A program made the position numbers and the translations under genes. The notes under the pieces were generated by a model. That model saw only the letters and a program-made list of their open reading frames with translations. It was not told the origin of the DNA and did not search any database. Positions 1 through 64,000 of a stretch of DNA of 64,000 nucleotides are shown here, one piece after another. Source of the stretch: Wenyingzhuangia sp. 2_MG-2023 (GTDB lineage Bacteria > Bacteroidota > Bacteroidia > Flavobacteriales > Flavobacteriaceae); contig NZ_JAUOSB010000002.1 in NCBI RefSeq assembly GCF_030548295.1, positions 1 through 64,000 of the forward strand. Direction: 5' to 3'. Each line of letters opens with the position of its first letter. Positions within the stretch are counted from its first letter, which is position 1.

Positions 1-385
1 CAACCACGCTCGAACACCGTGTAGATATTATATAACTTCGTATTGTAGGGTCTTCGAGCGAAGTCGAGAAGCAAAGTCTCAAAGGAGAATGATAATACAA
101 AGAAACATTAAAGGTTCTCGACTCTACTTCGACTGCGCTCTGCAACCAAACTAGAACACCGTGTAGGTACTATATAATTTCGTATTATAGGGTCTTCGAG
201 CGAAGTCGAGAAGCAAAGTCTCAAAGGAAAATGACAATACTAAGAAGCATTAGAGGTTCTCGACTCTACTTCGACTGCGCTCTGCAACCACGCTCGAACA
301 CCATGTAGGTTTTAAATAACTTCGTATTGCAGGGTCTTCGAGCGCAGTCGAGAAGCGAAGTCGAGAAGCAAAGTGTTAAAAGAAA
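1..385. repeat. 142-bp tandem repeat, about 2.7 copies (units start near 1, 143, 285); the third copy is degenerate with an internal duplication of GAAGTCGAGAAGC
   Basis: Direct alignment of caaccacgctcgaacaccgtgtag...ggtcttcgagcgaagtcgagaagcaaagtctcaaagga...ggttctcgactctacttcgactgcgctctg across three copies. Internal complementary segments (gaagtcgag / ctcgac...cttcgac) predict stem-loops. Confidence 0.85.
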
Positions 386-386
386 A

Positions 387-2423
<2,037 letters not shown>

Positions 2424-2489
2424 CTAAATAATTCAAGCATTCTACTAAATTATTTTAACTATTTTAGTCATGTATTTAAAATAAAAAAA

Positions 2490-2708
2490 ATGGAAATTGT
2501 AAAAAGTGACAAAAATTTTATAGCCACAGCTTTGTTATGCTTCTTTTTTGGAGCCTTAGGAGTGCATCGTTTTTATGTAGGAAAAGTAGGAACGGGAATT
2601 CTTCAACTTTTCACTTTTGGTGGATTTGGAATTTGGGTTTTTATAGACTTTATCAGAATTTTAGTAGGTAGTTTTAAAGACGGTGATGGGTACTACATCA
2701 AAAACTAA
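2490..2708 (+). CDS. TM2 domain membrane protein
   Basis: 72 aa with two TM helices and a GxHRFY(VG) motif typical of the TM2/NINE family. Confidence 0.6.
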   Translation: MEIVKSDKNFIATALLCFFFGALGVHRFYVGKVGTGILQLFTFGGFGIWVFIDFIRILVGSFKDGDGYYIKN

Positions 2709-2853
2709 CAAACTTTGTATAGCATTACACATCCCCAATACCAACACATAAACTGCGTATTCTCCATACCTACTCAGTTGTAAAATGGAATTCAACAAAA
2801 AGAATTTAAATATATTTGCAACAAATCCACTCCAAAGAATGACAGCTCTATAA

Positions 2854-3435
2854 ATGAACAACACTTTACTAAAAACCAATTTAGCCAAACACATCCCTAT
2901 TACCAATTCCGAGTTGGATAAAATTTGCCACTATTTCAAAAGTCAATCCATCAGCAAAGGAGATTTTTTATTGGAACAAGGTGCTGTATGCAAGTTTGAG
3001 GGTTTTGTAGTTAAAGGATGTTTTAGGGTGTTTATAATTGATGCCAAAGGGAAAGAAAATACGCTTTATTTTGCTGGAAAAGACTGGTGGTTGATGGACA
3101 TTGATAGTTTTATGAATCAAACACCTTCGGATTTAAACATGCAAGCTTTAGAGGATAGTGAAATTTTGTTGATCAACAAAACAGACAAAGAAACCTTGTA
3201 CAACCAATCTCAAACTGTAGAAAGACTCTTCCGCATCATGTCTCAAAAAGCAGTGGCCGCTTGGCAAAAAAGATTGATCCGCAACCACTGTTTAACCGCC
3301 AAAGAGCGTTACCATTATTTTTTAAAAACCTACCCAGACATTGCTTCCAAACTAACAGATCGTCATGTTTCTAGCTATTTGGGCATTACGCATGAATTTT
3401 TAAGTAAAATAAAAAAGAAGCGCATCAATACCTAA
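2854..3435 (+). CDS. Crp/Fnr family transcriptional regulator
   Basis: 193 aa. N-terminal cNMP-binding beta-roll (GDFLLEQGAV...GCFRVF...) and C-terminal HTH (RHVSSYLGITHEFLSKI). Confidence 0.75.
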   Translation: MNNTLLKTNLAKHIPITNSELDKICHYFKSQSISKGDFLLEQGAVCKFEGFVVKGCFRVFIIDAKGKENTLYFAGKDWWLMDIDSFMNQTPSDLNMQALEDSEILLINKTDKETLYNQSQTVERLFRIMSQKAVAAWQKRLIRNHCLTAKERYHYFLKTYPDIASKLTDRHVSSYLGITHEFLSKIKKKRINT

Positions 3436-3512
3436 TTTTTTGGGTTGTTGAACTTGTTCTACTATTTTCTTAAAATCGTTTGTAATCTTTGTAACACAAA
3501 ATTATAACTTAG

Positions 3513-4199
3513 ATGAAAAACGTATTATTTGTTTTAACAAGTCACTCAGATTTAGGAAACACAGGTCAAAAAACAGGATTTTGGATAGAAGAATTTGCGG
3601 CTCCCTATTACTATTTGATAGACAATGGAATGCAAGTAACCTTAAGCTCTGTAAAAGGCGGACAACCACCTATAGACCCAAAAAGTAACGAACCCGATTT
3701 TCAAACACCGGCAACAATCAGATTCAACAAAGACACAAAACTTCAAGAAGATTTGGCTAAAACACAACCTATTGCTGCCGTAAATCATGAGGATTTTGAT
3801 GCTGTATTTTATCCAGGTGGTCATGGACCTCTTTGGGATTTGTCCGAAGACAACGTATCTGTAAAACTTATTGAGAGCTTTAACAATGCCAACAAACCCG
3901 TAGCGGCTGTTTGCCACGCTCCTATTGTGCTAAAAGATGCCAAAACATCCACAGGAGAACCTTTGGTAAAAGGAAAAAAAGTAACCGGATTTTCTAACTC
4001 CGAAGAAACAGCAATGCAGCTAGAAAACATTGTGCCCTTTTTGGTAGAAACAGAACTTGTAAACAATGGCGGAATTTTTTCTAAAGGAGACGATTGGCAA
4101 GATTATGCAATTGAAGATGGCAACATCATCACAGGTCAAAACCCAGCCAGCTCCGTATCCGTTGCAAAATTATTGTCCAATCAATTAACTGCAAACTAA
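3513..4199 (+). CDS. DJ-1/PfpI (type 1 glutamine amidotransferase-like) family protein
   Basis: 228 aa. Conserved nucleophile-elbow Cys in AAVCHAP and a Hsp31/YajL-like fold pattern. Confidence 0.7.
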   Translation: MKNVLFVLTSHSDLGNTGQKTGFWIEEFAAPYYYLIDNGMQVTLSSVKGGQPPIDPKSNEPDFQTPATIRFNKDTKLQEDLAKTQPIAAVNHEDFDAVFYPGGHGPLWDLSEDNVSVKLIESFNNANKPVAAVCHAPIVLKDAKTSTGEPLVKGKKVTGFSNSEETAMQLENIVPFLVETELVNNGGIFSKGDDWQDYAIEDGNIITGQNPASSVSVAKLLSNQLTAN

Positions 4200-4234
4200 T
4201 GGGTATCTTTAAACCTCCATTCAACATCAAAAAA

Positions 4235-4702
4235 ATGGTATTCCTTTTGGCAACGGCAATGTTACTAGCAACAGAAACAAGCACAGCTCAAAATGCGTAC
4301 GACATTACAGACAATGCTGCTCTTAAAGCTGTTTTGGCAGCCAAGAAAAAAGCAGAGGCAGACAATGTTTTGGTCAACATTGCTGTGGTAGATGCAGGAG
4401 CCAATCTAAAAGCATTCATCCGCATGGACAATTCCTTTTTAGGAAGCATAGATGTTGCTATTAAAAAGGCAAAAACAGCTCGTTATTTCAACATCGATAC
4501 GGGTAAATTGGGGGAATTAACGCAACCAGGTGGAATTATCTACAATATTGAACTTTCTAACGGAGGGTTGATTACGTTTCCTGGTGGTGTGCCCATCAAA
4601 GACAAAAAAGGAAATATTATAGGAGCCATTGGCGTAAGCGGTGGAACAATTGAACAAGATAGAGAAATTGCTACTGCGGGTGCAAAATCAATCGTAAAAT
4701 AA
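4235..4702 (+). CDS. GlcG/HbpS-like (DUF336) heme-binding protein, secreted
   Basis: The ORF track starts at 4199, but the ATG at 4235 gives a clean signal peptide (MVFLLATAMLLATETSTAQ). C-terminal GAIGVSGG...ATAGA is DUF336-like. Confidence 0.55.
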   Translation: MVFLLATAMLLATETSTAQNAYDITDNAALKAVLAAKKKAEADNVLVNIAVVDAGANLKAFIRMDNSFLGSIDVAIKKAKTARYFNIDTGKLGELTQPGGIIYNIELSNGGLITFPGGVPIKDKKGNIIGAIGVSGGTIEQDREIATAGAKSIVK

Positions 4703-4720
4703 CCTAATTAATTAAAAAAT

Positions 4721-6241
4721 ATGAATCGTATAACAAGCTATTTTATTGGTTTTGTAGTGTTGGTCTCTCAAATTTGTGTTGCACAAGTTTCTGACAACCC
4801 AACCTTGTATAGAAAAGATTTTAAAGACATATCTGCAAACAACACCGTAACGGTAACCAGTTACGAAAAAGAAGGATCTCATTACGTATATGCAGGTGGC
4901 TACGGAAATATAGACGTATTTGGTTTAAACAAAGAAGGACAACTGACACCTATTAGCAATCACGAACTTTACAAACAAAAGGGACCTGCTAGAGGAATGG
5001 TTGCCGACAAAATTAACGGTACAGACTTTCTGTTTGTAGCAAACAAATATGGTGATGCTATAGAAACTTTTAAGATTTTAAACAACGGTTCTTTGGAACG
5101 AGTTGCTTTGGTAGAAGATACTGAAGAAACTTACTTAGGTACTGCTATTACACTACAAGTTGTGCACATGAAAAAAGCTTCTTACCTCTTTATTGGTGGT
5201 TTGGAAGAAACGCCAGGATTGAGTTGTTTTAAAATACAAAGTGATGGAAAACTAACCCACGTTCAATCTATGAAAGACGATGAAAAAATTCATACCGATG
5301 GAATTATTGGAATGTTTACGCACAAAATAAAAGGAAAAACCTTTTTGTATACAGGAGGTTTTCAAGACAACGGTGTTAGTGGTTTTAGAGTATATAAAAA
5401 TGGAACTTTTAAAAACATCAACAACATAGACGACAATACCACTGATAGATACTTAACAGGAGCCTACCCAGTAACTGGAGTTACTTTTGGAGACGATCAT
5501 TATGTGATTGTAGGACATAGACATCACAAATATTACAAAAGAGGTGGCTTTATAAAAAGACCTAATTTTACATACCATGGAGATGCCGTGAGTGTTTTTA
5601 AAATTGATAGAAGAGGAAAATTAATTCCTCATTCTCTATTGATAGATGATGAAACAACCAAACTATCTGGTCAAACAAGAATAGAGGTTCTTTCTACAAA
5701 CAACAACGAAGCTATTTTGGCAGTAGGTACAAGAGATGATGCTAGCATTCAACTTTGCAAATTAGACAAAGATGGAATGTTAAGTCCCATCAACTATTTA
5801 GAAACAGGATTCTCTATATATTACGGTTTAAAATCTCACAAAATTGGAGAAGATTACTTTCTAATTGCAGGTTCAAACAGGTTTGATTTTAAAAAGTTAG
5901 TTGCCTACAAAGTGGCTCCTGAAAATACCAAAACAAAAGGAAAAAGCATAAAACACGTGGTCAACCTTAAGTTTAAAGACAGCGCTAGTCAAGAAGCTAT
6001 TGACAAGGGAATGGCCATTTTTGAAAATCTTAAAAATGATATTCCAGAAATTGCACATTTTGAAGGAGGAACAAACGACAGTACAGAAGGTAATAGCAAA
6101 GTATTTACGCATTGCTATGTCATCACCTTTAAAGACCAACATGCTAGAGAAACCTACCTCTTTCACCCAGCTCATTTAAAGTTGATTAGTGTAATTGGTC
6201 CTTTAATTGAAGATGTTTTTGTAATGGATTACTTTTACTAA
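4721..6241 (+). CDS. Secreted lactonase-type 7-bladed beta-propeller fused to a C-terminal Dabb (stress-responsive A/B barrel) domain
   Basis: 506 aa. Signal peptide, repeated ...GG..I.VF...DG.L... blades over the first ~400 aa, and the last ~95 aa (VVNLKFKD...HCYVITFKDQHARETYLFHPAHLKL) match a Dabb domain. Confidence 0.5.
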   Translation: MNRITSYFIGFVVLVSQICVAQVSDNPTLYRKDFKDISANNTVTVTSYEKEGSHYVYAGGYGNIDVFGLNKEGQLTPISNHELYKQKGPARGMVADKINGTDFLFVANKYGDAIETFKILNNGSLERVALVEDTEETYLGTAITLQVVHMKKASYLFIGGLEETPGLSCFKIQSDGKLTHVQSMKDDEKIHTDGIIGMFTHKIKGKTFLYTGGFQDNGVSGFRVYKNGTFKNINNIDDNTTDRYLTGAYPVTGVTFGDDHYVIVGHRHHKYYKRGGFIKRPNFTYHGDAVSVFKIDRRGKLIPHSLLIDDETTKLSGQTRIEVLSTNNNEAILAVGTRDDASIQLCKLDKDGMLSPINYLETGFSIYYGLKSHKIGEDYFLIAGSNRFDFKKLVAYKVAPENTKTKGKSIKHVVNLKFKDSASQEAIDKGMAIFENLKNDIPEIAHFEGGTNDSTEGNSKVFTHCYVITFKDQHARETYLFHPAHLKLISVIGPLIEDVFVMDYFY

Positions 6242-6252
6242 CATCTATACAC

Positions 6253-6297
6253 AATGTATTCAAACAAGTTATAGAAATATAGCTGTTTGAATACATT
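6253..6297. terminator. 14-bp perfect inverted repeat (aatgtattcaaaca / tgtttgaatacatt) between convergent genes
   Basis: Seen directly in the sequence. There is no clear U-run, so it may be a bidirectional terminator or an RNA structure. Confidence 0.4.
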
Positions 6298-6300
6298 CTA

Positions 6301-7032
6301 TCAATCATTCAACTTATTGATGATTTGATTGACCTTGTTTTCCAAATCAGAAACAAACTGAGGGTATCTTTTCAAAATCACTTCGGTAACTTTCCATAAA
6401 TAAACATCCGTTTCCAGGGTTACCTCTATAGGGGCTACATTGATTTGATCTGCCAAAAACATATAATGTGTTTCTGTTTTAGAAAACCTACGAACAAACA
6501 TTGTTTCTTGCGTCAATACAAGCACTACTTCTCCTGTTTTTACATCTTCTAACAAAACACGCTTTCCAATCACAACATCACCAGGAAACAAGCCTTCTTG
6601 TTGATGTACCATTACCAAATCATCTACCACAAAAGCCAAAACATCTTTGTCATCTGTTGTTGGTATTTTAATTTTTGGCAAAAAATCATACGTTTGAGAA
6701 TGAGTAAAGTCTGCAACAAACAAACTTTTGTTCAAATGGGTTACAAAAGGAATTTCTACAAAACTACTCCTCACAACCTGATTCAAATCCGTTGTAATTC
6801 CGCCATCAAAACTTAACAATTGATTGACAGTGATTTCTTTCGTCAGTATATCATCAATAGAAATGCTAAAATAATTAGCAACTTTTACAATCGTATCAAT
6901 TTTTGGCTCGCTTCTACCCTCTTCATAAGCCCCTAACGTAGCTCTTTTCAACGAAAAGAGATCGGCAAAAGATTGTTGACTCATTTTCTTAATTCCTCTA
7001 ATTTTTTTAACATTTCTTCCAAAAAAAGACAT
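6301..7032 (-). CDS. XRE-family HTH regulator with a C-terminal S24 (LexA/cI-like) peptidase domain
   Basis: 243 aa. N-terminal HTH (KKIRGIKKMSQQSFADLFSLKRATLGAYEEGRSEP) and a C-terminal beta-rich S24-like region (GDVVIGKRV...GEVVLVLTQE). Transcribed divergently from the PspA cluster. Confidence 0.6.
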   Translation of the reverse strand: MSFFGRNVKKIRGIKKMSQQSFADLFSLKRATLGAYEEGRSEPKIDTIVKVANYFSISIDDILTKEITVNQLLSFDGGITTDLNQVVRSSFVEIPFVTHLNKSLFVADFTHSQTYDFLPKIKIPTTDDKDVLAFVVDDLVMVHQQEGLFPGDVVIGKRVLLEDVKTGEVVLVLTQETMFVRRFSKTETHYMFLADQINVAPIEVTLETDVYLWKVTEVILKRYPQFVSDLENKVNQIINKLND

Positions 7033-7235
7033 ATTTTGCTAATTTTATTTGCAATTTAACTTATTACTCTTATATTTGAGGTACAAATAACACATAAACC
7101 AAAGAGAATGATTCAAAAATAAAGCAAAAAACAGAATTGCAAAAAAAATTAGCAACAAAAGAATAAAAACTAATAAAACAACCACTTATTATCCAAAAGT
7201 GTTTTGTAATATTAAACAGTAAAAAAATAAAATAT

Positions 7236-7631
7236 ATGAAAAACTATTTTGATAAGATCAAACATTATTTGCTGGAGTTGAACTACAACATCACTCACGA
7301 AGATAACGAAGAAGGGATCTTAATGATTCAAAATCAAGAAGAAGGAATTAACAATTTAATTTTAGGTATTGCCGATCCTATCTTAATCATCGAGCAATAT
7401 ATATTTAAAATCAACAGTCCTAACCAAGATATTTTCAAACAATTGTTACAAAAAAACAGAGACATTGTTCACGGTGCTTTTGTGTTGGACGAATCGGGAG
7501 AAAAAGTCATTTTTAGAGATACGTTGCAACTAGAAAATATTGATTTGAACGAATTAGAAGGTTCTATCAACTCCCTAAGTTTATTGTTGAGCGAATACTC
7601 ACAAAACATCATTGAGTTTTCTAAAGCATAA
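7236..7631 (+). CDS. YbjN/CesT-like putative chaperone-fold protein (tentative)
   Basis: 131 aa acidic cytoplasmic protein with an alternating beta/alpha pattern, immediately upstream of pspA. The arrangement is analogous to E. coli yjfI-yjfJ. Confidence 0.35.
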   Translation: MKNYFDKIKHYLLELNYNITHEDNEEGILMIQNQEEGINNLILGIADPILIIEQYIFKINSPNQDIFKQLLQKNRDIVHGAFVLDESGEKVIFRDTLQLENIDLNELEGSINSLSLLLSEYSQNIIEFSKA

Positions 7632-7724
7632 AACCAAAACACACAAAGTCTGGAAACAGAAAATAAGATTGATTGTGGTAAAACAATCAACAAGAGTAGA
7701 GTATAAATTATTAAAACATTCGTT

Positions 7725-8423
7725 ATGAACATATTCAAAAGATTATTTAACGTAGGAAAAGCAGAAGCACATTCTGCAATTGACATGATGGAAGATCCCA
7801 TCAAAATGACCGAACAAGGAATTAGAGACATGAAAGGTGATTTGACCAAAGCGCTAGAAGGTTTGGCACAAGTAAAAGCCATGTTGATTCGTTCTAAAAA
7901 CGACAAGACAGAATTTGAGGCAAAAGCAAAAGACTACCAAAGCAAAGCCATGTTGATTTTGCAAAAAGTGCAAAAAGGAGAGTTGGCAGCTGAGGATGGA
8001 GATCGTTTGGCCAAAGAAGCATTGGTTCGTAAAGAAGAAAATCAAGCCCATGTAAGTCGTGCTACCGCAGAAATTGAAAAATTCTCTCAATCTGTATCGC
8101 AATTAGAAAGCAATGTAAACAAATTAAAGAGCAACATTGGCAAATGGGAAAACGAATTGAAAACCTTAAAAGCCAGAGTAAAAGTTTCTAATGCTACCAA
8201 AAACTTAAACAAACAAATGGCTGCCATTGACAGTTCTAGTACGGTAAACATGTTAGAAAAAATGAAAGAAAAAGTAGCTCAAGAAGAAGCTTTGGCAGAT
8301 GCGTACGGTGATATTGCCAACGAGTCTAGAAGCATTGACGAAGAAATAGACAAAGTTTTAGACAGCACACAAGCAAGTGCTGATAATGACCTTGATGCTT
8401 TGAAAAAACAGATGGGTTTATAA
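7725..8423 (+). CDS. pspA: PspA/IM30 family protein (phage shock protein A homolog)
   Basis: 232 aa, all-helical coiled coil. N-terminus MNIFKRLFNVGKAEAHSAIDMMEDP matches the PspA/Vipp1 amphipathic helix and core. Confidence 0.85.
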   Translation: MNIFKRLFNVGKAEAHSAIDMMEDPIKMTEQGIRDMKGDLTKALEGLAQVKAMLIRSKNDKTEFEAKAKDYQSKAMLILQKVQKGELAAEDGDRLAKEALVRKEENQAHVSRATAEIEKFSQSVSQLESNVNKLKSNIGKWENELKTLKARVKVSNATKNLNKQMAAIDSSSTVNMLEKMKEKVAQEEALADAYGDIANESRSIDEEIDKVLDSTQASADNDLDALKKQMGL

Positions 8424-8434
8424 AAAACCTCCCC

Positions 8435-8470
8435 ACTCAGAGTTTGATAAATTTCAGACTCTGAGTTTTT
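8435..8470 (+). terminator. Rho-independent terminator after pspA
   Basis: Stem actcagagt ... actctgagt followed by TTTTT. Confidence 0.7.
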
Positions 8471-8490
8471 AAAAAAATTGCAAAAGAAAA

Positions 8491-9189
8491 ATGACACTTT
8501 ACGAACTAGTTTTTTCTCCCATAAACACTCCTTTGACGATTTTCTTAATCGCTCTTACCGTTTATAGAATTATCACCACAATTATAGGACTAGATTTTGA
8601 CTTTGATGTAGACATAGATCTAGATATTGATGTAGACATGGATGCTTCTACAGATAGTACCGCTGTAGATTTGGAAGAAATTTCTAATGTAGAACTGAAA
8701 AACGAAACCGTTGTTAGCAACCGAAGAAAGTCTTTAAAATGGTGGCAAGTCTTGCTGATCTATTTCAACTTTACAGAATTGCCCTTTATGTTTACACTAA
8801 CTTCTTGGGTATTTTTCTGGTGGTTCATCACCGTATTGGGAACGTACATTACGTTTAGCCATCACAACGCATTTGGATTCGTCATTTTTGCAGCTGCTAT
8901 CATTCCCTCCTTAATTTTAAACAAAATTTTCACCACTCCTTTCAAAAGTGTATTTAAAAAACTAGAAAGAAAAGGAGTTGATGCCCTTGACCTTTTAGGA
9001 AGAAAAGGAATTTTAGATTCCAATATTTCTGGAGACAGAATGGGTCGCGTAAAAGTAAAGATTGACGATGATCCTATTCTTATCTACGGAAAATCTTTAA
9101 ACGGTGAAGCTTTAAAATCAGGAACAGAAATATTGATTATCAAAGAAGATACAAGCAAAAAATTTTACTACATAAAAAACAACTATTAA
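8491..9189 (+). CDS. NfeD/YqiJ-like membrane protein (flotillin partner)
   Basis: 232 aa. TM helices, an acidic DFDFDVDIDLDIDVDMD repeat, and a C-terminal beta (OB-like) domain. Directly upstream of the flotillin gene, as in E. coli yqiJK. Confidence 0.6.
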   Translation: MTLYELVFSPINTPLTIFLIALTVYRIITTIIGLDFDFDVDIDLDIDVDMDASTDSTAVDLEEISNVELKNETVVSNRRKSLKWWQVLLIYFNFTELPFMFTLTSWVFFWWFITVLGTYITFSHHNAFGFVIFAAAIIPSLILNKIFTTPFKSVFKKLERKGVDALDLLGRKGILDSNISGDRMGRVKVKIDDDPILIYGKSLNGEALKSGTEILIIKEDTSKKFYYIKNNY

Positions 9190-9201
9190 CAAAAAATTAC
9201 T

Positions 9202-11298
9202 ATGAATTTAAGTATCATATCACTAGCATTCTCAGACATTGCGTCTTCTATGGTAGGAATCGCCGTTGGAGGTTTGGCAGGATTAATTTTACTTTTTGTG
9301 CTATTTATAGCCATGTTTTACAAAAAAATACCGCAAGGTGAAGCTATTGTAAAAACAGGGTTTGGAGGCACACAAGTTGCCTTTGACAAAGGAATGTACG
9401 TAATACCTGTTCTACACAAAGTAGAAATTATGGACATTTCTGTAAAAAAAATCAAGGTAGAGCGTATGCTAGAAGATGGTTTGATTTGTAAAGACAATTT
9501 AAGAGCAGACATAAAAGTGGCCTTTTTTGTAAGAGTAAACAAATCCAAAGATGCTATAATAGAAGTTGCACAAACCATTGGTTGTGAAAGAGCTTCTAAC
9601 GAAGAAACTTTGTACGAATTGTTTGAAGCTAAGTTCTCAGAAGCTTTAAAAACAGTAGGTAAAAAGTTCAATTTCATCGATTTGTACGAAGCTCGTAGAG
9701 AGTTTAGAGATGAAATCATCAACATTATTGCTACAGATTTAAACGGATACACACTAGAAGATTGTGCGATTGATTATTTAGAACAAACGCCCATCAAATA
9801 CCTAAAACCAGACAATATTCTAGATTCTGAGGGAATCAAAAAGATTACAGAATTGACGGCAGCACAAAACATCAAAGCCAATTTGATTAGACGTGATGAA
9901 GAAAAAGTGATTCGAAAACAAGATGTAGAAGCCAGAGAAGCCATTCTAGAATTGGACAAACAATTGGCAGAAAAAGAAGAGCAACAAGGTCGTGAAATTG
10001 CCAATATCAAAGCTAGAGAAGCAGCAGAAATAGCAAAAGTATCTCAAGAAGAACGTTTAAAATCTGAATCTGCTAGAATTATTACGGATGAGAAAGTAAA
10101 AATTGCAGAAGAAAATAAAGACCGCCAAATTATAGTAGCCGCTAAAAACAAAGAACGTACAGAAGCTGTAGAAACAGAACGTGTACAAAAAGATAGAGAT
10201 TTAGAAGCTACTGAAAGAATGAAGATTGTTGCCTTGGCAGAAATTGACAAAGAAAAAGCCGTTGAAATAGAACGTAAAAACATTCAAGATGTAATTCGTG
10301 AACGTGTTTCTTTAGAAAAAGGTGTGGTAGAAGAACAAGAAAACACCAAAGATATTGAAGCATTTAAAACGGCAGATCGTGAAAAGAAAGTAGCCATTAC
10401 CTTGGCAGAAAAAGATGCAGAAGCATCCTTAATTACAGTCATCAAAGCTGCCGAAGCACAAAAAGAAGCTTCAAAACAACGAGCAGAAGAAATGAACATT
10501 GATGCACAGGCTAAAAAAGAAGCTTCTACCAAAGAAGCAGAAGCTAGAAAAATTATTGCAGATGCTACTGCCAAAGAAGAAGCAACTATTGGATTGTCTG
10601 AAGCACAAGTATTGCATGCAAAAGCAGATGCTCACGAACGTGAAGGTTTGGTACAAGCTAATATTATAGAAAAAACAGCCTTGGCAGAAGCAGTTGGAAT
10701 TGAAGTACGAGCTGCAGCCATGAAAAAACAAGGGTTGGCAGAAGCAGATATTATTAAAGAAAAAGCACTTGCAGATGCGGCCGGTATTGAAGAGAAAGCA
10801 GAGGCTATGAAAAAACTAGATGGAGTTGGAAAAGAGCACGAAGAATTCAAACTGCGTTTAGACAAAGAATTGCAAGTAGACTTGGCAGAAATCAACATAC
10901 AAAAAGAAATTGCCGATGCACAAGCAGACGTAATTGGAGAAGCTTTGAAAGCTGCTAATATTGATATTGTAGGTGGTGAAACCATGTTCTTTGACCAAAT
11001 AATTGGACAAATTACTCGCTCTAAAGGAATAGACCGCTTGGTAAATCATTCTGCAAACATTACAGAAGTAAAAGATGCCATTTTAGGTTCTAATGACGTA
11101 AAAGGAAATTTGTTAGACAAAGTTAAAAGTTTTGCCACGGATTACGGAATTGGTTCTGAAGACATTAAAAACTTAACCATCTCTAGTTTGTTGTTAAAAC
11201 TACATGGAAAAGCAAGTTCTAACGATGAGAAGAATTTATTCTCTAATCTGACCAATTTGTCCAAAGCATTAGGATTGGGAGATCAGAAGTTGGGTTAA
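9202..11298 (+). CDS. Flotillin / SPFH (band 7) domain protein with a long E/A/K-rich coiled-coil tail
   Basis: 698 aa. N-terminal TM segment, an SPFH domain (EAIVKTGFGG...VIPVLHKVEIMDISV...), then extensive EA-repeat coiled coil as in YqiK/flotillins. Confidence 0.85.
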   Translation: MNLSIISLAFSDIASSMVGIAVGGLAGLILLFVLFIAMFYKKIPQGEAIVKTGFGGTQVAFDKGMYVIPVLHKVEIMDISVKKIKVERMLEDGLICKDNLRADIKVAFFVRVNKSKDAIIEVAQTIGCERASNEETLYELFEAKFSEALKTVGKKFNFIDLYEARREFRDEIINIIATDLNGYTLEDCAIDYLEQTPIKYLKPDNILDSEGIKKITELTAAQNIKANLIRRDEEKVIRKQDVEAREAILELDKQLAEKEEQQGREIANIKAREAAEIAKVSQEERLKSESARIITDEKVKIAEENKDRQIIVAAKNKERTEAVETERVQKDRDLEATERMKIVALAEIDKEKAVEIERKNIQDVIRERVSLEKGVVEEQENTKDIEAFKTADREKKVAITLAEKDAEASLITVIKAAEAQKEASKQRAEEMNIDAQAKKEASTKEAEARKIIADATAKEEATIGLSEAQVLHAKADAHEREGLVQANIIEKTALAEAVGIEVRAAAMKKQGLAEADIIKEKALADAAGIEEKAEAMKKLDGVGKEHEEFKLRLDKELQVDLAEINIQKEIADAQADVIGEALKAANIDIVGGETMFFDQIIGQITRSKGIDRLVNHSANITEVKDAILGSNDVKGNLLDKVKSFATDYGIGSEDIKNLTISSLLLKLHGKASSNDEKNLFSNLTNLSKALGLGDQKLG

Positions 11299-11386
11299 TC
11301 TAACAACTACCCAAGGGGCTTAAGCCCTTTGGGTATCCTGTTGGACAATTCATTAGTTTATTCATTAGTTTTTAACAGATCTAAAG

Positions 11387-11884
11387 ATGCTATATTTAGT
11401 AACATTCACAACTCATAATTCAAGAATTTCCGATAGAATGGTTACTTTTTGCTCTCCAGAATTCATTAAAAATCTAAAGCCTTTTTTATTATTAGACAGC
11501 GATTATCTAAAAATGATTGACTTGGTTGCAGAAGCGATAACAAAATATAAAATAGTTACAATTGCCTTTACAGTAATACCAGATCATGTTCATCTGTTAG
11601 TTGATGTTAAAAATAAGAAAGAATTAAATGAACAAATTCGAAAATTAAAAGGGTTCACCTCCTATCAATTTCAACGATACAAAGAATGGAAAAAAGGAGA
11701 AAATCATGTTTGGTCTCAAAAATTTCACAAAAAAGAGGTCGATTCTGAATTGAACAACATAGCCCGAGTCGTAAATTACATCCATAAAAATACAGAAAAA
11801 CATTACAAAAGATGGGGAAATTTGTTGAATGAATCTAAGCCTCTTCTAAAGAAGCTAAACGAGAAAAACTGTAATCAACTGTAA
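11387..11884 (+). CDS. IS200/IS605-like Y1 (HUH) transposase of the RAYT/TnpA_REP type
   Basis: 165 aa. YLVTFTTHNSR (cf. WFFTVNLRNRR of E. coli RAYT), HUH motif IPDHVHLLV, and a C-terminal WSQKFHKK...VVNYIHKNTEKH with the catalytic Tyr. Confidence 0.8.
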   Translation: MLYLVTFTTHNSRISDRMVTFCSPEFIKNLKPFLLLDSDYLKMIDLVAEAITKYKIVTIAFTVIPDHVHLLVDVKNKKELNEQIRKLKGFTSYQFQRYKEWKKGENHVWSQKFHKKEVDSELNNIARVVNYIHKNTEKHYKRWGNLLNESKPLLKKLNEKNCNQL

Positions 11885-11918
11885 TCAACTGTAATCAACT
11901 GTAATCAACTGTAATCAA
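11869..11918. repeat. 10-bp microsatellite (CTGTAATCAA) x5 overlapping the RAYT stop codon
   Basis: actgtaatca repeated five times in tandem. The RAYT C-terminus (KNCNQL*) is encoded inside it. Confidence 0.9.
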
Positions 11919-12050
11919 TGGGCTTAAGCCCATTGAAATAATTAGCTAGAAAATAACGAAACTACTTCTCCATACACTTTTTTCCGCTACGTTACAAAAA
12001 GCACTCGAAGTGACTCAGGAACTAAATAACAAAACAGGTCTACAATACAA

Positions 12051-15000
12051 ATGAAAAATAACGCTATAGAACTAGAAGGAGGAACGTACGAAATCATTCA
12101 AAATCGTTTGCAAAAGCATAAAAATGATTTGGTGCTGCGTTTACAAACTCTCAACGAAAACAGAAAAGAGGTCTTTGGAGCTGTAGAAACCAAACTGATT
12201 GCCAACGATAGAATCAACACCCAAAATTCATGCATTGCTAGAGATATTGTTTCCTTAGGAAACACCTGTTTGTTAGGGTACAATGTGCATTTTGGACTAC
12301 GATCAGAAATAAAACTGGAAGATGTATTTAGCGTTTACAAATTTCAGAACAATCGCTTTCAATCTCAAGACTTGAGTTTCATCAACCAAGAGGGATTTGT
12401 TTCTGATTTTAAGAACCTTTACAAATATTACCGAAATACCTTTTTCACCAAATTCATGCTTACCGAGCAATACCTACACATGGTGTTTCAGATTGGGGAA
12501 AAAGTTGAAGACATCAAAACATTCAAATGGTTGGTAAAAGACAACCAAATTACCTACATAGACAACCGTAGTGATCACGAATATACGTTTCCAAACCAAC
12601 ACGAATTTAGATGGCAAGAGGTTACTTATGACAACTTTAGAAAAGGAAGTCATCCTCATGTTTCTATTTTAGACAAACTATTTGTAGAAGCTATTGGTGG
12701 TGATTTGACCATAAAAATAGAAGACAATTCTGAAACTGGAAAAGGGATTTATGCAGAACCTGTAGATCACAAAGATCAAACCCTAGAAGATGCAAAATAC
12801 AGATTTGCTGATTTGGGAAATATAACCGTTCTAGAAATTACGCCTTACCAAGAGACGGCTCGTTATTTTGTGTACAATCACAAAGTACAGCAAGTTTCTA
12901 GAATTCAAAGCATACAAGACACCGCTGTATTGTTGCCAGATAGTCAAGGATTGATTTTTCCTGAAGGATATTACTTACAAACAGGAACGTTTAAAAAGTT
13001 TGATCGTGTTGTTCAAAATGTCAAGTTTCAGAAAAAAATAGCTTCTTCCAACGGAGAGGATTATCTCTACGTTTTTTACGAAGAAAAAGAAGGAGATTAT
13101 GTGTTGATGCATTACAACATTATTGAACAAACCATTCACACTCCAATTGTTTGTAATGGGTATACACTTTTGGAAAATGGGGAATTGAGTTATTTCAAAT
13201 CCGAAAGTGAAGCTACCAAACACCATGTGATTCAGATTTGGCAAACTCCTTTTTCTAATAACATACAAGTAAATACAGAAAACAGTGATTCGCTCTTATT
13301 TAAAATAGGAAACAAAGACATTGTAAAAGCAATGGCTGAGTGTCAAGAAATCATCACTTTGTTAAACAAAGAAGACAATTACGATGGTTTGTATGCTGAT
13401 ATTTCCAAACAAAGCACCGATGTTTTGGATGCTTATTTTTGGATTTCAGAACCCGATACTTCTAGCTTAAATGTTCCTTTAGAAGAATTAAAATCTACCG
13501 CCAATGCTGCTATTGGTGAATTTGAAAAAGTAGTACAACTAAAGAAAATTGCGGTTGAAGCTGCCGAAAATTTAGAATCCGAAATTGCTGAACTTTTCAA
13601 CAAAATAAAACACAGTACGTTTACCTCTATTGATGATTTTGTATTGTTATTGACTAATTTAAGAGCTTCACAAGGAAACACCATTGCGCTTAGAGACATC
13701 CGTTACATTAATTTAGAACGTTTGGATGAGGTGAGTGATAGCATTAAAGAACAAACAGAACGTATTTCTAGACGATGTGTTACATTTCTATTGGATGACA
13801 AAGCTTTGATTCCTTATCAAAAAAGGATTCAAGAAAACAATGAAGTTTTAGAAACTTTGACCAAAGTAATTGAAGGGAAAAAACTAGAAAAGAACAGCAA
13901 TCAAATCAGTCACGATTTGGAACTTTTGGTAGATATTGTCAACAATTTGGACATTGAAGACACTTCTCACTCCACTAAAATTATTGACAACATCTCTTTG
14001 TTATTTGCAGAAATTAACCAACTAAAAGCAGGTATCAAAAGAAAAGTTCAAGATCTCAACAACAAAGAAAGTAAAGCCGATTTTGTTGCGCAACTAAAAC
14101 TGTTTGATCAAAGCATCATCAATTTTATAGACATTGCCAACACTCCAGAAAAATGTGACGAATACCTAACCAAACTCTCTGTTCAATTAGAAGAATTGGA
14201 AGGAAAATTTGCCGATTTTGATGAATACATCACCGAAATTATCAGCAAAAGAGAAGAAGTTTACAGTGCCTTTGAAAATAGAAAAACCAGCTTGGTAGCG
14301 GCTCGTAATAAAAAAGGAATTGCGCTACAAAGTGCTGCAGAACGCATTTTAAAAAGCATTCACAAAAAAGCGGCAACGTTTAAAAGTGAAGAAGAAATTC
14401 ACGGTTATTTTGCTTCGGATTTGATGGTGAGCAAATTGCACAACATTGTAACGCAATTGCAAGAACTAGAAGAAACGGGAAAAGCAGAAAGTCTACAAAC
14501 CAATTTAAAAACAACCAAAGAAGAAGTTATTAGAAAACTGAAAGATACTTTGGATTTGTATGAAGATGGTGAAAATGTCATCAAGTTTGGAAACCACCGA
14601 TTTGGAGTTAACAAACAACATTTAGACTTGAATATTGTCAACAAAGATGGTCGGTTGTATTTTCATTTAACGGGTACTGACTTTTACGAACTGATAGAAA
14701 ACAAAATTTTAAACAGTGCTAAAGAAATTTGGGAACAAGAATTGATTTCTGAAAACACCGAAGTTTATAGGTCTGAATATTTGGCTGCTAAAATCTATCA
14801 GAAATATGGTTTGCAAAATTTATCAAACCACACTCCAGAATCTCTGAGTGATTTGGTAAAACAAGAAAGTAACGAAAACTATACGGAAGGTTATGTAAAG
14901 GGAGTGCATGATTTGGATGCATTTGTACTTTTGAAACATTGGATTCAGACTGAAAACGATTTGAAATTACTTAGCTTCCCTCCTAGCATTCGTGCCGAAG

Positions 15001-16868
15001 CTCAATTTTTCTGGCAGGAATTGAACGGTGAAGTTCAAAAAAAATTGAATCAAAAAATAAAAGCTACAGGTGCTATTCTAAATGTATTTCCAAACGCTAC
15101 AGAATACAGCGCTTGTATAGCTGCTATTTTGGAATTGTTACCTCATAAAAATCAACATGTTGCCTATTACTTGTTTCACGAACTAAAACAAAATGATTTG
15201 TTTAGTGTTAGTCAACAAGCTTTGGATTTAAAAACAGACTTTGTTAATTATCTGCAAAGCAACAATGCTTGGCTGTCTTTTGAGCAATCGTTAAACAATT
15301 TCACAGTCCTATCAGACAAAACAGAACTGTGCACACAATGGTTGCAATCTTACTGTAGTAACGAATCAAAACATTCCACCTTTTACATTCAAGAAGCGGT
15401 AGCTTTGTTACTATTCAACAATTCTACCTTGCCTTTGTTTGTAAAAACCAACGTTCCTATCAACAATTTAAAAGGAGATCACGGAACTATTGTAAATGGA
15501 ATTTACACGTTTGAATATTTTAATTTTATTCAAAAATTAAACGATTACAACACGGCCATTGTTGCTAAATTTTTAGCGTTTAGAGAAGCTAAGAAACAAG
15601 TGATTCACCAACAGAAAAACGCTTTAAAACTAAATGAATTCAAACCAAAAGTATTGTCTTCTTTTGTTAGAAATAAATTGATCGATCAGGTCTATTTGCC
15701 TCTGTTTGGAGATAATTTATCCAAACAATTAGGAACGGTTGGAGACAACAAACGTACCGACAGAATGGGAATGTTGTTGTTAATCTCCCCTCCTGGATAT
15801 GGTAAAACTACGTTGATGGAATACATTTCTGAACGATTGGGATTGATCTTTATGAAAATAAACGGACCTGCTATTGGACACGAAATTACTTCTGTAGACC
15901 CTATGGCAGCCACCAACTCAGCCACCAAACAAGAGTTAGAAAAACTGAACTTGGCGTTTGAAATGGGAAACAATGTAATGTTATATTTGGATGATATTCA
16001 ACATTGCAATCCTGAGTTTTTACAGAAATTTATTTCACTGGCCGATGGACAACGTAAAATAGAAGGAGTTTACAAAGGAAACACCAAAACCTACGATTTT
16101 AAAGACAAGAAATTCTGTGTAATTATGGCCGGAAACCCTTATACAGAAAGTGGTGACAAATTTAGAATTCCAGACATGTTGGCCAACAGAGCTGATATTT
16201 ACAACTTGGGAGATGTGATTGGAGAAACTGCTGATTTGTTCAGAATGAGTTTGATTGAAAATGCACTAACCGCTAATGACACTCTTAGACAATTGAGCAG
16301 TAAAAATTTTGACGATTTGTACACTTTGGTAAATCATATAGAACAAAACAGTTCAGAAAGTTTGAACTTGAAAGGAAACCACACCCAACAAGAAATCAAC
16401 GATTATATTTCTGTATTGCAAAAAGTGATTGTTTTGAGAAATACTGTGGTAAAAGTGAACGAGCAATACATAAAATCTGCAGCGATGGAAGATGCTTACA
16501 GAACCGAACCGAGTTTTAAACTACAAGGTTCTTATCGTGATATGGGGAAATTAACAGCCAAAGTAGTACCAATCATGAACGATAAAGAGTTGGATTCTCT
16601 GCTATTAAGTCACTACGAAAGTGAATCACAAACCTTAACCTCAGCAGCCGAAGCCAATTTGTTAAAATACAAAGAAATGACCAAATCTCTGACAGAAGAA
16701 GAAACCGAGCGTTGGGAAAAAATGAAAGAAACCTTTGTAAAAAACAACAAGTTGAAAGGTTTTGGAAATCAGAATGAAATGGCTCAGGTTTTGCAACAAA
16801 TGATGGAGTTCTCTGATAATTTAGAGGGAATTAAAAACGTACTGAAAAATGGATTTGGCAAAAACTAA
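12051..16868 (+). CDS. Giant (1605 aa) cytoplasmic protein with a C-terminal MoxR/AAA_5-type AAA+ ATPase domain; the N-terminal ~1200 aa have no domain I can assign
   Basis: Single uninterrupted 4.8-kb ORF in AT-rich DNA. Walker A ISPPGYGKTTL (near nt 15790), Walker B VMLYLDD, and sensor/arginine region GNPYTESGDKFRIPDMLANRADIY typical of AAA_5/MoxR. The N-terminal third is beta-rich, the middle is long helical/coiled coil, and there is no signal peptide. Confidence 0.6.
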   Translation: MKNNAIELEGGTYEIIQNRLQKHKNDLVLRLQTLNENRKEVFGAVETKLIANDRINTQNSCIARDIVSLGNTCLLGYNVHFGLRSEIKLEDVFSVYKFQNNRFQSQDLSFINQEGFVSDFKNLYKYYRNTFFTKFMLTEQYLHMVFQIGEKVEDIKTFKWLVKDNQITYIDNRSDHEYTFPNQHEFRWQEVTYDNFRKGSHPHVSILDKLFVEAIGGDLTIKIEDNSETGKGIYAEPVDHKDQTLEDAKYRFADLGNITVLEITPYQETARYFVYNHKVQQVSRIQSIQDTAVLLPDSQGLIFPEGYYLQTGTFKKFDRVVQNVKFQKKIASSNGEDYLYVFYEEKEGDYVLMHYNIIEQTIHTPIVCNGYTLLENGELSYFKSESEATKHHVIQIWQTPFSNNIQVNTENSDSLLFKIGNKDIVKAMAECQEIITLLNKEDNYDGLYADISKQSTDVLDAYFWISEPDTSSLNVPLEELKSTANAAIGEFEKVVQLKKIAVEAAENLESEIAELFNKIKHSTFTSIDDFVLLLTNLRASQGNTIALRDIRYINLERLDEVSDSIKEQTERISRRCVTFLLDDKALIPYQKRIQENNEVLETLTKVIEGKKLEKNSNQISHDLELLVDIVNNLDIEDTSHSTKIIDNISLLFAEINQLKAGIKRKVQDLNNKESKADFVAQLKLFDQSIINFIDIANTPEKCDEYLTKLSVQLEELEGKFADFDEYITEIISKREEVYSAFENRKTSLVAARNKKGIALQSAAERILKSIHKKAATFKSEEEIHGYFASDLMVSKLHNIVTQLQELEETGKAESLQTNLKTTKEEVIRKLKDTLDLYEDGENVIKFGNHRFGVNKQHLDLNIVNKDGRLYFHLTGTDFYELIENKILNSAKEIWEQELISENTEVYRSEYLAAKIYQKYGLQNLSNHTPESLSDLVKQESNENYTEGYVKGVHDLDAFVLLKHWIQTENDLKLLSFPPSIRAEAQFFWQELNGEVQKKLNQKIKATGAILNVFPNATEYSACIAAILELLPHKNQHVAYYLFHELKQNDLFSVSQQALDLKTDFVNYLQSNNAWLSFEQSLNNFTVLSDKTELCTQWLQSYCSNESKHSTFYIQEAVALLLFNNSTLPLFVKTNVPINNLKGDHGTIVNGIYTFEYFNFIQKLNDYNTAIVAKFLAFREAKKQVIHQQKNALKLNEFKPKVLSSFVRNKLIDQVYLPLFGDNLSKQLGTVGDNKRTDRMGMLLLISPPGYGKTTLMEYISERLGLIFMKINGPAIGHEITSVDPMAATNSATKQELEKLNLAFEMGNNVMLYLDDIQHCNPEFLQKFISLADGQRKIEGVYKGNTKTYDFKDKKFCVIMAGNPYTESGDKFRIPDMLANRADIYNLGDVIGETADLFRMSLIENALTANDTLRQLSSKNFDDLYTLVNHIEQNSSESLNLKGNHTQQEINDYISVLQKVIVLRNTVVKVNEQYIKSAAMEDAYRTEPSFKLQGSYRDMGKLTAKVVPIMNDKELDSLLLSHYESESQTLTSAAEANLLKYKEMTKSLTEEETERWEKMKETFVKNNKLKGFGNQNEMAQVLQQMMEFSDNLEGIKNVLKNGFGKN

Positions 16869-16883
16869 GAAATAAAAAACACT

Positions 16884-17435
16884 ATGGGAATATTTGACTT
16901 TTTTAAGAAGAAAGAAACCGAAAGACACTTTGATCCTTTGAACATTAAAGTAGCTGATTTGGAAAAAAACTACTTGCTAGATTACCAGTTTGAAACTTGG
17001 ACTGTAGCTGCTATGTTTGAATACGACTGGGGAAATAATTATTTTACCCGAGAGTATACGTTGGTCAACGGCAAAAAAAAGAAATATTTAGAAATAGAAG
17101 ACGATGGAGGTATTATTTTAACAATGTCTGAAGGTCTAAAATTGAGAAAATTAGGAGACGATGTAACCGATCATATAGACCGTAACAACGAGCCGCCTAA
17201 AAAAATTGTTTACGAAGGTGTACTTTACTACTTAGATGAAAAGAGTCCAGGTTACAGCAGAAATGTAGACAATGAAAATTGGGAAGAGTTGATTTCCTTT
17301 GATTATCTTGACGATGAAGAAGAAAAAACCTTGTGCATTACCCAATATGGGGAGCATGAATTTGAAGCTTGTAGAGGAATCATTATTAAAGAAAGAGACA
17401 TTAGCAATATATTGCCCTCACAACAAGATAATTAA
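16884..17435 (+). CDS. DUF4178-like cytoplasmic protein (tentative)
   Basis: 183 aa, acidic, beta-rich (YQFETWTVAAMFEYDWGNNYF...LEIEDDGGIIL). Lies 15 bp after the giant gene. Its size and its position next to DUF350 and a spermidine-synthase-like gene fit DUF4178 neighbourhoods. Confidence 0.35.
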   Translation: MGIFDFFKKKETERHFDPLNIKVADLEKNYLLDYQFETWTVAAMFEYDWGNNYFTREYTLVNGKKKKYLEIEDDGGIILTMSEGLKLRKLGDDVTDHIDRNNEPPKKIVYEGVLYYLDEKSPGYSRNVDNENWEELISFDYLDDEEEKTLCITQYGEHEFEACRGIIIKERDISNILPSQQDN

Positions 17436-17457
17436 TTAAATTTGAAAAAAATCAACT

Positions 17458-18255
17458 ATGAAGTTTTTTAAAACCTTTAGCATTCTGCTCATCACCCTAA
17501 TAGTCGTTTCTTGTGGCTCTGAGAAAAAACCGTACGTAAAATCTCCTTTAGATGTAATTGTAACAACGTACATAGACCAGCAAAATTATAGCGTGATTCT
17601 GGCTGACATGAATTACGAAGAAAGCAACGATTCCTATTTTCACAAATATCGAATTGTAATTCCTAAAACAGCCACTCCTACAGGTTCTGAAAACGATTTT
17701 GAAATCATCAACACCGATTGGAAAAAAGTTTCTCTTCTTGTGTTTGAGCAGCATCAAAACGATTTAGGAATGACGGTACTTTCTAAAAAAAATGGCGTTT
17801 TAGACAAAAAAACAGCTCCTGCAGGTTATGACAATTATGTAGGGAACAAAAAATACGGACAATGGCAAACTAGCTCTAACGGAACATCATTTTGGGCATT
17901 TTACGGTCAATATGCGTTCATGCGTTCTATGTTAGGATGGGGATCTGGATACCGATACTACCGAGATGATTACAATTATTACAACAGCTACAGAGGTCGT
18001 CAAAACTACTATGGTAGAAACAATTCATTTGGAACCAACAACTACAAAAGCAACACTTCTACTTGGGCAAACAAACCACAAAGCTTTAAACAAAAAGTAC
18101 AAAGCAAAGTAAAAAAGAGTGCTGCTACTCTTAAATCAAAATCGTATTCTTCGGGAAGTAGTTATGGAAATAGCTCTCAAAAAACGACCAGAAGTACCAG
18201 TAGATACAGCAACAGTTCGTCTTCTAGATCTCGCAGTGGAGGATTTGGAAAATAA
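17458..18255 (+). CDS. Lipoprotein with a low-complexity Y/N/S/R/G-rich C-terminal tail
   Basis: 265 aa. Lipobox LIVVSCGS. The C-terminal ~130 aa are YRYYRDDYNYYNSYRGRQNYYGRNNSFGTNNY...SSSSRSRSGGFGK. May correspond to YjfM/DUF1190-type lipoproteins (inference). Confidence 0.45.
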   Translation: MKFFKTFSILLITLIVVSCGSEKKPYVKSPLDVIVTTYIDQQNYSVILADMNYEESNDSYFHKYRIVIPKTATPTGSENDFEIINTDWKKVSLLVFEQHQNDLGMTVLSKKNGVLDKKTAPAGYDNYVGNKKYGQWQTSSNGTSFWAFYGQYAFMRSMLGWGSGYRYYRDDYNYYNSYRGRQNYYGRNNSFGTNNYKSNTSTWANKPQSFKQKVQSKVKKSAATLKSKSYSSGSSYGNSSQKTTRSTSRYSNSSSSRSRSGGFGK

Positions 18256-18284
18256 CACAAACAACAACGTTAAAAAACATTGAC

Positions 18285-19154
18285 ATGAACGAATATATTG
18301 ATTTTACCGAATTGTTAAACTCCGGAGGGTACGTACTTACTGGATTGCTGATATTCATCCTTGGAAAAATCCTTTTCAAATTAACGCACTCCAAAATCAA
18401 CATTCAACATGAATTGGTAGAAAAAGACAATTTTGCTTTTATCATTTCTTATGTAGGTTATTTTGTAGGATTGCTCATTACTATTGGAGGTAGTATTGTG
18501 GGAGAAAGTTATGGTTTTTGGATAGACATAGAACATATTTTTATTTATGGAATTCTTTCCATTCTCTTGCTTCAAGTTTCTTCATTTTTAGGAAACAAAC
18601 TCATCTTGCCTAAGTTTGATTTGAAAAAAGAAATTATTGAGGATCAAAATGAAGGTACTGGAATTATTGAAGCCATCATCTACATTGTAAACGGATTGAT
18701 TTTATACGGTGCTTTGTTGGGAGAATCGGAAACGTTAACTGAGGGAATCCTAACTTTTGTGGTGTATTGGGCAATTGGAAATGTAATGTTGATCATCACT
18801 TCTAAAATTTACACTCTTTGGCTGAATTACAACATTCACCAAGAAATAGAAAAAGACAATGTAGCTGCAGGAATTGCATTTTCAGGTGCTATTTTGGCTA
18901 TTGGAATCATTATTATGAATGCGTTGATTGCTCCTTTTATAGATTGGACAACTACTTTGGTTGATGTTTCTGTGCAAATGGTGGTTGCTTCTTTATTGTT
19001 GCCAATCATGCGTTTTTTTGCCGACAACATTCTTTTGCCAGGACAAAAATTAACGGATGAAATTGTGAATCAAGAAAAACCAAATTTAGGTGCAGGATTG
19101 GTAGAGGCTTTTGCTTACGCAGGATCTGCAGTTTTGATTTCTTGGTGCTTTTAA
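18285..19154 (+). CDS. DUF350 (YjfL-like) inner-membrane protein, tandem DUF350 repeats
   Basis: 289 aa, about 8 TM helices. The motif ...NVAAGIAFSGAILAIGIIIMNALIAP... matches E. coli YjfL NTAASLAFSGTLLG...; a second copy is at ...NEGTGIIEAIIYIVNGLILYGALL. Confidence 0.7.
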   Translation: MNEYIDFTELLNSGGYVLTGLLIFILGKILFKLTHSKINIQHELVEKDNFAFIISYVGYFVGLLITIGGSIVGESYGFWIDIEHIFIYGILSILLLQVSSFLGNKLILPKFDLKKEIIEDQNEGTGIIEAIIYIVNGLILYGALLGESETLTEGILTFVVYWAIGNVMLIITSKIYTLWLNYNIHQEIEKDNVAAGIAFSGAILAIGIIIMNALIAPFIDWTTTLVDVSVQMVVASLLLPIMRFFADNILLPGQKLTDEIVNQEKPNLGAGLVEAFAYAGSAVLISWCF

Positions 19155-19316
19155 TTTGATCAATTGTTGATTTATTTGCATCTCTTAAATTATTTAAAAT
19201 ACACAGCACTGTTCTTTACTATTTTACCCCCTATTTTGATACTGACACATAAAGTAGAAAATGGAATAAAGTAACGAGAGAATTCATTATACAAAACAGC
19301 TAAAAGCATTAAAAAA

Positions 19317-20864
19317 TTGAACTTTCTTAAAAAAAATTCATTCGTACTAAAAGCAGCAATTTTTGCTACAGGATTTGCAGGTATTGTAGCAGAGTATATC
19401 TTATCTACACTAGCTACTTATTTTATAGGAAACTCCATTTTTCAATGGACTATGATTGTTTCCTTAATGCTTTTTTGCATGGGATTGGGAAGCCGATTGA
19501 GTAAAATGATTACCAAAAATTTAATTCAGAATTTTCTACTTCTAGAAGCTTCTTTGTCTATTTTAGTCGCTTTCTCATCTGTTTTGGTCTACACATTGGC
19601 CTCTTTTACAGAACTATATACAGCAGTTATTTACTTATTGAGTATGATGATTGGATTGCTAATTGGATTGGAAATTCCACTTGTGGTTAGAATCAATAAG
19701 GAATACGAAGATTTAAAAAGCAACATTTCTTCTATTTTAGAAAAAGACTATTACGGTAGTTTGTTGGGTGGAGTCTTTTTTGCTTTTATTGGTTTGCCCA
19801 TTTTAGGATTGACCTATACTCCTTTTGTGCTGGGAATCATCAACTTTTTAGTAGCTTTGATTGTTTTGTTCCGTTTTAAAGACAAAATAAAAAACGCCCC
19901 ATTTGTAAAAATGCAACTTATTTTAGGAACCGTATTTGTCATTATTATTGGAGGAGTATTTGTAACGCAACCCATCATTCAGTGGGGAGAACAAAAAAAA
20001 TACAAAGACAAAGTAATATTATCTGAACAAACCAAATACCAAAAAATTGTATTGACCGAATGGAAAAATGAAAATTGGCTGTACTTAAACGGAAACTTAC
20101 AATTCTGTTCTATTGATGAAAAAATGTACCACGAACCTTTGGTGCATCCTATCATGAACTTGCATCAACATCCGCAAAAAATCCTAATTTTAGGAGGTGG
20201 TGACGGTTGTGCTGTTCGTGAAATTTTAAAATATCCTTCTGTAGAAAAAATAGATTTGGTGGATTTGGACCCTAAAATGACTGATTTAGGAAAAAACCAT
20301 CCTGTATTGCTAAAAAACAATTTAGGAAGCCTAAACTCCAAAAAAGTGACCATTTACAACCAAGATGCCTACATTTATTTGGAACAAAACAACACGGATT
20401 TTTACGACATTATAATATCCGATTTGCCCGATCCTAGAAACATAGAATTGGGAAGATTGTATTCCCGTGAATTTTACACGCTTTGTTACCGAAAATTAAG
20501 ACCCAATGGTTTGATAATTACCCAAGCCGGAAGTCCTTATTTTGCCACCAAAGCGTACCAATGTATAGACAAAACTATTACCGCCAGTGGTTTTACTACA
20601 GCAAAACTACACAACCAAGTATTGTCTATGGGAGAATGGGGTTGGATTTTAGGAAGCAAACAATCCATAGATAAAAAGATGTTAAAGCAACGTTTGCAGT
20701 CTTTGCATTTTAAAAACACAAACTGGATCAACCATGAAGCAATGTTGCTCATTACTTCTTTTGGAAAAGATTTTTATAAAGTAAAAGACAGCGTTGGAGT
20801 AAACGAAGTACACAATCCTGTTTTGTACAATTATTATTTAAAAGGAAATTGGGATCTTTATTAA
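19317..20864 (+). CDS. Polyamine aminopropyltransferase (spermidine-synthase family) fused to an N-terminal multi-TM domain
   Basis: 515 aa. The C-terminal domain has ILILGGGDGCAVREIL...VDLVDLDP...DIIISDLPDP (SAM/dcSAM-binding Rossmann fold, SpeE-type). The N-terminus has about 7 TM helices. The only in-frame start before the conserved first TM is TTG at 19317, with no upstream ATG, so the start is uncertain. Confidence 0.75.
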   Translation: MNFLKKNSFVLKAAIFATGFAGIVAEYILSTLATYFIGNSIFQWTMIVSLMLFCMGLGSRLSKMITKNLIQNFLLLEASLSILVAFSSVLVYTLASFTELYTAVIYLLSMMIGLLIGLEIPLVVRINKEYEDLKSNISSILEKDYYGSLLGGVFFAFIGLPILGLTYTPFVLGIINFLVALIVLFRFKDKIKNAPFVKMQLILGTVFVIIIGGVFVTQPIIQWGEQKKYKDKVILSEQTKYQKIVLTEWKNENWLYLNGNLQFCSIDEKMYHEPLVHPIMNLHQHPQKILILGGGDGCAVREILKYPSVEKIDLVDLDPKMTDLGKNHPVLLKNNLGSLNSKKVTIYNQDAYIYLEQNNTDFYDIIISDLPDPRNIELGRLYSREFYTLCYRKLRPNGLIITQAGSPYFATKAYQCIDKTITASGFTTAKLHNQVLSMGEWGWILGSKQSIDKKMLKQRLQSLHFKNTNWINHEAMLLITSFGKDFYKVKDSVGVNEVHNPVLYNYYLKGNWDLY

Positions 20865-20866
20865 AA

Positions 20867-21115
20867 ATGGTCATCGAGCGAAGTCGAGATGCAATTAAAA
20901 ACAATGAATTCAACTATTAAAAAGTAGAAATAACATCAATAAAACCATCATTAAAAAATGATCATTGAGCGGAGTCGAGATGCAATTAAAAACAATGAAT
21001 TCAACTTATAAAAAGTAGAAACAACATCAACAAAACCATCATTTAAAATGGTCATCGAGCGGAGTCGAGATGCAATTACAAACAATGAATTCAACTTATA
21101 AAAAAATAGAAGCTA
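20867..21115 (+). repeat. ~90-bp tandem repeat (about 2.7 copies) duplicating the speH RBS/start region; copies 1 and 2 encode stop-truncated 12-codon mini-ORFs
   Basis: Units start at 20867, 20958 and 21048. Each contains ATGCAATTA[A/C]AAACAATGAATTCAACT.. Copies 1-2 read MQLKTMNST[I/Y]KK then TAG. Copy 3 reads through into speH. Confidence 0.85.
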
Positions 21116-21387
21116 GCATTTACAATCACCAATTTTGGACAGATTGTACAGACCCTACTGCCTTAAAAAAAACATACGAAACATTGTTAAAAAAAGCAGG
21201 TTTCACCATTTTACTTTTTAACGAACACCATTTTCCAGAGCAAGGTTATACCTGTTTTTGGTTGTTGGGAGAAAGTCATTTGGCCATACATACTTTTCCA
21301 GAAAGCAATAAAAGTTATGTAGAATTGAGCAGTTGTAACAAAGAAAAACTAGAGGTATTTAAGCTTAAAAACAATAAAATCTCATGA
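21085..21387 (+). CDS. speH: S-adenosylmethionine decarboxylase proenzyme (pyruvoyl-dependent, SpeH-like small form)
   Basis: ESHLAIHTFPE autoprocessing/active-site motif and an N-terminal ..NHQFWTDC (cf. HxxxELWGCD). The alternative upstream ATG at 21070 lies inside the repeat. Confidence 0.75.
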   Translation: MNSTYKKIEASIYNHQFWTDCTDPTALKKTYETLLKKAGFTILLFNEHHFPEQGYTCFWLLGESHLAIHTFPESNKSYVELSSCNKEKLEVFKLKNNKIS

Positions 21388-22154
21388 AAAAAAAAGTAAG
21401 CAATTTCATCAATTACAATCCTTATTTTATTCAATTTATATATACGCTGATTGTACTAAATGTCTGTGCGCTTATTTTAGAATCTTACGACGAACTCCGC
21501 CAACACTATTCTTTTTTCTTTCATGCATTTGAAGTCTTTTCTGTAGCCATCTTTACTTTAGAATATTTTATCCGTATTTGGATTTCGGACAAAACCAAAG
21601 AAGACAAAAGAGAACGCATCAACTTTGCGTTTTCTACCATGGGAATTATAGATTTGATTGCCATTCTGCCTTTTTATTTGCCTTTTATTTTTCCTTTTGA
21701 TTTGAGAGTTCTCCGTATTCTTCGTTTGTTTCGTCTGTTGCGAATTTTCAAATTAGGACGTTATTCCAAATCCTTAAAAACCATTCGATACATTTTTAAA
21801 GAAACCAAAGCAGAATTGTCCATTACCGTATTTGTTACTTTTGTGTTGATGATCCTTTCTTCTACTTTGATGTATTACATAGAGCATGACGATCAACCAG
21901 AACAATTTGGTAGCATAGGAGATGCTTTTTGGTGGTCTGTAGCAACACTTACAACGGTAGGTTATGGAGATGTGTTTCCTGTAACTGCATGGGGAAAATT
22001 GTTGAGCGGAATTATTGCCCTTATCGGAATTGGTTTTGTGGCACTTCCTACAGGAATTATCAGTTCTGCTTTTATAGAAAAAATACAAAACGATAAAAAG
22101 AAACACCCCAATCAAACATGTAACTGTCCGCATTGTGGTAAAAAAATAGAGTAA
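21384..22154 (+). CDS. Voltage-gated-type (6TM) potassium channel
   Basis: 256 aa. S4 with spaced arginines RVLRILRLFRLLRIFKLGR, pore helix and selectivity filter TTVGYGD, and a C-terminal CNCPHC. The start ATG overlaps the speH stop (ATGA). Confidence 0.85.
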   Translation: MKKKVSNFINYNPYFIQFIYTLIVLNVCALILESYDELRQHYSFFFHAFEVFSVAIFTLEYFIRIWISDKTKEDKRERINFAFSTMGIIDLIAILPFYLPFIFPFDLRVLRILRLFRLLRIFKLGRYSKSLKTIRYIFKETKAELSITVFVTFVLMILSSTLMYYIEHDDQPEQFGSIGDAFWWSVATLTTVGYGDVFPVTAWGKLLSGIIALIGIGFVALPTGIISSAFIEKIQNDKKKHPNQTCNCPHCGKKIE

Positions 22155-22157
22155 ACT

Positions 22158-22700
22158 ATGGCACACGCAAAAAACATCTTTTTATTTGTTGGTTTTTTAT
22201 ACTTTGTATACGTTTTAGACCTTGTAATTCCGTTATCTCGCTACGGAATTGTTCCCAGAACGCAACGGGGTTTGATAGGGATTGTTAGTTGTCCTTTTTT
22301 GCATGCCAACCTAAGACACTTGGTTTCTAACACCGTTCCGTTGACTATTTTGTTGTTTGTGCTTTATTCTTTTTACCCTAACAAAGCCATGAGTGTGGTG
22401 GTAATTTCTATTGTTTTGGGCGGAATTTTAGTCTGGCTTTTTGGACGAAATGCCAACCATATTGGTGCCAGCGGATTGATTTACGGATTGGTTGCTTTTT
22501 TAATTGTGAATGGTTTTACCGAGCAAAAATTTGTACCTATACTTATTTCTATTGCTGTAGCCGTAGTTTACGGAAGTCTTTTCTGGGGTATTTTTCCCTC
22601 TTACCGCACCTATGTTTCTTGGGAAGGACATTTGTTTGGAGCTGTAGCTGGTTTTGCAGCTGTGTTTTTGTTAAAAGGACTCAAAAATACAATTGTGTAA
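22158..22700 (+). CDS. Rhomboid family intramembrane serine protease (short form)
   Basis: 180 aa, 6 TM helices. Catalytic GASGLIYGL and a downstream His in WEGHLFGAVAGF. Confidence 0.7.
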   Translation: MAHAKNIFLFVGFLYFVYVLDLVIPLSRYGIVPRTQRGLIGIVSCPFLHANLRHLVSNTVPLTILLFVLYSFYPNKAMSVVVISIVLGGILVWLFGRNANHIGASGLIYGLVAFLIVNGFTEQKFVPILISIAVAVVYGSLFWGIFPSYRTYVSWEGHLFGAVAGFAAVFLLKGLKNTIV

Positions 22701-22725
22701 CTTCGTAAGAAAAAATTGCTGTGTT

Positions 22726-24003
22726 ATGGAGAAGAAATATTTTGCCTCTGAGTTCTTAAATAAGAGTGGTATAAAGGATATGGTTAATATAAATCCTAAA
22801 ACCGAAACTCCTTGTAATGTATTCTGGGATATTACTTTTGACCAAATAAAAAATTGCTCTAGCTTAAATTTCCAACTATGTAGGTTTGATCGTATTGATT
22901 TTTCTATTTTAAAAAATTTATCCTCTAGAACTAGTATAAGCTTTCATAAATGCGAGTTTTTATCATTTTGTGACATTAAATTCAATGAAATAGATAGTTT
23001 AAACATCACCGATTGTAGTTTTAGAAAAAAAGATATAGCAGTAATAATATCTGGGAAAATTCATGAAATTACAATAAAAAACAATGAAAAAATCAAATCA
23101 CCAGGATACAATTTCATGGGGATTGAATGTCTTACATTATCTATAGAAAATATTAATTCTGATAATTCACTTAATTTCACACATAACAACAATATTGTAA
23201 ATAGACAATTAAAGATATCTGACTCTTCTTTTAGTGACATAAATTTTAATCAACTAGAACTCAATGGACGAGTAATAATTGAAAAAACTAATAACGATGT
23301 GGGTTTTGATTTTAATACTTGTGAATTTAGTCTCAATCATTGTATATTTAACAAACAAATAACTATTGAAGACAACAATTTCTCTTCTATAAAAATAGAT
23401 GAAACTTTTTTCTATGGTATAAGTTCATTTCAAAACAACACTGTTAAAAGCATAAAATTTAAAAATTCTCATTTTATGTCACGGGTTTATTTTGATGACC
23501 TCTCCGTTAAAGAGATTACCAAATGTGACAGAAAAACCATCAGAACCATCAAACAAGAGTTGCAAAAAACTGAAAACCGAATAGACTACGATACGTTTAG
23601 AAGTTACGAGTTGGAATTGTACAAAAATGACTTAGTTAAAAAAGAAAAATGGTGGCATTTTAAAGACTTATTTATTTTATCATTAAATAGCTTATTTTCT
23701 AAACATGGAATTAGTTGGAGAAGAGCCATTGGGATGACTGTGTTATTTAGTCTTGGTTTTTACACCGTCCTATACATCATTAAAAACCTCCATAATGATT
23801 TTAATATTACATTAAACGGTTTTAATCATTTTACAAGCGGTTACTTCAAATTCTTTTTAATCACCAACTTTTACGACCCTTTGTCAGAAAACAGAGAATA
23901 CTTGAAATACTTTGGGGAATGGCTTCCTTTTATTTTTGGAAAAATAGTAATTGGTTACGGTTTGTACGAAACCGTTCAATCTTTTAGAAAGTACAAAAAG
24001 TAA
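22726..24003 (+). CDS. Hypothetical protein with an N-terminal irregular ~20-residue beta-helix/pentapeptide-like repeat region and C-terminal TM helices
   Basis: The ORF track starts at 22693 with a non-ATG codon; the first ATG is at 22726 (MEKKYF...). Repeats of the form F..C.F....I.F / NNNF, and a C-terminal hydrophobic region (AIGMTVLFSLGFYTVLYII..., FLITNFY..., WLPFIFGKIVIGYGL). Very AT-rich codon usage. Confidence 0.4.
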   Translation: MEKKYFASEFLNKSGIKDMVNINPKTETPCNVFWDITFDQIKNCSSLNFQLCRFDRIDFSILKNLSSRTSISFHKCEFLSFCDIKFNEIDSLNITDCSFRKKDIAVIISGKIHEITIKNNEKIKSPGYNFMGIECLTLSIENINSDNSLNFTHNNNIVNRQLKISDSSFSDINFNQLELNGRVIIEKTNNDVGFDFNTCEFSLNHCIFNKQITIEDNNFSSIKIDETFFYGISSFQNNTVKSIKFKNSHFMSRVYFDDLSVKEITKCDRKTIRTIKQELQKTENRIDYDTFRSYELELYKNDLVKKEKWWHFKDLFILSLNSLFSKHGISWRRAIGMTVLFSLGFYTVLYIIKNLHNDFNITLNGFNHFTSGYFKFFLITNFYDPLSENREYLKYFGEWLPFIFGKIVIGYGLYETVQSFRKYKK

Positions 24004-24033
24004 CTTGTTTGCTACCAGACAATGTTTAAACAC

Positions 24034-24067
24034 AAAAAAAGCCATCAAATAAATGATGGCTTTTTTG
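24034..24067. terminator. Bidirectional rho-independent terminator (gccatca..tgatggc flanked by A-run and T-run)
   Basis: aaaaaaagccatcaaataaatgatggctttttt lies between convergent genes. Confidence 0.7.
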
Positions 24068-24069
24068 TG

Positions 24070-24375
24070 TTAATGAGAAGCAAGTAATTTGCTCTTCTTT
24101 TTTCTGAGTTGCGACTCTAGTTGCTGAATTGTTTCTGAAACAGCATGTTCAAAATTGTCTTTACTAGCTTCTGCAAAAAAGGTAACATTGTTTCCTTCTA
24201 TTCTAATTCCACAAAGGATTCCTGTATTGTCTGAACTTGTGTTTTCTGTTTTAAAATACACATCTGCATTTATTAAAAAATTATATTTATGATCTAAATC
24301 GTTCAATTTTTCTGTTGTGTATTGTTCTAAATGTTCACTTGCTGTAACATTTTTGTATTCAAAATTGATTTGCAT
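24070..24375 (-). CDS. hpf: Ribosome hibernation promoting factor (short HPF/RaiA family)
   Basis: 101 aa. MQINFEYKNVTASEHLEQYTTEKLNDL... matches the YfiA/HPF beta-alpha-beta-beta-beta-alpha fold signature. Confidence 0.8.
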   Translation of the reverse strand: MQINFEYKNVTASEHLEQYTTEKLNDLDHKYNFLINADVYFKTENTSSDNTGILCGIRIEGNNVTFFAEASKDNFEHAVSETIQQLESQLRKKKSKLLASH

Positions 24376-24420
24376 ATTAATGAATTTTAAGATTTATAAA
24401 TTAAGTCTATCATACCCTTT

Positions 24421-24930
24421 TTAGGCTTCTCCTCTTGCAGGATAACCTTCTTTTAAAATATAATCAATTCCATTTAAAACATCTTTAAAGTCGGGTCTTC
24501 CAAAAGGCATTGATTGTATAGATTCCCAATAAACTTTTCCTTCTTTATCTAGTAAAAATATTCCTGGTTCTACAAATTGATCTGGTTCTTTTTCTGAAAT
24601 TGCATTAGAGATAAACAATCCCCATTCTCTACCTTCTTCTACAGACAAACCGTAACCTAATGGCACATTTTTTAGATCCCAGTTTTCATGTGTTTCTTTT
24701 GCTACTTCTTCTGTATTTACACTAATAGCAATTACGTTTACACCTCTACTAGAAAAGTCTTCCATTTTTCTTTCTAAATCTTTTAATTGCATTTTACAAA
24801 CCGGACAGTGTTTTCCTCTGTAAAATAAAACCAGGGTAAAGTTCTCTGGATGTTGCTCTTCTAAACTCCATTGAGTTCCGTTCACTAAATTTATTTTTAA
24901 GTTGGGTGCTTTTTCTCTTGGTTTCATCAT
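24421..24930 (-). CDS. Peroxiredoxin-like / AhpC-TSA (redoxin) family protein
   Basis: Thioredoxin-fold CPVC motif (FYRGKHCPVCKMQL). The ORF track start at 24948 is TTG; the first ATG is at 24930. Confidence 0.6.
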   Translation of the reverse strand: MMKPREKAPNLKINLVNGTQWSLEEQHPENFTLVLFYRGKHCPVCKMQLKDLERKMEDFSSRGVNVIAISVNTEEVAKETHENWDLKNVPLGYGLSVEEGREWGLFISNAISEKEPDQFVEPGIFLLDKEGKVYWESIQSMPFGRPDFKDVLNGIDYILKEGYPARGEA

Positions 24931-25213
24931 TTTATTTGATTTTTTCAATTATTAATATTTATTCTATTTCTAGTTTTACATCATTAGCAAAACTTATAAT
25001 TTGTTATTTATACTTTTTCAGGGATGTAAAAAGTTAGCTCATCCCTTTTCACTAATTTTAAAACAAAGTTATCTGATAAGAATCGTCTCTATTAACGCAT
25101 AACAAGGAGAAGTGAACGCATATGCTAATTAAAAAACAGCTTAAGAAATTCGTAATTACAAGGAATCATAAAACTATCTTATCTTTATAGTGGTCATATA
25201 TACAAACAACTCT

Positions 25214-26290
25214 ATGCATACTAAGTATTTTACATTTCTTTTAGCCTTATTACTATTTCTGGTGGGATGTAGTAAAAACGATGATCGTATTAGTTCCAAT
25301 ATCTCTGAAACCATGTATTTTCCAGAAAATAATACAGACACATGGGAAACTATGTCTCCTGCTAGTTTGGAATGGAATGAAAATGCCATCCCTGTTTTAA
25401 ATCAATACCTTATAGATAACAATACCAAATCTTTTATGATTTTGGTAAATGGTAGAATTGTTATGGAAGAGTATTACAACGACCATACCGCAACTTCTTC
25501 TTGGCAATGGAACAGTGCTGGTAAAACCTTAGTAACAGCAACTGTAGGAATTGCTCAACAAGAAGGAATTCTTACTATTAAAAACAAAGTATCTGATTAT
25601 TTAGGTACAGGCTGGACAAGTGAATCCATAATAAAGGAAAACTTAATAACCTCTAAAAATTTACTTTCCATGACTTCTGGAATGGACGATTCTAAAAACT
25701 GGGTCATCAAATCTAACTTAACCTATGTGGCAGATGCAGGAACAAGATGGGCATACCACAATGTTTTTCAGAAATTAATGGATGTAGTTGCAGCATCTAG
25801 CAATCAAGAGTTTGAATCTTATTTCAATACCAAAATAAAAGATAAAATAGGCATGGACGGTAACTGGGACGATGGAATTATTTTTAAAATATACCACAGT
25901 AATACACGTAGTATGGCTAGGTTTGGACTTCTTTCTCTTAACCAAGGAAAATGGAAAAAGGAACAAATAGTGAATGAATCTTTTTTTAATGAGAGTATTA
26001 ATTCCTCGCAAGACATCAATCCATCATACGGCTATCTTTGGTGGCTCAATGGTAAAACAAGCTATATGTTATCCGGTAGTCAAACAGTTAATTCTGGATA
26101 TTTAGTTCCGAATGCTCCTGCAGAAATGTATGCTGCCATGGGTGCACAAGACCAACGTATTTATATTATTCCGAGTAAAAACATCGTTATCATAAGAATG
26201 GGAGACTCCGCAGATCCAGAAAACAGAAATGCTGCTCTTTCTAATTTTGATAATTACCTTTGGGAAAAAATAAATGACGTGATCAATTAA
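25214..26290 (+). CDS. Beta-lactamase-related serine hydrolase, lipoprotein
   Basis: Signal peptide/lipobox LLFLVGCSKN. SxxK motif (NSAGKT) in the beta-lactamase/transpeptidase-like position. Confidence 0.55.
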   Translation: MHTKYFTFLLALLLFLVGCSKNDDRISSNISETMYFPENNTDTWETMSPASLEWNENAIPVLNQYLIDNNTKSFMILVNGRIVMEEYYNDHTATSSWQWNSAGKTLVTATVGIAQQEGILTIKNKVSDYLGTGWTSESIIKENLITSKNLLSMTSGMDDSKNWVIKSNLTYVADAGTRWAYHNVFQKLMDVVAASSNQEFESYFNTKIKDKIGMDGNWDDGIIFKIYHSNTRSMARFGLLSLNQGKWKKEQIVNESFFNESINSSQDINPSYGYLWWLNGKTSYMLSGSQTVNSGYLVPNAPAEMYAAMGAQDQRIYIIPSKNIVIIRMGDSADPENRNAALSNFDNYLWEKINDVIN

Positions 26291-26391
26291 TTTAAAAAAC
26301 ATATTTTCTTTTTAAACCATTACAACTAGTAGAAATAGCCGTTGCACAATGCTAATTGAAAATGTACCTTTGCAATCCTTAAAGAAATTAA

Positions 26392-27978
26392 ATGGCATTT
26401 TTAGACGAAATTAAACGTAGAAGAACTTTTGGTATTATCTCTCACCCGGATGCAGGTAAAACTACCTTGACCGAAAAGTTGTTGCTTTTTGGAGGTGCAA
26501 TCACCGAGGCAGGTGCTGTAAAAAACAACAAGGTAAAAAAAGGAGCTACTTCCGATTTTATGGAAATAGAACGTCAGCGTGGTATTTCTGTTGCTACATC
26601 TGTATTGGCATTCAACTACAAAAATCGTAAAATCAATATTTTAGATACGCCTGGTCACAAAGACTTTGCCGAAGATACGTTTAGAACTTTAACAGCGGTA
26701 GATTCTGTTATTGTTGTAATTGATGTTGCCAAAGGGGTAGAACCTCAGACCGAGAAATTGGTAGAAGTGTGTAGAATGCGTAAAATTCCGATGATTGTGT
26801 TCATCAACAAATTGGACCGTGAAGGAAAAGATGCGTTTGATTTGTTAGACGAAGTAGAACAAAAATTAGGATTGACCACCACCCCACTTTCGTTTCCTAT
26901 TGGTATGGGTTACGATTTTCAGGGAATTTACAATATTTGGGAAAAGAAGATAAACCTGTTTGCAGGAGATAAAAAACAAAAAGTAACCACAGGTATTGAG
27001 TTTACCGACATCAACGTGCCAGAATTGGACGAAATGATTGGTAACAAAGCTGCGGATAGATTGCGTGAAGAAATAGAAATGGTTACAGGAGTTTATCCTC
27101 CTTTTGATCAAGAAGATTATTTAAACGGAGATTTACAGCCTGTATTTTTTGGTTCTGCATTGAATAATTTTGGAGTAAAAGAATTGTTGGATTGTTTTAT
27201 AGAAATAGCTCCAACTCCTCAACCTAAAAAAGCAGAAGAGCGTTTGGTAGATTCTAAAGAAGAAAAACTAACAGGTTTTGTCTTTAAAATTCATGCCAAC
27301 ATGGATCCTAAACACAGAGACCGCTTGGCTTTTGTGAAAATTGTTTCAGGAACTTTTCAAAGAAATGCACCTTATCTACACGTAAGAAACGGTAAAAAAA
27401 TGAAGTTTTCTAGTCCCAATGCTTTCTTTGCAGAGAAAAAAGAAATTGTGGACGAATCCTATCCAGGAGATATTGTTGGTTTGCACGATACTGGAAACTT
27501 TAAAATTGGAGATACATTAACAGAAGGAGAAATTATCAACTTTAAAGGAATTCCAAGTTTTTCACCAGAACATTTCCGTTATGTAAACAATGCAGATCCT
27601 TTAAAAGCAAAACAATTGTACAAAGGTTTGGATCAGTTGATGGACGAAGGAGTTGCTCAGTTGTTTACCTTAGAACTTAATGGTCGTAAAATAATTGGAA
27701 CCGTTGGTGCTTTGCAATACGAAGTTATTCAGTACCGTTTGGAACACGAATACGGAGCAAAATGTACTTACGAAAATTTAGCCATGCACAAAGTTTGTTG
27801 GGTAGAACCTACAAACAACAAAGCTGAATTTGAAGAATTTAAACGTGTAAAACAACGTTATTTGGCAAAAGACAAACAAGGACAATTGGTGTTTTTAGCA
27901 GATTCTGCTTTTACCATTCAAATGACACAAGATAAATATCCATCAGTCAAACTTCACTTTACTAGTGAGTTTAAATAA
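26392..27978 (+). CDS. prfC: Peptide chain release factor 3
   Basis: 528 aa. N-terminus RRRTFGIISHPDAGKTTLTEKLLLFGGAI, GTPase motifs DTPGHKDF and NKLD, and RF3 length and domain order. Confidence 0.95.
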   Translation: MAFLDEIKRRRTFGIISHPDAGKTTLTEKLLLFGGAITEAGAVKNNKVKKGATSDFMEIERQRGISVATSVLAFNYKNRKINILDTPGHKDFAEDTFRTLTAVDSVIVVIDVAKGVEPQTEKLVEVCRMRKIPMIVFINKLDREGKDAFDLLDEVEQKLGLTTTPLSFPIGMGYDFQGIYNIWEKKINLFAGDKKQKVTTGIEFTDINVPELDEMIGNKAADRLREEIEMVTGVYPPFDQEDYLNGDLQPVFFGSALNNFGVKELLDCFIEIAPTPQPKKAEERLVDSKEEKLTGFVFKIHANMDPKHRDRLAFVKIVSGTFQRNAPYLHVRNGKKMKFSSPNAFFAEKKEIVDESYPGDIVGLHDTGNFKIGDTLTEGEIINFKGIPSFSPEHFRYVNNADPLKAKQLYKGLDQLMDEGVAQLFTLELNGRKIIGTVGALQYEVIQYRLEHEYGAKCTYENLAMHKVCWVEPTNNKAEFEEFKRVKQRYLAKDKQGQLVFLADSAFTIQMTQDKYPSVKLHFTSEFK

Positions 27979-27987
27979 ACTACTGTA

Positions 27988-30519
27988 ATGAAAAATCTGT
28001 TTCTCTTTGTTTTCTATTTGATAGGTTTGACAACATTTGCTCAGACAAAAAACCTGTCCAATATTCCTAAATATTCTTTAGAAAACAACGTAAGACTGAA
28101 TTACATTCCAGTAACCATGCCAATAAGAGGTACCGTATATACACCTAAAACAATGGGCTTGGCTGGCTTGCACTATTTGGTTCCAATTTCGGAATCGTTT
28201 TATGGAGGTATAAACATGCAAGCGGCATTGTTTGGAGACCAAGGTGGTTTGTTTACTTTGGGGGCTGAACTAGGTTATACACAACCCCTATTTTCAAATT
28301 TATTTTTGGATGCCAATTTTAACTTTGGTGGTGGTGGTGGTTACAGATCATTGATTAACAAAGGAGCTTACATCAATTCAAATATAGGGTTGGGATATCA
28401 TTTTCCTAAATTTAATGTAGGTTTACAATACAGTCATTTCAACTTTTACACAGGAATAATTCATAGCAATACAGCTTCTATTTTTGCAGAAATTCCTATT
28501 GGTGTAAACCTTAGTAGTTACAGCAAAGCCAACAAAACATTTAGACCCAAACCCAATTCCCCTTGGTACACTGCTTTTCACAAAAATGGTTTTGTGCTAA
28601 GGCTAGATCAATTTATAGCAACAGGAAATTCCCGCAAAGAAGCCTCCGAAAACTACGATCCGTTAAACAATACCATTCTCTATTTGTTAGGATTTGAATA
28701 CCAGAGATACATCAACCAAAACACTTTTGCTTTTGTACATACAGATGCTATTTATAAAGGACTAACTGCTGGTTTTATGGATTTGTTTGGAGGTATTGGT
28801 TACGAACCTATCCAAACTAAATATTTTAATGTGTATACCAAATTTGCTTTTGGAGCAGCTGGAGGAAGGATAAAAGAAGAAGGTGGAGCTACTATTTACC
28901 CAAGCCTTGGTTTGGAATATAAAATTACACCTACACTCTCTTTTCAGGCACACGGAGGTTATTTGAGAGCTATTGATGGAGATTTTGAAGCTTATACTTT
29001 TGGAGGAGGTGTAAAAATAAATACGTATACAGGAGGTTTTTACCATCCTGAAACCAACAAAAGAGCATATCAACTAAAAAGTCATGGAATTAGAGTAAGC
29101 GCACAACACCAAACTTATTTTGATGTACATAGGCACGAAAGAGAACCTATCGATTTGCATCTGTTTGCTTTGCAAGTAAATTACGATCTTAACAACTACT
29201 TGTACATTACTGGACAAGCAGCTTTTGCTTATGAAAGCACTTACAATGGAAACGATTCTAATAGCAACATAGGTGCAGGAGGATATGCCGACGGAATGGT
29301 TGGATTCGGATTCTATTCTCCTATATTTGCAAAACAAAAAATTCAGCTATTCACAGAGTTTCTTTTAGGAGCTGGTGGAGGTGCTGGAGTTGATACTGAA
29401 GAGGGAGTTATTTCCAAAGCAAAAATTGGTGGTTATTATAGATTAAACGATCATTTTTCCATCATGGGTTCTGTAGGAAAGGTAATCTCTCCAATTACCA
29501 GCATCAATTCAAATAATGTAAACATCGGGTTGAGTGTGGATTTTTCATCACTTAAATCTATATTTAAAATAAAAAAGAAAGAAATGAACAACGGATTGTA
29601 CGCAAAATTCAACACCTCAAAAGGTGCTATTTTAGTAAATTTAGAATTTGAAAAAACTCCTGGTACCGTGGGTAACTTTGTTGCTTTGGCTGAAGGAAAC
29701 ATGGAAAACAATGCAAAACCACAAGGAACTCCTTATTATGATGGATTGAAATTTCACCGTGTCATTGCTGATTTCATGATTCAAGGAGGATGTCCACAAG
29801 GAACAGGTACAGGAAGCCCTGGATACAGTTTTGATGATGAGATTGTAGCAGAATTAAAGCACGATACTCCTGGGAAATTATCTATGGCCAACGCTGGACC
29901 AGGAACCAATGGTTCTCAGTTTTTTATCACACACACAGCTACTCCTTGGTTAGATGGTAAACACACTGTTTTTGGAAGTGTTGTAGAAGGACAAGATATT
30001 GTAGACGCTATTGCACAAGGTGATGAAATTGAAGCTTTAGAAATTATTCGTGTAGGTGAAGCTGCAGAAAAATTTAGTGCAATTGAAGCTTTTAGAACTT
30101 TTGAAGGTGCTAGAGAAGCAAAAATAAAAGCAGAAGCAGAAGCTAAAGAAATGGAATTGGAAAAATTGGCTGCTGGATACGAAAAAACAGCTAGTGGATT
30201 GCGTTACAAAATTATTCAAGCTAGTGCATCTGGACAAAAAGCAAACAAAGGACAAATGGTTTCTGTACACTACAAAGGACAATTGCCTGATGGAACTGTG
30301 TTTGACTCTTCTTACAAAAGAAAACAACCTATTGATTTTGCAATTGGTGTAGGACAGGTAATTTCTGGATGGGATGAAGGGATTCAATTGTTAGAAGTTG
30401 GAGACAAAGCTCGTTTGGTAATTCCTTCTGATTTAGGATACGGATCTCGTGGAGCTGGTGGTGTTATTCCTCCTAACGCAACCTTAATTTTTGACGTAGA
30501 ATTGGTGGCAGTAAAATAA
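27988..30519 (+). CDS. In-frame fusion of an N-terminal outer-membrane beta-barrel-like domain, a cyclophilin-type PPIase and an FKBP-type PPIase
   Basis: 843 aa. Signal peptide, then ~520 aa of Gly/aromatic-rich amphipathic beta strands ending in ...SLKSIF (OMP-like terminal Phe). Then [17 protein letters not shown]...[16 protein letters not shown]...[17 protein letters not shown] (cyclophilin). Then an E/A-rich linker and [21 protein letters not shown]...[24 protein letters not shown] (FKBP). Confidence 0.7.
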
Positions 30520-30623
30520 GCACTCACACAAGTATATTTTAAAAACGTTCAACTAATGTTGGACGTTTTTTTTACATCTTTGTTTTACAAAATTGATTCA
30601 AAAAAAATAAATCTATTCCCTTT

Positions 30624-31043
30624 ATGGATGCAAAACTAAAAGACTACATAGAAACTACCTTACAAAAAATAGCCGTTTTGGACGAATCTGATGTTGCTTA
30701 TGAACATATTGAGATTTATGAATTTCAACAGAGCTACGAAAACGGAGCTAAGTTTCAACAACAAAATGGAGATTTTTATGCAATTGCTTTATTAAATGCC
30801 ATTACTTTAGAAAGTGCTTCTGAAATTTCTAGAGAAATTAAAAAGAACAAAAACTTAAGTCTCTCTGGATTGATTCGTTTTGTAGACCAACACCGCTTGA
30901 AATGTTACATAAAAGGAACCTCAAAATCTTATTCTGAGTGGCAAACAGGTGATGTTGGGGTGGCGGTAATTACTTATGACGATGTTAAAAAACAAATCAT
31001 TCCTAGCTTTACCAATGAATCTGCTTTGAATAGAGCAAAATAA
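30624..31043 (+). CDS. Hypothetical cytoplasmic protein
   Basis: 139 aa ORF with good start context. No recognisable motifs. Confidence 0.4.
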   Translation: MDAKLKDYIETTLQKIAVLDESDVAYEHIEIYEFQQSYENGAKFQQQNGDFYAIALLNAITLESASEISREIKKNKNLSLSGLIRFVDQHRLKCYIKGTSKSYSEWQTGDVGVAVITYDDVKKQIIPSFTNESALNRAK

Positions 31044-31136
31044 AAATGCTGATGTAATTCCAAAATCAAACAAAAAAAGTCATAAGAGTTTGTTCTCTTA
31101 TGACTTTTTAATTGAAATTAAGCAAGCTTACATTTT

Positions 31137-31985
31137 CTAGAAAATTTTAAACCTACCTCCTATTAACAATGTTCCTTGTAAAAAAGTAAAATCTTGAGAT
31201 GCCGAATCAGCTTTGTCATTAGTGGTCCTAATGTTTGGCATGTTGATGTAACCTCCTCTTAAATCTGTTTGCACAAAAAAGTGCTTGAAAAAGACAAAAT
31301 TCAAACCAAACTGAGTGTGAATTCCATATCCTGAAATGTGAAAATCATCATGCCTTTCTTTTCCTAACAAAGTTGCATTGGTCTTAGGCATCAAAAATCC
31401 TGCTCCCACACCTTCTGTCAAATTAATTCTAAAATTTTCAGTATGTATTCCTAAATGCTCACTAATATCATCAAATCTGTTGATAGAAACGTGAATGTAA
31501 TTCAAACCATCTGTGTGTTCAAATTGTAAAAAATCTTTTGTTTGTTTGATTCCATCATTCACAAAAGGAGTTACTGCTCCATCTGCACCTGTAACACCAT
31601 ATGAAGGATCTATTTCTCCATCAATAGTCAACCATTGATCTTGAACGGTTACGTATTTCATATGATCCAACCCTAAAACTACGCTATAGTTCTCATGAAA
31701 AAAATATCCAATAGCCGCATTAGTTTGTGGTAGAGAAATATTTCCTGGATTTAAGTACTTGTTAACAGAAAATGGAATTTGCTTGTCTTTAGCCACGACA
31801 TCCTTTAGGGTAAAATTATAATCATTTCCTTTAAAAGTAATGTCAGAAGCGGAATACTTAGCTCTGTTCCAACCCCAATAAGCATAAAACTTACCTTTGT
31901 TTTTTAACTTGGTATCCATTTCTTGAGCTTGCAATGTTGTTGCTAAAATCATCATCAACAACAAAAATAATTTTGAAATTTTCAT
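31137..31985 (-). CDS. Outer-membrane beta-barrel protein (hypothetical)
   Basis: Signal peptide MKISKLFLLLMMILATTLQAQ (ATG at 31985 within the longer track ORF). Beta-rich, and the C-terminus ...GGRFKIF has the OMP terminal Phe. Confidence 0.5.
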   Translation of the reverse strand: MKISKLFLLLMMILATTLQAQEMDTKLKNKGKFYAYWGWNRAKYSASDITFKGNDYNFTLKDVVAKDKQIPFSVNKYLNPGNISLPQTNAAIGYFFHENYSVVLGLDHMKYVTVQDQWLTIDGEIDPSYGVTGADGAVTPFVNDGIKQTKDFLQFEHTDGLNYIHVSINRFDDISEHLGIHTENFRINLTEGVGAGFLMPKTNATLLGKERHDDFHISGYGIHTQFGLNFVFFKHFFVQTDLRGGYINMPNIRTTNDKADSASQDFTFLQGTLLIGGRFKIF

Positions 31986-32042
31986 GAATATATAAATAAG
32001 TATATTTGATTTAAAAAGTAAGGACAAATTTAGGGAATACAA

Positions 32043-32474
32043 ATGAGTAATAGTTTGAAAAAAATAGAAGATATTTTAAAAAAACACCCGATTGTCTTAT
32101 TTGATGGGGTCTGTAATTTGTGCAATACCTCTGTACAAATTGTCATTAAAAATGATGTGAAAAACATCTTTAAATTTGCTCCTTTACAAAATCCTGAAGT
32201 TCAGATATACCTTCAAAATCAAAAAGAAGATTTTAATGGTGTTGACTCTATATTGCTACTTACTCCACAAAAAATATATACCAAATCTAGTGCAGCCTTA
32301 ACCATTGCCAAAAATTTGAAAGGAATGTATGCTTTGTTGTATGTATTTTACCTAATACCTAAACCTATTAGAGATTTGGTTTATGATTTTATTGCTAAAA
32401 ATCGTTATCGATGGTATGGAAAACAAGACCAGTGTATGATTCCTACAAAAGCATTAAAAAATAAATTTTTATAA
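32043..32474 (+). CDS. DCC1-like thiol-disulfide oxidoreductase family protein (DUF393)
   Basis: N-terminal VLFDGVCNLCN motif. Confidence 0.7.
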   Translation: MSNSLKKIEDILKKHPIVLFDGVCNLCNTSVQIVIKNDVKNIFKFAPLQNPEVQIYLQNQKEDFNGVDSILLLTPQKIYTKSSAALTIAKNLKGMYALLYVFYLIPKPIRDLVYDFIAKNRYRWYGKQDQCMIPTKALKNKFL

Positions 32475-32533
32475 AACCCGCATTGTATTGCATATCCTAT
32501 ATTATCAATTATTTTTGTATCAAATAATTATAC

Positions 32534-32827
32534 ATGGAAAAATTAAAACAACGTTGGGGTTTAAAATCTAATTGGGAAGTATTGGCAATCTTAGTCGCTT
32601 TTAGCATTAACGGTTCTTTTGCTGCTTTTATTGTAAGACCCTCTTTGGCATTGATAGGTATTACCAAAGAGAATTTAAATGTTGTTCTATTTTACATTTT
32701 GTATTTAATTCCCGTTTTTATTGTATACCAATTTACACTTCCTTATTCAGGTTGGTTGGTAGGACAATATCGTTTTTTTAAAAACATGCAAGAGCAAATG
32801 TTCAAAAGAATGAAACTTAAATCTTAG
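32534..32827 (+). CDS. Small membrane protein (hypothetical)
   Basis: 97 aa with 2 TM helices. Confidence 0.4.
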   Translation: MEKLKQRWGLKSNWEVLAILVAFSINGSFAAFIVRPSLALIGITKENLNVVLFYILYLIPVFIVYQFTLPYSGWLVGQYRFFKNMQEQMFKRMKLKS

Positions 32828-33095
32828 TCTTTTCTTCTTTATCAAAAAACACACTTAAAACCCAAGTAACTGTAAACGTTGGAAAGATATCTGTAAAAGG
32901 CAATGCTTCTTCTACAAAACCAACCACAGCTGTGTATTTAGATATTTTGTTTTGAAATACTTTGGTGATTAAATAGGCTGACAATGGAGCCCAAACAATA
33001 TCAATATATTCGGCAACTCCAGGAATAAAGTAAGAAACAATTCCTACCAAATCCAATACAATACTGAGTGCTAATTTTTTATATTTAGATTTCAT
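32817..33095 (-). CDS. Small membrane protein (hypothetical)
   Basis: The track ORF starts at a GTG at 33164. The first ATG (MKSKYKKLALSIVLDLVGIV...) is at 33095. Two TM helices. Confidence 0.35.
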   Translation of the reverse strand: MKSKYKKLALSIVLDLVGIVSYFIPGVAEYIDIVWAPLSAYLITKVFQNKISKYTAVVGFVEEALPFTDIFPTFTVTWVLSVFFDKEEKTKI

Positions 33096-33115
33096 TTCAT
33101 AAAAATAAACAAAAC

Positions 33116-33745
33116 ATGGAGTTTGAGCAATTCCTTTTAAAAATAGAGCAATTAAAAAAAACACCTTTACCAGGAATCAGTGCTCATCGAGAATTAGCCC
33201 CATACCAACGACCTGTTTTTACGGAATACAACATTCCCAACGATGCCAAAAAAGCAGCCGTTTTGGTACTATTTTATCCAAATAAGAATACCACAAACAT
33301 TCTTTTGACCCAAAGAGCGGTTTACAAAGGAACGCATAGCAACCAAATTAGTTTTCCAGGAGGTAAAAAAGACCTAACGGATCCAACTCTAAAAGAAACT
33401 GCATTAAGAGAAACTCTAGAAGAAGTTGGGGTTGTAAAAGAACAAATTGATGTTTTAAAACAACTGAGCACTATTTACATTCCTCCAAGTAATTTTAGTG
33501 TAAACCCATATATAGGCATTGCTACAGAAAATCCTATTTTTAAAACAAACTACGAAGTTGAGCAAATTATTGAGTTCCCGGTGGAGGTATTATTAAATCC
33601 AAAAATTTTAGCTACCTTCCCAATATCAACAGGTAAATTTAAAAATATAGAGGTTCCTTGTTTTCAATATCAAAATCATTTCATTTGGGGTGCAACTGCT
33701 ATGATTTTAAACGAAGTAAAAGAAGTCTTAAAAACTCTTATTTAG
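33116..33745 (+). CDS. NUDIX hydrolase, CoA pyrophosphatase-like
   Basis: Nudix box GGKKDLTDPTLKETALRETLEEVGV. NudL-type architecture. Confidence 0.7.
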   Translation: MEFEQFLLKIEQLKKTPLPGISAHRELAPYQRPVFTEYNIPNDAKKAAVLVLFYPNKNTTNILLTQRAVYKGTHSNQISFPGGKKDLTDPTLKETALRETLEEVGVVKEQIDVLKQLSTIYIPPSNFSVNPYIGIATENPIFKTNYEVEQIIEFPVEVLLNPKILATFPISTGKFKNIEVPCFQYQNHFIWGATAMILNEVKEVLKTLI

Positions 33746-33797
33746 GGATGAAAATATTGTAAATTTGCTTTTCAACTTAAAAAAAAAGAATAGATAA

Positions 33798-34622
33798 ATG
33801 AGCCTATTTAAAAAGAACCCTTTTGGGCAATTCCTTTTTTTAAAAAGAATCATCATCAGTGTTTTTGGTATTATTTCTTACCGTAGATATAATGGTTTCA
33901 ATAAGTTACAAATTGAAGGTTCTGAAATTCTAAAAGAACTTCCAGATAAGAATGTTTTGTTTATTTCTAATCACCAGACTTATTTTGCTGATGTAGCAGC
34001 AATGTACCACGTGTTTTTCGCAACGCTTAATGGTAGAGACAACACGCTAAAAAGATGGACATACTTACTACATCCCAAATTAAACTTATATTATATTGCT
34101 GCTTTAGAAACTATGAAAGCAGGTTTATTGCCTAAAATTTTTGCCTATGTAGGCTCTATTTCTATAGAACGTACTTGGAGAGCTGCAGGAAAAGATGTAA
34201 ACAGACAAGTAAAAATGTCTGACATTACCAACATAAAAAAAGCATTGGATGATGGTTGGGTAATTACCTTTCCGCAAGGAACTACAAAACCTTTCAATCC
34301 TGTAAGAAGAGGAACTGCACATTTGATTAAAACTTACCAACCTATTGTTGTTCCCATTGTAATTGATGGTTTTAGAAGATCTTTTGACAAAAAAGGATTG
34401 TTGATTAAAAAACGTGGGATTCTTCAATCTATGGTGATCAAACAACCTTTACAAATTGATTACGAAACCGAAGATGTAAACGATATTTTGAAAAAAATTG
34501 AATACGCTATAGAACAACATCCTTCTTTCTTAAAAGTAATCTCTATTGAAGAATACGCAGAGCAAGAAAGAAAACTAAACAAACAAAGAGAGTTTTGGAG
34601 TTCTGAAACAGAAGTAGAATAG
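33798..34622 (+). CDS. Lysophospholipid (1-acyl-sn-glycerol-3-phosphate) acyltransferase family protein
   Basis: HX4D-type motif FISNHQTYFAD and a PlsC-like block FPQGTT. Confidence 0.65.
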   Translation: MSLFKKNPFGQFLFLKRIIISVFGIISYRRYNGFNKLQIEGSEILKELPDKNVLFISNHQTYFADVAAMYHVFFATLNGRDNTLKRWTYLLHPKLNLYYIAALETMKAGLLPKIFAYVGSISIERTWRAAGKDVNRQVKMSDITNIKKALDDGWVITFPQGTTKPFNPVRRGTAHLIKTYQPIVVPIVIDGFRRSFDKKGLLIKKRGILQSMVIKQPLQIDYETEDVNDILKKIEYAIEQHPSFLKVISIEEYAEQERKLNKQREFWSSETEVE

Positions 34623-34830
34623 TTAATTTCACAAAATTATATATTAGTTAAAAAGAGATCATTTGATACACGTATCAGAAGGTCTCTTTTTTAGTTTGTC
34701 TATATTTTATAAGATTCATCTATACTTTTAATATGTCTACAGTACAAAAAAAGAGAGTTCATCGCATGTTGAACTCTCTTTTTTATTTTTATATGTATCC
34801 TAATTTAGTTACACCGATAAAAACATTTTT

Positions 34831-36180
34831 TTAAAACTCTTTGTTTTCATCCCAAGCTTCTAAAATATCTTTAATTTCTTTAATGAACATTCCACCCAAA
34901 GCACCATTGATAACTCTATGATCGTAAGAATGTGAAATGTACATTTTTTGTCGAATCCCAATAAAATCTCCATCAGGAGTCTCAATAACAGCAGGCACTT
35001 TTCTAATAGCTCCCAAAGCCAAAATAGCACTTTCTGGCTGATTGATGATTGGTGTTCCAAAAATAGACCCAAATCCTCCAATATTAGTTACTGTATACGT
35101 ACCTCCTTTTACATCTTCTGGTTTTAATTGGTTGTTTTTAGAGCGCAAAGCCAAATCATTTACAGACTTGGTCATTCCAACCAAATTTAAATGTTCTGCA
35201 TTCTTAATTACGGGTACAATTAAATTTCCATCAGGCAAAGCAGAAGCCATCCCTAAATTGATGGATTTTTTCACTACTATTTTATCTTCTCCATCAAACA
35301 TAATATTTACCAACGGATATTTTTTAATAGCCTGCGCTACTGCCATCATAAAAATTGGTGTGTAAGTCAATTTTTGATTTTCTCTTTTCAAAAAAGCATC
35401 TTTTACTTTACTCCTCCATTTTACTAAATTGGTTACATCTACCTCTATAAAAGATTGCACATGAGCAGCTTTACGTTTGGAATGTACCATATGATCTGAG
35501 ATCAATTTCCCCATTCTAGACAAAGTAATCAACTCATCTCCTTGCTGAACTTCTAATACTGAAACTTCTTCTTTTGCAACAGGAACAGGTCTTTTAGATT
35601 CTTTTTTTGCTGATTTTGTAGAATTTTTAGCTTCGTTTGCTATGTTTTTACTTCTATTTTCTACATAAGCTAAAATATCTTCTTTGGTAACTCTTCCTTC
35701 CAAACCAGAACCAGGAATTGCATCCAATTCCGATTGAGAAATTCCCTCTGTAGCTGCAATATTTTTCACCAATGGAGAATAAAATTTATCATCAGAATTA
35801 GTAATGACTGTTTTTTGAGTGTTCGTATTTTGTTGAATTACCTCATCTACTTCAGACGTTACTTGTGTTATCAATTCTTCATCATCAACTGAAACCTCAT
35901 CTTGTATAGATGAATTGTGAGGAACTTCTGCTAATTCTCCTTCTATTTCAATAACAGCAATTACTTGACCTACTTTTACAACCTCTCCTTCATGAAATTT
36001 TTTCTCTATCAAAACTCCTTCAACTTCAGAAGGTACGTCAGAATCTACTTTGTCTGTTGCAATTTCTACCACAGATTCATCCAACTCTATAGAATCTCCA
36101 ACTTCTTTTAACCATGATGTAATAGTTGCCTCAGCAACACTTTCACCCATTTTCGGTAATTTTAATTCAAATCTAGACAT
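34831..36180 (-). CDS. 2-oxoacid dehydrogenase complex E2 (dihydrolipoyllysine-residue acyltransferase)
   Basis: Lipoyl domain with IATDKVDSDV, a peripheral subunit-binding domain, and a catalytic domain ending ...SYDHRVINGALGGMF. Confidence 0.85.
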   Translation of the reverse strand: MSRFELKLPKMGESVAEATITSWLKEVGDSIELDESVVEIATDKVDSDVPSEVEGVLIEKKFHEGEVVKVGQVIAVIEIEGELAEVPHNSSIQDEVSVDDEELITQVTSEVDEVIQQNTNTQKTVITNSDDKFYSPLVKNIAATEGISQSELDAIPGSGLEGRVTKEDILAYVENRSKNIANEAKNSTKSAKKESKRPVPVAKEEVSVLEVQQGDELITLSRMGKLISDHMVHSKRKAAHVQSFIEVDVTNLVKWRSKVKDAFLKRENQKLTYTPIFMMAVAQAIKKYPLVNIMFDGEDKIVVKKSINLGMASALPDGNLIVPVIKNAEHLNLVGMTKSVNDLALRSKNNQLKPEDVKGGTYTVTNIGGFGSIFGTPIINQPESAILALGAIRKVPAVIETPDGDFIGIRQKMYISHSYDHRVINGALGGMFIKEIKDILEAWDENKEF

Positions 36181-36257
36181 CTGTATGCTTTTTTCTTTTG
36201 CGAATTTAATAAATATAGCTGTCTTTAGGATATCACAACCAAAAGATTCTAAAAAAC

Positions 36258-36285
36258 AAACCCGATAACGTCTGTTATCGGGTTT
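36258..36285 (-). terminator. Terminator hairpin downstream of yceI (aaacccgataac..gttatcgggttt)
   Basis: Perfect stem with an A-run on the + strand, which is a U-run for the minus-strand transcript. Confidence 0.6.
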
Positions 36286-36310
36286 GTAGTTTTAAAAATT
36301 AGAAACTTAC

Positions 36311-36874
36311 TTAGAATACAATGTTTACAGACAATTCAAATTCATCATCAATTGCTTTGTCTTTTAAGTTGTCAAAAAAAGATTTTGATCCGTAACGAAT
36401 ATCAAACTTAGTTCTGTCTATTTTAATATCTCCAGAAATAGTGTTTCCTTTTTTAGTCAATGTAAATGCTTTCTTTTCTGTATGCCCTTTAATTGTCAAA
36501 TCTCCTTTTACACTGTTTCCTTCAACACTTGTAATTACAAATGTAGCTTCTGGGTGTTTTGTAACTCCAAAAAAGTCGTCAGAATTTAAATGTCCTTCTA
36601 ATTTTCCTTTGTAATCTCCTTCTAAATCTTTGACGGTAATTGTTGTCATATCAACCACAAAAGATCCACCTACTAACTTTCCTGCTTTTAAATCTACAGA
36701 TCCACTTTTAAAGTTGATTGTTCCGTTATGCTGACCTGTTACTTTTTTACCTACCCAAGCAATGGTACTTTTCTCTGTGTTTATAGGTTTTTTGTTTGCT
36801 GCATCTGCACTAAAAGATAGTGTTAACACTGCCAATACTGCTAAAATTCCTGATTTGATTTTTGTTGTTTTCAT
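36311..36874 (-). CDS. YceI family periplasmic protein
   Basis: Signal peptide and YceI-like beta-barrel motifs (STIAWVGKKVTGQHNGTINFKSGSV...). Confidence 0.8.
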   Translation of the reverse strand: MKTTKIKSGILAVLAVLTLSFSADAANKKPINTEKSTIAWVGKKVTGQHNGTINFKSGSVDLKAGKLVGGSFVVDMTTITVKDLEGDYKGKLEGHLNSDDFFGVTKHPEATFVITSVEGNSVKGDLTIKGHTEKKAFTLTKKGNTISGDIKIDRTKFDIRYGSKSFFDNLKDKAIDDEFELSVNIVF

Positions 36875-36898
36875 TTTAATTGATTTTAATTTTAATTG

Positions 36899-37315
36899 TT
36901 ATTTTATTTTCTCTAATAATGTATTCAATTGAATAAGCTCTTCTTTGGTAAACGATTTTGTTAATTTTTTTTCATAATCTATTAGATATTGATCAATTCC
37001 TGCTAACAACCCCAATCCTTTGTCAGTAATAAATATCTCTATCTTACGTCTGTTTTCTTCACACACCTTACGTTCCAACAGTCCTTTAATTTTTAATTTA
37101 TCTACCAGCCTTGTGGTGTTGCTCATTTTATGAATCATATGCTTTTGCAATTCAAACAAATTTATAGCCAAACCATCTTGTCCTCTTAAAATTCGTAAAA
37201 TATTATACTGTTGCACTGTCAGATCATATATTTTAAAAAAAGCATTCATGTTTTCTGCCATAAAATTTCCTCCTATCATTAGATTTATTACAGCTCTACT
37301 ATTAAGATCATTCAT
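36899..37315 (-). CDS. MarR family transcriptional regulator
   Basis: Winged HTH LTVQQYNILRILRGQ...KMSNTTRLVDKLKIKGLLER. The first ATG is at 37315; the track start at 37378 is TTG. Confidence 0.75.
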   Translation of the reverse strand: MNDLNSRAVINLMIGGNFMAENMNAFFKIYDLTVQQYNILRILRGQDGLAINLFELQKHMIHKMSNTTRLVDKLKIKGLLERKVCEENRRKIEIFITDKGLGLLAGIDQYLIDYEKKLTKSFTKEELIQLNTLLEKIK

Positions 37316-37423
37316 TTTTTTGACAGTTTTAAATATTGTTACTACAACAAATGTATATACAACAGTATTAAAAAACAAGGAAAATTTAACTTTTTTTTAA
37401 GGCTACTTAATAAGTAAACCAAG

Positions 37424-37489
37424 GGAATACGTAATAAACTGCGAAAAAACAGGTGGTTTTTTCTTGGACAATACGTATTAATACGTAGC
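37424..37489 (+). promoter_or_regulatory. Three AATACGTA (TACGTA-palindrome) boxes upstream of the porin gene
   Basis: gggAATACGTAAt at 37426 and cAATACGTAttAATACGTAgc at 37469-37489. Confidence 0.4.
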
Positions 37490-37529
37490 TTTGTCTCAGA
37501 TAAAACTTAAAAACATAAAAAACTTTATC

Positions 37530-38546
37530 ATGAAAAAAATTATTTTATCAGCAATCATGTTAACTGGAATGTTAACTTTTGCACAAGAGTCAAAATTAAA
37601 CATTTCAGGAACAGTAGATGTTTATGCTAAGACAAATTTAAATGCAGACCACGGGGTTACACCTACTTCATCTTTTGCAAACCAATCAGGTTTTGCTTTA
37701 GGTATGGCAAACTTAATTGCTTCTTATGATGGAGCTAAGTCTGGAGTTGTTGCTGATTTAGTATTTGGACCTAGAGGTAACGATGCGGTTTTTGGATCTA
37801 CAGTTGGAAGTACTCCTATTGTGAACCAATTGTATGTTTACTACAATGTTACTGAAAGTACAACTCTTACATTAGGTAACTTTAACACTTTCTTAGGGTA
37901 CGAAGTTATTTCTCCTGCTGCTAACTTTAACTATTCTACATCTTACTTATTTTCTTACGGACCTTTTTCTCATACAGGAATTAAATTAGACTATGCTGCA
38001 ACTGAAGATTTATCTTTCATGTTAGCTGCTATGAACGGAACTGACAACACTGATTATAACATTACTGGAAACGTAGTATTAGGTGGACAAATTGGTTTCA
38101 AAGGTCAATACTTGAACTTAATTTATGGTAACAGTGGAGCTGGTGATCAATTTCAAATTGACTATACTGGAGGATTTGATTTATCTGACGCTTTCTACGT
38201 AGGAATCAACGCTTCTTACAACACTACTGATGCTGGTGAAGATGACCCAACTTACTATGGTGCTGCTTTGTACTTACAATATGCTGTATCTGATACTTTC
38301 TCTTTAGGATTACGTCCTGAATACTTCTACGAAGAAAACGGATTTGGTGCAATCAATGAAGATGCTACTGACATGGAGGGAGATATCTTTGCTTTAACAT
38401 TGACTGGAAACATCAAATTAGACGATAGCTTAACTTTGATTCCTGAAATTAGAATGGATTCTGCTTCTGAAGCTTCATTTGCAAAAGATGGTGTTGATGA
38501 AAAATCAATGTCTTCTATCTTAGTTGCTGCTGTATACTCTTTCTAA
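37530..38546 (+). CDS. Outer-membrane porin (beta-barrel), first gene of the porin-glnK-amt unit
   Basis: Signal peptide MKKIILSAIMLTGMLTFAQ (ATG at 37530), alternating beta strands, and C-terminal ...AAVYSF. Confidence 0.65.
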   Translation: MKKIILSAIMLTGMLTFAQESKLNISGTVDVYAKTNLNADHGVTPTSSFANQSGFALGMANLIASYDGAKSGVVADLVFGPRGNDAVFGSTVGSTPIVNQLYVYYNVTESTTLTLGNFNTFLGYEVISPAANFNYSTSYLFSYGPFSHTGIKLDYAATEDLSFMLAAMNGTDNTDYNITGNVVLGGQIGFKGQYLNLIYGNSGAGDQFQIDYTGGFDLSDAFYVGINASYNTTDAGEDDPTYYGAALYLQYAVSDTFSLGLRPEYFYEENGFGAINEDATDMEGDIFALTLTGNIKLDDSLTLIPEIRMDSASEASFAKDGVDEKSMSSILVAAVYSF

Positions 38547-38635
38547 TCTTAGAAAAGTTTAAAACAAATCATCTGGTAAGGTGCGAGCCTTGCCAGATAA
38601 CAAAAATAATTTCAACTTAATTTAAACTTTCAATT

Positions 38636-38974
38636 ATGAAAAAAATCGAAGCAATCATCAGAAAATCTAAGTTTTCTGAGGTTAAGGAAGCTTTGCACGA
38701 GGTAGGTGTAAACTTCTTCTCTTACTGGGATGTAACAGGGTTAGGGAACGAAAAGGTAGGAAAAGTATACCGTGGGGTATCTTTCAGCACTAACGATATC
38801 CAAAGACGTCAATTGTCAATCATTGTAAACGATGACTTTGAACAAATTACTGTTGACACTTTATTAAAAACAGCTGGTACTGGCGAAGTTGGAGATGGAA
38901 AAATCTTTGTTTCAGAAGTAAAAGAAACGTACCGTATCCGTACTGGAGAAAAAGGAGCAGAAACTTTAAAATAA
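38636..38974 (+). CDS. glnK: Nitrogen regulatory protein P-II (GlnK type)
   Basis: 112 aa. MKKIEAIIRKSKFSEVKEAL...GDGKIFVSEV...RIRTGE. Conserved P-II core and B/C loops. Confidence 0.9.
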   Translation: MKKIEAIIRKSKFSEVKEALHEVGVNFFSYWDVTGLGNEKVGKVYRGVSFSTNDIQRRQLSIIVNDDFEQITVDTLLKTAGTGEVGDGKIFVSEVKETYRIRTGEKGAETLK

Positions 38975-39009
38975 AACTAAAACTACAAACTATTTAAAAT
39001 TTTAATTAT

Positions 39010-40185
39010 ATGGATACAAGTGCAATTATGGGAGCTTTGTGGATAATTATATCAGGAATCTTGGTATTTTTTATGCAAGCAGGTTTTACCCTAGTAGAAA
39101 CAGGATTTACTCGTTCTAAGAACGCTGGTAACATTATCATGAAAAACATTATGGATTTAATTGTAGGATCTTTAGGATTCTGGGCAATTGGATACTCTGT
39201 AATGTACGGATCTTCAATCTCAGGTTTTATTGGTACTCCTGAATTGTTCGGATTGGCAGGTACTAAAAACTTTGAATTATTTTTCCAAACTGTATTTGCT
39301 GCAACTGCTGCAACTATCGTTTCTGGAGCTGTTGCAGGTAGAACAAAATTTTCTACTTATATCATTTTCTCTTTTATCATGACAATTATTATCTATCCAA
39401 TCGCAGGTAGCTGGCAATGGAATGGTGATGGATGGTTAGCTCAAATGGGATTCATTGATTTTGCAGGATCTTCTATTGTACACGCTGTTGGTGGATGGTC
39501 TGCTTTAATTGGTGCTATCTTAGTTGGACCAAGAATTGGAAAATACAAAGATGGAGTTTCTCAAGCAATTCCAGGACACAACTTATTGATTGGTGCATTA
39601 GGTGTAATGATCTTATGGTTAGGATGGTTTGGATTTAACGGAGGTTCTCAATTAGCTTTTGGATCTGAAGAAGATGTTGATGCTGTTGGATTGGTGTTGA
39701 TTAACACAAACTTAGCTGCCGCTGCTGGTGCTGCTGCTGCATTGTTCTACACTTGGTTACGTTACGGACAGCCAGATATCTCTATGACATTAAACGGAGC
39801 ATTAGCTGGATTGGTTTGTATTACTGCTGGATGTGGAAATGTTGAGCCTGGTGCTGCTGCTATTATGGGTATGATTGCTGGTGTTGTTGTAGTAATCTCT
39901 ATTACTTTTATTGACGAAACATTAAAAATTGATGATCCAGTTGGAGCAGTTTCTGTACACGGAGTATGTGGTACTTTAGGAACTATCTTATTAGGTGTAT
40001 TCTCTCCTGATGCTGATATCTTAACTCAAACAATTGGTGCTGTATCTTACATGGTATGGGCTTTAGTATTAGCATTCATCGTATTTACTATCTTAAAAGT
40101 TACTATCGGATTGAGAGTTTCTGAAAAAGAAGAAATCGAAGGATTAGACAAAGCTGAACACGGAATTGGAGTTTACAACGAATAA
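39010..40185 (+). CDS. amt: Ammonium transporter
   Basis: 391 aa, 11 TM. Amt signatures DFAGSSIVHAVGGWSALIGAILVGPR and GFNGGS. Confidence 0.9.
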   Translation: MDTSAIMGALWIIISGILVFFMQAGFTLVETGFTRSKNAGNIIMKNIMDLIVGSLGFWAIGYSVMYGSSISGFIGTPELFGLAGTKNFELFFQTVFAATAATIVSGAVAGRTKFSTYIIFSFIMTIIIYPIAGSWQWNGDGWLAQMGFIDFAGSSIVHAVGGWSALIGAILVGPRIGKYKDGVSQAIPGHNLLIGALGVMILWLGWFGFNGGSQLAFGSEEDVDAVGLVLINTNLAAAAGAAAALFYTWLRYGQPDISMTLNGALAGLVCITAGCGNVEPGAAAIMGMIAGVVVVISITFIDETLKIDDPVGAVSVHGVCGTLGTILLGVFSPDADILTQTIGAVSYMVWALVLAFIVFTILKVTIGLRVSEKEEIEGLDKAEHGIGVYNE

Positions 40186-40210
40186 TTATTTGTTCTAAGT
40201 TTATATTATA

Positions 40211-40247
40211 AAACAGCCTAATTCTATTATGGAATTAGGCTGTTTTT
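40211..40247 (+). terminator. Rho-independent terminator after amt copy 1
   Basis: aaacagcctaattc..gaattaggctgttttt. Confidence 0.7.
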
Positions 40248-40294
40248 ATACCTAAAATTTTAGTAAATTTATTACATTAAAAATTACACACAGG

Positions 40295-40633
40295 ATGAAA
40301 AAAATAGAAGCAATTATTAGAAAGTCAAAATTTAGCGATGTTAAGGCTGCGTTGCATGATGTAGGTGTAAATTTCTTCTCTTACTGGGATGTTACCGCAC
40401 TAGGTAATGAAAAAGTAGGAAAGGTTTATAGAGGTATTTCTTTTAGTACTGCCGACATCCAAAGAAGGTATTTATCCGTTATCGTAAATGATGACTTTGA
40501 ACAAATCACTATCGAAACTATTTTAAAATCTGCAGCAACTGGTGAAGTTGGTGATGGAAAAATATTTGTCTATGATGTAAACGAAACTTACAGAATTAGA
40601 ACCGGTGAAAAAGGAGAAGCAACTTTAAGGTAA
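40295..40633 (+). CDS. glnK: P-II protein, copy 2
   Basis: 112 aa, near-identical to copy 3. Confidence 0.9.
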   Translation: MKKIEAIIRKSKFSDVKAALHDVGVNFFSYWDVTALGNEKVGKVYRGISFSTADIQRRYLSVIVNDDFEQITIETILKSAATGEVGDGKIFVYDVNETYRIRTGEKGEATLR

Positions 40634-40704
40634 TACGTTTAAATACGTAGAATTACTTTTTTGATAAAAATACGTAGTACTCTTAGAGTATTACGTATTT
40701 TTTT
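40631..40704 (+). promoter_or_regulatory. TACGTA-box cluster including a 31-bp near-perfect inverted repeat AATACGTAGTACTCTtAGAGTATTACGTATT
   Basis: taATACGTttaaATACGTAg (40631-40656) and the palindrome at 40668-40700, which has a single mismatch. Confidence 0.5.
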
Positions 40705-40764
40705 GCTTTAATATTTTTTAAAAACATAGTATTATATTTGTTAGCGAATATAAAACAAACTTAA

Positions 40765-41103
40765 ATGAAGAAAATTGAAGCAATCATTAGGAAATCTAAA
40801 TTTTCTGATGTCAAAAAAGCGCTCCATGATGTAGGGGTGAATTTTTTTTCTTATTGGGATGTTACCGCACTAGGTAATGAACGAATTGGTAAAGTATATC
40901 GAGGAATTTCTTTTAGTACTGCCGATATCCAAAGACGTTACTTGTCTATTATTGTAAATGATGATTTTGAACAAATAACCATCGAAACTATTCTAAAATC
41001 AGGTGCAACTGGTGATGTTGGTGACGGTAAAATATTTGTTTATGATGTAAAAGAAACTTACAGAATTAGAACCGGTGAAAAAGGAGAAGCAACTTTAAGA
41101 TAA
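40765..41103 (+). CDS. glnK: P-II protein, copy 3
   Basis: 112 aa. A tandem paralog of copy 2. Confidence 0.9.
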   Translation: MKKIEAIIRKSKFSDVKKALHDVGVNFFSYWDVTALGNERIGKVYRGISFSTADIQRRYLSIIVNDDFEQITIETILKSGATGDVGDGKIFVYDVKETYRIRTGEKGEATLR

Positions 41104-41106
41104 ACT

Positions 41107-42366
41107 ATGGATACTACAACAATAAACTTTACAATTAACAACTTATGGATAATGATATCAATTGCATTGGTATTTATTATGCACCTAGGATTTTCTGCTT
41201 TAGAGGTGGGACTGGCCAGATCAAAAAATGCCATCAATATATTGTTTAAAAACTTTATGATTGTGGCTATCGGTTTGCTGACTTATACCATTAGTGGTTT
41301 CAACTTAATGTACCCAGGTTTTGAAGAATCTAGTATTGGAATATTTAGCTTTTCTGGATTTGGATTGACTTTACCAGAAAATGGTCTTACAGTTGATTAC
41401 AATGGTAGTTTTACTTATTGGACAGACTTTTTGTTTCAAGGAATGTTTGCAGCAACCGCAGCAACCATTGTTTCTGGAGCTGTTGCTGAAAGAATCAAAC
41501 TAAATGCTTTTTTAATCTTTTCAGTTTTTTATGTAGGAGTCATCTACCCTATTATCGGTTCTTGGGGATGGGGAGGCGGATTTCTTAGCAAAATGGGATT
41601 CTATGATTTTGCTGGATCAACTTTTGTACATTCTGTAGGTGGATGGGCTGCCGTAGTTGCCGTTATTCTGTTAGGACCTCGTTTGGGTAAATATTTAGCA
41701 GATGGAAGTATAAAACCTATTGTGGGACACAACATTCCATTAGCAGCATTAGGAGTCTTCTTATTGTGGTTTGGGTGGTTTGGCTTTAACGGAGGTTCAG
41801 TATTATCTGCAGATCCCGCTACTGTTTCTTTGGTTTTAGTTACAACTTCTTTAGCAGCTGCTGCTGGTATTTTAGCAGCTTTTATAACGTCGTACTTAAA
41901 ATTTAAAACATATGACATTACCATGGCTTTTAACGGTGCTTTGGCTGGTTTGGTAGGAATTACTGCAGGAGCAGATCTAATGTCTCCTCTAGATGCTATC
42001 ATTATTGGTTTTATAGCGGGTGTCATTATTGTTTTTGCAGTTGGAATTGTTGATCGATTGAAAATGGATGATCCTGTTGGAGCTATTGGAGTACATTTAA
42101 TTTGTGGTGTTTTTGGAACCCTTGCTGTTGGAATTTGGGGTGATAAAGGAGTTTTTAACACAGGATCTTTTACTCAATTAGGTACACAAGCCTTTGGGAT
42201 TATAGTGGTAGGAATCACTTGTTTGATTACTTCTTTTATAATTCTTTTTGCCATTAAAAAAACGGTTGGTTTAAGAGTTAGTGAAAAAGAAGAAAAACAA
42301 GGTTTGGATATTTTTGAACACGGAATGAATGCCTATGAGGACATCAATTTAAGTGACAACGATTGA
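41107..42366 (+). CDS. amt: Ammonium transporter, copy 2
   Basis: 419 aa. Amt signatures DFAGSTFVHSVGGWAAVVAVILLGPR and GFNGGS. Starts 4 bp after glnK copy 3. Confidence 0.9.
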   Translation: MDTTTINFTINNLWIMISIALVFIMHLGFSALEVGLARSKNAINILFKNFMIVAIGLLTYTISGFNLMYPGFEESSIGIFSFSGFGLTLPENGLTVDYNGSFTYWTDFLFQGMFAATAATIVSGAVAERIKLNAFLIFSVFYVGVIYPIIGSWGWGGGFLSKMGFYDFAGSTFVHSVGGWAAVVAVILLGPRLGKYLADGSIKPIVGHNIPLAALGVFLLWFGWFGFNGGSVLSADPATVSLVLVTTSLAAAAGILAAFITSYLKFKTYDITMAFNGALAGLVGITAGADLMSPLDAIIIGFIAGVIIVFAVGIVDRLKMDDPVGAIGVHLICGVFGTLAVGIWGDKGVFNTGSFTQLGTQAFGIIVVGITCLITSFIILFAIKKTVGLRVSEKEEKQGLDIFEHGMNAYEDINLSDND

Positions 42367-42390
42367 TTTTACTTGGTTTATAATATTTAA

Positions 42391-42432
42391 AAAAGGAAGG
42401 GAGCAAAATAGTATTGCTCCCTTCCTTTTTTT
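42391..42432. terminator. Bidirectional terminator (ggaagggagcaa..ttgctcccttcc with flanking A and T runs)
   Basis: Perfect 12-bp GC-containing stem followed by TTTTTTT. A second, weaker hairpin follows at 42455-42492. Confidence 0.75.
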
Positions 42433-42515
42433 GTTGCTAAAAATAGCAGTCAACAAAAAAGCCATAAATACAATAAGTACTTATGGCTTTTCTTATGTGT
42501 GTAAAAACTTATTTC

Positions 42516-42680
42516 TTACAATTTTCCTTTTTTAGCAGCAGCTTTCAATTGAATATTTTCAATGATAGTTCCTGTAATCCAATAAGGTACTACAAAAGTT
42601 AATAAGAAAATTAACAACCAAAAACCAGTTGTAAATACAAATAAGAATGCTAAAAATCCTGAGAATTGAGAAATATCCAT
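42516..42680 (-). CDS. Possible small single-TM membrane protein (54 aa), not in the ORF track
   Basis: ATG at 42680 to TAA at 42516 gives MDISQFSGFLAFLFVFTTGFWLLIFLLTFVVPYWITGTIIENIQLKAAAKKGKL. Low confidence. Confidence 0.25.
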   Translation of the reverse strand: MDISQFSGFLAFLFVFTTGFWLLIFLLTFVVPYWITGTIIENIQLKAAAKKGKL

Positions 42681-42768
42681 TTTATATTAAATCTTTTTCG
42701 TGAGTTATATACCTGCAAAAATAAACTTTTTTTAAATATAAAACTCTTAATTTATCAATAATTATCTA

Positions 42769-44085
42769 CTAAAAAACACCGTTGTTTAAGGCAACCAATG
42801 CTTCTTTTTTATTTACGGTACTTATCACCAAGGACACATTGTAATTTGATCCTCCGTAAGAAATCATACGAATAGGAATGTTAGACAAACTATTAAAAAT
42901 AGGTGTGCTAAGTCCTGTCTTTTGTTCCGAAAAATCTCCAGCCAAACAAACAATACTCAAATCTGTATCTACATCTACAGATCCTATTTCTTGTAGTTCT
43001 TCTATAATTTCATTCAAATAAGTAGTGTCATCAATTGTTACAGATACCGCAACCTCTGAAGTGGTAACCATATCAATAGAGGTTTTGTATTTCTCAAAAA
43101 CTTCAAAAATACCTTTCAAAAACCCATAAGCCATCAGCATTCTGAACGACTTTATTTTTATCGCTGTAATTCCGTCTTTAGCAGCAATTGCTCTTACTCC
43201 ATTTGGTACTTCGCAGTTTTTAATAATTGTACCTGGTGCTTTTGGTTCAAACGTATTTTTTAACAATACTGGTACATTTGCTTTACGTGCAGGAATTACA
43301 GATTGTGGGTGCAATATTTTAGCTCCAAAATAAGCCAACTCAGCAGCTTCGTCAAAAGAAAGTTCTTTTAATGAAAAAGTGTTTTCTACAAAACGAGGAT
43401 CGTTATTATGCATTCCATCAATATCTGTCCAAATCTGAATCTCCTCAGCTAAAATTGCTGCCCCTATCAAAGATGCGGAATAGTCAGATCCTCCCCTTTT
43501 TAAGTTGTCTATTTTTCCTGTATGGCTCAAACAGATGTAACCTTGAGTAACAAAGATTTCAATTCCTTCATTTGCTGCTACAATTTTACCATACGCTTCT
43601 GTTATTTTAGAAATTACAGGCTCGTTAGCATCATCAATAGCCATAAAATCAAAAGCAGAAACCAAAGTTGCACTTGCTCCTATTTCTTTCAAATGAAAAT
43701 GAAATAAATTGGTAGACAAAATTTCTCCTTGTGCTACAATGTTTTTCTCTATTTGAGTAGATGGAATTTCAATTCCAACATGTTCTCTTATAAATTCAAA
43801 TCGATCAGAAATCAAAGCAATTGCTTCATTCTGATTCGTTTTTTCTGTCAACAATTCATCAACAACATCTACATACTTACCAATCATTTGATCAATCAAG
43901 TCATTTGCTTCTTCTTCTCGGTAATTGATAATGTGATCCGAAATTTCGTGTAATGAATTTGTAGTACCTGACATAGCAGACAAAACAACAGTTTTCTGTC
44001 CCTCTACATTTCTAACAATGTTAGCTACTTCTTTTATACTCGAAGGGCTTCCTACGGAAGTTCCTCCAAATTTTAATACTTTCAT
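42769..44085 (-). CDS. lysC: Aspartate kinase
   Basis: MKVLKFGGTSVG start (ATG at 44085; the track start at 44151 is TTG). Amino-acid kinase domain plus two C-terminal ACT domains. Confidence 0.85.
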   Translation of the reverse strand: MKVLKFGGTSVGSPSSIKEVANIVRNVEGQKTVVLSAMSGTTNSLHEISDHIINYREEEANDLIDQMIGKYVDVVDELLTEKTNQNEAIALISDRFEFIREHVGIEIPSTQIEKNIVAQGEILSTNLFHFHLKEIGASATLVSAFDFMAIDDANEPVISKITEAYGKIVAANEGIEIFVTQGYICLSHTGKIDNLKRGGSDYSASLIGAAILAEEIQIWTDIDGMHNNDPRFVENTFSLKELSFDEAAELAYFGAKILHPQSVIPARKANVPVLLKNTFEPKAPGTIIKNCEVPNGVRAIAAKDGITAIKIKSFRMLMAYGFLKGIFEVFEKYKTSIDMVTTSEVAVSVTIDDTTYLNEIIEELQEIGSVDVDTDLSIVCLAGDFSEQKTGLSTPIFNSLSNIPIRMISYGGSNYNVSLVISTVNKKEALVALNNGVF

Positions 44086-44232
44086 AAATAATTTAGTTTC
44101 TAGTTTCTGTTTTTTTAATTTATTCTGAAAAATCCAGATAAAAAGATGCAAAGGTTCTATAATTGTATCATCTGTACAAGAAAATAATAATATCTTTACA
44201 TCTTATTACGAATTGTTAAAATTTGAACACGT

Positions 44233-44892
44233 ATGAAAACCATACAGGAATCGGTTGAGGGAATTATCCGAAAAACGCCTTTTTTGGAAGAAGCTTTAAA
44301 TGACAAATTAATCAATGTCTCTTCATTGGCAAGAGTCATACAACCAGATGTAGAAAAGGATCTAAACAAAGAAGTAAAATCTGGAGCTATCATGATGGCT
44401 ATCAACAGACTTTCTCCTTCAAGTATCTTAAAAATTCGAAAAAACATCAAAAAGATAACCCTTACTTTGGGTGATTTTATTGTACGTTCAGACTTGGGGA
44501 ATTTCACCTACAAGAATACTCCTACATTGTTGAAATGCATTGGTGATTTGATCAATGAATTTGGAGAGGACAAAGATTATTTCTTTACGATATCTCAAGG
44601 TATTTTTGAGACAACAATTATCACCAGTAAAAAACTTCACAACAAAGTTGCTGAGATTTTTAAATCTGAACAAATATTGTCTAATTCAGAAGATTTGGCT
44701 TCTATCACCATTAAATTACCGAAAGCCAATTCAGAACAGTCTGGTATTTATTATTTTATTTTAAAGCAATTAGCTTGGGCAGACATTCCTGTACAAGAAA
44801 TTATTTCTACCACCCACGAAATTACTATTGTGGTGAAAGAAATAGACATTAACAAAACTTTTTCTATATTGATTGATATGAAAAAGAATTAA
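44233..44892 (+). CDS. Hypothetical protein (possibly an ACT-like regulatory domain protein)
   Basis: 219 aa ORF. No firm motif. Confidence 0.35.
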   Translation: MKTIQESVEGIIRKTPFLEEALNDKLINVSSLARVIQPDVEKDLNKEVKSGAIMMAINRLSPSSILKIRKNIKKITLTLGDFIVRSDLGNFTYKNTPTLLKCIGDLINEFGEDKDYFFTISQGIFETTIITSKKLHNKVAEIFKSEQILSNSEDLASITIKLPKANSEQSGIYYFILKQLAWADIPVQEIISTTHEITIVVKEIDINKTFSILIDMKKN

Positions 44893-44914
44893 AGTTCAAT
44901 CCCCTTACAACTCA

Positions 44915-44955
44915 TAAAAAAACTCCAATAAATTAAAATTTATTGGAGTTTTTAT
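44915..44955. terminator. Bidirectional terminator (ctccaataaatt..aatttattggag)
   Basis: A-run, then hairpin, then T-run, between convergent genes. Confidence 0.65.
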
Positions 44956-44971
44956 TTTTATAAAATTCAGA

Positions 44972-45787
44972 CTATTCTTGATCTTCAAAAGCCTCCATAA
45001 TTTCGTTAGAAACTCCCATATTAGAGAATCCACCATCATGAAATAAGTTTTGTAAAGTTACTTTTTTAGTCAAATCAGAAAACAATGTAATCGTATAATC
45101 TGCACAATCTTGAGCAGAAGCATTTCCTAGTGGAGACATTTTTTCTGCATAGTTGATAAACCCAGAGAATCCTTTTACCCCGTTACCAGCAGTAGTTGCA
45201 GTAGGAGATTGAGAAATTGTATTTACACGTACCTTGTGATCTTTACCAAAGAAATATCCAAAAGAACGAGCAACAGACTCTAAATAAGCTTTGTTATCTG
45301 CCATATCATTGTAATCAGGAAAAACTCTTTGAGCAGCCATATAAGTCAACGCTACAATAGACCCCCATTCTGCCATGGCATTTTTCTTATACAATACTTG
45401 CATTACTTTGTGAAAAGACAACGCAGAAATATCAAAACCTTTGTGAGTAAAATCGTAGTTATTTTCTGTGTAGTGAATTTTTTTACGCACGTTTACAGAC
45501 ATTCCAATAGAGTGCAATACAAAATCAATTTTACCACCTAAAATTTCAAGTGATTTTTCAATTAAATTTTCGATGTCTTCCATTTTAGTAACATCTGCAG
45601 GAACAATTTGAGAACCAGTTTTTTCTGCCAACTCATTAATTTCTCCCATACGCATAGCAATAGGTGCGTTTGTTAAAACGAACTCAGCTCCATTTGCGTG
45701 AGCAGTTTCTGCAACCTTCCAAGCAATAGAATTTGAATCTAAAGCTCCAAAAATAATTCCCTTTTTTCCTTTTAATAAATTGTACAT
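44972..45787 (-). CDS. fabI: Enoyl-[acyl-carrier-protein] reductase (NADH), FabI type
   Basis: MYNLLKGKKGIIFGALDSNSIAWKVA (Rossmann fold), and YM..AK-type catalytic residues (YMAAQRV..., K). Confidence 0.85.
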   Translation of the reverse strand: MYNLLKGKKGIIFGALDSNSIAWKVAETAHANGAEFVLTNAPIAMRMGEINELAEKTGSQIVPADVTKMEDIENLIEKSLEILGGKIDFVLHSIGMSVNVRKKIHYTENNYDFTHKGFDISALSFHKVMQVLYKKNAMAEWGSIVALTYMAAQRVFPDYNDMADNKAYLESVARSFGYFFGKDHKVRVNTISQSPTATTAGNGVKGFSGFINYAEKMSPLGNASAQDCADYTITLFSDLTKKVTLQNLFHDGGFSNMGVSNEIMEAFEDQE

Positions 45788-45842
45788 ATGTATCGTTTGT
45801 ATTATTCGTAGTTATTCTGACTGCAAATATAATGGATTCTAA

Positions 45843-47501
45843 TTAAATACTTAATAATTGCTGAGCGTGTTCTAAAGCAGATTGAGTTTTTTCCTTTCCT
45901 CCTAACATTTCTGCTATTTCATGTACTCTTTCTTCAGTGCTAAGCTGTGTCAAATGCGTTACGGTTTCTTCTCCTTCTACCTCTTTGTAAACTTTATAAT
46001 GAATGTGCCCTTTTGCTGCTACCTGTGGCAAATGCGTAATGGTAATTACTTGCATATTTTTCCCCATAGCTTGCATTAAGTCTGCAATTTTAGTTGCAAT
46101 ATCTCCAGAAACTCCAGTATCAATTTCATCAAATAAGATGGTAGGAAGGTGTACAAACTTTGATAAAATCATTTTAATTCCCAACATTATTCTAGACAAT
46201 TCTCCTCCAGATGCTACTTTTTTCAACAATCCAAAGTCAGAGCCTTTGTTAGATGATAACAAGAAAGAAACATCATCTACTCCATAGTCTGTAAACTCTT
46301 TTGCTGTGGTAATATCAACTTTAAACTGTGCATTTTCCATTCCCAAAACGGCTAAAATTTGCTCCAATTCCACTTGCAATTGATTCACAATTTTTTTTCT
46401 ATTGCTAGACAATTTTTTCGCAAATTCTGAAATTTGTTTTTTAGACAAATCAACTTGTTTTTCTGCTGCTACTAGCAAATCTGCTGCATCTTCTACTTGC
46501 CCAACTTTTACTGCCAATGTTTCTCTTACTACTATCAAATCTTCTATAGAAGATACAAAATGTTTCTTTTGCAAATCAAACAGTAAAGTCAAACGCTGAT
46601 TCATTCTTTCCAATTCATCTGGGTCAATATCAACTTTTTCAGCTTGTTTTTCCAACTCAAAAACCAAATCATCCAATTCAATTTTTAAACTTTTAGCTCG
46701 TTCTGACAAAGACGCATAACTCGCATCATAAGGAGCTATTTTTGATAATGATAATTGAAATCTTCCTAAAAGTGATTGAACTCCTATTTCTTCTTCACTA
46801 GCAACTTGTAAACTATCAAACAAATTGATTTTAATTTCTTCTGCATGAGATAATTTTTCAATTTCTGCTTCTAATGTTTCTATCTCATCCAATTCTTTCA
46901 ATTTAGCACTCTGTAATTCTTGATACAAATGCAAATTGTATTCGTACTGTTGTTGTGCCTCTTCTTGACTTATTTTTAAATTTTCTAATTTTTTAACAAC
47001 AGCCTTATAATTTTTCAAAGCGCTTTTGTACGTTTTTAGCAAATCTAAATTTCCCGCCAAGGCATCTACAATATAATATTGATAGTTTTTGTCTGACAAA
47101 GCCATCGTATTGTGCTGAGAGTGGATGTCTAACAAATACTCTTTTAAAGCTTGTAGTGATTTTAAGTTGACAGGAGTATCGTTTATAAAAGCTCTTGTTT
47201 TTCCGCTTGGCAACAATTCTCTTCTTACAATTGTATTGGCTTCGTAATCCAATTCTAAATCTTCAAAAATGCTTTCTAATTGATAAGCTTGTATTTGAAA
47301 CTCTGCTTCAATAACGCATTTTTCAGTCTTATCTTTTAAATGAGTTAAGTCTGCTCTGTTTCCCAAAACCAAACCTAAAGCACCTAATAATATAGATTTT
47401 CCTGCTCCCGTTTCACCGGTGATTACAGAATATCCTTCAGAAAAATCTACTTGTAATCTCTTGATCAAAGCATAGTTTTGAACAGTTAATGAAACTAACA
47501 T
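45843..47501 (-). CDS. recN: DNA repair protein RecN
   Basis: 552 aa. N-terminal Walker A GETGAGKSILLGAL, central coiled coil, and a C-terminal signature/Walker B region. Confidence 0.9.
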   Translation of the reverse strand: MLVSLTVQNYALIKRLQVDFSEGYSVITGETGAGKSILLGALGLVLGNRADLTHLKDKTEKCVIEAEFQIQAYQLESIFEDLELDYEANTIVRRELLPSGKTRAFINDTPVNLKSLQALKEYLLDIHSQHNTMALSDKNYQYYIVDALAGNLDLLKTYKSALKNYKAVVKKLENLKISQEEAQQQYEYNLHLYQELQSAKLKELDEIETLEAEIEKLSHAEEIKINLFDSLQVASEEEIGVQSLLGRFQLSLSKIAPYDASYASLSERAKSLKIELDDLVFELEKQAEKVDIDPDELERMNQRLTLLFDLQKKHFVSSIEDLIVVRETLAVKVGQVEDAADLLVAAEKQVDLSKKQISEFAKKLSSNRKKIVNQLQVELEQILAVLGMENAQFKVDITTAKEFTDYGVDDVSFLLSSNKGSDFGLLKKVASGGELSRIMLGIKMILSKFVHLPTILFDEIDTGVSGDIATKIADLMQAMGKNMQVITITHLPQVAAKGHIHYKVYKEVEGEETVTHLTQLSTEERVHEIAEMLGGKEKTQSALEHAQQLLSI

Positions 47502-47517
47502 AAAAAAGTATTAAATT

Positions 47518-48414
47518 TTAGTTGGTATAAATTTGTCTCCATTTTTTTGAGTTGTTAGGAGAAACTCTTTTTAAGACAGAAACCAATTCTGCCGTATCTA
47601 TATTTCTATTTTTTCGAAACATATTTACAATCTCGTCCGATTTGGCATCGGTAAACAACCTGATGGCAATATTGTTTGGATTGGCATCGTAAATATCTTT
47701 CAAAATCAATAGTTTTTTTACAATTTTACCTGCTGCTATTTTCTGATTGCGTTCAAAAGCATCTAAGCATTCGTAATGATAATTGTAAAATAATTCTCTA
47801 TAAAGTTCATTTTCACTCGCTAACAATTGATCTACCAAAGTAAAACGAGAAATGTTTATTTTAGAATTTTCCCACCCAATATAACCAGATTGTTGTGCTT
47901 GATTTACGATTGCAAGTGCAGTGTTTAAATAAGGTTCTCCCCCTTTTAAATCAAAGCTATCTACGTAAATACCTAAAATCATATAAGTGTAATAAGTAAT
48001 CACCGAAACCAAATTAGAATCAAAACCATTAGGGTTGTAATTTAATGGTTGGTACTCTGTATAATTAAAAGAAAAACTATCGTCTTTGTAATTAAAAATA
48101 GGGCTGTAATAAGTAGAATTAAAAACAGGTCTCGATGCTTGTATCTGTATACTTCCTTTGTAAGAATTTGTGCCTGTTTGCTCCGTTAACAGCAGTGTAA
48201 AAGAACATTTGATTCGCTCATGATCTTTAAACTTTATATCTGTCCATTTTTTTTGATTGACAAATTCTGTTAAAGAATTTTCCAATGTTTGAAATATTCT
48301 GTTGTTAGATACAGCTATTTTATCTGCATTTACAGTTACACTACAATTCAATTCTTGTGCTTTTACAGTTGTAAAAACGATAAGAAACAAACCTAAGAGA
48401 AACTGCTTAAACAT
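47518..48414 (-). CDS. DUF4835-like secreted protein
   Basis: Signal peptide. Sits in the conserved position between recN and coaBC, as in other Flavobacteriia. Confidence 0.45.
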   Translation of the reverse strand: MFKQFLLGLFLIVFTTVKAQELNCSVTVNADKIAVSNNRIFQTLENSLTEFVNQKKWTDIKFKDHERIKCSFTLLLTEQTGTNSYKGSIQIQASRPVFNSTYYSPIFNYKDDSFSFNYTEYQPLNYNPNGFDSNLVSVITYYTYMILGIYVDSFDLKGGEPYLNTALAIVNQAQQSGYIGWENSKINISRFTLVDQLLASENELYRELFYNYHYECLDAFERNQKIAAGKIVKKLLILKDIYDANPNNIAIRLFTDAKSDEIVNMFRKNRNIDTAELVSVLKRVSPNNSKKWRQIYTN

Positions 48415-49618
48415 GTAGTTTTTGAATTATGACTGTTAGAATGTCTTTTGCAACATCTGGTTTTGATTTTGTGTCAAACTTCTGTATGCTAAAATCCTTA
48501 TCAATAATAGTAATTTTATTGGTATCTTTTGCAAAACCTGCACCTTTATCTCTCAAAGAATTTAAGACTATAAAATCTAAATTCTTTCTCTCAATTTTTC
48601 CTTTTGCATTTTCTTCTTCATTGTCTGTTTCTAATGCAAAACCAACCAATAACTGATGTTTTTTTTCAACTCCTAATGAAGCTAAAATATCTTTTGTTGG
48701 AACTAGTTCTATCTGTAAACTGGCATCTTTTTTCTTTATCTTCTGATCAGCAACATGAGCGGGTTTGTAATCTGCAACAGCCGCAGAACAAACCGCAACA
48801 TCAACCGTTTTGTAATGATCATGACAAGCATGGTACATATCATCCGCAGAAATCACATCAATACGTTTTACTAAAGAATGTGAAATTTGTTGGTAAGAAG
48901 GTCCCGTAATTAAAATAACCTCAGCTCCTAAATTGGCTGCTGCTTTAGCAAGTTCAAACCCCATTTTTCCAGAGGAATGATTCCCTATAAAACGAACAGG
49001 ATCAATTGCTTCATAAGTAGGTCCAGCAGTAATCAAAACTTTTTTCCCTTTTAACGGAAGCTTTGATAAACTATCTTTTTCAATAAAAGCAACAATATCT
49101 TCAGGTTCAGCCAATCTTCCTTCTCCTACCAATCCACTAGCCAATTCTCCACTAGTTGCAGGAATAAAAATATGACCAAACTCTGTTAATTTTTGAATAC
49201 TTGTTTTTGTAGAGGGATGTTGGTACATATCCAAATCCATTGCTGGAGCAAAGTACACTGGACATTTGGCTGATAAATAGGTAGCCAACAATAAATTATC
49301 ACATACACCATTGGTCATTTTCGCCAAGGTATTTGCTGTAGCAGGAGCTATCAACATAATGTCTGCCCACAAACCCAAATCTACATGATTGTTCCACACA
49401 GCATTTTCATCCTCTTCATGATAAAAAGTAGAATGTACTGGATTTTTGGACAAAGTAGAAAGTGTCAGCGGAGTGATAAATTCTTTAGAAGCAGGTGTTT
49501 GTACTACTTGCACTTCTGCACCTGCTTTTATAAATTGCCTTACTAAATGAGCTGTTTTGTAGGCTGCAATGCCTGCACTAACCCCCAACAAAACTTTCTT
49601 CCCACTTAATACACTCAT
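48407..49618 (-). CDS. coaBC: Bifunctional phosphopantothenoylcysteine decarboxylase / phosphopantothenate-cysteine ligase
   Basis: 403 aa. N-terminal flavoprotein domain (GVSAGIAAYK) and a C-terminal CoaB domain. Confidence 0.9.
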   Translation of the reverse strand: MSVLSGKKVLLGVSAGIAAYKTAHLVRQFIKAGAEVQVVQTPASKEFITPLTLSTLSKNPVHSTFYHEEDENAVWNNHVDLGLWADIMLIAPATANTLAKMTNGVCDNLLLATYLSAKCPVYFAPAMDLDMYQHPSTKTSIQKLTEFGHIFIPATSGELASGLVGEGRLAEPEDIVAFIEKDSLSKLPLKGKKVLITAGPTYEAIDPVRFIGNHSSGKMGFELAKAAANLGAEVILITGPSYQQISHSLVKRIDVISADDMYHACHDHYKTVDVAVCSAAVADYKPAHVADQKIKKKDASLQIELVPTKDILASLGVEKKHQLLVGFALETDNEEENAKGKIERKNLDFIVLNSLRDKGAGFAKDTNKITIIDKDFSIQKFDTKSKPDVAKDILTVIIQKLHV

Positions 49619-49625
49619 AGAATAA

Positions 49626-49952
49626 CTATTCTTGTTCTGTAGTTGCTCTTCTGTAGTAAACTTTTCCTTCTAACCATTCTTCTGCTGCAATGGCATGTGG
49701 TTTAGGTAATTTTTCGTAAAACTTAGATACCTCTATTTGTTCTTTGTTTTCAAAAACCTCTTCCAAACTGTCGTTGTAAGTTGCAAACTCATCCAATTTG
49801 TCTACCAACTCTTTTTTCAAATCACTTCCTACTTGTGTAGCTCTTTGAGCTATAATAGCAATTGCTTCGTAAATATTTTGAGTTGGTGCTTCTACTTTAG
49901 ATTTGTCATACGTAATTGTAGACAAAGGAGCTTCTGTTTTTTTATAATCCAT
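49626..49952 (-). CDS. rpoZ: DNA-directed RNA polymerase subunit omega (Bacteroidetes type)
   Basis: 108 aa. NIYEAIAIIAQRATQ matches the omega core helix. Conserved position between bamD and coaBC. Confidence 0.65.
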   Translation of the reverse strand: MDYKKTEAPLSTITYDKSKVEAPTQNIYEAIAIIAQRATQVGSDLKKELVDKLDEFATYNDSLEEVFENKEQIEVSKFYEKLPKPHAIAAEEWLEGKVYYRRATTEQE

Positions 49953-49957
49953 AATTC

Positions 49958-50770
49958 TTAACTGTTTAGTTCGGGTTTTGCCTGATTGAATTTGTCCAAT
50001 TTCTCGAACAAATCATCAGCTTCGTTTAAATATTTTGATGTAGGAAAAGCTTTTTTATATCTATTATAAACTCTAATCGCTTCTTTAATCCTTTCTTCTT
50101 TTTTATAATCTACACTATTTACTCCTAATAAATATGCTGATTTGAATTTGTAAAACATCGCTTCCTCTTTGAATGATGTTCCTAAATAATCCAAAATTAC
50201 ATTGTCAAAAGCAACAATAGCAGATTTATAATTTCCTATTTTATAATACTGTTTTGCTATTTCAAAAGATTTTTTTTCTAGTTTAAAACTAAGATCTTCC
50301 ATTCTTTTGTTAGCCTCTTCTAATCTTTCTGAATCTGGATTTTCATCTATAAAATTTTGAAAAGCTGCCATCGCTTTTCTTGTGTCTTTTTGATCAACAC
50401 TAAACTTTGGCGATAATTGATAATAGTTTTCAGCAATCAAAAATTGTGCGGTTCCTATCTCAGTGCTTTTAGGGTAACTTCTGATAAATTTTTCGTAGTA
50501 GTACACTGCTGTCAAATAATCTTTGGTTTTGTAATTTGACTCTGCCAAACGAAAAATAATTGCTTCGCTTTGTGGCTTGGCAGCGTATGATGGTAAAATT
50601 AATTCGTACAAGCGTATTGCTTTATCAAAAGAACCTTCTTTGTACATTTTATTCGCTAAAATGTAACGCTCAGAATTTGTTCCCTTGTTTAGTACTTTAT
50701 TGTATTCTCCACAAGAGTTTAACAACAGTAAGGTCATAAAAACCAAACTACACTTAAAAATTTTTATCAT
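49958..50770 (-). CDS. bamD: Outer membrane protein assembly factor BamD (TPR lipoprotein)
   Basis: Lipobox LLLNSCG and TPR repeats. Confidence 0.8.
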   Translation of the reverse strand: MIKIFKCSLVFMTLLLLNSCGEYNKVLNKGTNSERYILANKMYKEGSFDKAIRLYELILPSYAAKPQSEAIIFRLAESNYKTKDYLTAVYYYEKFIRSYPKSTEIGTAQFLIAENYYQLSPKFSVDQKDTRKAMAAFQNFIDENPDSERLEEANKRMEDLSFKLEKKSFEIAKQYYKIGNYKSAIVAFDNVILDYLGTSFKEEAMFYKFKSAYLLGVNSVDYKKEERIKEAIRVYNRYKKAFPTSKYLNEADDLFEKLDKFNQAKPELNS

Positions 50771-50779
50771 AATTATTGT

Positions 50780-51664
50780 TTATGAGGCAACGTAGAATGC
50801 TTCTACAAATTGTCTCAATTCATTTTTTAATCCTGAGGTAGCTTCTACCAATGGCAATCTTACAGTGCTAGATGACAATCCTAAAATTTCAAGCAAGGCT
50901 TTTACACCTACTGGGTTTCCTTCCGAAAAAATCAAATCTATACTGTCTTGAATCTTATAATGCATTCTAAATGATTTTTTAGACTCCTCCAACAATCCTA
51001 AACGAATCATGTGTGAGAACTCTGACGGAAACGCTTGACCAATAACAGAAATTACTCCAGATCCTCCTGCCAATGTTATAGGCAATGCCAACATATCGTC
51101 ACCAGAAATTACTAAGAAGTCACTAGGTAAAGATTTGATCAATTTCAAAGCTTGATCCATATCCCCTTTTGCTTCTTTAATTCCTACGATGTTTGATATT
51201 TTTGACAATCTTACTACCGTTTTTGGAGAAACATTAGAACTTGTTCTTCCTGGTACATTGTACAAAATAATATCTATTGGACATGCTTCTGCAATGGCCT
51301 TAAAATGCTGGTATATTCCTTCTTGACTTGGTTTATTATAACAAGGTGAAACGGACAAAATTGCTTGATAAGGGCTTAAATCTGTTTCTTTTATTTCCTG
51401 TATAACCGCAGCAGTACTGTTCCCCCCAATACCCAAAACAACAGGTAATCTTCCCTTATTTGCATTAACTATGGTTTGTTTTACCAATTCTTTTTCTTCT
51501 TTTGTTAATGTAGCAGACTCAGCAGTAGTCCCAAGAACAACTAAATATTCTACAGCATTTTCTATCTGAAACTCTACAAGCTTTTCTAAAGCTTGTACAT
51601 CAACATTTCCATCGTGATCAAAAGGAGTTACCAAAGCAACACCTGTACCCAAAAAACTACTCAT
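50780..51664 (-). CDS. dapA: 4-hydroxy-tetrahydrodipicolinate synthase
   Basis: [14 protein letters not shown], and the TIM-barrel DapA signature. Confidence 0.9.
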
Positions 51665-51817
51665 ATTTTACTTATGCTCTTTAATAATTGTGCTAGCCTG
51701 CAAATTTAGTATTTTATTTAGAGAATATCCACTTAAAAAACAAGCATCATTCAGTTCCTTCAAAAATTTTAACATAAATAAAATATAAGTCGTTTTTTAA
51801 ACTCTATTTAAGCCCTA

Positions 51818-53200
51818 TTACCAGCCTCTAGAAAAAGTCTCTCTTTCCCCTTCAAGGTTGATAACTACTAACTTATTAACCTGTTCTTCACTCTTGATAG
51901 ATTGCTTCACTCTTTCCAAATCAGCAACACTATTCATTTTAAAATTATTGATCGATAAGACTACATATCCTGGCTTAATTCCTAACTTTTGCAAGTCTTT
52001 GTTGTTGATTTTATTCACTCTTATACCTCCAGAAATTCTTAAATCTTGTTTTTCTTTCACTTTTAATTCACCAAATTGAATTCCAAAAGCCTCTGAAACA
52101 AAAGCACTAACTTCAGACAATTTCACATTCAAAACCTTCTCAATTCCATCTCTTTCTACAGTAACTAAAACCTCATCTCCTGGTCTTTTGGCAACCAATT
52201 GCCCTACCAATTCTGAAAACTTATGAATTTTCACATTGTTGATTTTTTTAATAATATCACCAGATTTCATACCTGCTTTGTCTGCTCCTGTATTTTTAGA
52301 AACTTCTGAAATATACACACCATCAATATCTGATTTAGCTTGAGTCGTGACACCTAGAACTGCTCTTTTTACAGAACCGTTCTCCATCAAATCTTCAATA
52401 ATACGTTTTGCTATGTTAGAAGGAACTGCAAAAGAATACCCTACAAAAGATCCTGTTTGAGAAGAAATTGCCGTGTTAATTCCAATCAACTCCCCACGGG
52501 TATTTACCAAAGCACCTCCACTGTTTCCTGGATTCACAGCTGCATCTGTCTGAATGAAAGATTCTATGTTAGAATTCCCTTCCAAATCTCTTCCTTTAGC
52601 ACTAATAATTCCTGCGGTAACTGTAGAAGTTAAATTGTAAGGATTACCTACCGCCAATACCCATTCACCAATTTTTGAGGTATCAGAATCTCCAAATGTG
52701 ATGTAATGCAAATCATCGGCATCAATTTTTAACAAAGCAATATCATTATCTTTATCAGCACCAATCAACTCTGCCTTGTATTTTTTCTGACTGTTCAAGC
52801 TAATTTCTATTTCACTAGCCCCATCAATCACATGGTTGTTTGTTACAATGTAGCCGTCTGGTGAAATAACCACACCACTTCCTGTTCCTACTCTCTCATA
52901 CTTTCTACTTCCATAACCATGACCATAAAACAATTCTGCAAAAGGATCTTGTTGCACTCCTACAGATGTGTTTTTAACGTGGACTACTGCGTTTAAAGTT
53001 GCTTCAGCCGCTGTTGTAAAATCTGTCAATTTTTCAGCTGCCACAAGACTTGTATGTGTATTTGCTGTTAAAACTGGCAATTGTTGTTTTTCATCAGACG
53101 CTACAACTTTAACTTCATTTTGAAAAAAACGACTATATAGTGTCAATGAAATAAAACCTCCTAATAAGGCTACTACAAATAATTTAATATTCTGTTTCAT
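51818..53200 (-). CDS. Do/DegP/HtrA family periplasmic serine endopeptidase with PDZ domains
   Basis: Catalytic GNSGGALVNTRGELIGINTA, His in NNHVIDGA, and two PDZ-like regions. Confidence 0.9.
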   Translation of the reverse strand: MKQNIKLFVVALLGGFISLTLYSRFFQNEVKVVASDEKQQLPVLTANTHTSLVAAEKLTDFTTAAEATLNAVVHVKNTSVGVQQDPFAELFYGHGYGSRKYERVGTGSGVVISPDGYIVTNNHVIDGASEIEISLNSQKKYKAELIGADKDNDIALLKIDADDLHYITFGDSDTSKIGEWVLAVGNPYNLTSTVTAGIISAKGRDLEGNSNIESFIQTDAAVNPGNSGGALVNTRGELIGINTAISSQTGSFVGYSFAVPSNIAKRIIEDLMENGSVKRAVLGVTTQAKSDIDGVYISEVSKNTGADKAGMKSGDIIKKINNVKIHKFSELVGQLVAKRPGDEVLVTVERDGIEKVLNVKLSEVSAFVSEAFGIQFGELKVKEKQDLRISGGIRVNKINNKDLQKLGIKPGYVVLSINNFKMNSVADLERVKQSIKSEEQVNKLVVINLEGERETFSRGW

Positions 53201-53266
53201 GTCTTTATATTTTTAATTAATATCAATTTTTCAAAAACTATGCCAACACATTTAAAACACAAGTAT

Positions 53267-53617
53267 CTAATCTTCCTTTAAGCCAAATAAAGAATGTAAA
53301 AAGGACTGAACTACAGAAAGTAACAAACTAAAAATCAGCGCTACAAAAATTCCATTCACATAAAAACCTCCAATCAAAGAATCTGCAATACTAATAATGA
53401 TTGCGTTGACGATCAACAAGAAAAGCCCTAATGTAAGAATGGTAATAGGTAGTGTTAATATCACTAAAATAGGCTTTACCAATAAATTTAACACACTTAA
53501 CCAAAACGCTACCCAAACAGCCGTTACAAAGCCTTCTACTCCAGCTCCTGGCAAAAATTTTGCTATTAAAAAAACGGCAATAGCATTTACTAAAATCTGT
53601 ACAATATAATTTCTCAT
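53267..53617 (-). CDS. Phage holin family (PF04020-like) small membrane protein, chromosomal housekeeping type
   Basis: 116 aa with 3-4 TM helices. Confidence 0.5.
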   Translation of the reverse strand: MRNYIVQILVNAIAVFLIAKFLPGAGVEGFVTAVWVAFWLSVLNLLVKPILVILTLPITILTLGLFLLIVNAIIISIADSLIGGFYVNGIFVALIFSLLLSVVQSFLHSLFGLKED

Positions 53618-53734
53618 GTTTTATTTTTAAAATTACAATTCTATTTAACGAAACACAAAATTTTGTTCAATCTACACAACACTATTTTTCTACTATATTT
53701 TCTTTGTACTTTTGCGAACCAATCTGACATTATA

Positions 53735-54520
53735 ATGGAAATTACTTTTTACAAATACCAAGGAACAGGAAATGATTTTGTCATCATAGACAACCGTAAT
53801 TTAAGCTTTCCCACTAAGAATACTCAACTGGTACATTTTTTATGCGACCGTAGATTTGGTATTGGTGCCGATGGATTGATGCTGTTGAATCCTTCTGACA
53901 AACACGACTTTACCATGGTCTATTACAATGCTGATGGTAGCGAAAGTACCATGTGTGGAAATGGGGGTAGATGTTTGGTTGCTTTTGCAAATAAACTAGG
54001 AATTATTGACAAAGAAACAACTTTTGATGCTGTTGACGGCTTGCATTACGCAACCTATGAAGATGGAGTTACCAATTTGCAAATGATTGATGTACATACA
54101 ATCAACATTTTTGACACACATTGTTTTTTAAACACTGGATCTCCTCATCATGTTCAAATGGTTAACAACATAGAAACGTACAATGTAAAAGACAACGGAG
54201 AAACTATTAGATATGGTGCTCCTTATTTTAAGGAAGGAACCAATGTAAATTTTGTAGAAGCTTTGCCTAATAATGCCTTTAGAGTAAGGACTTATGAAAG
54301 AGGTGTAGAGGATGAAACATTGGCTTGTGGAACTGGAGTTACTGCCGTAGCCATTGCTATGTTTGAACAAAAACAAACTCAGAACACCAAAATTCCATTA
54401 AAAGTGGAAGGTGGTGACTTAGAAGTTTCTTTTGAACCAACAGAAAATGGATATAAAAATGTCTTTTTAAAAGGACCTGCTACTTTTGTTTTTCAAGGTG
54501 TAATTTCATACAATGCTTAA
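53735..54520 (+). CDS. dapF: Diaminopimelate epimerase
   Basis: MEITFYKYQGTGNDFVIIDN start and a catalytic Cys in MCGNGGRC. Confidence 0.9.
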   Translation: MEITFYKYQGTGNDFVIIDNRNLSFPTKNTQLVHFLCDRRFGIGADGLMLLNPSDKHDFTMVYYNADGSESTMCGNGGRCLVAFANKLGIIDKETTFDAVDGLHYATYEDGVTNLQMIDVHTINIFDTHCFLNTGSPHHVQMVNNIETYNVKDNGETIRYGAPYFKEGTNVNFVEALPNNAFRVRTYERGVEDETLACGTGVTAVAIAMFEQKQTQNTKIPLKVEGGDLEVSFEPTENGYKNVFLKGPATFVFQGVISYNA

Positions 54521-55046
54521 ACTCAAAGGAACAAACATACAATTGCGTGCCTTAGAACCAGAGGACTTGAATTTTCTATATCAAATTGAAAACAACGAGA
54601 ATTTATGGGAAGTAAGCAATACGCAAACGCCCTACTCTCGCTTTCTTTTAAAACAATATTTAGAAAATGCTCATTTGGATATTTACGAAGCCAAGCAGTT
54701 GAGACTTGCTATTGAAAACAACCAAGGAGTTCTTGTAGGTTTGATTGATTTATTTGATTTCAACCCACAACACCTTAGAGCAGGTATTGGTATTTTAATA
54801 GCCCCAGAACACCAACAAAAAGGATATGCATTGCAAGCTATTCAACTTGCCCAAAACTATGCTTTTTCAGTCCTTAACCTTCAGCAAGTTTATGCCAATA
54901 TTGACACGAAAAACAAACAGAGCATCCATTTGTTTGAAAAACTAGGTTACCAATATGTTGGTACTAGAAAAAATTGGATTTATAACAATCATGCCTTTAA
55001 AGATGTTGCCTTTTATCAATTGATTTATCCTTCTAACATTTCATGA
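54513..55046 (+). CDS. GNAT family N-acetyltransferase (RimJ/RimL-like)
   Basis: Acetyl-CoA binding block QQKGYALQA. Confidence 0.7.
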   Translation: MLKLKGTNIQLRALEPEDLNFLYQIENNENLWEVSNTQTPYSRFLLKQYLENAHLDIYEAKQLRLAIENNQGVLVGLIDLFDFNPQHLRAGIGILIAPEHQQKGYALQAIQLAQNYAFSVLNLQQVYANIDTKNKQSIHLFEKLGYQYVGTRKNWIYNNHAFKDVAFYQLIYPSNIS

Positions 55047-56065
55047 AAAAAATATATTACAGTCTCGGAATCTTTAGTTTGTTGATTCTTGGTGTTGCCT
55101 TTTACTTTTATACAATCATCTACAGTGTTCAAATAGAAAAAGAAACTTCTATTTACATAAAGTCAACTGATTCTATAGCTCAAGTTGTTCAGAATTTAGA
55201 CAGTATCTGTCTTGATATTGATCACGTGAAAACTGTAATTTCTTTAAAAAAATACACCCATGTAAAAGCAGGTAGATACATTCTAAAAAAAGGAATGAAT
55301 GCCAACCAAGTAGTTACATTGTTACGAAGCGGAAGACAAACCCCAATAAAAGTTACGTTCAACAATCAAACCTATATTGAAGATTTAGCAGGAAGACTAG
55401 CAACACAAATTGAAGCAGATTCGTTAAGTATTCTCAACAGTCTTACTGATGTTGATTTTTTACAACAAGAAGGCTTTACTCACAAAACAGTACTACATAT
55501 GTGTATGCCTTATACTTATGAATGCTACTGGACCATCAGCCCAAACCAATTACGAACCAAACTTTTAAATGCCTACAATAGATTTTGGAATGCAGACAGA
55601 ATTGCCAAAGCGAAACGCTTTAACCTTGACAAAAATGAAGTCATTGCTCTTGCTTCTATTGTTCATAAAGAGACATCACACAAAGCAGAAAGATCTAAAG
55701 TAGCAGGAGTCTATCTGAACAGAGTACGCGTGGGAATGCCATTACAAGCCGACCCAACAATTATATATGCTTTGAAAGAAAAATACGGAAGAGACACTGT
55801 CATCAAAAGAGTACTAAAGAAAGATTTATCAATCGAATCTCCTTACAACACATATCTTTCACTAGGAATTCCCTCAGCAGCCATTGCCATGCCAGATATA
55901 GATGCTATTGATGCCGTATTGAATGCAGAAAAACATCCTTATTATTATTTCTGTGCGAGTCCTCAAAAATTAGGAACTCACAATTTCGCCAAAAACCTAA
56001 GTCAACACAACCGAAACGCAGCAGCTTACCAACGTTGGCTAAACAAACAGAGAATACATCGATAA
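55043..56065 (+). CDS. mltG: Endolytic murein transglycosylase MltG (YceG family)
   Basis: N-terminal TM anchor plus a YceG-like domain with the conserved LQADPT...Y motif region. Confidence 0.85.
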   Translation: MKKIYYSLGIFSLLILGVAFYFYTIIYSVQIEKETSIYIKSTDSIAQVVQNLDSICLDIDHVKTVISLKKYTHVKAGRYILKKGMNANQVVTLLRSGRQTPIKVTFNNQTYIEDLAGRLATQIEADSLSILNSLTDVDFLQQEGFTHKTVLHMCMPYTYECYWTISPNQLRTKLLNAYNRFWNADRIAKAKRFNLDKNEVIALASIVHKETSHKAERSKVAGVYLNRVRVGMPLQADPTIIYALKEKYGRDTVIKRVLKKDLSIESPYNTYLSLGIPSAAIAMPDIDAIDAVLNAEKHPYYYFCASPQKLGTHNFAKNLSQHNRNAAAYQRWLNKQRIHR

Positions 56066-56099
56066 ATTTAGATACTTATAAATGATGTTTTTTGAATTA

Positions 56100-56807
56100 T
56101 TACGATGCGTGAATGATAAAAATAGCTGGGATTTTATGCAGTTCTGGACTTTGTGATTTCCACGCTGCAATGGTAAATGTTTTTATGTATTCCTTAGGCA
56201 TGGTAATATCCGCAGCAATACACAAACGTGTATTTGGAGACAACGTAGTTTTTAAGTCATCCAACATTTTATGATTACGATAAGGTGTTTCTATAAAAAT
56301 CTGTGACTGACCTTGTTCTTTAGACAAACGCTCTAGTCTTTTGATTTCTTTTTTTCTTTGCGATGCTTCAATAGGTAAATAACCATTAAAAGCAAAACTC
56401 TGCCCGTTCATTCCAGAAGCCATCATAGCCATTAAAATAGAAGAAGGCCCTACCAAAGGAACTACTCTAATTCCTTTCTCATGAGCTAGTTTTACCACAT
56501 CAGAACCAGGATCTGCCACCGCAGGAACACCAGCTTCGGACAACAAACCAATGGATTCACCTTCCAAACAAGCATCTAAATATGTATTTACCTCAATAGG
56601 ATTTACATACTTATCTATCAACTTTAACTGCAAACTAGGTTGCGACTTAAGGGGAGTAATTTTTTTAATAAACCTTCTTGCCGATTTTTCATTTTCCACA
56701 ATAAAATGTGTCAACTGTTCTACAACAGCTTTTACAGAAATAGGCATTACTTCCAATGGCTCATTATCGCCTAATGTAGTTGGGATTAGATACAAATTAC
56801 CTTTCAT
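56100..56807 (-). CDS. rsmI: 16S rRNA (cytidine1402-2'-O)-methyltransferase RsmI-like (tetrapyrrole methylase family)
   Basis: LYLIPTTLGD, SEAGVPAVADPG and GIRVVPLVGPSS align with RsmI. Confidence 0.75.
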   Translation of the reverse strand: MKGNLYLIPTTLGDNEPLEVMPISVKAVVEQLTHFIVENEKSARRFIKKITPLKSQPSLQLKLIDKYVNPIEVNTYLDACLEGESIGLLSEAGVPAVADPGSDVVKLAHEKGIRVVPLVGPSSILMAMMASGMNGQSFAFNGYLPIEASQRKKEIKRLERLSKEQGQSQIFIETPYRNHKMLDDLKTTLSPNTRLCIAADITMPKEYIKTFTIAAWKSQSPELHKIPAIFIIHAS

Positions 56808-56808
56808 C

Positions 56809-57270
56809 TTATTGTTTTATTTTGGCCAGAATAGCATCGCAAGCACTATCTAACATTTGATACACGTTTTCAAAACCTTGATCACCTCCATAATAAGGAT
56901 CAGGTACAGAAATATCACTTCCCTCAACCACTTCGTTCATAATCATAGAGACTTTTCTTTTTTGTGCTTCGTTTTTTGCCAGCATCAAAATATTTCTATA
57001 ATTAGATTCATCCATCGCATAAATAAAATCAAAAGCGTCCAAATCCGATGCTTCTAATTTTCTAGCTCTTTGGTCAGTAATATCAATTCCATGTTGTTTT
57101 GCTACCAAAATAGATCTAGCATCTGGTAAATTACCTACATGATAAGCCCCGGTTCCCGCTGAATCTACCATAATATTCAATCCGTTTGATTTGGACTTTA
57201 AAATCCCTTCTGCAAGAGGAGATCTACATATATTCCCTAAACAAACCATCAAAACGTTAGCAGTTTTCAT
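56809..57270 (-). CDS. Low molecular weight protein-tyrosine-phosphatase
   Basis: P-loop CLGNICRS (CX5R) and a DP-motif downstream. Confidence 0.85.
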   Translation of the reverse strand: MKTANVLMVCLGNICRSPLAEGILKSKSNGLNIMVDSAGTGAYHVGNLPDARSILVAKQHGIDITDQRARKLEASDLDAFDFIYAMDESNYRNILMLAKNEAQKRKVSMIMNEVVEGSDISVPDPYYGGDQGFENVYQMLDSACDAILAKIKQ

Positions 57271-57276
57271 AACAAC

Positions 57277-58707
57277 TTAAAAAGATAATTTTTTAGAAAT
57301 ATCGTCAACATATTTCTTAAACTGTTTGTCTGTAGCAGTTAAATTATCTACTGTTTTACATGCATGTAATACAGTAGCGTGATCTCTTTTTCCTATCTGA
57401 GAACCAATACTTGCTAATGAAGATTTGGTCAACTTTTTAGAAAAATACATGGCCAATTGTCTTGCTTGTACAATATGTCTTTTTCTTGTCTTAGACTGTA
57501 ATGTTGCCAAATCAATTTCAAAATACTTAGAAACTACTTTCTGAATGTAATCTACAGAAACTTCTTTCTTTGTGTTTTTCACAAACTTATCAACAATACT
57601 TTTAGCCAAAGCAAGACTAAATTCTTTTTTATTGAATGCAGATTGTGCTATCAAAGAAGTAACAACCCCCTCCAACTCACGCACATTGCTTTTGATGTGC
57701 TTAGCGATAAACTCAATCACATCATCTGGAACTTCTACACCATCTCTATACAAGCGATTTTTCAAAATCCCGATACGAGTTTCGTAATCTGGAGCTTGCA
57801 ACTCTGCAGACAATCCCCATTTGAAACGAGACAACAAACGTTGTTCAATATCTTGCATATCCACAGGTGCTTTGTCAGATGTCAAAATTACCTGTTTCCC
57901 ATTTTGATGCAATTCGTTAAAAATCTGAAAGAAAGCATCTTGAGTTTTTGTCTTTCCTGACAAGAACTGAATATCATCAACAATCAATACATCTATCATC
58001 TGATAAAAATGTAAAAAGTCGTTTCTGTTGTTATTTTTTAAAACAGCGTCACCATATTGCTGAATGAACTTTTCCGTAGATACGTAAAGAACCGTTTTGT
58101 CTGGATATTTATCTTTTACCTGTACACCAATGGCATGAGCCAAGTGTGTTTTACCCAAACCTACACCTCCGTAAATCATCAAAGGATTGAAAGAAGTTCC
58201 TCCTGGTTTGTTAGCAACTGCCATTCCTGCAGATCTACCTAAACGATTGGATTCTCCTTCCATAAAATTGTCAAAACAATAATTTGGATTCAAATTAGAC
58301 TCAACTTTTACCTTTTGTAATCCAGGAATAATAAATGGATTTTTAACTTCTCTGCTAACACTTTTAGCCACAAATGAAACGTTTTGAGGTTTCATTGGGG
58401 CTCGGTTAGAACTCGGTATTTTTACTGTTTGCGGAACTTTACTACTGTATGAGTTTTCTAAACGAACATCGTACAACAAACGAGCTTCTTTTCCTAATTC
58501 TCTTACCAATGCACTTCGCATAATCTTGACGTAATTCTCCTCTAGAAACTCAAAGAAAAATTTACTAGGTACCTGAATTGTCAATGCAGCACCCTCTAAT
58601 TTAACCGGAACAATAGGCTCAAACCATGTTTTATAACCAACTGGTGTAATATTGTCCTTTATAAATCTCAAGCATGATGCCCAAACATCTTCGGCGGTTT
58701 TTATCAT
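57277..58707 (-). CDS. dnaA: Chromosomal replication initiator protein DnaA
   Basis: AAA+ Walker A GGVGLGKTHLAHAIG and a C-terminal DnaA-box binding domain (HATVLHAC). ATG at 58707 (MIKTAEDVW...); the track start at 58722 is an alternative GTG. Confidence 0.95.
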   Translation of the reverse strand: MIKTAEDVWASCLRFIKDNITPVGYKTWFEPIVPVKLEGAALTIQVPSKFFFEFLEENYVKIMRSALVRELGKEARLLYDVRLENSYSSKVPQTVKIPSSNRAPMKPQNVSFVAKSVSREVKNPFIIPGLQKVKVESNLNPNYCFDNFMEGESNRLGRSAGMAVANKPGGTSFNPLMIYGGVGLGKTHLAHAIGVQVKDKYPDKTVLYVSTEKFIQQYGDAVLKNNNRNDFLHFYQMIDVLIVDDIQFLSGKTKTQDAFFQIFNELHQNGKQVILTSDKAPVDMQDIEQRLLSRFKWGLSAELQAPDYETRIGILKNRLYRDGVEVPDDVIEFIAKHIKSNVRELEGVVTSLIAQSAFNKKEFSLALAKSIVDKFVKNTKKEVSVDYIQKVVSKYFEIDLATLQSKTRKRHIVQARQLAMYFSKKLTKSSLASIGSQIGKRDHATVLHACKTVDNLTATDKQFKKYVDDISKKLSF

Positions 58708-58889
58708 AGTTTTCGTTTGCACTTATTAGTTTTAATAATCAGCTGATTGAGCCCTTAACATTAGTTAAGTACCACAATCATCTTTAGGGGACTACAAAAG
58801 TGTGAATAAAATTCATTAAAAAAAAACCTATCCCCTATTGCATTTCAGTTTTTTTTTACCTAGAATGAAGTAATTATCAAATACACAAT

Positions 58890-59291
58890 ATGAATCCCAA
58901 ATTTTATACTCATAGAGTAAAATATTACGAAACAGATCAGATGCAATATGTGCATCACAGCAACTATGCAAAACACTTTGAAACTGCTCGTATTGAATGG
59001 CTTAGAGACTCTGGCATCTCCTACAAAAGCATGGAAGACAATGGTGTTATGCTGCCCGTTGTCAACTTAAATATCAACTTCAAAAAACCTGCCAAATATG
59101 ATGATGTTTTAACAATTAAAACTGCCCTAAAACAAGAACCTAATGTAAAGATTATTTTCACTTATGAAGTCTACAATCAAGAAAACGAATTGTTAACAAC
59201 TGCAGAATCGACTTTGGTATTTGTAGACATGAAAAAAAATAAACCGATACGATGCCCAGAATACATTTTAAATGCAATTATGCATGCATAA
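58890..59291 (+). CDS. Acyl-CoA thioesterase (YbgC/4HBT hotdog fold)
   Basis: VKYYETDQMQYVHHSNYAKHFE matches the YbgC active-site Asp/His region. Confidence 0.8.
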   Translation: MNPKFYTHRVKYYETDQMQYVHHSNYAKHFETARIEWLRDSGISYKSMEDNGVMLPVVNLNINFKKPAKYDDVLTIKTALKQEPNVKIIFTYEVYNQENELLTTAESTLVFVDMKKNKPIRCPEYILNAIMHA

Positions 59292-59293
59292 TA

Positions 59294-59914
59294 TTATGAA
59301 TTTGATGACAAAATTACTTTTACACATCTCAAATCATCAAATGCTTGAATTACATTTTTAAAAATAGCTACTGGAGAACACAATACAAATTTACAATCTA
59401 AATACATTTCTTGTTCTGTTATTTCTAAGTCAAAAGTTTTGATCAACCTCATCACTTTATCTACATGCTCATAAGAACTTAAAACAGTAAATGTTTCTTT
59501 AATTGTTTTCTCCAGTATTGTTGCCTCACGTAATGTTTCTTCCGCACAAGTTCTATATGCTTTTATCAAACCTCCTACACCTAGCTTAACACCTCCAAAA
59601 TACCGAACAACCACCAAGAGAACATTAGTTACATCAAAAGCCAACAACTGTCCGTAAATAGGCTGACCAGCTGTATTACTTGGTTCTCCATCGTCATTCA
59701 CTCTATAGGTTAATCCATCGTAACCCAATCTGTAAGCATAACACCAATGCCTAGCATCGTGGTATTGTTTTTTAATTCCCTCCAAGGCTTCTTTCACCTC
59801 ATCTTCTGTAGTTACAGGAATTAAATAACCTATAAACTTGCTTCCTTTTTCTTTGAAAAGAACTTGCGCTACAGTTATATCAATGGTTTTATAAGTATGT
59901 AACGGTTCTTTCAT
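59294..59914 (-). CDS. yigZ: IMPACT/YigZ family protein
   Basis: UPF0029 signature GSKFIGY...WCYAY...DDGEP. Confidence 0.8.
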   Translation of the reverse strand: MKEPLHTYKTIDITVAQVLFKEKGSKFIGYLIPVTTEDEVKEALEGIKKQYHDARHWCYAYRLGYDGLTYRVNDDGEPSNTAGQPIYGQLLAFDVTNVLLVVVRYFGGVKLGVGGLIKAYRTCAEETLREATILEKTIKETFTVLSSYEHVDKVMRLIKTFDLEITEQEMYLDCKFVLCSPVAIFKNVIQAFDDLRCVKVILSSNS

Positions 59915-60777
59915 AAGGCAAAGGACAAAAAGACAATAGCAATTAACGACATTCCCAAACCAAAATAATTTAGTTTGCTTAATTTTTCTTTGTATAAAAA
60001 CAATCCCAATAATACAGACAACAGGACCACTAAAAGATTATTAGCAGAAAAAATAAGAGCTGTACCGTATTCTTTTTGAGACAGTGCTTTGATAAAAAAA
60101 TAAATAGAAAAGTAATTAGGAGCTCCCAAAGCCAAACCTCCAAGCCAACTTTTGGGTGATATTTTTGTGTTTCCAAAAAACAATCGGATACTGAAAACCA
60201 AGACACCTATCAGACCACAAAACAAAAATAACGATGTGGAAAATATGTCAAACTCATGACTTGGAACATAATGGGTTTGCATGTGATTTAACAATGTATC
60301 TGCCAATCCACTTCCTATAAAAATTAGCAACGGCAAATACCAAAGGCGTTTGTCAAATTTTTCTGCTCCCGATTTTTTCGATGTAAACCAAACTCCTAAA
60401 AGCGCAAAAACGATTCCTATCAACTTTACTATTCCTATAGACTCATTGTACAAAACAATTCCTGCAACAATGGGAATTACCACGCTCATTTTGTTGGCAA
60501 CCGTCATTACAGACAAACCACCTTTTTGAGCTGTTAATGCCATTAAATTGAACACAATTATAAAAATAATTGCAATTGCAACAGCTCCAAAAACCCAATC
60601 TTTTGTAATTAAAAACGGAACTGAAATCTCTACTTCACTAAAAAAATAACCAATCGCAAAAGCTAAAAAATAACTAACTACAATCGCCTGAAGGTTATCC
60701 AACTGATAACGATTGAATTCTTTCAAAATGACAAATACCAAAACAGTAAAAAAAATACTTAAAAAGAGATACATCAT
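59911..60777 (-). CDS. DMT (EamA-like) family transporter
   Basis: 288 aa, about 10 TM helices, with internal duplication. Confidence 0.5.
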   Translation of the reverse strand: MMYLFLSIFFTVLVFVILKEFNRYQLDNLQAIVVSYFLAFAIGYFFSEVEISVPFLITKDWVFGAVAIAIIFIIVFNLMALTAQKGGLSVMTVANKMSVVIPIVAGIVLYNESIGIVKLIGIVFALLGVWFTSKKSGAEKFDKRLWYLPLLIFIGSGLADTLLNHMQTHYVPSHEFDIFSTSLFLFCGLIGVLVFSIRLFFGNTKISPKSWLGGLALGAPNYFSIYFFIKALSQKEYGTALIFSANNLLVVLLSVLLGLFLYKEKLSKLNYFGLGMSLIAIVFLSFAL

Positions 60778-61829
60778 TAGGCTTTGGGTCTATAGTGTTT
60801 TAAAAAATCTTCTCCAAAATGCTGAATTCTCACGAGTTCTCCTTCCAATTCAGGAGCTAAAACTCCATTTTCAAAAAGTGAATCTCCAACAAAAACCTTT
60901 GCCTCATCCCACAATTTCTGTGCTATAAAAGTAGTGAGTAACTGCCTTCCTCCTTCTACCAAAACAGATTGAATATTTTCTTCATACAAAGCTGTCAACA
61001 ACTGCGAAAGTATGTTTTCATTAAAATTTATTTTCTTAAAAATCACATGCTCATGAGTAGCTTCTTGTTCTGTAAACACCAATGTTTTAACAGCTCCGTT
61101 GTACAAATGATACGATTGAGGAACTTTTAAAGATTTATCTATCAAAATTCTTACGGGAGATTCTCCTCCAAAACTTCTTGTGGTCAACGTAGGATTGTCT
61201 TTTAACGCAGTATTGGTTCCTACCAAAATAGCGTGTTCTTGAGCACGAATTTGATGTACTTTCTGTCTAGACAACTCATTAGAAATCCATGTAGGCTGTG
61301 CTTCTTCATAAGCAGTTACCGTTCTATCTTTATCAATAAAACCATCTCTGGTTTCAGCCCATTTTAACAAAACATAAGGTCGTTTTTTATTATGAAACGT
61401 AAAAAAACGCTTGTGCAATTCCTCACATTCCTCTTCCAAAACTCCCACATGCACTTCGCAACCCGATGCCAACAACAGTTGAATTCCTTTACCCGCAACT
61501 TTAGAAAATGTATCTACACATCCAATGTATATTTTAGGAATTTGTTTCGCAACAATCAAATTTGCACAAGGGGGCGTTTTTCCATAATGCGAACAAGGCT
61601 CTAACGTAACGTACAACGTAGCTTTAGACAACAGACTTTGGTCTTTTACAGAATTGATTGCGTTTACTTCTGCGTGTGAACCACCATAAGCGTTGGTATA
61701 CCCCTCACCTATAATAACACCATTACAAACAACAATAGCTCCTACAGATGGATTTGGATATGCTTGTCTTGTTCCTTTTTTTGCAATGGCTATTGCCCGT
61801 TGCATGTATTGTAGATGTTGTACATCCAT
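60777..61829 (-). CDS. ribD: Bifunctional riboflavin biosynthesis protein RibD (deaminase/reductase)
   Basis: CMP/dCMP deaminase zinc motif HAEVNAI...PCSHYGKTPPC and a C-terminal reductase domain. Confidence 0.9.
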   Translation of the reverse strand: MDVQHLQYMQRAIAIAKKGTRQAYPNPSVGAIVVCNGVIIGEGYTNAYGGSHAEVNAINSVKDQSLLSKATLYVTLEPCSHYGKTPPCANLIVAKQIPKIYIGCVDTFSKVAGKGIQLLLASGCEVHVGVLEEECEELHKRFFTFHNKKRPYVLLKWAETRDGFIDKDRTVTAYEEAQPTWISNELSRQKVHQIRAQEHAILVGTNTALKDNPTLTTRSFGGESPVRILIDKSLKVPQSYHLYNGAVKTLVFTEQEATHEHVIFKKINFNENILSQLLTALYEENIQSVLVEGGRQLLTTFIAQKLWDEAKVFVGDSLFENGVLAPELEGELVRIQHFGEDFLKHYRPKA

Positions 61830-62296
61830 TAGTTATGAATCTTTATTTTTTCTGAATAATTGATAGGGTATTTTTTTGTCACAAACAGTTTTTCAAACGT
61901 AGCTTGTCCTTGCAACTTCACCTCAATTTTATTGGTAAAAATACTATTTAATATAGAACTCATCAATCCTTTTTTAGAATCAAAAAGTTGACTGTACGAT
62001 AATTTTAACTCCAAAGGAACGTAAAAGTTTTTCTTAGAAGGTACTTTTACTTTTTGATTTTTTAAATAGCCCAAATCAATACTATTGACTTCCGCATGCA
62101 AATTATTCAAACTAATTTTACCTCCAATTTTATTTGGATTGTTAAAATCCAAATCTGCTTTGATTACAATAGAATCATTCACCACTTTAGAAACCATTAC
62201 ATTTCTGACTCCCACATATTCTGGAGCTTTTAAATCTCCACAAGAAACCAGAGAGATTACACTTATAAAAACCAATATTATTTTTACGTACTTCAT
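61829..62296 (-). CDS. Lipoprotein, LEA_2/DUF-like (hypothetical)
   Basis: Lipobox LVSCGD. Beta-sandwich-like. Confidence 0.4.
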   Translation of the reverse strand: MKYVKIILVFISVISLVSCGDLKAPEYVGVRNVMVSKVVNDSIVIKADLDFNNPNKIGGKISLNNLHAEVNSIDLGYLKNQKVKVPSKKNFYVPLELKLSYSQLFDSKKGLMSSILNSIFTNKIEVKLQGQATFEKLFVTKKYPINYSEKIKIHN

Positions 62297-62345
62297 ATAT
62301 GTATATTTGTAGTCGCAACAAAAATATCAATAAATAAGCCAATTA

Positions 62346-63191
62346 ATGACTTTACTCTCATTTAAACAACATCTTTATGTTACTTTGAAAGATCACTATC
62401 CCACTACTGAGCTTGACTCTTTCTTTAGAATTTTACTTGAGGATGTACTCAAATTGTCCAAAATTGATGTTGCATTAAATCCGCAGCAAGAAATTTCTAA
62501 AATAGAGCAATTGCAACTTCAAAATATTATTGATGGATTGATGACACAACAACCAATACAGCATTTGATTGGTTTTACAGAATTTATGGATTTGAAATTC
62601 ATTGTAAATCCAAACGTATTGATTCCCAGACCTGAAACCGAAGAATTGATTCGATGGATTGTTGCCGATTCTTTTTCTAAAAACAACATCGATATTTTGG
62701 ATATAGGAACAGGAACAGGATGCATTCCCATTCTATTAAAACATCAATTAAAACAAGCAACGGTACAAACAATAGATGTTTCTAAAAAAGCTATTGAGAC
62801 TGCTAAAGAAAATGCAAACATCAATAAAGTAGCTATTGAGTTTATACATCAAGACATTTTAAAAACAGAAAAAATCTCCAAATCTTACGATGTCATTGTT
62901 AGCAATCCGCCTTATGTAAGAAATTTAGAAAAAAAAGAAATGCAACAAAATGTTTTAGCACACGAGCCTCATTTGGCTTTGTTTGTTGCAGATGAAGATC
63001 CTTTAATTTTTTACAGAAAAATAGCACAACTTGCCAAACAAGCTTTAAAACCAAATGGAGCATTGTACTACGAAATCAATCAGTATTTAGGAAAAGAAAC
63101 TGTTGATTTGTTAAAAGACATCGGTTTTAAACATGTAACACTCCAAAAAGATATTTTTGGAAATGATAGAATGATCAAAGCTTCTTTTTAG
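62346..63191 (+). CDS. prmC: Release factor glutamine N5-methyltransferase PrmC (HemK)
   Basis: NPPY motif (VSNPPYV) and a SAM-binding motif (LDIGTGTG). Confidence 0.85.
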   Translation: MTLLSFKQHLYVTLKDHYPTTELDSFFRILLEDVLKLSKIDVALNPQQEISKIEQLQLQNIIDGLMTQQPIQHLIGFTEFMDLKFIVNPNVLIPRPETEELIRWIVADSFSKNNIDILDIGTGTGCIPILLKHQLKQATVQTIDVSKKAIETAKENANINKVAIEFIHQDILKTEKISKSYDVIVSNPPYVRNLEKKEMQQNVLAHEPHLALFVADEDPLIFYRKIAQLAKQALKPNGALYYEINQYLGKETVDLLKDIGFKHVTLQKDIFGNDRMIKASF

Positions 63192-63238
63192 TACACAGTG
63201 CTAACTACTAAATAACTACTTTTGCAAAAAAAATTACC

Positions 63239-63916
63239 ATGCGTATAGATATCATTACCGTTTCTCCAGAATTGATACAAAGTCCATTTGAATACTCTAT
63301 TATGAAAAGAGCACAAGAGAAAGGATTGGTAGAAGTTCATTTTCACAACTTAAGAGATTTTGCTGTTAACGATTACGGTAAAATTGACGACATGCAGTTT
63401 GGTGGTGGTGCAGGTATGGTGCTAATGATAGAACCTATTGATGCTTGCATTAGCAAACTAAAAGCCGAAAGAGATTATGATGAAATTATATACATGACTC
63501 CAGATGCTCCAACACTAAACCAACGCACTGCAAATACACTTTCTATGAAAGAAAACATGATTATTTTGTGTGGACATTACAAAGGAGTTGATCAGCGTGT
63601 GAGAGACATGTTCATCACCAAAGAAATTTCTATAGGAGATTATGTTTTGAGTGGTGGTGAATTGGGTGCAGCCGTATTGTGTGATACTATTTTAAGGTTG
63701 ATTCCAGGAGTTTTAGGAGATGAAACATCCGCATTGACAGATTCATTTCAAGACGATTTATTATCACCACCTGTATACACAAGACCTGCAGATTACAAGG
63801 GACACAAAGTACCAGAAGTATTGACTAGTGGAAACTTTCCGAAAATAGAAGAATGGAGAACCGATAAAGCATTGGAAATCACTGAGAGAGTAAGACCAGA
63901 TTTACTAGAAGATTAA
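63239..63916 (+). CDS. trmD: tRNA (guanine37-N1)-methyltransferase
   Basis: [13 protein letters not shown] start and SPOUT-knot motifs ([21 protein letters not shown]). Confidence 0.9.
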
Positions 63917-64000
63917 TTATATTTTCTTTAACAAAACTTATGGTTATCTAATATTTTGTTCTTATTTTTGCAAATCTAAAATAACCTCTGACGAGGTCCG

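Follow-up and report, generated by a model that had tools for sequence, protein, structure and literature searches.

A ~16-kb string of same-strand genes in the genome of a marine Wenyingzhuangia (Flavobacteriaceae) probably forms one regulated operon-like unit (probability of about 0.75), in which two alternative cassettes of partners for PspA, a protein of membrane repair, stand in tandem behind a single head. The head comprises a divergent XRE-HTH/S24-like regulator, an operator/promoter, a CesT/Tir-like chaperone, and a YjfJ-type PspA. Cassette 1 encodes an NfeD/YqiJ-like protein, a flotillin, and a giant propeller-coiled-coil AAA+ ATPase. Cassette 2 encodes a DUF4178 protein, a lipoprotein, an 8-TM DUF350 protein, a 7-TM-fused aminopropyltransferase (SpeE_TM), a short AdoMetDC (SpeH), a voltage-sensor K+ channel, and a rhomboid. 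The comparison covered 127 related loci. The same gene orders were found in 80 genome and 38 metagenome loci, and the arrangement is far beyond chance.

Gene content of the string

The window is the whole 64,000-nucleotide stretch that was analyzed. A preliminary description had placed eleven genes in one module at 7236–21387. All eleven are present there, every one on the plus strand, and profile or fold searches upheld their identities. The boundaries were too narrow, with the conserved unit running from the regulator through the rhomboid gene (6301 to 22700). GC content is flat across the locus (0.30–0.37). The features are as follows:

6301–7032, minus: divergent regulator, XRE-type HTH and LexA/S24-like C-terminal domain
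7036–7054: operator-like palindrome O1, TTGCTAAT-N3-ATTTGCAA
7049–7078, plus: Bacteroidota-type promoter match
7137–7155: second operator-like palindrome, O2
7236–7631, plus: CesT/Tir-like chaperone
7725–8423, plus: PspA/IM30, YjfJ-type
8491–9189, plus: NfeD/YqiJ-like membrane protein
9202–11298, plus: flotillin (TM, Band_7, long coiled coil)
11299–11345, plus: left REP-like hairpin (−27.9 kcal/mol, z −5.7)
11387–11884, plus: RAYT/IS200-like Y1 transposase insertion
11867–11935, plus: 10-mer AACTGTAATC in 5.2 copies, then right REP-like hairpin
12051–16868, plus: giant DUF3686 (propeller)-coiled-coil-AAA+ ATPase
16884–17435, plus: DUF4178 cytoplasmic all-beta protein
17458–18255, plus: lipoprotein with low-complexity tail
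18285–19154, plus: double DUF350 (YjfL-like) protein, ~8 TM
19317–20864, plus: SpeE_TM, ~7-TM N-terminal domain fused to aminopropyltransferase
20860–21104, plus: 91-bp tandem repeat, 2.7 copies, duplicating the speH start
21070–21387, plus: SpeH, short class-1b-like AdoMetDC
21384–22154, plus: 6-TM voltage-sensor-type (Kv-type) K+ channel, TVGYGD
22158–22700, plus: rhomboid protease (GASG and His)
22693–24003, plus: p436, a 436-aa protein, doubtful member of the string
24035–24066: bidirectional intrinsic terminator

For the head, the 131-aa chaperone had been described as YbjN/CesT-like. It matches CesT_Tir_1 (PF22550, E 2.7e-58; Pfam), and the YbjN and CesT models fall slightly below their cut-offs. 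This protein is 62–85% identical across ~80 loci. It is followed by PspA (PspA_IM30, E 2.4e-40; Pfam).

In cassette 1, the NfeD/YqiJ-like protein matched no Pfam model and has no significant sequence similarity to E. coli YqiJ; an alternating-Asp loop is conserved in it, and its C-terminal OB domain has a fold match among NfeD-like proteins of SPFH pairs. The flotillin (Band_7; Pfam) is homologous to E. coli YqiK (BLASTP 3e-50). The ATPase combines DUF3686 (E 4.5e-179), DUF7902, and AAA domains (Pfam) with Walker A SPPGYGKT and Walker B LYLDD motifs. Its AAA core is the most conserved stretch, and it has more than 584 relatives.

The RAYT gene (Y1_Tnp, E 5.7e-14) carries HUH (HVH) and Tyr motifs; its REP_Tyr_transpos score of 56.6 bits is below the cut-off of 80. 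The hairpin core GGGCTTAAGCCC has only two copies in the window, one on either side of RAYT (11316–11327 and 11920–11931). RAYT is also found in strains L126 and L127, which are ~99% identical, and is absent in other species (0/118 related loci). The RAYT-to-AAA+ gap is 166 bp in the window versus 136 bp in L126 and L127 (30 bp shorter), where TRF at score 60 detected no 10-mer array. The 91-bp repeat, in which every extra unit has a 12-codon decoy ORF, varies in number among these strains: 5.7 copies occur in L126, whereas TRF detected no repeat in L127, whose 115-bp speE-speH gap is about one unit long. RAYT, the 10-mer array, and the variable 91-bp repeat are confined to this strain group.

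In cassette 2, the family given earlier for the 183-aa protein was confirmed as DUF4178 (E 7.9e-14, 52 bits versus a cut-off of 25; Pfam); fold searches with it gave no informative match. The lipoprotein has a signal peptide and a lipobox Cys19 that is invariant across the family and, judged on position and architecture, is of the Ctha_1186 type of Ravi et al. The DUF350 protein contains two repeats (Pfam). SpeE_TM matches NF002956 (569 bits versus a cut-off of 472), the NCBIfam model for polyamine aminopropyltransferase, and NCBI gives SpeE_TM the same name. SpeH (AdoMet_dc; Pfam) may in fact start at Met6 (21085). On contigs that extend far enough, the 6-TM channel is always paired with the rhomboid, which is missing after an RCK-type channel. 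For p436, neither family searches nor the related loci of other species gave a match, and its 5′ half is unalignable between strains.

Regulation and putative mechanism

The regulator matches HTH_3 (E 2.7e-10) and, below cut-off, Peptidase_S24 (E 0.0017; Pfam), and its C-terminal domain has a weak match to the LexA C-domain in PDB. In a manual alignment, the positions of the LexA Ser and Lys are V and R ("DDLVMV...VRRF"), such that the S24-like domain is apparently non-catalytic. The gene is present and divergent in 65/65 AAA+-anchored loci with the CesT-PspA dyad. O1 lies in the same place in all 80 head-bearing loci; its positions 2–7 and 12–17 never vary, and 79 of these loci have A at position 18. 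The promoter match has its −33 TTG inside O1, followed by a 19-nt spacer and the −7 box TATATTTG, which stands at a fixed distance from O1 and is essentially invariant in 80/80 loci. This is the only full intergenic match to TTG-N17-21-TAnnTTTG within 6000–24500. O2, located 101 bp from O1, has one mismatch to O1 when read on the minus strand, and ATTAGCAA half-sites recur at the O2 place in other loci.

The first intergenic intrinsic terminator past the string is found at 24035 (−22.1 kcal/mol, z −7.9, then a U tract). Junctions between genes are tight: 15 bp separate AAA+ from DUF4178, and both speH/K+ channel and rhomboid/p436 overlap. These consensus scans and gene spacings suggest cotranscription of the string. 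The spacers of 162 bp (19155–19316) and 205 bp (20865–21069) could contain promoters that the scan misses, and the RAYT insertion, together with the hairpin just 3′ of the flotillin gene, could uncouple the downstream genes.

We infer the following mechanism. The regulator would repress the promoter until an envelope signal lifts repression. The CesT-like chaperone would hold PspA, an ESCRT-III-fold polymer, in an assembly-competent state and feed back on expression, as is reported for BacA and BacB in P. aeruginosa. The NfeD-like protein and flotillin would form an SPFH microdomain to which PspA is drawn at sites of membrane damage, comparable to B. subtilis YdjI; an SPFH protein is reportedly required for PspA to reach the membrane (PMC8581546). 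The ATPase may remodel or recycle polymers in a Vps4-like manner, although its Walker B reads DD rather than DE, which counts against this scheme. SpeH would provide decarboxylated SAM for the membrane-embedded SpeE_TM, which may transfer aminopropyl groups to a membrane-located amine acceptor; under this scheme the acceptor could be a polyamine but is more likely another substrate. However, a non-polyamine substrate is not favored by the catalytic residues of SpeE_TM, which resemble those of ordinary polyamine synthases, and local polyamine synthesis at the membrane is plausible. The DUF350-lipoprotein-DUF4178 triad would connect the periplasmic with the cytoplasmic face, and the K+ channel would tune membrane potential.

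Cassette modularity and alternative explanations

Among AAA+-anchored loci, YqiJ and flotillin are found in all 74 with sufficient upstream sequence and the CesT-PspA dyad in 65 of these 74; this head-YqiJ-flotillin-AAA+ arrangement is common in Flavobacteriaceae. Among SpeE_TM-anchored loci, DUF4178-lipoprotein-DUF350 precedes the enzyme in 18/18 with sufficient upstream sequence, and speH follows it in 20/20 with sufficient downstream sequence. Next to speH, on its downstream side, ~30 of 34 loci have a K+ channel. The tandem of both cassettes is a minority form, found in 3/68 AAA+-anchored loci with sufficient downstream sequence and 6/18 SpeE_TM-anchored loci, and it occurs in Wenyingzhuangia, Flavicella, Aquimarina, and uncultured Flavobacteriaceae. 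In one locus (L105), decayed YqiJ/flotillin/AAA+ fragments lie between the head and cassette 2. The single PspA-centered string described earlier is real, but in the comparative data it resolves into two cassettes, separable and in most cases found apart, rather than a single module.

Each cassette does without the other in most genomes, so that functional integration of the two is at most putative. Two independent operons that happen to adjoin, each working with PspA and maybe on separate transcripts, are a possible though clearly less probable explanation. Cassette 2 is missing in 65/68 AAA+ loci and cassette 1 in 8/18 SpeE_TM loci; directly before DUF4178, the 18 SpeE_TM loci have PspA in 8, AAA+ in 6, and an intermediate state in 4. 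Composite loci elsewhere carry 0.4–1.9 kb of extra, unrelated genes between AAA+ and DUF4178, Persicobacter and an Ichthyobacteriaceae MAG have the DUF4178-lipoprotein-DUF350 triad by itself, far from any PspA or SpeE gene, and RAYT with its hairpin breaks the string here. On the other hand, the 15 bp from the end of the AAA+ gene to the beginning of DUF4178 contain no promoter match, both cassettes share one head and one regulator, no composite locus has a second CesT-PspA dyad introduced with cassette 2, and the composite recurs in several genera. These observations speak against two independent operons.

It is unlikely that SpeE_TM and SpeH serve ordinary spermidine or free-polyamine biosynthesis and that their PspA neighborhood is functionally meaningless. 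The enzymes themselves look conventional: the SpeE_TM catalytic domain shares ~40% identity with archaeal aminopropyltransferases of known structure and retains the YHE, GGGDG, and D-x-x-D-P motifs, its NCBI name is that of a polyamine enzyme, and SpeH keeps the ES-H...C self-cleavage motif. Their setting does not, given the fusion to ~7 TM helices, the invariable neighbors in the 18 and 20 loci above, and the same cassette 2 string after CesT-PspA in Carboxylicivirga, a member of a different order. Li and colleagues reportedly noted in 2019 a linkage of AdoMetDC, a membrane SpdSyn-like protein, and DUF350; spermidine is said to be absent in such bacteria, and the TM fusion reportedly failed to complement an E. 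coli speE mutant. A mobile or anti-phage defense island, as opposed to a housekeeping envelope-stress locus, is very improbable. The Y1 transposase lies within the region, giant ATPases and XRE regulators are frequent in defense islands, and the regulator HTH matches PADLOC control-protein models. However, this HTH was the only PADLOC match among ten scanned proteins apart from generic coiled-coil matches (PspA), the GC profile is flat, synteny is kept in >100 chromosomal loci, and RAYT is restricted to a single strain group. As for substrates other than polyamines, the available text of Ravi et al. cites Li et al. 2019 on their aminopropylation (PMC11237479), which again speaks against ordinary biosynthesis.

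Comparison with known systems

The preliminary description drew a parallel to E. coli yjfIJKLMC ("group 3", ATP-grasp type). The logic is shared, with a chaperone-like protein, PspA, DUF350, a lipoprotein, and a polyamine-related enzyme, but homology holds only for PspA/YjfJ (hhalign 92%, full length) and DUF350/YjfL (hhalign 89%); the remaining genes are analogous. The window protein has two DUF350 units, each of which matches YjfL (BLASTP), and YjfL itself has one. By hhalign, no relationship was detectable between the CesT-like protein and YjfI (DUF2170; probability 1.4%), DUF4178 and YjfK (DUF2491; 0.4%), or the lipoprotein and YjfM (DUF1190; 0.3%). Between the polyamine enzymes the folds are unrelated: that in the window is an aminopropyltransferase, and YjfC is an ATP-grasp peptide-spermidine ligase. 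A K+ channel is reported in the group 3 operon class as well, in the available text of PMC11237479.

The only experimental model that we found for the CesT/Tir-PspA operon type is bacABCDEF of P. aeruginosa (PA3732-...; PMC10948618), which likewise has a T3SS-chaperone-fold protein (BacA) and a PspA homologue at its head. RT-PCR showed cotranscription of its six genes, and BacB-F increase 6- to 13-fold in a bacA mutant (PMC10948618). Unlike the window, it has a DUF2170-type BacA, a proposed sigma-54 promoter, and no polyamine cassette (PMC10948618). An NfeD-like OB-domain membrane protein adjoins a flotillin in SPFH-NfeD pairs (E. coli YqiJ-YqiK and QmcA-YbbJ, PDB 8z5g; B. subtilis YuaF-FloT) as in the window, where it differs by its alternating-Asp loop and lack of a Pfam match.

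The closest precedents are in Ravi et al. 2024 (PMC11237479). As far as its available text goes, it sorts CesT/Tir-PspA operons into three classes, inferred to monitor polyamines or the aminopropylation of other substrates, and already contains both cassettes, the yjfIJKLMC parallel, and the idea of polyamines or aminopropylation at the membrane. Its "group 1" (Dokdonia donghaensis ANH61663.1) has a divergent regulator in common with the window, listed as "cHTH+Protease" in Table S3, and window proteins are 62–76% identical to those of Dokdonia sp. loci L010 and L069. The window adds RAYT with REP-like hairpins between the flotillin and ATPase genes, and its string passes the ATPase, 15 bp on, into the polyamine cassette. 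In the same text, "group 2" (Shewanella oneidensis SO_3765, AAN56746.1) shares the 7-TM-fused spermine/spermidine-synthase-like enzyme, the 8-TM DUF350, DUF4178, and a lipoprotein with low-complexity tail, linked to the CesT/Tir-PspA dyad. The Shewanella order differs (lipoprotein, DUF350, SpeE_TM, CesT, PspA, DUF4178, RHH); the window has a PF22550 chaperone rather than DUF2170 and no RHH regulator, and in Flavobacteriaceae/Bacteroidia the operon additionally has speH, a K+ channel (Kv-type with rhomboid, or RCK-type), and the XRE/S24-like regulator. Both kinds of PspA operon joined here are already published, and the locus is a tidy example of them rather than a novel system type.

Gene content and extent of the locus

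Between 6301 and 24003, a single minus-strand gene (6301-7032) is followed by 15 consecutive plus-strand genes. The minus-strand ORFs within the latter are all short and nested, and GC content is even across the locus (0.30-0.37). The preliminary description had recognized a real gene string but drew it too narrowly; it should read 6301-22700. Three more genes lie 3' of speH, with junctions that overlap or span 3 bp, and no Rfam family was matched anywhere in the window. Nearly all of the gene labels proposed earlier were borne out by profile searches.

Features of the locus referred to in the text
6301-7032, minus strand: divergent 243-aa regulator with an XRE-type HTH and a weak LexA/S24-like C-terminal domain
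7036-7054: operator-like palindrome TTGCTAAT-N3-ATTTGCAA
7071-7078: -7 box of the promoter match, with the -33 TTG within the right half-site and a 19-nt spacer
7137-7155: second copy of the palindrome, 101 bp downstream of the first
11299-11345: left GGGCTTAAGCCC hairpin, folding at -27.9 kcal/mol
11867-11935: 10-mer array (5.2 copies) 3' of the RAYT gene, with the right GGGCTTAAGCCC hairpin
20860-21104: 91-bp tandem repeat (2.7 copies) at the transferase/speH junction
24035-24066: first intergenic intrinsic terminator of the stretch

PspA carries PspA_IM30 (PF04012; 138.9 bits against a gathering score of 33.9, residues 2-229) and matches Escherichia coli YjfJ (BLASTP 25% identity over 224 aa, E 3e-5; hhalign probability 92%, 1-231 against 1-231). 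The 131-aa protein encoded before it had been called YbjN/CesT-like. The CesT assignment stands through PF22550 CesT_Tir_1 (196 bits against a cut-off of 27, E 2.7e-58), but YbjN (20.8 against 22) falls slightly below its cut-off, as does the CesT family itself (18.1 against 22). Its comparison with E. coli YjfI (DUF2170) gave a BLASTP E of 0.03 in an eight-protein database and an hhalign probability of 1.4% with a shallow, Flavobacteriaceae-only profile.

In the first cassette, the NfeD-like protein (8491-9189) combines N-terminal TM helices with a C-terminal NfeD-type OB barrel, and its gene lies directly 5' of the flotillin gene across a 12-bp gap. It has no Pfam match even at E 5 and reached 1.3% in hhalign against E. 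coli YqiJ with a shallow profile; some of its database homologs carry the source names DUF1449 or NfeD-like. An alternating-aspartate stretch, DFDFDVDIDLDIDVDMD, is conserved at residues 33-50 (DNA repeat 8591-8644), with D35, D37, D39, D41, D45, and D47 invariant or nearly so, and might bind cations or polyamines. Residues 37-79 have pLDDT values below 50, and the low-confidence segment that follows the aspartates is probably disordered. The flotillin has a Band_7 domain (41 bits against 23.6), a TM segment at 18-36, and a long coiled coil, and matches E. coli YqiK (E 3e-50, hhalign 99.9%). The giant ATPase (1605 aa), assigned to the putative propeller-coiled-coil-AAA+ type of Ravi et al. (2024), consists of a DUF3686 N-domain (596 bits), DUF7902, and a C-terminal AAA_5/AAA domain, in which Walker A (SPPGYGKT) and Walker B (LYLDD) are both conserved in 85 sequences. 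Among PDB sequences, it has only a weak P-loop match to VAT/Cdc48, and the CesT-like, DUF4178, and NfeD-like proteins have no sequence relatives there.

The second cassette opens with the 183-aa protein labeled DUF4178-like, a label upheld by PF13785 (52.4 bits against 25), which is also present in 120/120 homologs. The 265-aa lipoprotein has a signal peptide, an invariant lipobox Cys, and a low-complexity tail, and is without a Pfam match; the DUF350 protein scores 172 bits across two stretches, and both of its halves match YjfL. The 515-aa transferase, 100% identical to a protein of Wenyingzhuangia sp. 2_MG-2023, belongs to the full-length TM-fused family of polyamine aminopropyltransferases (NF002956/PRK03612, 568.7 bits against a cut-off of 472, residues 7-512), with the Spermine_synth match in its C-terminal half and the motifs YHE, GGGDG, and D-x-x-D-P, more than 90% conserved in 30 relatives. 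SpeH matches AdoMet_dc (58 bits against 25) over profile positions 15-79 of 107 and the equivalog model TIGR03330 (AdoMetDC class 1b) at 46 bits, under the cut-off of 75.65; "ESHLAIHTFPE...SSC", which contains the Glu-Ser self-cleavage site with its His and Cys, is invariant in 31 sequences. A truncation was considered and rejected; because all relatives measure 95-107 aa, the short C-terminus is a family trait. By simple hydropathy, the chaperone, PspA, ATPase, and DUF4178 protein are cytoplasmic, and the NfeD-like protein, flotillin, DUF350 protein (~8 TM), and transferase (~7 TM) are membrane proteins. Beyond speH follow a K+ channel (6 TM, TVGYGD filter, arginine ladder of the S4 type), a rhomboid carrying the GASG and His motifs, and a 436-aa protein that belongs to no known family. 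In the gene for this last protein, the 5' half (22737-23514) could not be aligned between otherwise ~99% identical strains.

Regulator and predicted operator and promoter

The positions of the LexA Ser and Lys are occupied by Val and Arg in the divergent regulator (manual alignment). It is probably a non-cleaving repressor, and its S24-like domain would be a LexA-fold sensor or dimerization domain that apparently lacks the catalytic Ser/Lys. We rejected the idea that this HTH_S24 regulator is an unreported partner, as Table S3 of Ravi et al. (2024) lists "cHTH+Protease" for the Dokdonia archetype (PMC11237479).

The spacer between the regulator and chaperone genes opens with the palindrome TTGCTAAT-N3-ATTTGCAA in 80/80 loci with the head. 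The half-sites are essentially invariant, a TAnnTTT(G/A) box lies at a fixed distance 3' of the palindrome in these 80 loci, and the position of the palindrome is the same throughout the related loci L001-L116. A sigma-70 promoter scan returned 69 sites compared with 66 in shuffled sequence, and this model is unsuited to Bacteroidota; it was therefore replaced by a scan for the Bacteroidota-type pattern TTG-N17-21-TAnnTTTG. The promoter that overlaps the operator (together 7036-7078) is the sole full match to this pattern in the intergenic gaps from 6000 to 24500. The geometry would fit both a promoter-occluding repressor and one long transcript.

Several further elements were observed in this spacer. 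Extra ATTAGCAA half-sites occur in other loci. A box, TTTYGTAWTATTA, is conserved ~20-30 nt 5' of the chaperone start codon (7202-7214 in the window; also in the related loci L049, L081, L093, L001, L010, L016, and others), and in L001, L004, and L006 a tiny upstream ORF terminates within it. A very hydrophobic ORF of 12-24 codons lies between the promoter and the chaperone gene in many loci whose spacers are longer (L001, L004, L006, L010, L016, L036, L058, and L066), e.g., MFIVVVYILALLI and MLLLLITLLKYITNFIVYLVNFL. This ORF, absent from the window, could encode a leader or sensor mini-protein.

Two separable cassettes behind a conserved head

The locus is composed of a conserved head (regulator, operator/promoter, chaperone, and PspA) and two separable cassettes, and the window has both of these in tandem. 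For the ATPase, we took one genome per species and used the best 80 of more than 584 relatives, all from Flavobacteriaceae except one Weeksellaceae MAG and one unclassified Bacteroidetes MAG; the window proteins were mapped onto their loci by tblastn. Within these best 80, the NfeD-like and flotillin genes are present in 74/74 loci with enough upstream DNA, the chaperone-PspA dyad in 65 of those 74, and the divergent regulator in all 65 dyad-bearing loci. Continuation after the ATPase into DUF4178-lipoprotein-DUF350-SpeE_TM is seen in 3/68 loci of the same set with enough downstream DNA, to which two shorter contigs add. For the transferase, 38 metagenome loci were compared. Where upstream DNA sufficed, the DUF4178-lipoprotein-DUF350 triad is found in 18/18; in eight of the 18, PspA lies directly 5' of DUF4178 and the regulator and chaperone are the same, the ATPase takes the place of PspA in six, and four are intermediates. 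speH follows the transferase in 20/20 loci.

In one intermediate, L105, broken pieces of the NfeD-like, flotillin, and ATPase genes (2413-5902) separate the head from the polyamine cassette, which suggests that a composite can decay into the short configuration. The head with the polyamine cassette was also found in Carboxylicivirga (class Bacteroidia) and Tenacibaculum, and the triad is free-standing in Persicobacter and an Ichthyobacteriaceae MAG. In the triad loci L124 (10001-12432) and L125 (10001-12213), PspA, transferase, and speH are absent within 10 kb. The full composite layout recurs in L004, L049, and L074. An AAA+ gene lies directly 5' of DUF4178 in the partial loci L003 and L005, and before the second cassette in L098-L104, L117, and L122, the heads of which are beyond the fetched sequence. 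Genera with both cassettes in tandem include Flavicella, a second Wenyingzhuangia, some Aquimarina, and several uncultured lineages.

A K+ channel gene lies 3' of speH in about 30/34 loci (e.g., window 21384-22700, L003, L004, L074, L098-L117, and L121). These channels are of two types with unrelated architectures. One is a 6-TM voltage-sensor type, which the rhomboid accompanies in every contig long enough to show it; the other is 2-TM, has TrkA/RCK domains, and lacks the rhomboid. The constant presence of a channel suggests a tie to membrane potential, and its constant junction with speH suggests that K+ flux and the aminopropyl product are connected. Several loci carry an accessory pair directly 5' of DUF4178 that is absent from the window (L004 14842-16318, L081 6253-7677, L088 4612-6069, and L122 6091-7556): a ~140-aa protein, UCP032817-like in L122, and a ~340-aa protein ("MYLEN.ITIDPSQLT"). 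L088 also has an 898-aa protein, a relative of which sits 3' of the K+ channel in L003.

Some junctions differ even among close relatives. The RAYT gene between the flotillin and ATPase genes (Y1_Tnp 52.7 bits against 23, HVH and Y motifs present; NCBIfam REP_Tyr_transpos 56.6, under the cut-off of 80) is flanked by the two GGGCTTAAGCCC hairpins, which have no further copies in the 64-kb window. It is present in two ~99% identical strains and was found in no relative of another species. In the sister strains, the gap from RAYT to the AAA+ gene is 30 bp shorter, and in Flavicella (L049 9755-9787), an unrelated hairpin occupies the equivalent flotillin/ATPase junction. Since Wenyingzhuangia sp. 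IMCC45574 (L122 1-1200) has a 979-aa DUF2339 gene directly 5' of the ATPase gene, where the window has RAYT, this junction tolerates insertions.

In the second cassette, the window has spacers of 162 bp (DUF350/transferase) and 205 bp (transferase/speH); in relatives, the former two genes overlap and the latter gap is only a few bases. The transferase starts with TTG in the window and with an ATG overlapping the DUF350 stop in relatives, and the 162-bp spacer (19155-19316) could not be aligned between otherwise ~99% identical strains. The 205-bp spacer is made by the 91-bp repeat, which duplicates the speH ribosome-binding region and the first 12 codons; each duplicated start ends in a stop, giving a 12-codon decoy ORF. 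Copy number is 2.7 in the window and 5.7 in the ~99% identical strain L126 (13942-14455). In L127, another such strain, TRF detected no repeat, and the 115-bp gap corresponds to about one unit.

Proposed function and comparison with known PspA systems

PspA, a polymer with the ESCRT-III fold, shields membrane under stress, and its T3SS-chaperone-fold partner would control it. NfeD proteins sit with SPFH cages (PDB 8z5g, matched in a fold search). SpeH would supply decarboxylated SAM to the membrane-embedded transferase. In Bacillus subtilis, SPFH proteins reportedly recruit PspA to the membrane (PMC8581546), and the AAA+ ATPase has been proposed to work like Vps4 (PMC11237479). The six genes of Pseudomonas aeruginosa bacABCDEF are cotranscribed, and BacB-F increase 6- to 13-fold when BacA is lost (PMC10948618).

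The most ambitious reading joins both cassettes into one depolarization-sensing repair circuit. Supplied with its own dcSAM, the transferase would modify a membrane-bound amine (in a lipid head group, a lipoprotein, or the cell wall) instead of producing free polyamine, and the K+ channel would be gated by, or respond to, the product. The PspA polymer, the flotillin cage, and the giant AAA+ ATPase would all work on these membrane patches, and the 91-bp repeat, which varies between strains and bears decoy speH starts, would adjust how much the polyamine arm yields. With all these components taken jointly, we consider this circuit unlikely, at roughly one chance in eight. With reference to Li et al. 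(2019), Ravi et al. raised aminopropylation of other substrates (PMC11237479); the catalytic motifs of the transferase are those of ordinary polyamine synthases. We rejected a defense island, as PADLOC, run on ten of the proteins, gave HTH and coiled-coil matches only.

The locus is a compact natural example in which a single regulator and a single promoter precede the two published PspA partner cassettes, and is thus a convenient site to test whether flotillin/AAA+ remodeling and membrane aminopropylation cooperate in envelope repair. We know of no experimental model for Psp-type responses in Bacteroidota, and the invariant operator with its apparently non-catalytic S24-like regulator offers a testable handle on them. 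To our knowledge, the PspA-operon literature compared describes neither the tandem arrangement of the cassettes nor the invariant operator/promoter, the Bacteroidota tail of speH-K+ channel(-rhomboid), or the strain-variable repeat at the speH start. These points are incremental and do not overturn current views.

The preliminary description had likened the module to yjfIJKLMC. This interpretation is partly supported, and its central idea has, in substance, already been published. The parallel holds as homology for PspA/YjfJ and DUF350/YjfL, but YjfI, YjfK, and YjfM, as well as E. coli YqiJ, reached no significance against the window proteins in shallow profile comparisons, negatives that are weak because the profiles come from a single family. 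As E. coli homology is limited to these two pairs and to flotillin/YqiK at another E. coli locus, the window is not of the yjf type. Three classes of CesT/Tir-PspA operon were distinguished by Ravi et al. (2024; PMC11237479). Group 1 has flotillin, AAA+ ATPase, and a YqiJ/YuaF-like protein (archetype Dokdonia donghaensis, with "<-cHTH+Protease"). Group 2 has a 7-TM spermine-synthase-like enzyme, 8-TM DUF350, Ctha_1186 lipoprotein, and DUF4178 (archetype Shewanella SO_3765). Group 3 has an ATP-grasp ligase, DUF350, DUF1190, DUF2491, and a K+ channel, as in yjfIJKLMC; its glutathionylspermidine-synthetase-like ATP-grasp ligase, DUF2491, and DUF1190 are all missing from the window string. The two are alike in logic, a likeness already in the literature. 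The window itself holds all components of groups 1 and 2 on the same strand behind a single dyad: group 1 comes first, and then group 2 in a Bacteroidota version that brings no dyad of its own.

Follow-up and report, generated by a model that had tools for sequence, protein, structure and literature searches.

What does a 1605-residue bacterial ATPase encoded among membrane-protein genes do, and which of its neighbours are its partners? The question is raised by the locus at 12051-19154 of a contig from Wenyingzhuangia sp. 2_MG-2023 (Flavobacteriaceae; NZ_JAUOSB010000002.1, positions 1 to 64,000); these 64,000 nucleotides, the whole stretch that was analysed, are referred to as the window. It touches on a wider problem, how the assembly and disassembly of the flotillin scaffold and of PspA polymers are controlled in bacteria.

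Architecture and AAA+ class of the giant ATPase

The original prediction described one giant and three small open reading frames separated by gaps of 15, 22 and 29 bp, and we found them with these gaps on the plus strand, at 12051-16868, 16884-17435, 17458-18255 and 18285-19154. The first encodes the ATPase and has the following parts:

12051..16868, + strand: giant DUF3686-DUF7902-AAA+ ATPase, 1605 aa (open reading frame, motifs, Pfam)
12192..13244, + strand: beta-propeller (aa 48-398) inside DUF3686 (aa 27-463), preceded by a helix (aa 12-42) (AF2 model)
13293..14558, + strand: long helical arm (aa 415-836; longest helix 58 residues) that contains DUF7902 (aa 584-667) (Pfam, model)
14577..15500, + strand: beta module (aa 843-881), helical domain (aa 907-1122) and beta element (aa 1134-1155) (model)
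15768..16250, + strand: AAA+ core with Walker A, Walker B, sensor-1 and a putative pre-sensor-1 beta-hairpin
16251..16865, + strand: helical lid followed by the C-terminal tail; invariant motif F.LQGSYR.M at aa 1489-1498

The protein had been called cytoplasmic, and the hydropathy profile of its 1605 residues agreed, with no TM-like segment. Its N-terminal ~1200 residues had been regarded as unassignable; two Pfam families match there, PF12458 (DUF3686) over aa 27-463 (596.1 bits against a cutoff of 25, E=4.5e-179, full profile coverage) and PF25472 (DUF7902) over aa 584-667 (79.7 bits against 26, E=1.9e-22). The propeller and the long helices were seen in the AF2 model mbc5c482cdc29 (mean pLDDT 84.4). 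The top Foldseek matches of the propeller were the DCAF1 WDR domain, Sec12, Vps18 and the propellers of prolyl-oligopeptidases, and the helical arm gave only coiled-coil-type matches in a sequence-level comparison with the PDB. The segment aa 961-1190 is the least conserved part of the ATPase (median 19% identity to the window protein); the motor region has a median identity of 63% across phyla.

All of the predicted motor motifs are present, though further from the C-terminus (220-360 residues) than the ~150 residues of the original prediction, with a conserved lid and tail behind them. Walker A is SPPGYGKTT (aa 1246-1254), Walker B is MLYLDD (aa 1310-1315; core LYLDD, aa 1311-1315) with DD in place of DE, and the segment NPYTESG..RIP..NRADIY (aa 1362-1384) contains N1362 as sensor-1 and R1380 as a candidate arginine finger. 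The F.LQGSYR.M motif of the tail (aa 1489-1498) appears to resemble a sensor-2 motif. D1314-D1315 was invariant across 32 and across 61 sequences, the catalytic Glu being replaced by Asp. Since this replacement occurs in every member, the ATPase may be a nucleotide switch rather than a motor.

Pfam assigned the AAA families AAA_5 (30.6 bits, cutoff 22) and AAA (26.4 bits, cutoff 21.2). The model of the AAA+ module was nearest to NorQ/CbbQ, followed by dynein and midasin. In its secondary structure, alpha3 and beta4 are connected by a hairpin (model residues 186-199), a long helix (model residues 296-328) precedes the GSYR motif, and the helix-2 region is an unstructured loop of lower confidence. 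Walker A is canonical (GYGKTT), but Walker B is not of the MoxR hhhhDE form. On this model the motor belongs in the MoxR/dynein class of AAA+ proteins. A place in the Vps4/classical AAA clade, which has no pre-sensor-1 hairpin and carries an N-terminal MIT domain, did not fit the window ATPase and was rejected. The 1605-aa protein is a real, soluble ATPase of the MoxR/AAA_5 class whose head is a beta-propeller and whose arm is long and helical.

The usual partner of a MoxR ATPase is a VWA-domain protein. No gene between 4721 and 24003 had a Pfam match to a VWA domain, and none was present among the Pfam-annotated neighbours of the related loci L081-L091. NorQ and CbbQ, whose VWA partners are NorD and CbbO, share only 11-15% sequence identity with the window ATPase, which differs from them in the lack of an encoded VWA partner, in a Walker B with DD instead of DE and in about 1200 extra N-terminal and about 200 extra C-terminal residues.

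The DUF3686-DUF7902-AAA+ family has more than 4,600 homologs, and its N-terminal domain forms 698 clusters at 50% identity. The architecture is kept at 1600-2000 aa in Bacteroidota, Acidobacteriota, Planctomycetota, Myxococcota, Gammaproteobacteria, Actinobacteria and Armatimonadota. The listed full-length homologs have both PF12458 and PF25472, and nearly all of them also an AAA family.

The conserved genetic unit

The flanks of the locus were confirmed as a CesT-PspA-NfeD-like-flotillin block on one side and a 7TM-fused spermidine synthase (PRK03612, 568.7 bits) on the other. The upstream side reads as follows:

6301..7032, - strand: divergently transcribed regulator, Cro/C1-type HTH plus a weak S24-peptidase-like domain at the C-terminus (Pfam)
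7236..7631, + strand: CesT/Tir-like chaperone, a YjfI-type PspA partner (PF22550 CesT_Tir_1, E=2.7e-58)
7725..8423, + strand: PspA/IM30, a bacterial ESCRT-III-like protein (PF04012, E=2.4e-40)
8491..9189, + strand: probable YqiJ/YuaF-type short NfeD-like membrane protein (sequence, hydropathy)
9202..11298, + strand: long flotillin with TM segment, SPFH/Band-7, coiled coil and flotillin C-terminal region (Band_7, E=2.8e-10)
11308..11936, + strand: IS200/IS605-like unit between the flotillin and ATPase genes (Y1 transposase at 11387-11884, repeats)

The regulator matched HTH_3 (E=2.7e-10) and, below the Pfam cutoff, Peptidase_S24 (E=0.0017). The short NfeD-like protein (8491..9189), which had no match in Pfam or NCBIfam, consists of an N-terminal TM segment, an acidic DxDxD linker, a second TM segment and a C-terminal beta domain. 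The TM segment of the flotillin is N-terminal by hydropathy.

All 86 loci with enough flank, 77 flavobacterial and nine from other phyla, have a flotillin gene 5′ of the ATPase gene; three further loci of the 80 flavobacterial ones are truncated upstream. The sample covers Flavobacteriaceae, Acidobacteriota, Myxococcota, Planctomycetota, Gammaproteobacteria and Actinobacteria, and the order flotillin-then-ATPase occurs in at least six bacterial phyla. In the nine loci from other phyla the flotillin is directly upstream of the ATPase (E=4e-24 to 7.6e-230). A homolog of the short NfeD-like gene was present in 76 of the 80 flavobacterial loci; phmmer detected it at the same position in five of the nine others (E=2.7e-21 to 7.1e-05), and in the remaining four the architecture is alike by eye.

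In most Flavobacteriaceae, the window included, a CesT/Tir-PspA dyad and a divergent HTH regulator accompany these genes (CesT in 68, PspA in 69 and the regulator in 67 of 80 loci). In all nine loci from other phyla and in six flavobacterial ones (L010, L013, L014, L045, L063 and L072) the triad has neither CesT nor PspA with it. The conserved genetic unit is a triad of short NfeD (YqiJ/YuaF-like), long flotillin and ATPase, and the obligate partners of the ATPase appear to be flotillin and NfeD, not PspA or the polyamine genes. The spacer between flotillin and ATPase varies from 92 to 2375 bp and often contains inserted genes, so translational coupling is not required. Genes for K+ channels, rhomboids, DUF350 proteins, polyamine synthesis and PilZ fusions are recurrent neighbours.

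The locus had been put forward as an undescribed system. Both the operon and the downstream module are already in Ravi et al. 2024 (mSystems, PMC11237479), where both operon types were described computationally. The Dokdonia operon shown there consists of a divergent cHTH+protease gene (the regulator is listed as 'cHTH+Protease' in Table S3), CesT_Tir, PspA, YqiJ/YuaF, Band-7+flotillin and beta-propeller+coiled-coil+AAA; the second group is a DUF4178/lipoprotein/DUF350/spermine-synthase module. The operon of Dokdonia donghaensis ANH61663.1 has the gene order and the divergent regulator of the window and comes from the same bacterial family. The two Dokdonia loci among our 80 (L012 and L019) are identical in order to the window, which differs from the published Dokdonia operon by a group-2 polyamine module downstream and an IS200-like insertion before the ATPase gene. 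That study (PMC11237479) was comparative genomics, without experiments or a structure-based class for the ATPase. It had already inferred a link of such operons to membrane stress and suggested a Vps4-like role for PspA-linked AAA+ proteins.

What is new here is the assignment, from a structure model, to the MoxR/dynein class, evidence for flotillin/NfeD as obligate partners, a correction of the family name 'DNA repair ATPase' and a probable link to bac of Pseudomonas aeruginosa, the only studied homologous operon, for which mutants already exist. The window is a clean example and adds little beyond that.

Proposed role at the flotillin scaffold

Strongly conserved and tied to flotillin in all loci inspected, the ATPase family is therefore an obvious candidate for scaffold control. 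Our preferred reading, by analogy and with a probability of about 0.6, is that the ATPase would use ATP to remodel the membrane-stress scaffold of flotillin/NfeD (and PspA). The mechanism is drawn from gene order, fold and analogy. The ATPase would assemble as a ring, like MoxR proteins. Its propeller heads, joined to the motor by a helical arm and a helical domain of together ~800 residues, would dock onto the flotillin/NfeD scaffold from the cytoplasmic side. Powered by the binding and slow hydrolysis of ATP (Walker B is invariably DD), it would assemble, reshape or dismantle flotillin and/or PspA polymers under membrane stress. Such a pairing of SPFH cage and AAA+ protein would in outline be like HflK/C-FtsH, and the ATPase may provide an ATP-dependent step thought to be missing from bacterial PspA systems.

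A link to membrane stress is suggested by the CesT-PspA dyad in 68-69 of 80 loci and from data on the bac operon. P. aeruginosa bacABCDEF, the 'biofilm-associated cluster' (PA3732-PA3727, PMC10948618), is probably the studied counterpart, with BacE matched by annotation. BacA is a YjfI/CesT-like chaperone, BacB is PspA, BacC a short NfeD and BacD the flotillin PaFlo3; BacE (PA3728, PA14_16190) is annotated as 'ATPase involved in DNA repair' (PMC8855297). The six genes are co-transcribed, and the Bac proteins increase together in a bacA mutant (PMC10948618). Every phage-infected sample showed induction of PA3728-PA3732 (PMC12041424). The operon depends on sigma-54, and its sixth gene, encoding BacF, has no counterpart in the window. 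The cluster has been linked to biofilm, rhamnolipid, swarming and virulence by phenotypes of bacA and bacB mutants, not of the ATPase. Flotillin deletions in P. aeruginosa, that of paFlo3 included, had no pronounced phenotype (PMC13086221).

Two known arrangements offer a comparison. In the triad, as in the HflK/C-FtsH and NfeD-stomatin pairs, the gene of an SPFH scaffold is linked with those of an AAA+ ATPase and of NfeD, which points to a machine of membrane microdomains. FtsH, however, is a membrane-anchored protein of the classical AAA clade with a protease, whereas the window ATPase is soluble, of the MoxR class and has no protease domain; we would call the likeness of the triad to HflK/C-FtsH analogy, not homology. 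Vps4 acts on ESCRT-III, which in archaea and eukaryotes is the counterpart of PspA, and in most flavobacterial loci the AAA+ gene is linked to PspA of the ESCRT-III superfamily. According to a 2025 review, bacteria seem to have no Vps4-like ATPase (PMC7619361).

A bolder and less probable version, which we offer tentatively, is that the DUF3686 ATPase would be the missing ATP-driven remodeller of the scaffolds for membrane repair in bacteria, a ring of MoxR-type motors whose long helical arms and propellers grip the flotillin/NfeD cage (and PspA, if present) and assemble or strip it by mechanical force. If so, it would do for this cage what Vps4 does for ESCRT-III and FtsH in HflK/C, with a dynein/midasin-like design of motor ring and remote binding head; the neighbouring K+ channel, rhomboid, DUF350, polyamine and PilZ-fusion genes would then mark a broader circuit coupling ion leak, c-di-GMP and polyamines to membrane repair.

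Alternatively, flotillin/NfeD may be just the platform and the ATPase a protease-free unfoldase or extractor of client membrane proteins in flotillin microdomains, which could be likened to FtsH inside HflK/C or to MoxR chaperones maturing specific complexes. We consider this rather unlikely: no conserved candidate client lies beside the triad, the downstream genes are heterogeneous and the VWA adaptor is absent.

The downstream module and other readings

The three small genes behind the ATPase had been recognised as DUF4178-like, lipoprotein and tandem DUF350, and Pfam, the lipobox and hydropathy bore this out. With the two genes that follow, they are:

16884..17435, + strand: DUF4178 beta-rich cytoplasmic protein, 183 aa (PF13785, 52.4 bits)
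17458..18255, + strand: lipoprotein with a low-complexity Y/N/S/G-rich tail, 265 aa (lipobox VVSC, composition)
18285..19154, + strand: tandem DUF350 protein, YjfL-type, 289 aa (PF03994, 172 bits, two stretches)
19317-20864, + strand: 7TM-fused spermidine synthase (PRK03612, 568.7 bits, cutoff 472)
21070-21387, + strand: small AdoMet decarboxylase (AdoMet_dc, E=1.4e-15)

The DUF350 protein has eight TM-like segments by hydropathy, and the lipoprotein is similar in position and architecture to the one assigned a 'Ctha_1186' domain by Ravi et al. (PMC11237479).

An improbable reading is that these genes are the chief partners of the ATPase, in a polyamine-linked membrane machine. Consistent with it are the same-strand gaps of 15, 22 and 29 bp, with no plus-strand terminator predicted between the genes, the recurrence of the adjacency in six flavobacterial loci and, loosely, in Wenyingzhuangia, and a Halopseudomonas yjfI-pspA-...-DUF350-GSP_synth operon back to back with the triad. 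The neighbourhood had been expected to be conserved; this held for flotillin/NfeD (always) and PspA/CesT (usually) but not for the DUF4178-lipoprotein-DUF350 genes. Of 73 flavobacterial loci, only six had the module with SpeE and SpeD behind the ATPase and 67 did not, and in all nine loci from other phyla the ATPase operon was without it (DUF4178-lipoprotein-DUF350 genes after the ATPase, 0/9). In Wenyingzhuangia, the closest named relative (83% identity), two other, unrelated genes separate ATPase and DUF4178.

The module is itself coherent. The lipoprotein and the polyamine end (19317..21387, SpeE-type synthase and AdoMet decarboxylase) each accompany DUF4178 in six of six loci. The group-2 operon of Shewanella (SO_3765; lipoprotein-YjfL-7TM spermine synthase-CesT-PspA-DUF4178-RHH), which stands alone with its own CesT-PspA, and E. 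coli yjfIJKLMC share with the window DUF4178, the lipoprotein with a low-complexity tail, DUF350 and the 7TM-spermidine synthase. Compared with Shewanella, the window module has no CesT-PspA or RHH of its own and a different order; it includes the small AdoMet decarboxylase and comes after the ATPase gene. The block contains just one CesT/Tir-PspA dyad (7236-8423), 5′ of the triad and not inside the module. DUF4178, lipoprotein, DUF350, SpeE and SpeD form a separate PspA-associated polyamine module, docked beside the triad in this lineage, which probably shares the dyad with the triad and is an accessory neighbour of the ATPase; an obligate partnership is already largely refuted.

A conflict system, also raised in the original prediction, is very improbable. 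The ATPase would be a membrane-associated NTPase that senses infection and triggers abortive infection at the membrane through the SPFH/PspA scaffold; the up-regulation of the homologous PA3728-PA3732 in phage infection (PMC12041424), a Vibrio locus near HipA, TelA and RNA-ligase genes and the large NTPase with its repeat-domain, sensor-like head would agree with this. Phage induction, however, is the defining behaviour of ordinary Psp stress responses, and effector domains (nuclease, pore-former, NADase) are absent. Matches in PADLOC-DB 2.0 were limited to the P-loop, coiled-coil or methyltransferase fold (for the ATPase, the P-loop only; E=0.0078 over 29 residues), and no relative was found in 2.9 million viral contigs. 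The locus is not patchy: synteny is stable within the family Flavobacteriaceae, and it is near-universal in the genera sampled.

NCBI and Pfam call the DUF3686-DUF7902-AAA+ family 'DNA repair ATPase'. Action in DNA repair is hardly credible: beyond the names there are weak RuvB P-loop matches (RuvB equivalog scores of 17.8-20.9 bits where the cutoffs are 282-299, with coverage limited to ~45 residues about Walker A), whereas Pfam, the secondary structure of the model and the best fold matches gave no DNA-binding or nuclease domain and the conserved neighbours are membrane proteins in each phylum sampled. A full-text search of the literature did not return 'DUF3686'. We found no evidence behind the name and regard it as misleading.

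The IS200-like unit before the ATPase gene, which the original prediction does not mention, is missing from 80 of 80 related loci and present in a 99%-identical contig (L091). Its transposase gene (11387-11884) matched Y1_Tnp (E=5.7e-14) and, below the cutoff of 80, REP_Tyr_transpos (56.6 bits). The gene is flanked by GGGCTTAAGCCC palindromes, and a tandem array of the 10-nt AACTGTAATC is also there.

Gene layout around the giant ATPase

The locus is real and biologically coherent, and is one member of a family that has been described computationally and is almost untouched experimentally. In the ORF table the giant ATPase occupies a single frame of 1605 codons, and three ORFs (183, 265 and 289 codons) come after it on the same strand; the intervals of 15, 22 and 29 bp are those given originally. 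The identities proposed for the small genes also agreed with the Pfam, lipobox and TM-like segment results: the first is a DUF4178 gene (Pfam), the second has a lipobox and a tail rich in Tyr, Asn, Ser and Gly and matched no Pfam family, and the third encodes a tandem DUF350 protein (Pfam) with eight TM-like segments. The other features of the block are as follows.

6301-7032, minus strand: divergently oriented regulator, HTH_3 plus weak S24-like domain
7236-7631, plus strand: CesT_Tir_1 (Pfam)
7725-8423, plus strand: PspA/IM30 (Pfam)
8491-9189, plus strand: NfeD-like membrane protein, 232 aa, with acidic DxDxD linker
9202-11298, plus strand: flotillin, 698 aa, TM and Band-7 (Pfam)
11387-11884, plus strand: IS200-like Y1 transposase
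12051-16868, plus strand: giant ATPase
19317-20864, plus strand: 7TM-fused spermidine synthase
21070-21387, plus strand: small AdoMet decarboxylase
21384-22154, plus strand: ion-transport channel
22158-22700, plus strand: rhomboid

None of the ATPase, NfeD-like, flotillin, DUF4178, lipoprotein and DUF350 genes had a family model in NCBIfam, and an Rfam search of 6000-24500 revealed no RNA families. A sigma-70 promoter scan, which does not cover Bacteroidota promoters, was uninformative (59 sites, 56 expected).

Architecture of the ATPase: a soluble AAA+ module of the MoxR class joined to a propeller and a long helical arm

The translation contains the predicted Walker A (SPPGYGKTT, aa 1246-1254), Walker B (MLYLDD, aa 1310-1315) and sensor (NPYTESG...RIP...NRADIY, aa 1362-1384) motifs; they do not lie in the last ~150 residues as had been supposed, as ~220 conserved residues come after them. 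The N-terminal region, originally considered unassignable, is covered in part by Pfam families DUF3686 (aa 27-463, E=4.5e-179) and DUF7902 (aa 584-667, E=1.9e-22). A hydropathy scan revealed no TM-like segments in the protein.

In an AlphaFold2 model of aa 1-1190, built from 61 sequences (mean pLDDT 84.4), a helix at the N-terminus (aa 12-42) is followed by an all-beta domain (aa 48-398). Long helices, each of at most 58 residues, then extend over aa 415-836; aa 843-881 form a small beta module, aa 907-1122 a helical domain, and a short beta element comes last. Foldseek comparison with the PDB related the all-beta domain to beta-propellers at 7-11% identity, naming the DCAF1 WDR domain, Sec12, Vps18, the prolyl-oligopeptidase propeller and YncE. 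With the 1190-residue model propeller matches dominated, and the search assigned no class to the helical arm, the small beta module or the aa 907-1122 domain. Foldseek also aligned the propeller-plus-solenoid proteins IFT-A, Elp1 and Nup over long stretches with low TM, a likeness taken here as one of architecture only.

Compared with other AAA+ clades, the AAA+ module was closest to the MoxR proteins NorQ (16.1) and CbbQ (15.9), followed by dynein (12.4-13.7), midasin (12.9) and the remaining clades (at most 12.5). Since NorQ and CbbQ come first, the 'MoxR/AAA_5-like' call of the original prediction is supported. PDB sequence searches, run with this protein alone and with a profile of 32 sequences, yielded only P-loop-level matches, to RuvB, Cdc48 and Rix7, and no solved structure of any family member.

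Among 32 representatives of 28-47% identity, conservation is by far highest in the ATPase core, where the median identity to the window protein is 63%; the propeller reaches 37% and aa 961-1190 reach 19%. The residues invariant in the aligned homologs include Walker A, D1314-D1315-I-Q-H, the sensor 1 motif M-x-G-N-P-Y-T, R1380 and F-x-x-Q-G-S-Y-R-x-M (aa 1489-1498). The Walker B motif is LYLDDIQH, and all aligned homologs have its Asp-Asp (aa 1314-1315, window 15990-15995), never the usual Asp-Glu. In an AAA+ enzyme such a replacement of the Walker B Glu would suggest slow hydrolysis or switch-like behaviour, and ATP turnover here may be slow and switch-like. The motif resembles the DnaA-type 'DDIQ' Walker B.

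The giant protein has at least >4,600 homologs (E<1e-5), named 'DNA repair ATPase', 'AAA family ATPase' or 'MoxR-like ATPase' in their sources. The propeller domain as sole query retrieved 698 clusters at 50% identity, 236 of them at E<=1e-30. Complete family members keep consistently to a length of 1600-2000 aa. Named members come from Flavobacteriaceae, Acidobacteriota, Planctomycetota, Myxococcota, Bradymonadales and Armatimonadota, from Gammaproteobacteria (Vibrio, Pseudoalteromonas, Reinekea, Halopseudomonas) and from Actinobacteria (Streptomyces, Saccharothrix, Actinoplanes); among the named matches listed, the closest is from a Wenyingzhuangia sp. (83% identity).

Conserved and variable neighbours

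The window genes were compared with 80 Flavobacteriaceae loci. Homologs were found for flotillin in 77, NfeD-like in 76, PspA in 69, CesT in 68, the divergent regulator in 67 and the IS200-like gene in none; the three loci without flotillin are cut short on the upstream side. CesT was missing from eight loci with full upstream flank (PspA too in six of the eight), all of which retain the NfeD-like gene, flotillin and ATPase. Nine loci from outside Bacteroidota were also inspected (Acidobacteriota, Myxococcota, Planctomycetota, Halopseudomonas, Vibrio, Streptomyces and three metagenomic or unnamed assemblies). In all nine, a 208-262-aa gene and a 615-781-aa gene precede the ATPase. The longer product is homologous to the window flotillin (E 4e-24 to 7.6e-230); the shorter has the TM, acidic linker, TM and NfeD-like beta domain seen in the window, with a significant phmmer match to the window protein in five of the nine. 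CesT-PspA occurred within none of the nine ATPase operons. Because the NfeD-like gene, flotillin and ATPase are kept without CesT-PspA in these nine and in six flavobacterial loci, this triad is the conserved unit, CesT-PspA a frequent addition and the polyamine module (DUF4178, lipoprotein, DUF350, SpeE, SpeD) a rare one. Genetic coupling of the ATPase is invariable to flotillin/NfeD and frequent to PspA/CesT.

The polyamine module followed the ATPase in only 6 of the 73 flavobacterial loci with at least 2.5 kb of downstream flank; the others had unrelated genes there. Neighbourhood conservation, proposed as a check, held for flotillin (77/80 flavobacterial, 9/9 other loci) and failed for DUF4178/DUF350 (6/73; 0/9), which had originally been described as co-operonic together with the lipoprotein. 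An obligate partnership of the ATPase with the module is contradicted by its absence downstream of the ATPase in 67/73 flavobacterial loci and from all nine ATPase operons of other phyla. Some functional tie is nevertheless likely, because in Halopseudomonas a yjfI-pspA-Ion_trans_2-DUF2491-DUF350-DUF1190-GSP_synth operon stands back to back with rhomboid-NfeD-flotillin-ATPase. The window's tight spacing is not shared even by the nearest genus, as in Wenyingzhuangia two genes separate ATPase and DUF4178 and three separate flotillin and ATPase. In locus L090 (Wenyingzhuangia sp.) a biotin/lipoyl-domain protein, a DUF2059 protein and a DUF2339 membrane protein of 979 aa are encoded between flotillin and ATPase (5740-9914), and one of the two genes before DUF4178 (14805-16270) is UCP032817-like; all of these may have been added to the system in this lineage.

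In the divergent regulator the Cro/C1 HTH is clear and the S24-like C-terminal domain scores below threshold. 'VVDDLVM' stands at the place where LexA-type proteins have the Ser nucleophile motif, and the regulator may be a non-cleaving relative.

In the window an IS200/IS605-like unit (11308-11936) carrying the Y1 transposase gene separates flotillin and ATPase. It is bracketed by GGGCTTAAGCCC-centred palindromes (11308-11335 and 11915-11936) and contains a tandem run of the 10-nt unit AACTGTAATC (11867-11918). The unit was present in none of the 80 related loci and in a 99%-identical metagenomic contig (L091). It was rejected as part of a dispersed REP system, the palindrome occurring in the window only at its two ends. 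In other Flavobacteriaceae the spacer measures 92-2375 bp, often with small inserted genes (L001, L005, L006, L008, L009, L015, L024, L030 and other loci) encoding in 15 loci a protein of 83-105 aa whose C-terminus carries a TM, in 8 loci a protein of 116-120 aa that starts with a hydrophobic segment, and in 6 loci a GIY-YIG-like protein. None of the three types occurs in the window, where the small TM-protein ORF was specifically searched for. This interval looks like a hot spot for insertions.

Ion-channel (Ion_trans/Ion_trans_2) and rhomboid genes lie near the system in distant lineages (window 21384-22700; L086 2768-5987; L088 4583-5059; L090 22127-23448). In Wenyingzhuangia as in the window both come after SpeE-SpeD; the other flavobacterial loci having the polyamine module lack them. 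In Halopseudomonas the yjfI-pspA operon includes the channel, and the rhomboid lies two genes ahead of flotillin. The channel gene of a PilZ-fused member directly precedes the NfeD-like gene. The recurrence could be due to chance. In Vibrio chagasii (L089, 3022-6232 and 14191-17303) the triad stands among RNA-ligase, HD/AAA_33, R2K ATP-grasp, HipA toxin and TelA genes, which looks like a variable island, unlike the stable flavobacterial context.

Published operons and possible function

The predicted 'undescribed system' did not hold up: both operon types found in the window were described by Ravi et al. 2024 (PMC11237479). That study found abbreviated flotillin-YqiJ/YuaF-(AAA+) operons to be more widespread, assigned CesT/Tir-PspA with 7TM-spermine synthase, YjfL/DUF350, Ctha_1186 lipoprotein and DUF4178 to group 2, and listed a Dokdonia donghaensis context with a divergent cHTH+protease regulator (Table S3). 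The window differs in that both groups are merged around one CesT-PspA dyad. A full-text search for 'DUF3686' found no papers, and a literature search combining flotillin, AAA ATPase, beta-propeller and operon returned only the two Psp phylogenomics papers. New here are the structural class of the motor, the finding that flotillin/NfeD rather than PspA or polyamine genes are its invariant partners, evidence that the name 'DNA repair ATPase' is unfounded, and the suggestion of P. aeruginosa bacE as a tractable model.

The AAA+ motor would oligomerise into a ring, the propeller heads might dock on the cytoplasmic face of the flotillin/NfeD scaffold or on PspA, and nucleotide-driven motion passing along the arm could remodel these assemblies under membrane stress. 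The nearest working analogies are HflK/C-FtsH (SPFH cage and AAA+ machine), MoxR-VWA remodellers and dynein/midasin (ring and remote binding head). A 2025 review regarded a Vps4-like ATPase as apparently absent from bacterial PspA systems (PMC7619361). Against scaffold remodelling stand the lack of a VWA partner, the DD instead of DE in Walker B, the variable, often gene-bearing spacer between flotillin and ATPase, and P. aeruginosa flotillin deletions without pronounced phenotype (PMC13086221). A client-directed chaperone on a flotillin platform, which would target client membrane proteins and not the scaffold, is plausible, though less likely than scaffold remodelling. A defence role, raised originally as a conflict system, is improbable: PADLOC gave nothing meaningful, a viral-contig scan revealed no relatives, synteny is stable and there is no effector domain. 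DNA repair, whose sole support is the name, is very hard to credit.

Experiments exist only for the probable P. aeruginosa counterpart, bacABCDEF (PMC10948618, PMC13086221), in which BacA is YjfI/CesT-like (crystal structure), BacB PspA, BacC a short NfeD and BacD PaFlo3. The six genes are co-transcribed, the six proteins rise together in a bacA mutant, and mutation of bacA or of bacB impairs biofilm formation, rhamnolipid secretion, swarming and virulence (PMC10948618, PMC13086221). PA14_16190 (BacE) carries the annotation 'ATPase involved in DNA repair' (PMC8855297), PA3728 (BacE) is listed as 'ATPase', and PA3728-PA3732 were induced in all phage-infected samples (PMC12041424). From the published annotations BacE is the probable counterpart of the DUF3686 ATPase; the best 120 matches of a profile search built around proteobacterial members included Vibrio, Pseudoalteromonas, Halopseudomonas and Reinekea, among others, and no P. 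aeruginosa entry. Some family members (P0437, P0488, P0490, P0493, P0496, P0500, P0503, P0505, P0507 and the one at locus L088) carry a PilZ domain (PF07238), which suggests that certain lineages receive c-di-GMP input and agrees with the biofilm phenotypes described for the bac cluster.

Follow-up and report, generated by a model that had tools for sequence, protein, structure and literature searches.

Tandem amplification of an intercistronic REP-type hairpin element together with the speH translation start in Wenyingzhuangia sp. 2_MG-2023

In the 64,000-nucleotide stretch of DNA from Wenyingzhuangia sp. 2_MG-2023 analyzed here (the window), a gene encoding an AdoMetDC-family protein, speH, is preceded by two short reading frames that repeat its own N-terminus and then stop, and the question is whether these truncated copies do anything for the gene that follows them. 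A sequence-only reading of the locus had proposed that they form a repeated leader peptide that senses polyamines, or alternatively that they are a slipped duplication that makes expression phase-variable. We found that an intercistronic REP-type element has been amplified in tandem together with the start of speH, and we consider it probable that the array is a largely neutral product of this amplification. The outcome is mainly a correction, in which the "repeated leader peptide" becomes a by-product of a REP-associated segmental duplication, and the mini-ORFs upstream of speH should be neither annotated nor pursued as a polyamine sensor. The locus also illustrates how an intercistronic REP, when amplified in tandem, can take a start codon with it and so generate decoy mini-ORFs, at a junction where most relatives couple speE and speH tightly.

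Units of the array and the start of speH

Tandem Repeats Finder placed the array at 20860-21104, with a period of 91, 2.7 copies, 91% matches and a score of 418, which bears out the unit of about 90 bp at about 2.7 copies that had been described before. The two upstream copies of the gene start each close with a stop codon, as had also been noticed (Table 1). The stop is made by a 1-nt difference in an A-run, which reads A5G-TAG in the decoy copies and A7-TAG in the gene. In speH, the A7 run (TATAAAAAAATAG) spans codons 6-8 (21096-21102) with the TAG out of frame, and it is exactly here that the decoys, with A5G, differ from the gene. This run is common to the related sequences L124, L128, L129 and L001, and other relatives encode YKH at this place.

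Table 1. Features of the window around speH, and copies of the hairpin element before speH in the window and in related sequences.
Feature	Position	Strand	Details
142-bp x 2.5 tandem array	1-385	+	REP cores 54-69, 196-211, 338-353, 351-366; cut by window edge
Conserved same-strand gene cluster	7725-22700	+	also in L129 and L130
Y1 (HUH) transposase-like gene (RAYT-like), 165 aa	11387-11884	+	Pfam Y1_Tnp, E=5.7e-14
SpeE-like membrane-anchored polyamine aminopropyltransferase, 515 aa	19317-20864	+	Pfam Spermine_synth, E=3.2e-37; NCBIfam NF002956, 568.7 bits (above cut-off 472)
Tandem unit 1	20865-20955	+	91 nt: REP hairpin, 14-nt A-rich leader, ATG + 6 codons + stop, ~35-nt tail
REP element 1	20869-20891	+	GGTC-A-TCGAGCGAAGTCGAGA-TG; core 20874-20889
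Decoy start 1, MNSTIKK-stop	20904-20927	+	copy of speH start + 6 codons + TAG; in-frame upstream ATG at 20889
Tandem unit 2	20956-21045	+	90 nt; layout as unit 1
REP element 2	20960-20982	+	core 20965-20980, 2 mismatches
Decoy start 2, MNSTYKK-stop	20995-21018	+	12-codon version from 20980
Partial tandem unit 3	21046-21104	+	head only; continues into intact speH
REP element 3	21050-21072	+	core 21055-21070; end 14 nt ahead of real start codon
speH, AdoMetDC-family (SpeH-like), 100 aa	21085-21387	+	start supported by homologues; longest ORF from 21070
Window (Wenyingzhuangia sp. 2_MG-2023)			3 element copies before speH; 91-nt unit
L128 (gut-metagenome contig)			2 copies before speH; ~71-nt unit; upstream pseudo-start ATG-TAA
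L124-126 (three Logan contigs)			1 copy before speH
L129 (Ochrovirga pacifica)			1 copy before speH
L001 (Wenyingzhuangia sp. IMCC45574)			0 copies before speH; doublet between DUF350 and speE instead
L122 (metagenomic contig)			0 copies before speH; 3-nt spacer
L127 (metagenomic contig)			0 copies before speH
L130 (metagenomic contig)			0 copies before speH

Pairwise, the unit heads are 91-95% identical and the two tails 89%, so that units differ by 5-11%. Head and tail have thus diverged alike, indicating uniform drift in which the coding part shows no sign of protection. Over the same segment, the window and L128 share about 91% identity (counted by eye from the sequences), and since the divergence between units roughly equals that between these two lineages, the array is not recent. 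The parts that do not belong to the REP, namely the 14-nt leader, the seven codons and the tail, were copied together with it, which identifies the event as a segmental duplication; the suggestion of a duplication, offered earlier as the alternative, was therefore essentially right.

The unit alignment already refutes two other origins of the array, three independent insertions of a mobile REP and an artefact of assembly, which together we regard as exceedingly improbable. REPs are thought to be mobile and a RAYT-like Y1 transposase gene is present in the window, but independent insertions do not account for a leader, codons and tail that are duplicated along with the REP, and the palindrome on either side of the RAYT-like gene is not this REP. 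As for an artefact, the units are too diverged to be collapsed or expanded reads, and two copies are also found in a related contig from another data set.

A-rich microhomologies that could have served the duplication lie at the speE stop, within the decoy codons and at the unit ends: TATTAAAAA is present at the speE stop and within decoy copy 1 (as ACTATTAAAAAG), and TTATAAAAA is shared by decoy copy 2 and codons 5-7 of speH. The tail of about 35 nt resembles both speH codons 8-17 and the speE stop plus spacer of L127, with p about 0.01-0.1, the best value of about 0.01 being that before correction for multiple tests.

Copy 1 translates over 20889-20927 to MQLKTMNSTIKK and a stop, and copy 2 over 20980-21018 to MQLKTMNSTYKK and a stop, in the 12-codon versions that had been reported. 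Copy 3 continues as a 105-aa ORF at 21070-21387, with a match to Pfam AdoMet_dc (PF02675) at E=1.4e-15 and 58 bits, against a cut-off of 25. In all 17 aligned homologues, however, translation begins at the position of the second ATG (21085, MNSTYKK...), with the consensus M[NKED]xxYK[HK]IEA, and the NCBI protein P0001 (S-adenosylmethionine decarboxylase, Wenyingzhuangia sp. 2_MG-2023) is 100% identical over the corresponding 100 aa. The MQLQT extension lacks conservation, and the ATG that opens it is part of the 3' arm of the hairpin stem. Judged from these alignments, the true start of speH is the second ATG, at 21085, and it follows that the duplicated coding piece has seven codons (MNSTYKK) and that the decoys are most likely MNSTIKK and MNSTYKK, each followed by a stop. 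Both 12-codon frames do exist, but as the homologues and the NCBI protein start at 21085, seven codons rather than 12 is the probable length of the predicted decoy ORFs, if they are translated at all.

The identity of the encoded protein is supported by LLGESHLAIHTFPE, which contains the self-processing Glu-Ser motif and is invariant in 18 sequences except for its Gly (Ala in three of them). The match to the NCBIfam model SAM_DCase_Bsu reaches 46 bits and lies below the cut-off of 75.65; because the protein is short and this equivalog score is under the cut-off, the substrate of the AdoMetDC-like protein is not certain.

Each unit also holds a 17-codon ORF in another frame (MVIERSRDAIKNNEFNY followed by a stop, and variants thereof), at 20867-20920, 20958-21011 and 21048-21101. 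These ORFs begin at the ATG of ATGGTC, that of unit 1 lying 2 nt past the speE stop and that of unit 3 ending 14 nt inside speH. A relay of termination and reinitiation from speE to speH through the MVIERSRDAIKNNEFNY frames was considered and rejected, as L124, L128 and L129 lack the ATG; for the same reason, the 17-codon ORFs are probably fortuitous.

A hairpin element of REP type

The opening of each unit is a small hairpin element, GGTCATCGAGCGAAGTCGAGATGC, which can be written GGTC-A-TCGAGCGRAGTCGAGA-TG. In its core, T-A, C-G, G.A, A.G and G-C pair around a CGRAGT loop. In the three copies at speH, the A-T closing pair is immediately preceded by the tags GGTC, GATC and GGTC, respectively, and two outer pairs are absent. 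The hairpin of unit 2, with its GATC tag, is slightly decayed, and a C>T change in its stem leaves a T.G wobble.

The 16-nt core TCGAGCGRAGTCGAGA was used to scan 185,579 species genomes, and at least 120 loci were recovered. By our own estimate, about 550 chance matches are expected for a 15-base pattern in 596 Gb, so that match counts mean little, and only the flanks, which lie outside the search pattern, were used as evidence. Among the matches listed, which comprise 163 unique instances, Watson-Crick pairing is seen at the three flank positions in 153/163, 143/163 and 113/163, respectively, where 50-60 would be expected, and all four Watson-Crick types occur. The same instances share a 5' (G/T)TC tag, with T at -5 in 127/163, C at -4 in 138/163, and G or T at -6. 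For 140 of the 163 instances, the covariation score was 0.498, compared with 0.122 +/- 0.012 after shuffling (0/500 shuffles reached 0.498) and at most 0.185 in slid controls. With standard ViennaRNA parameters, the hairpins of the window are thermodynamically weak (-1.6 kcal/mol as DNA, z about 0.3; individual hairpins z -1.4 to +1.1). Since standard energy models rate them so, our claim of a hairpin rests on the covariation in the family.

The hosts among the matches listed are sphingomonads, mostly with inverted doublets, Flavobacteriia and other Bacteroidota, Verrucomicrobiota, Streptomyces, and others, and the core keeps its G.A/A.G mismatches and its tag across Bacteroidota, sphingomonads, Verrucomicrobiota and Streptomyces. 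It is associated with no known transposase, and we found no Rfam family or paper that describes it: scans of the window and of 10 element-bearing loci at the gathering threshold, and a permissive scan of 20700-21300, gave nothing meaningful, and full-text searches of the literature for the core, for related sequences, or for REPs in Flavobacteriaceae yielded no relevant paper. A scan of metagenomes for the pattern of REP plus leader gave 0 matches.

In architecture and placement, the speH element resembles the superfamily of CGTC/TGTC-tagged REPs described by Di Nocera, De Gregorio and Rocco (2013, PMC3733652), to which neisserial dRS3 and rickettsial RPE-4/6 belong. According to that paper, these REPs occur in several phyla, sphingomonads among them, in many dispersed copies per genome and with no dedicated transposase. 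Their tag may also be TGTC or CCTC, their stem has 8-9 bp and their loop 4-5 nt, and a 3-nt unpaired tail, mostly CCA, follows. They lie mostly between ORFs of the same direction (or convergent ones), near the upstream stop, with occasional clusters and intragenic copies. The element studied here shares the unpaired tag, (C/T/G)GTC, adjoining a short hairpin, although GGTC is not among the variants listed in the paper, and it shares the spread over several phyla, the clusters and intragenic copies, and the lack of a dedicated transposase. Its placement is likewise similar, with the first element 4 nt past the speE stop and the 142-bp array (see below) adjoining the 3' end of ligA. The outer stem co-varies strongly. 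Unlike the REPs described there, the speH core has invariant G.A/A.G mismatches and a 6-nt loop; no CCA consensus is present at +4 to +6, where the window has GCAA; and the copies in the window are a shortened GGTC form, in a class, the Flavobacteriia, that does not figure among the hosts in the paper. The speH copies stand head-to-tail and not as inverted dimers, which follows from the duplication of the whole segment.

Comparable arrangements are known from other REP families. In the REP/BIME elements of E. coli, for example at malE-malF, palindromic units are also repeated in an intercistronic spacer, and as proposed for those, the speH array could stabilize the upstream mRNA or uncouple the expression of neighboring cistrons. 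BIMEs alternate the orientation of their REPs and hold no copies of the downstream start codon, in contrast to the speH array, and their sequence family (GTAG type) is unrelated. REPIN-RAYT systems share the short hairpin repeats, and a RAYT-like Y1 gene is located 9 kb upstream in the same window, but the speH copies are not inverted doublets and the palindrome that flanks the RAYT-like gene is a different one (GGGCTTAAGCCC). Readings of the array as CRISPR-like or as iterons were rejected, since the "spacers" between the hairpins are themselves repeated.

The element occurs at a second locus of the window, the 142-bp array at its left edge, which adjoins the 3' end of ligA (NAD-dependent DNA ligase, 387-2384, minus strand). 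Each 142-bp unit contains one REP core and a degenerate inverted partner (TTCTCGACT...GCGCTC), and the array ends with a 13-bp x 2.6 sub-repeat, AGCGAAGTCGAGA. Exact copies of the 15-mer CGAGCGAAGTCGAGA are found at 55, 197 and 20875, and copies that carry 1-2 mismatches at 339, 352, 20966 and 21056. With at most 2 mismatches, this amounts to 7 matches at 2 loci in the 64-kb window, against 0.02 expected, and no shuffle reached 7. The link between the two arrays is thus real, confirming the kinship of the speH units with the 142-bp repeats that had been noticed from the sequence.

Clusters of the REP were also seen elsewhere, namely a 24-nt tandem array with four copies (L081:412-499), a cluster of 7 (L079:3123-3558) and three copies with a period of about 126 nt (L073:527-797), so that tandem arrays of the element recur in other genomes. 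In a Fluviicola MAG (L021:7090-7150), a long terminator-like hairpin (AAAAAGCCGTTTTTGG...CCAAAACGGCTTTTTT) carries the element in its loop. Cores within long ORFs of other Flavobacteriia, of 603, 411, 1226 and 1236 codons (L003:567, L029:3344, L038:3726 and L055:3786, respectively), are possible intragenic REPs like those reported by Di Nocera et al. (PMC3733652).

The speE-speH spacer in relatives

Copy-number variation in relatives, which had been proposed as a check, was found between lineages, with 0, 1 or 2 copies of the element before speH where the window has 3 (Table 1). One copy of the element stands at the same position, 13-14 nt 5' of the speH start, in three related lineages, and the element is absent from four others; in each of the four carriers (the window, L128, L124-126 and L129), 13-14 nt separate the end of the core from the ATG. 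In ten more distant relatives from JGI metagenomes, speE and speH are separated by 3-10 nt without the element, and on the strength of these spacers tight coupling of the two genes looks ancestral. In a neighbor-joining tree, weak at about 165 residues, carriers and non-carriers are intermixed and the two-copy L128 pairs with the one-copy L124. Weak as it is, this tree suggests a single old insertion, with several losses and two amplifications that took place separately. In L001, the REP occurs as an inverted doublet (1214/1249, within 1214-1264) in the DUF350-speE spacer of the same polyamine operon and is missing from the speE-speH spacer; REP-family elements have accordingly landed in the polyamine operon at least twice.

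These comparisons bear directly on the proposal that the repeated mini-ORFs are leader peptides that sense polyamines by ribosome arrest or attenuation, in the manner of speFL or of the uORF of eukaryotic AdoMetDC (MAGDIS), which we judge very unlikely. In its favor, two short ORFs 5' of an AdoMetDC-family gene possess the complete initiation context of speH, a module of hairpin plus leader is kept at 13-14 nt from the ATG in four lineages, and this module was amplified twice. Conservation of the mini-ORFs in relatives had been set beforehand as the point on which it should be judged, and none was found: most relatives have 0-1 hairpin copies and none has more than two, the mini-ORFs are absent from every relative examined, and the two-copy L128 has no more than ATG-TAA upstream. 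A leader-peptide sensor fails on this point. Most of the wider family has the short spacer, and the decoy peptides are not identical (I vs Y). The leader RNA folds no better than its shuffles (z = -0.07), a scan of 20860-21110 detected no terminator-like site and no sigma-70-like promoter, no Rfam family matches, and the tails of the units drift as fast as the coding heads. A Bacteroidetes-type promoter (-7/-33) within the unit was likewise rejected, as the TTTG that it needs does not occur on the plus strand of the array. The known systems share with the locus the presence of short ORFs 5' of a polyamine-pathway gene, but the speFL and MAGDIS peptides are conserved and have a defined arrest mechanism, whereas the speH mini-ORFs are unconserved, truncated copies of the N-terminus of the gene itself, with no terminator/anti-terminator structure.

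The second proposal, that a recent slipped-strand duplication created a phase-variable contingency locus that switches speH expression, is also unlikely. It is in keeping with the tandem structure, the A-rich microhomologies at the unit borders and the range of 0 to 3 copies among related lineages, but neither "recent" nor "phase-variable" held up. The 5-11% divergence of the units matches that of the window from L128, the units are 91 nt long and not short identical repeats, and the gain or loss of a unit leaves the last, intact copy and its frame in place, so that no ON/OFF switch results.

A role under selection deserves separate consideration. In this reading, the modules of hairpin plus start, derived from an old REP insertion that broke the coupling of the two genes, would be selected cis-regulators, tunable by copy number, that act as RNA hairpins between the cistrons and as decoy initiation sites and thereby set the ratio of SpeE to SpeH or the stability of the speE mRNA. 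The amplification in two lineages, apparently independent and at the same junction, and the retention of the element at about 89% identity between genera with 84% identity in SpeE could reflect such selection, and the constant distance to the ATG and the position of the first hairpin, 4 nt past the speE stop, are also consistent with it. It is nonetheless improbable, given that the element is missing from four close relatives and from the wider family, that decay is visible in upstream copies (2 core mismatches each in copy 1 of L128 and copy 2 of the window), that the hairpins are predicted to be weak, and that concerted evolution can keep REPs similar without function. Should it be true, a selfish or neutral repeat would have been recruited as a translational rheostat for polyamine synthesis.

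The history that we favor is that of a largely neutral amplification. The REP would have been inserted once in the ancestor of the Wenyingzhuangia/Ochrovirga group, separating two otherwise nearly abutting cistrons, speE and speH, and would then have been lost several times. In the window, and apparently independently in L128, tandem duplication copied the element along with the leader and the start codon and left truncated pseudo-starts behind; slipped-strand or unequal recombination at A-rich microhomologies would have been the mechanism, and the mini-ORFs would be by-products with no sensing role. If the array acts at all, it may do so in the ways proposed for REPs in operons. Translational coupling between speE and speH would be broken, hairpins would stand just past the speE stop, and the decoy initiation sites could lower the output of SpeH, each extra unit adding one more hairpin and one more decoy that shares the initiation context of the real start. 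Liang, Rudd and Deutscher reportedly found in 2015 that E. coli REPs within 15 nt of a stop codon reduce expression of the upstream gene.

Gene neighborhood and the RAYT-like gene

The SpeE-like protein encoded upstream of the array is 100% identical to an NCBI protein of Wenyingzhuangia sp. 2_MG-2023, and the TAA stop of its gene, at 20862-20864, lies 4 nt ahead of the first hairpin element. The genes speE and speH are part of a conserved same-strand cluster (Table 1) that encodes PspA, a Band_7 protein, a DUF3686 ATPase, DUF4178, a 265-aa protein without a Pfam match, DUF350, SpeE, the AdoMetDC-like protein, a K+ channel and a rhomboid protease.

The RAYT-like gene sits inside the PspA...SpeE part of this cluster. 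Its best NCBIfam model is "REP-associated tyrosine transposase" (NF047646), with 56.6 bits and thus below the cut-off of 80, while IS200 scores 38.5 bits; the protein contains the motifs HVH and YIHKN. Near-identical palindromes, CAAGGGGCTTAAGCCCTTTG and CAATGGGCTTAAGCCCATTG, flank the gene at 11308-11335 and 11915-11936 and are found nowhere else in the window. A tblastn search with the RAYT-like protein in 1.1 Mb of REP-carrying loci revealed no Y1 gene beside a REP and gave one weak Y1-like match, in L074 (E=2e-4), about 7 kb from its REP. A link between the RAYT-like gene and the speH REP was rejected, as the gene is flanked by CAAKGGGCTTAAGCCCWTTG and not by the TCGAGCGRAGTCGAGA element, and as no Y1 gene stands beside the REP in those 1.1 Mb of loci.

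Another tandem repeat, perfect and made of five 10-bp copies (AACTGTAATC), was observed at 11867-11916 and nowhere else in the window. The Y1 transposase-like ORF has its final codons and its stop region in this repeat, which continues into the downstream palindrome of the gene.
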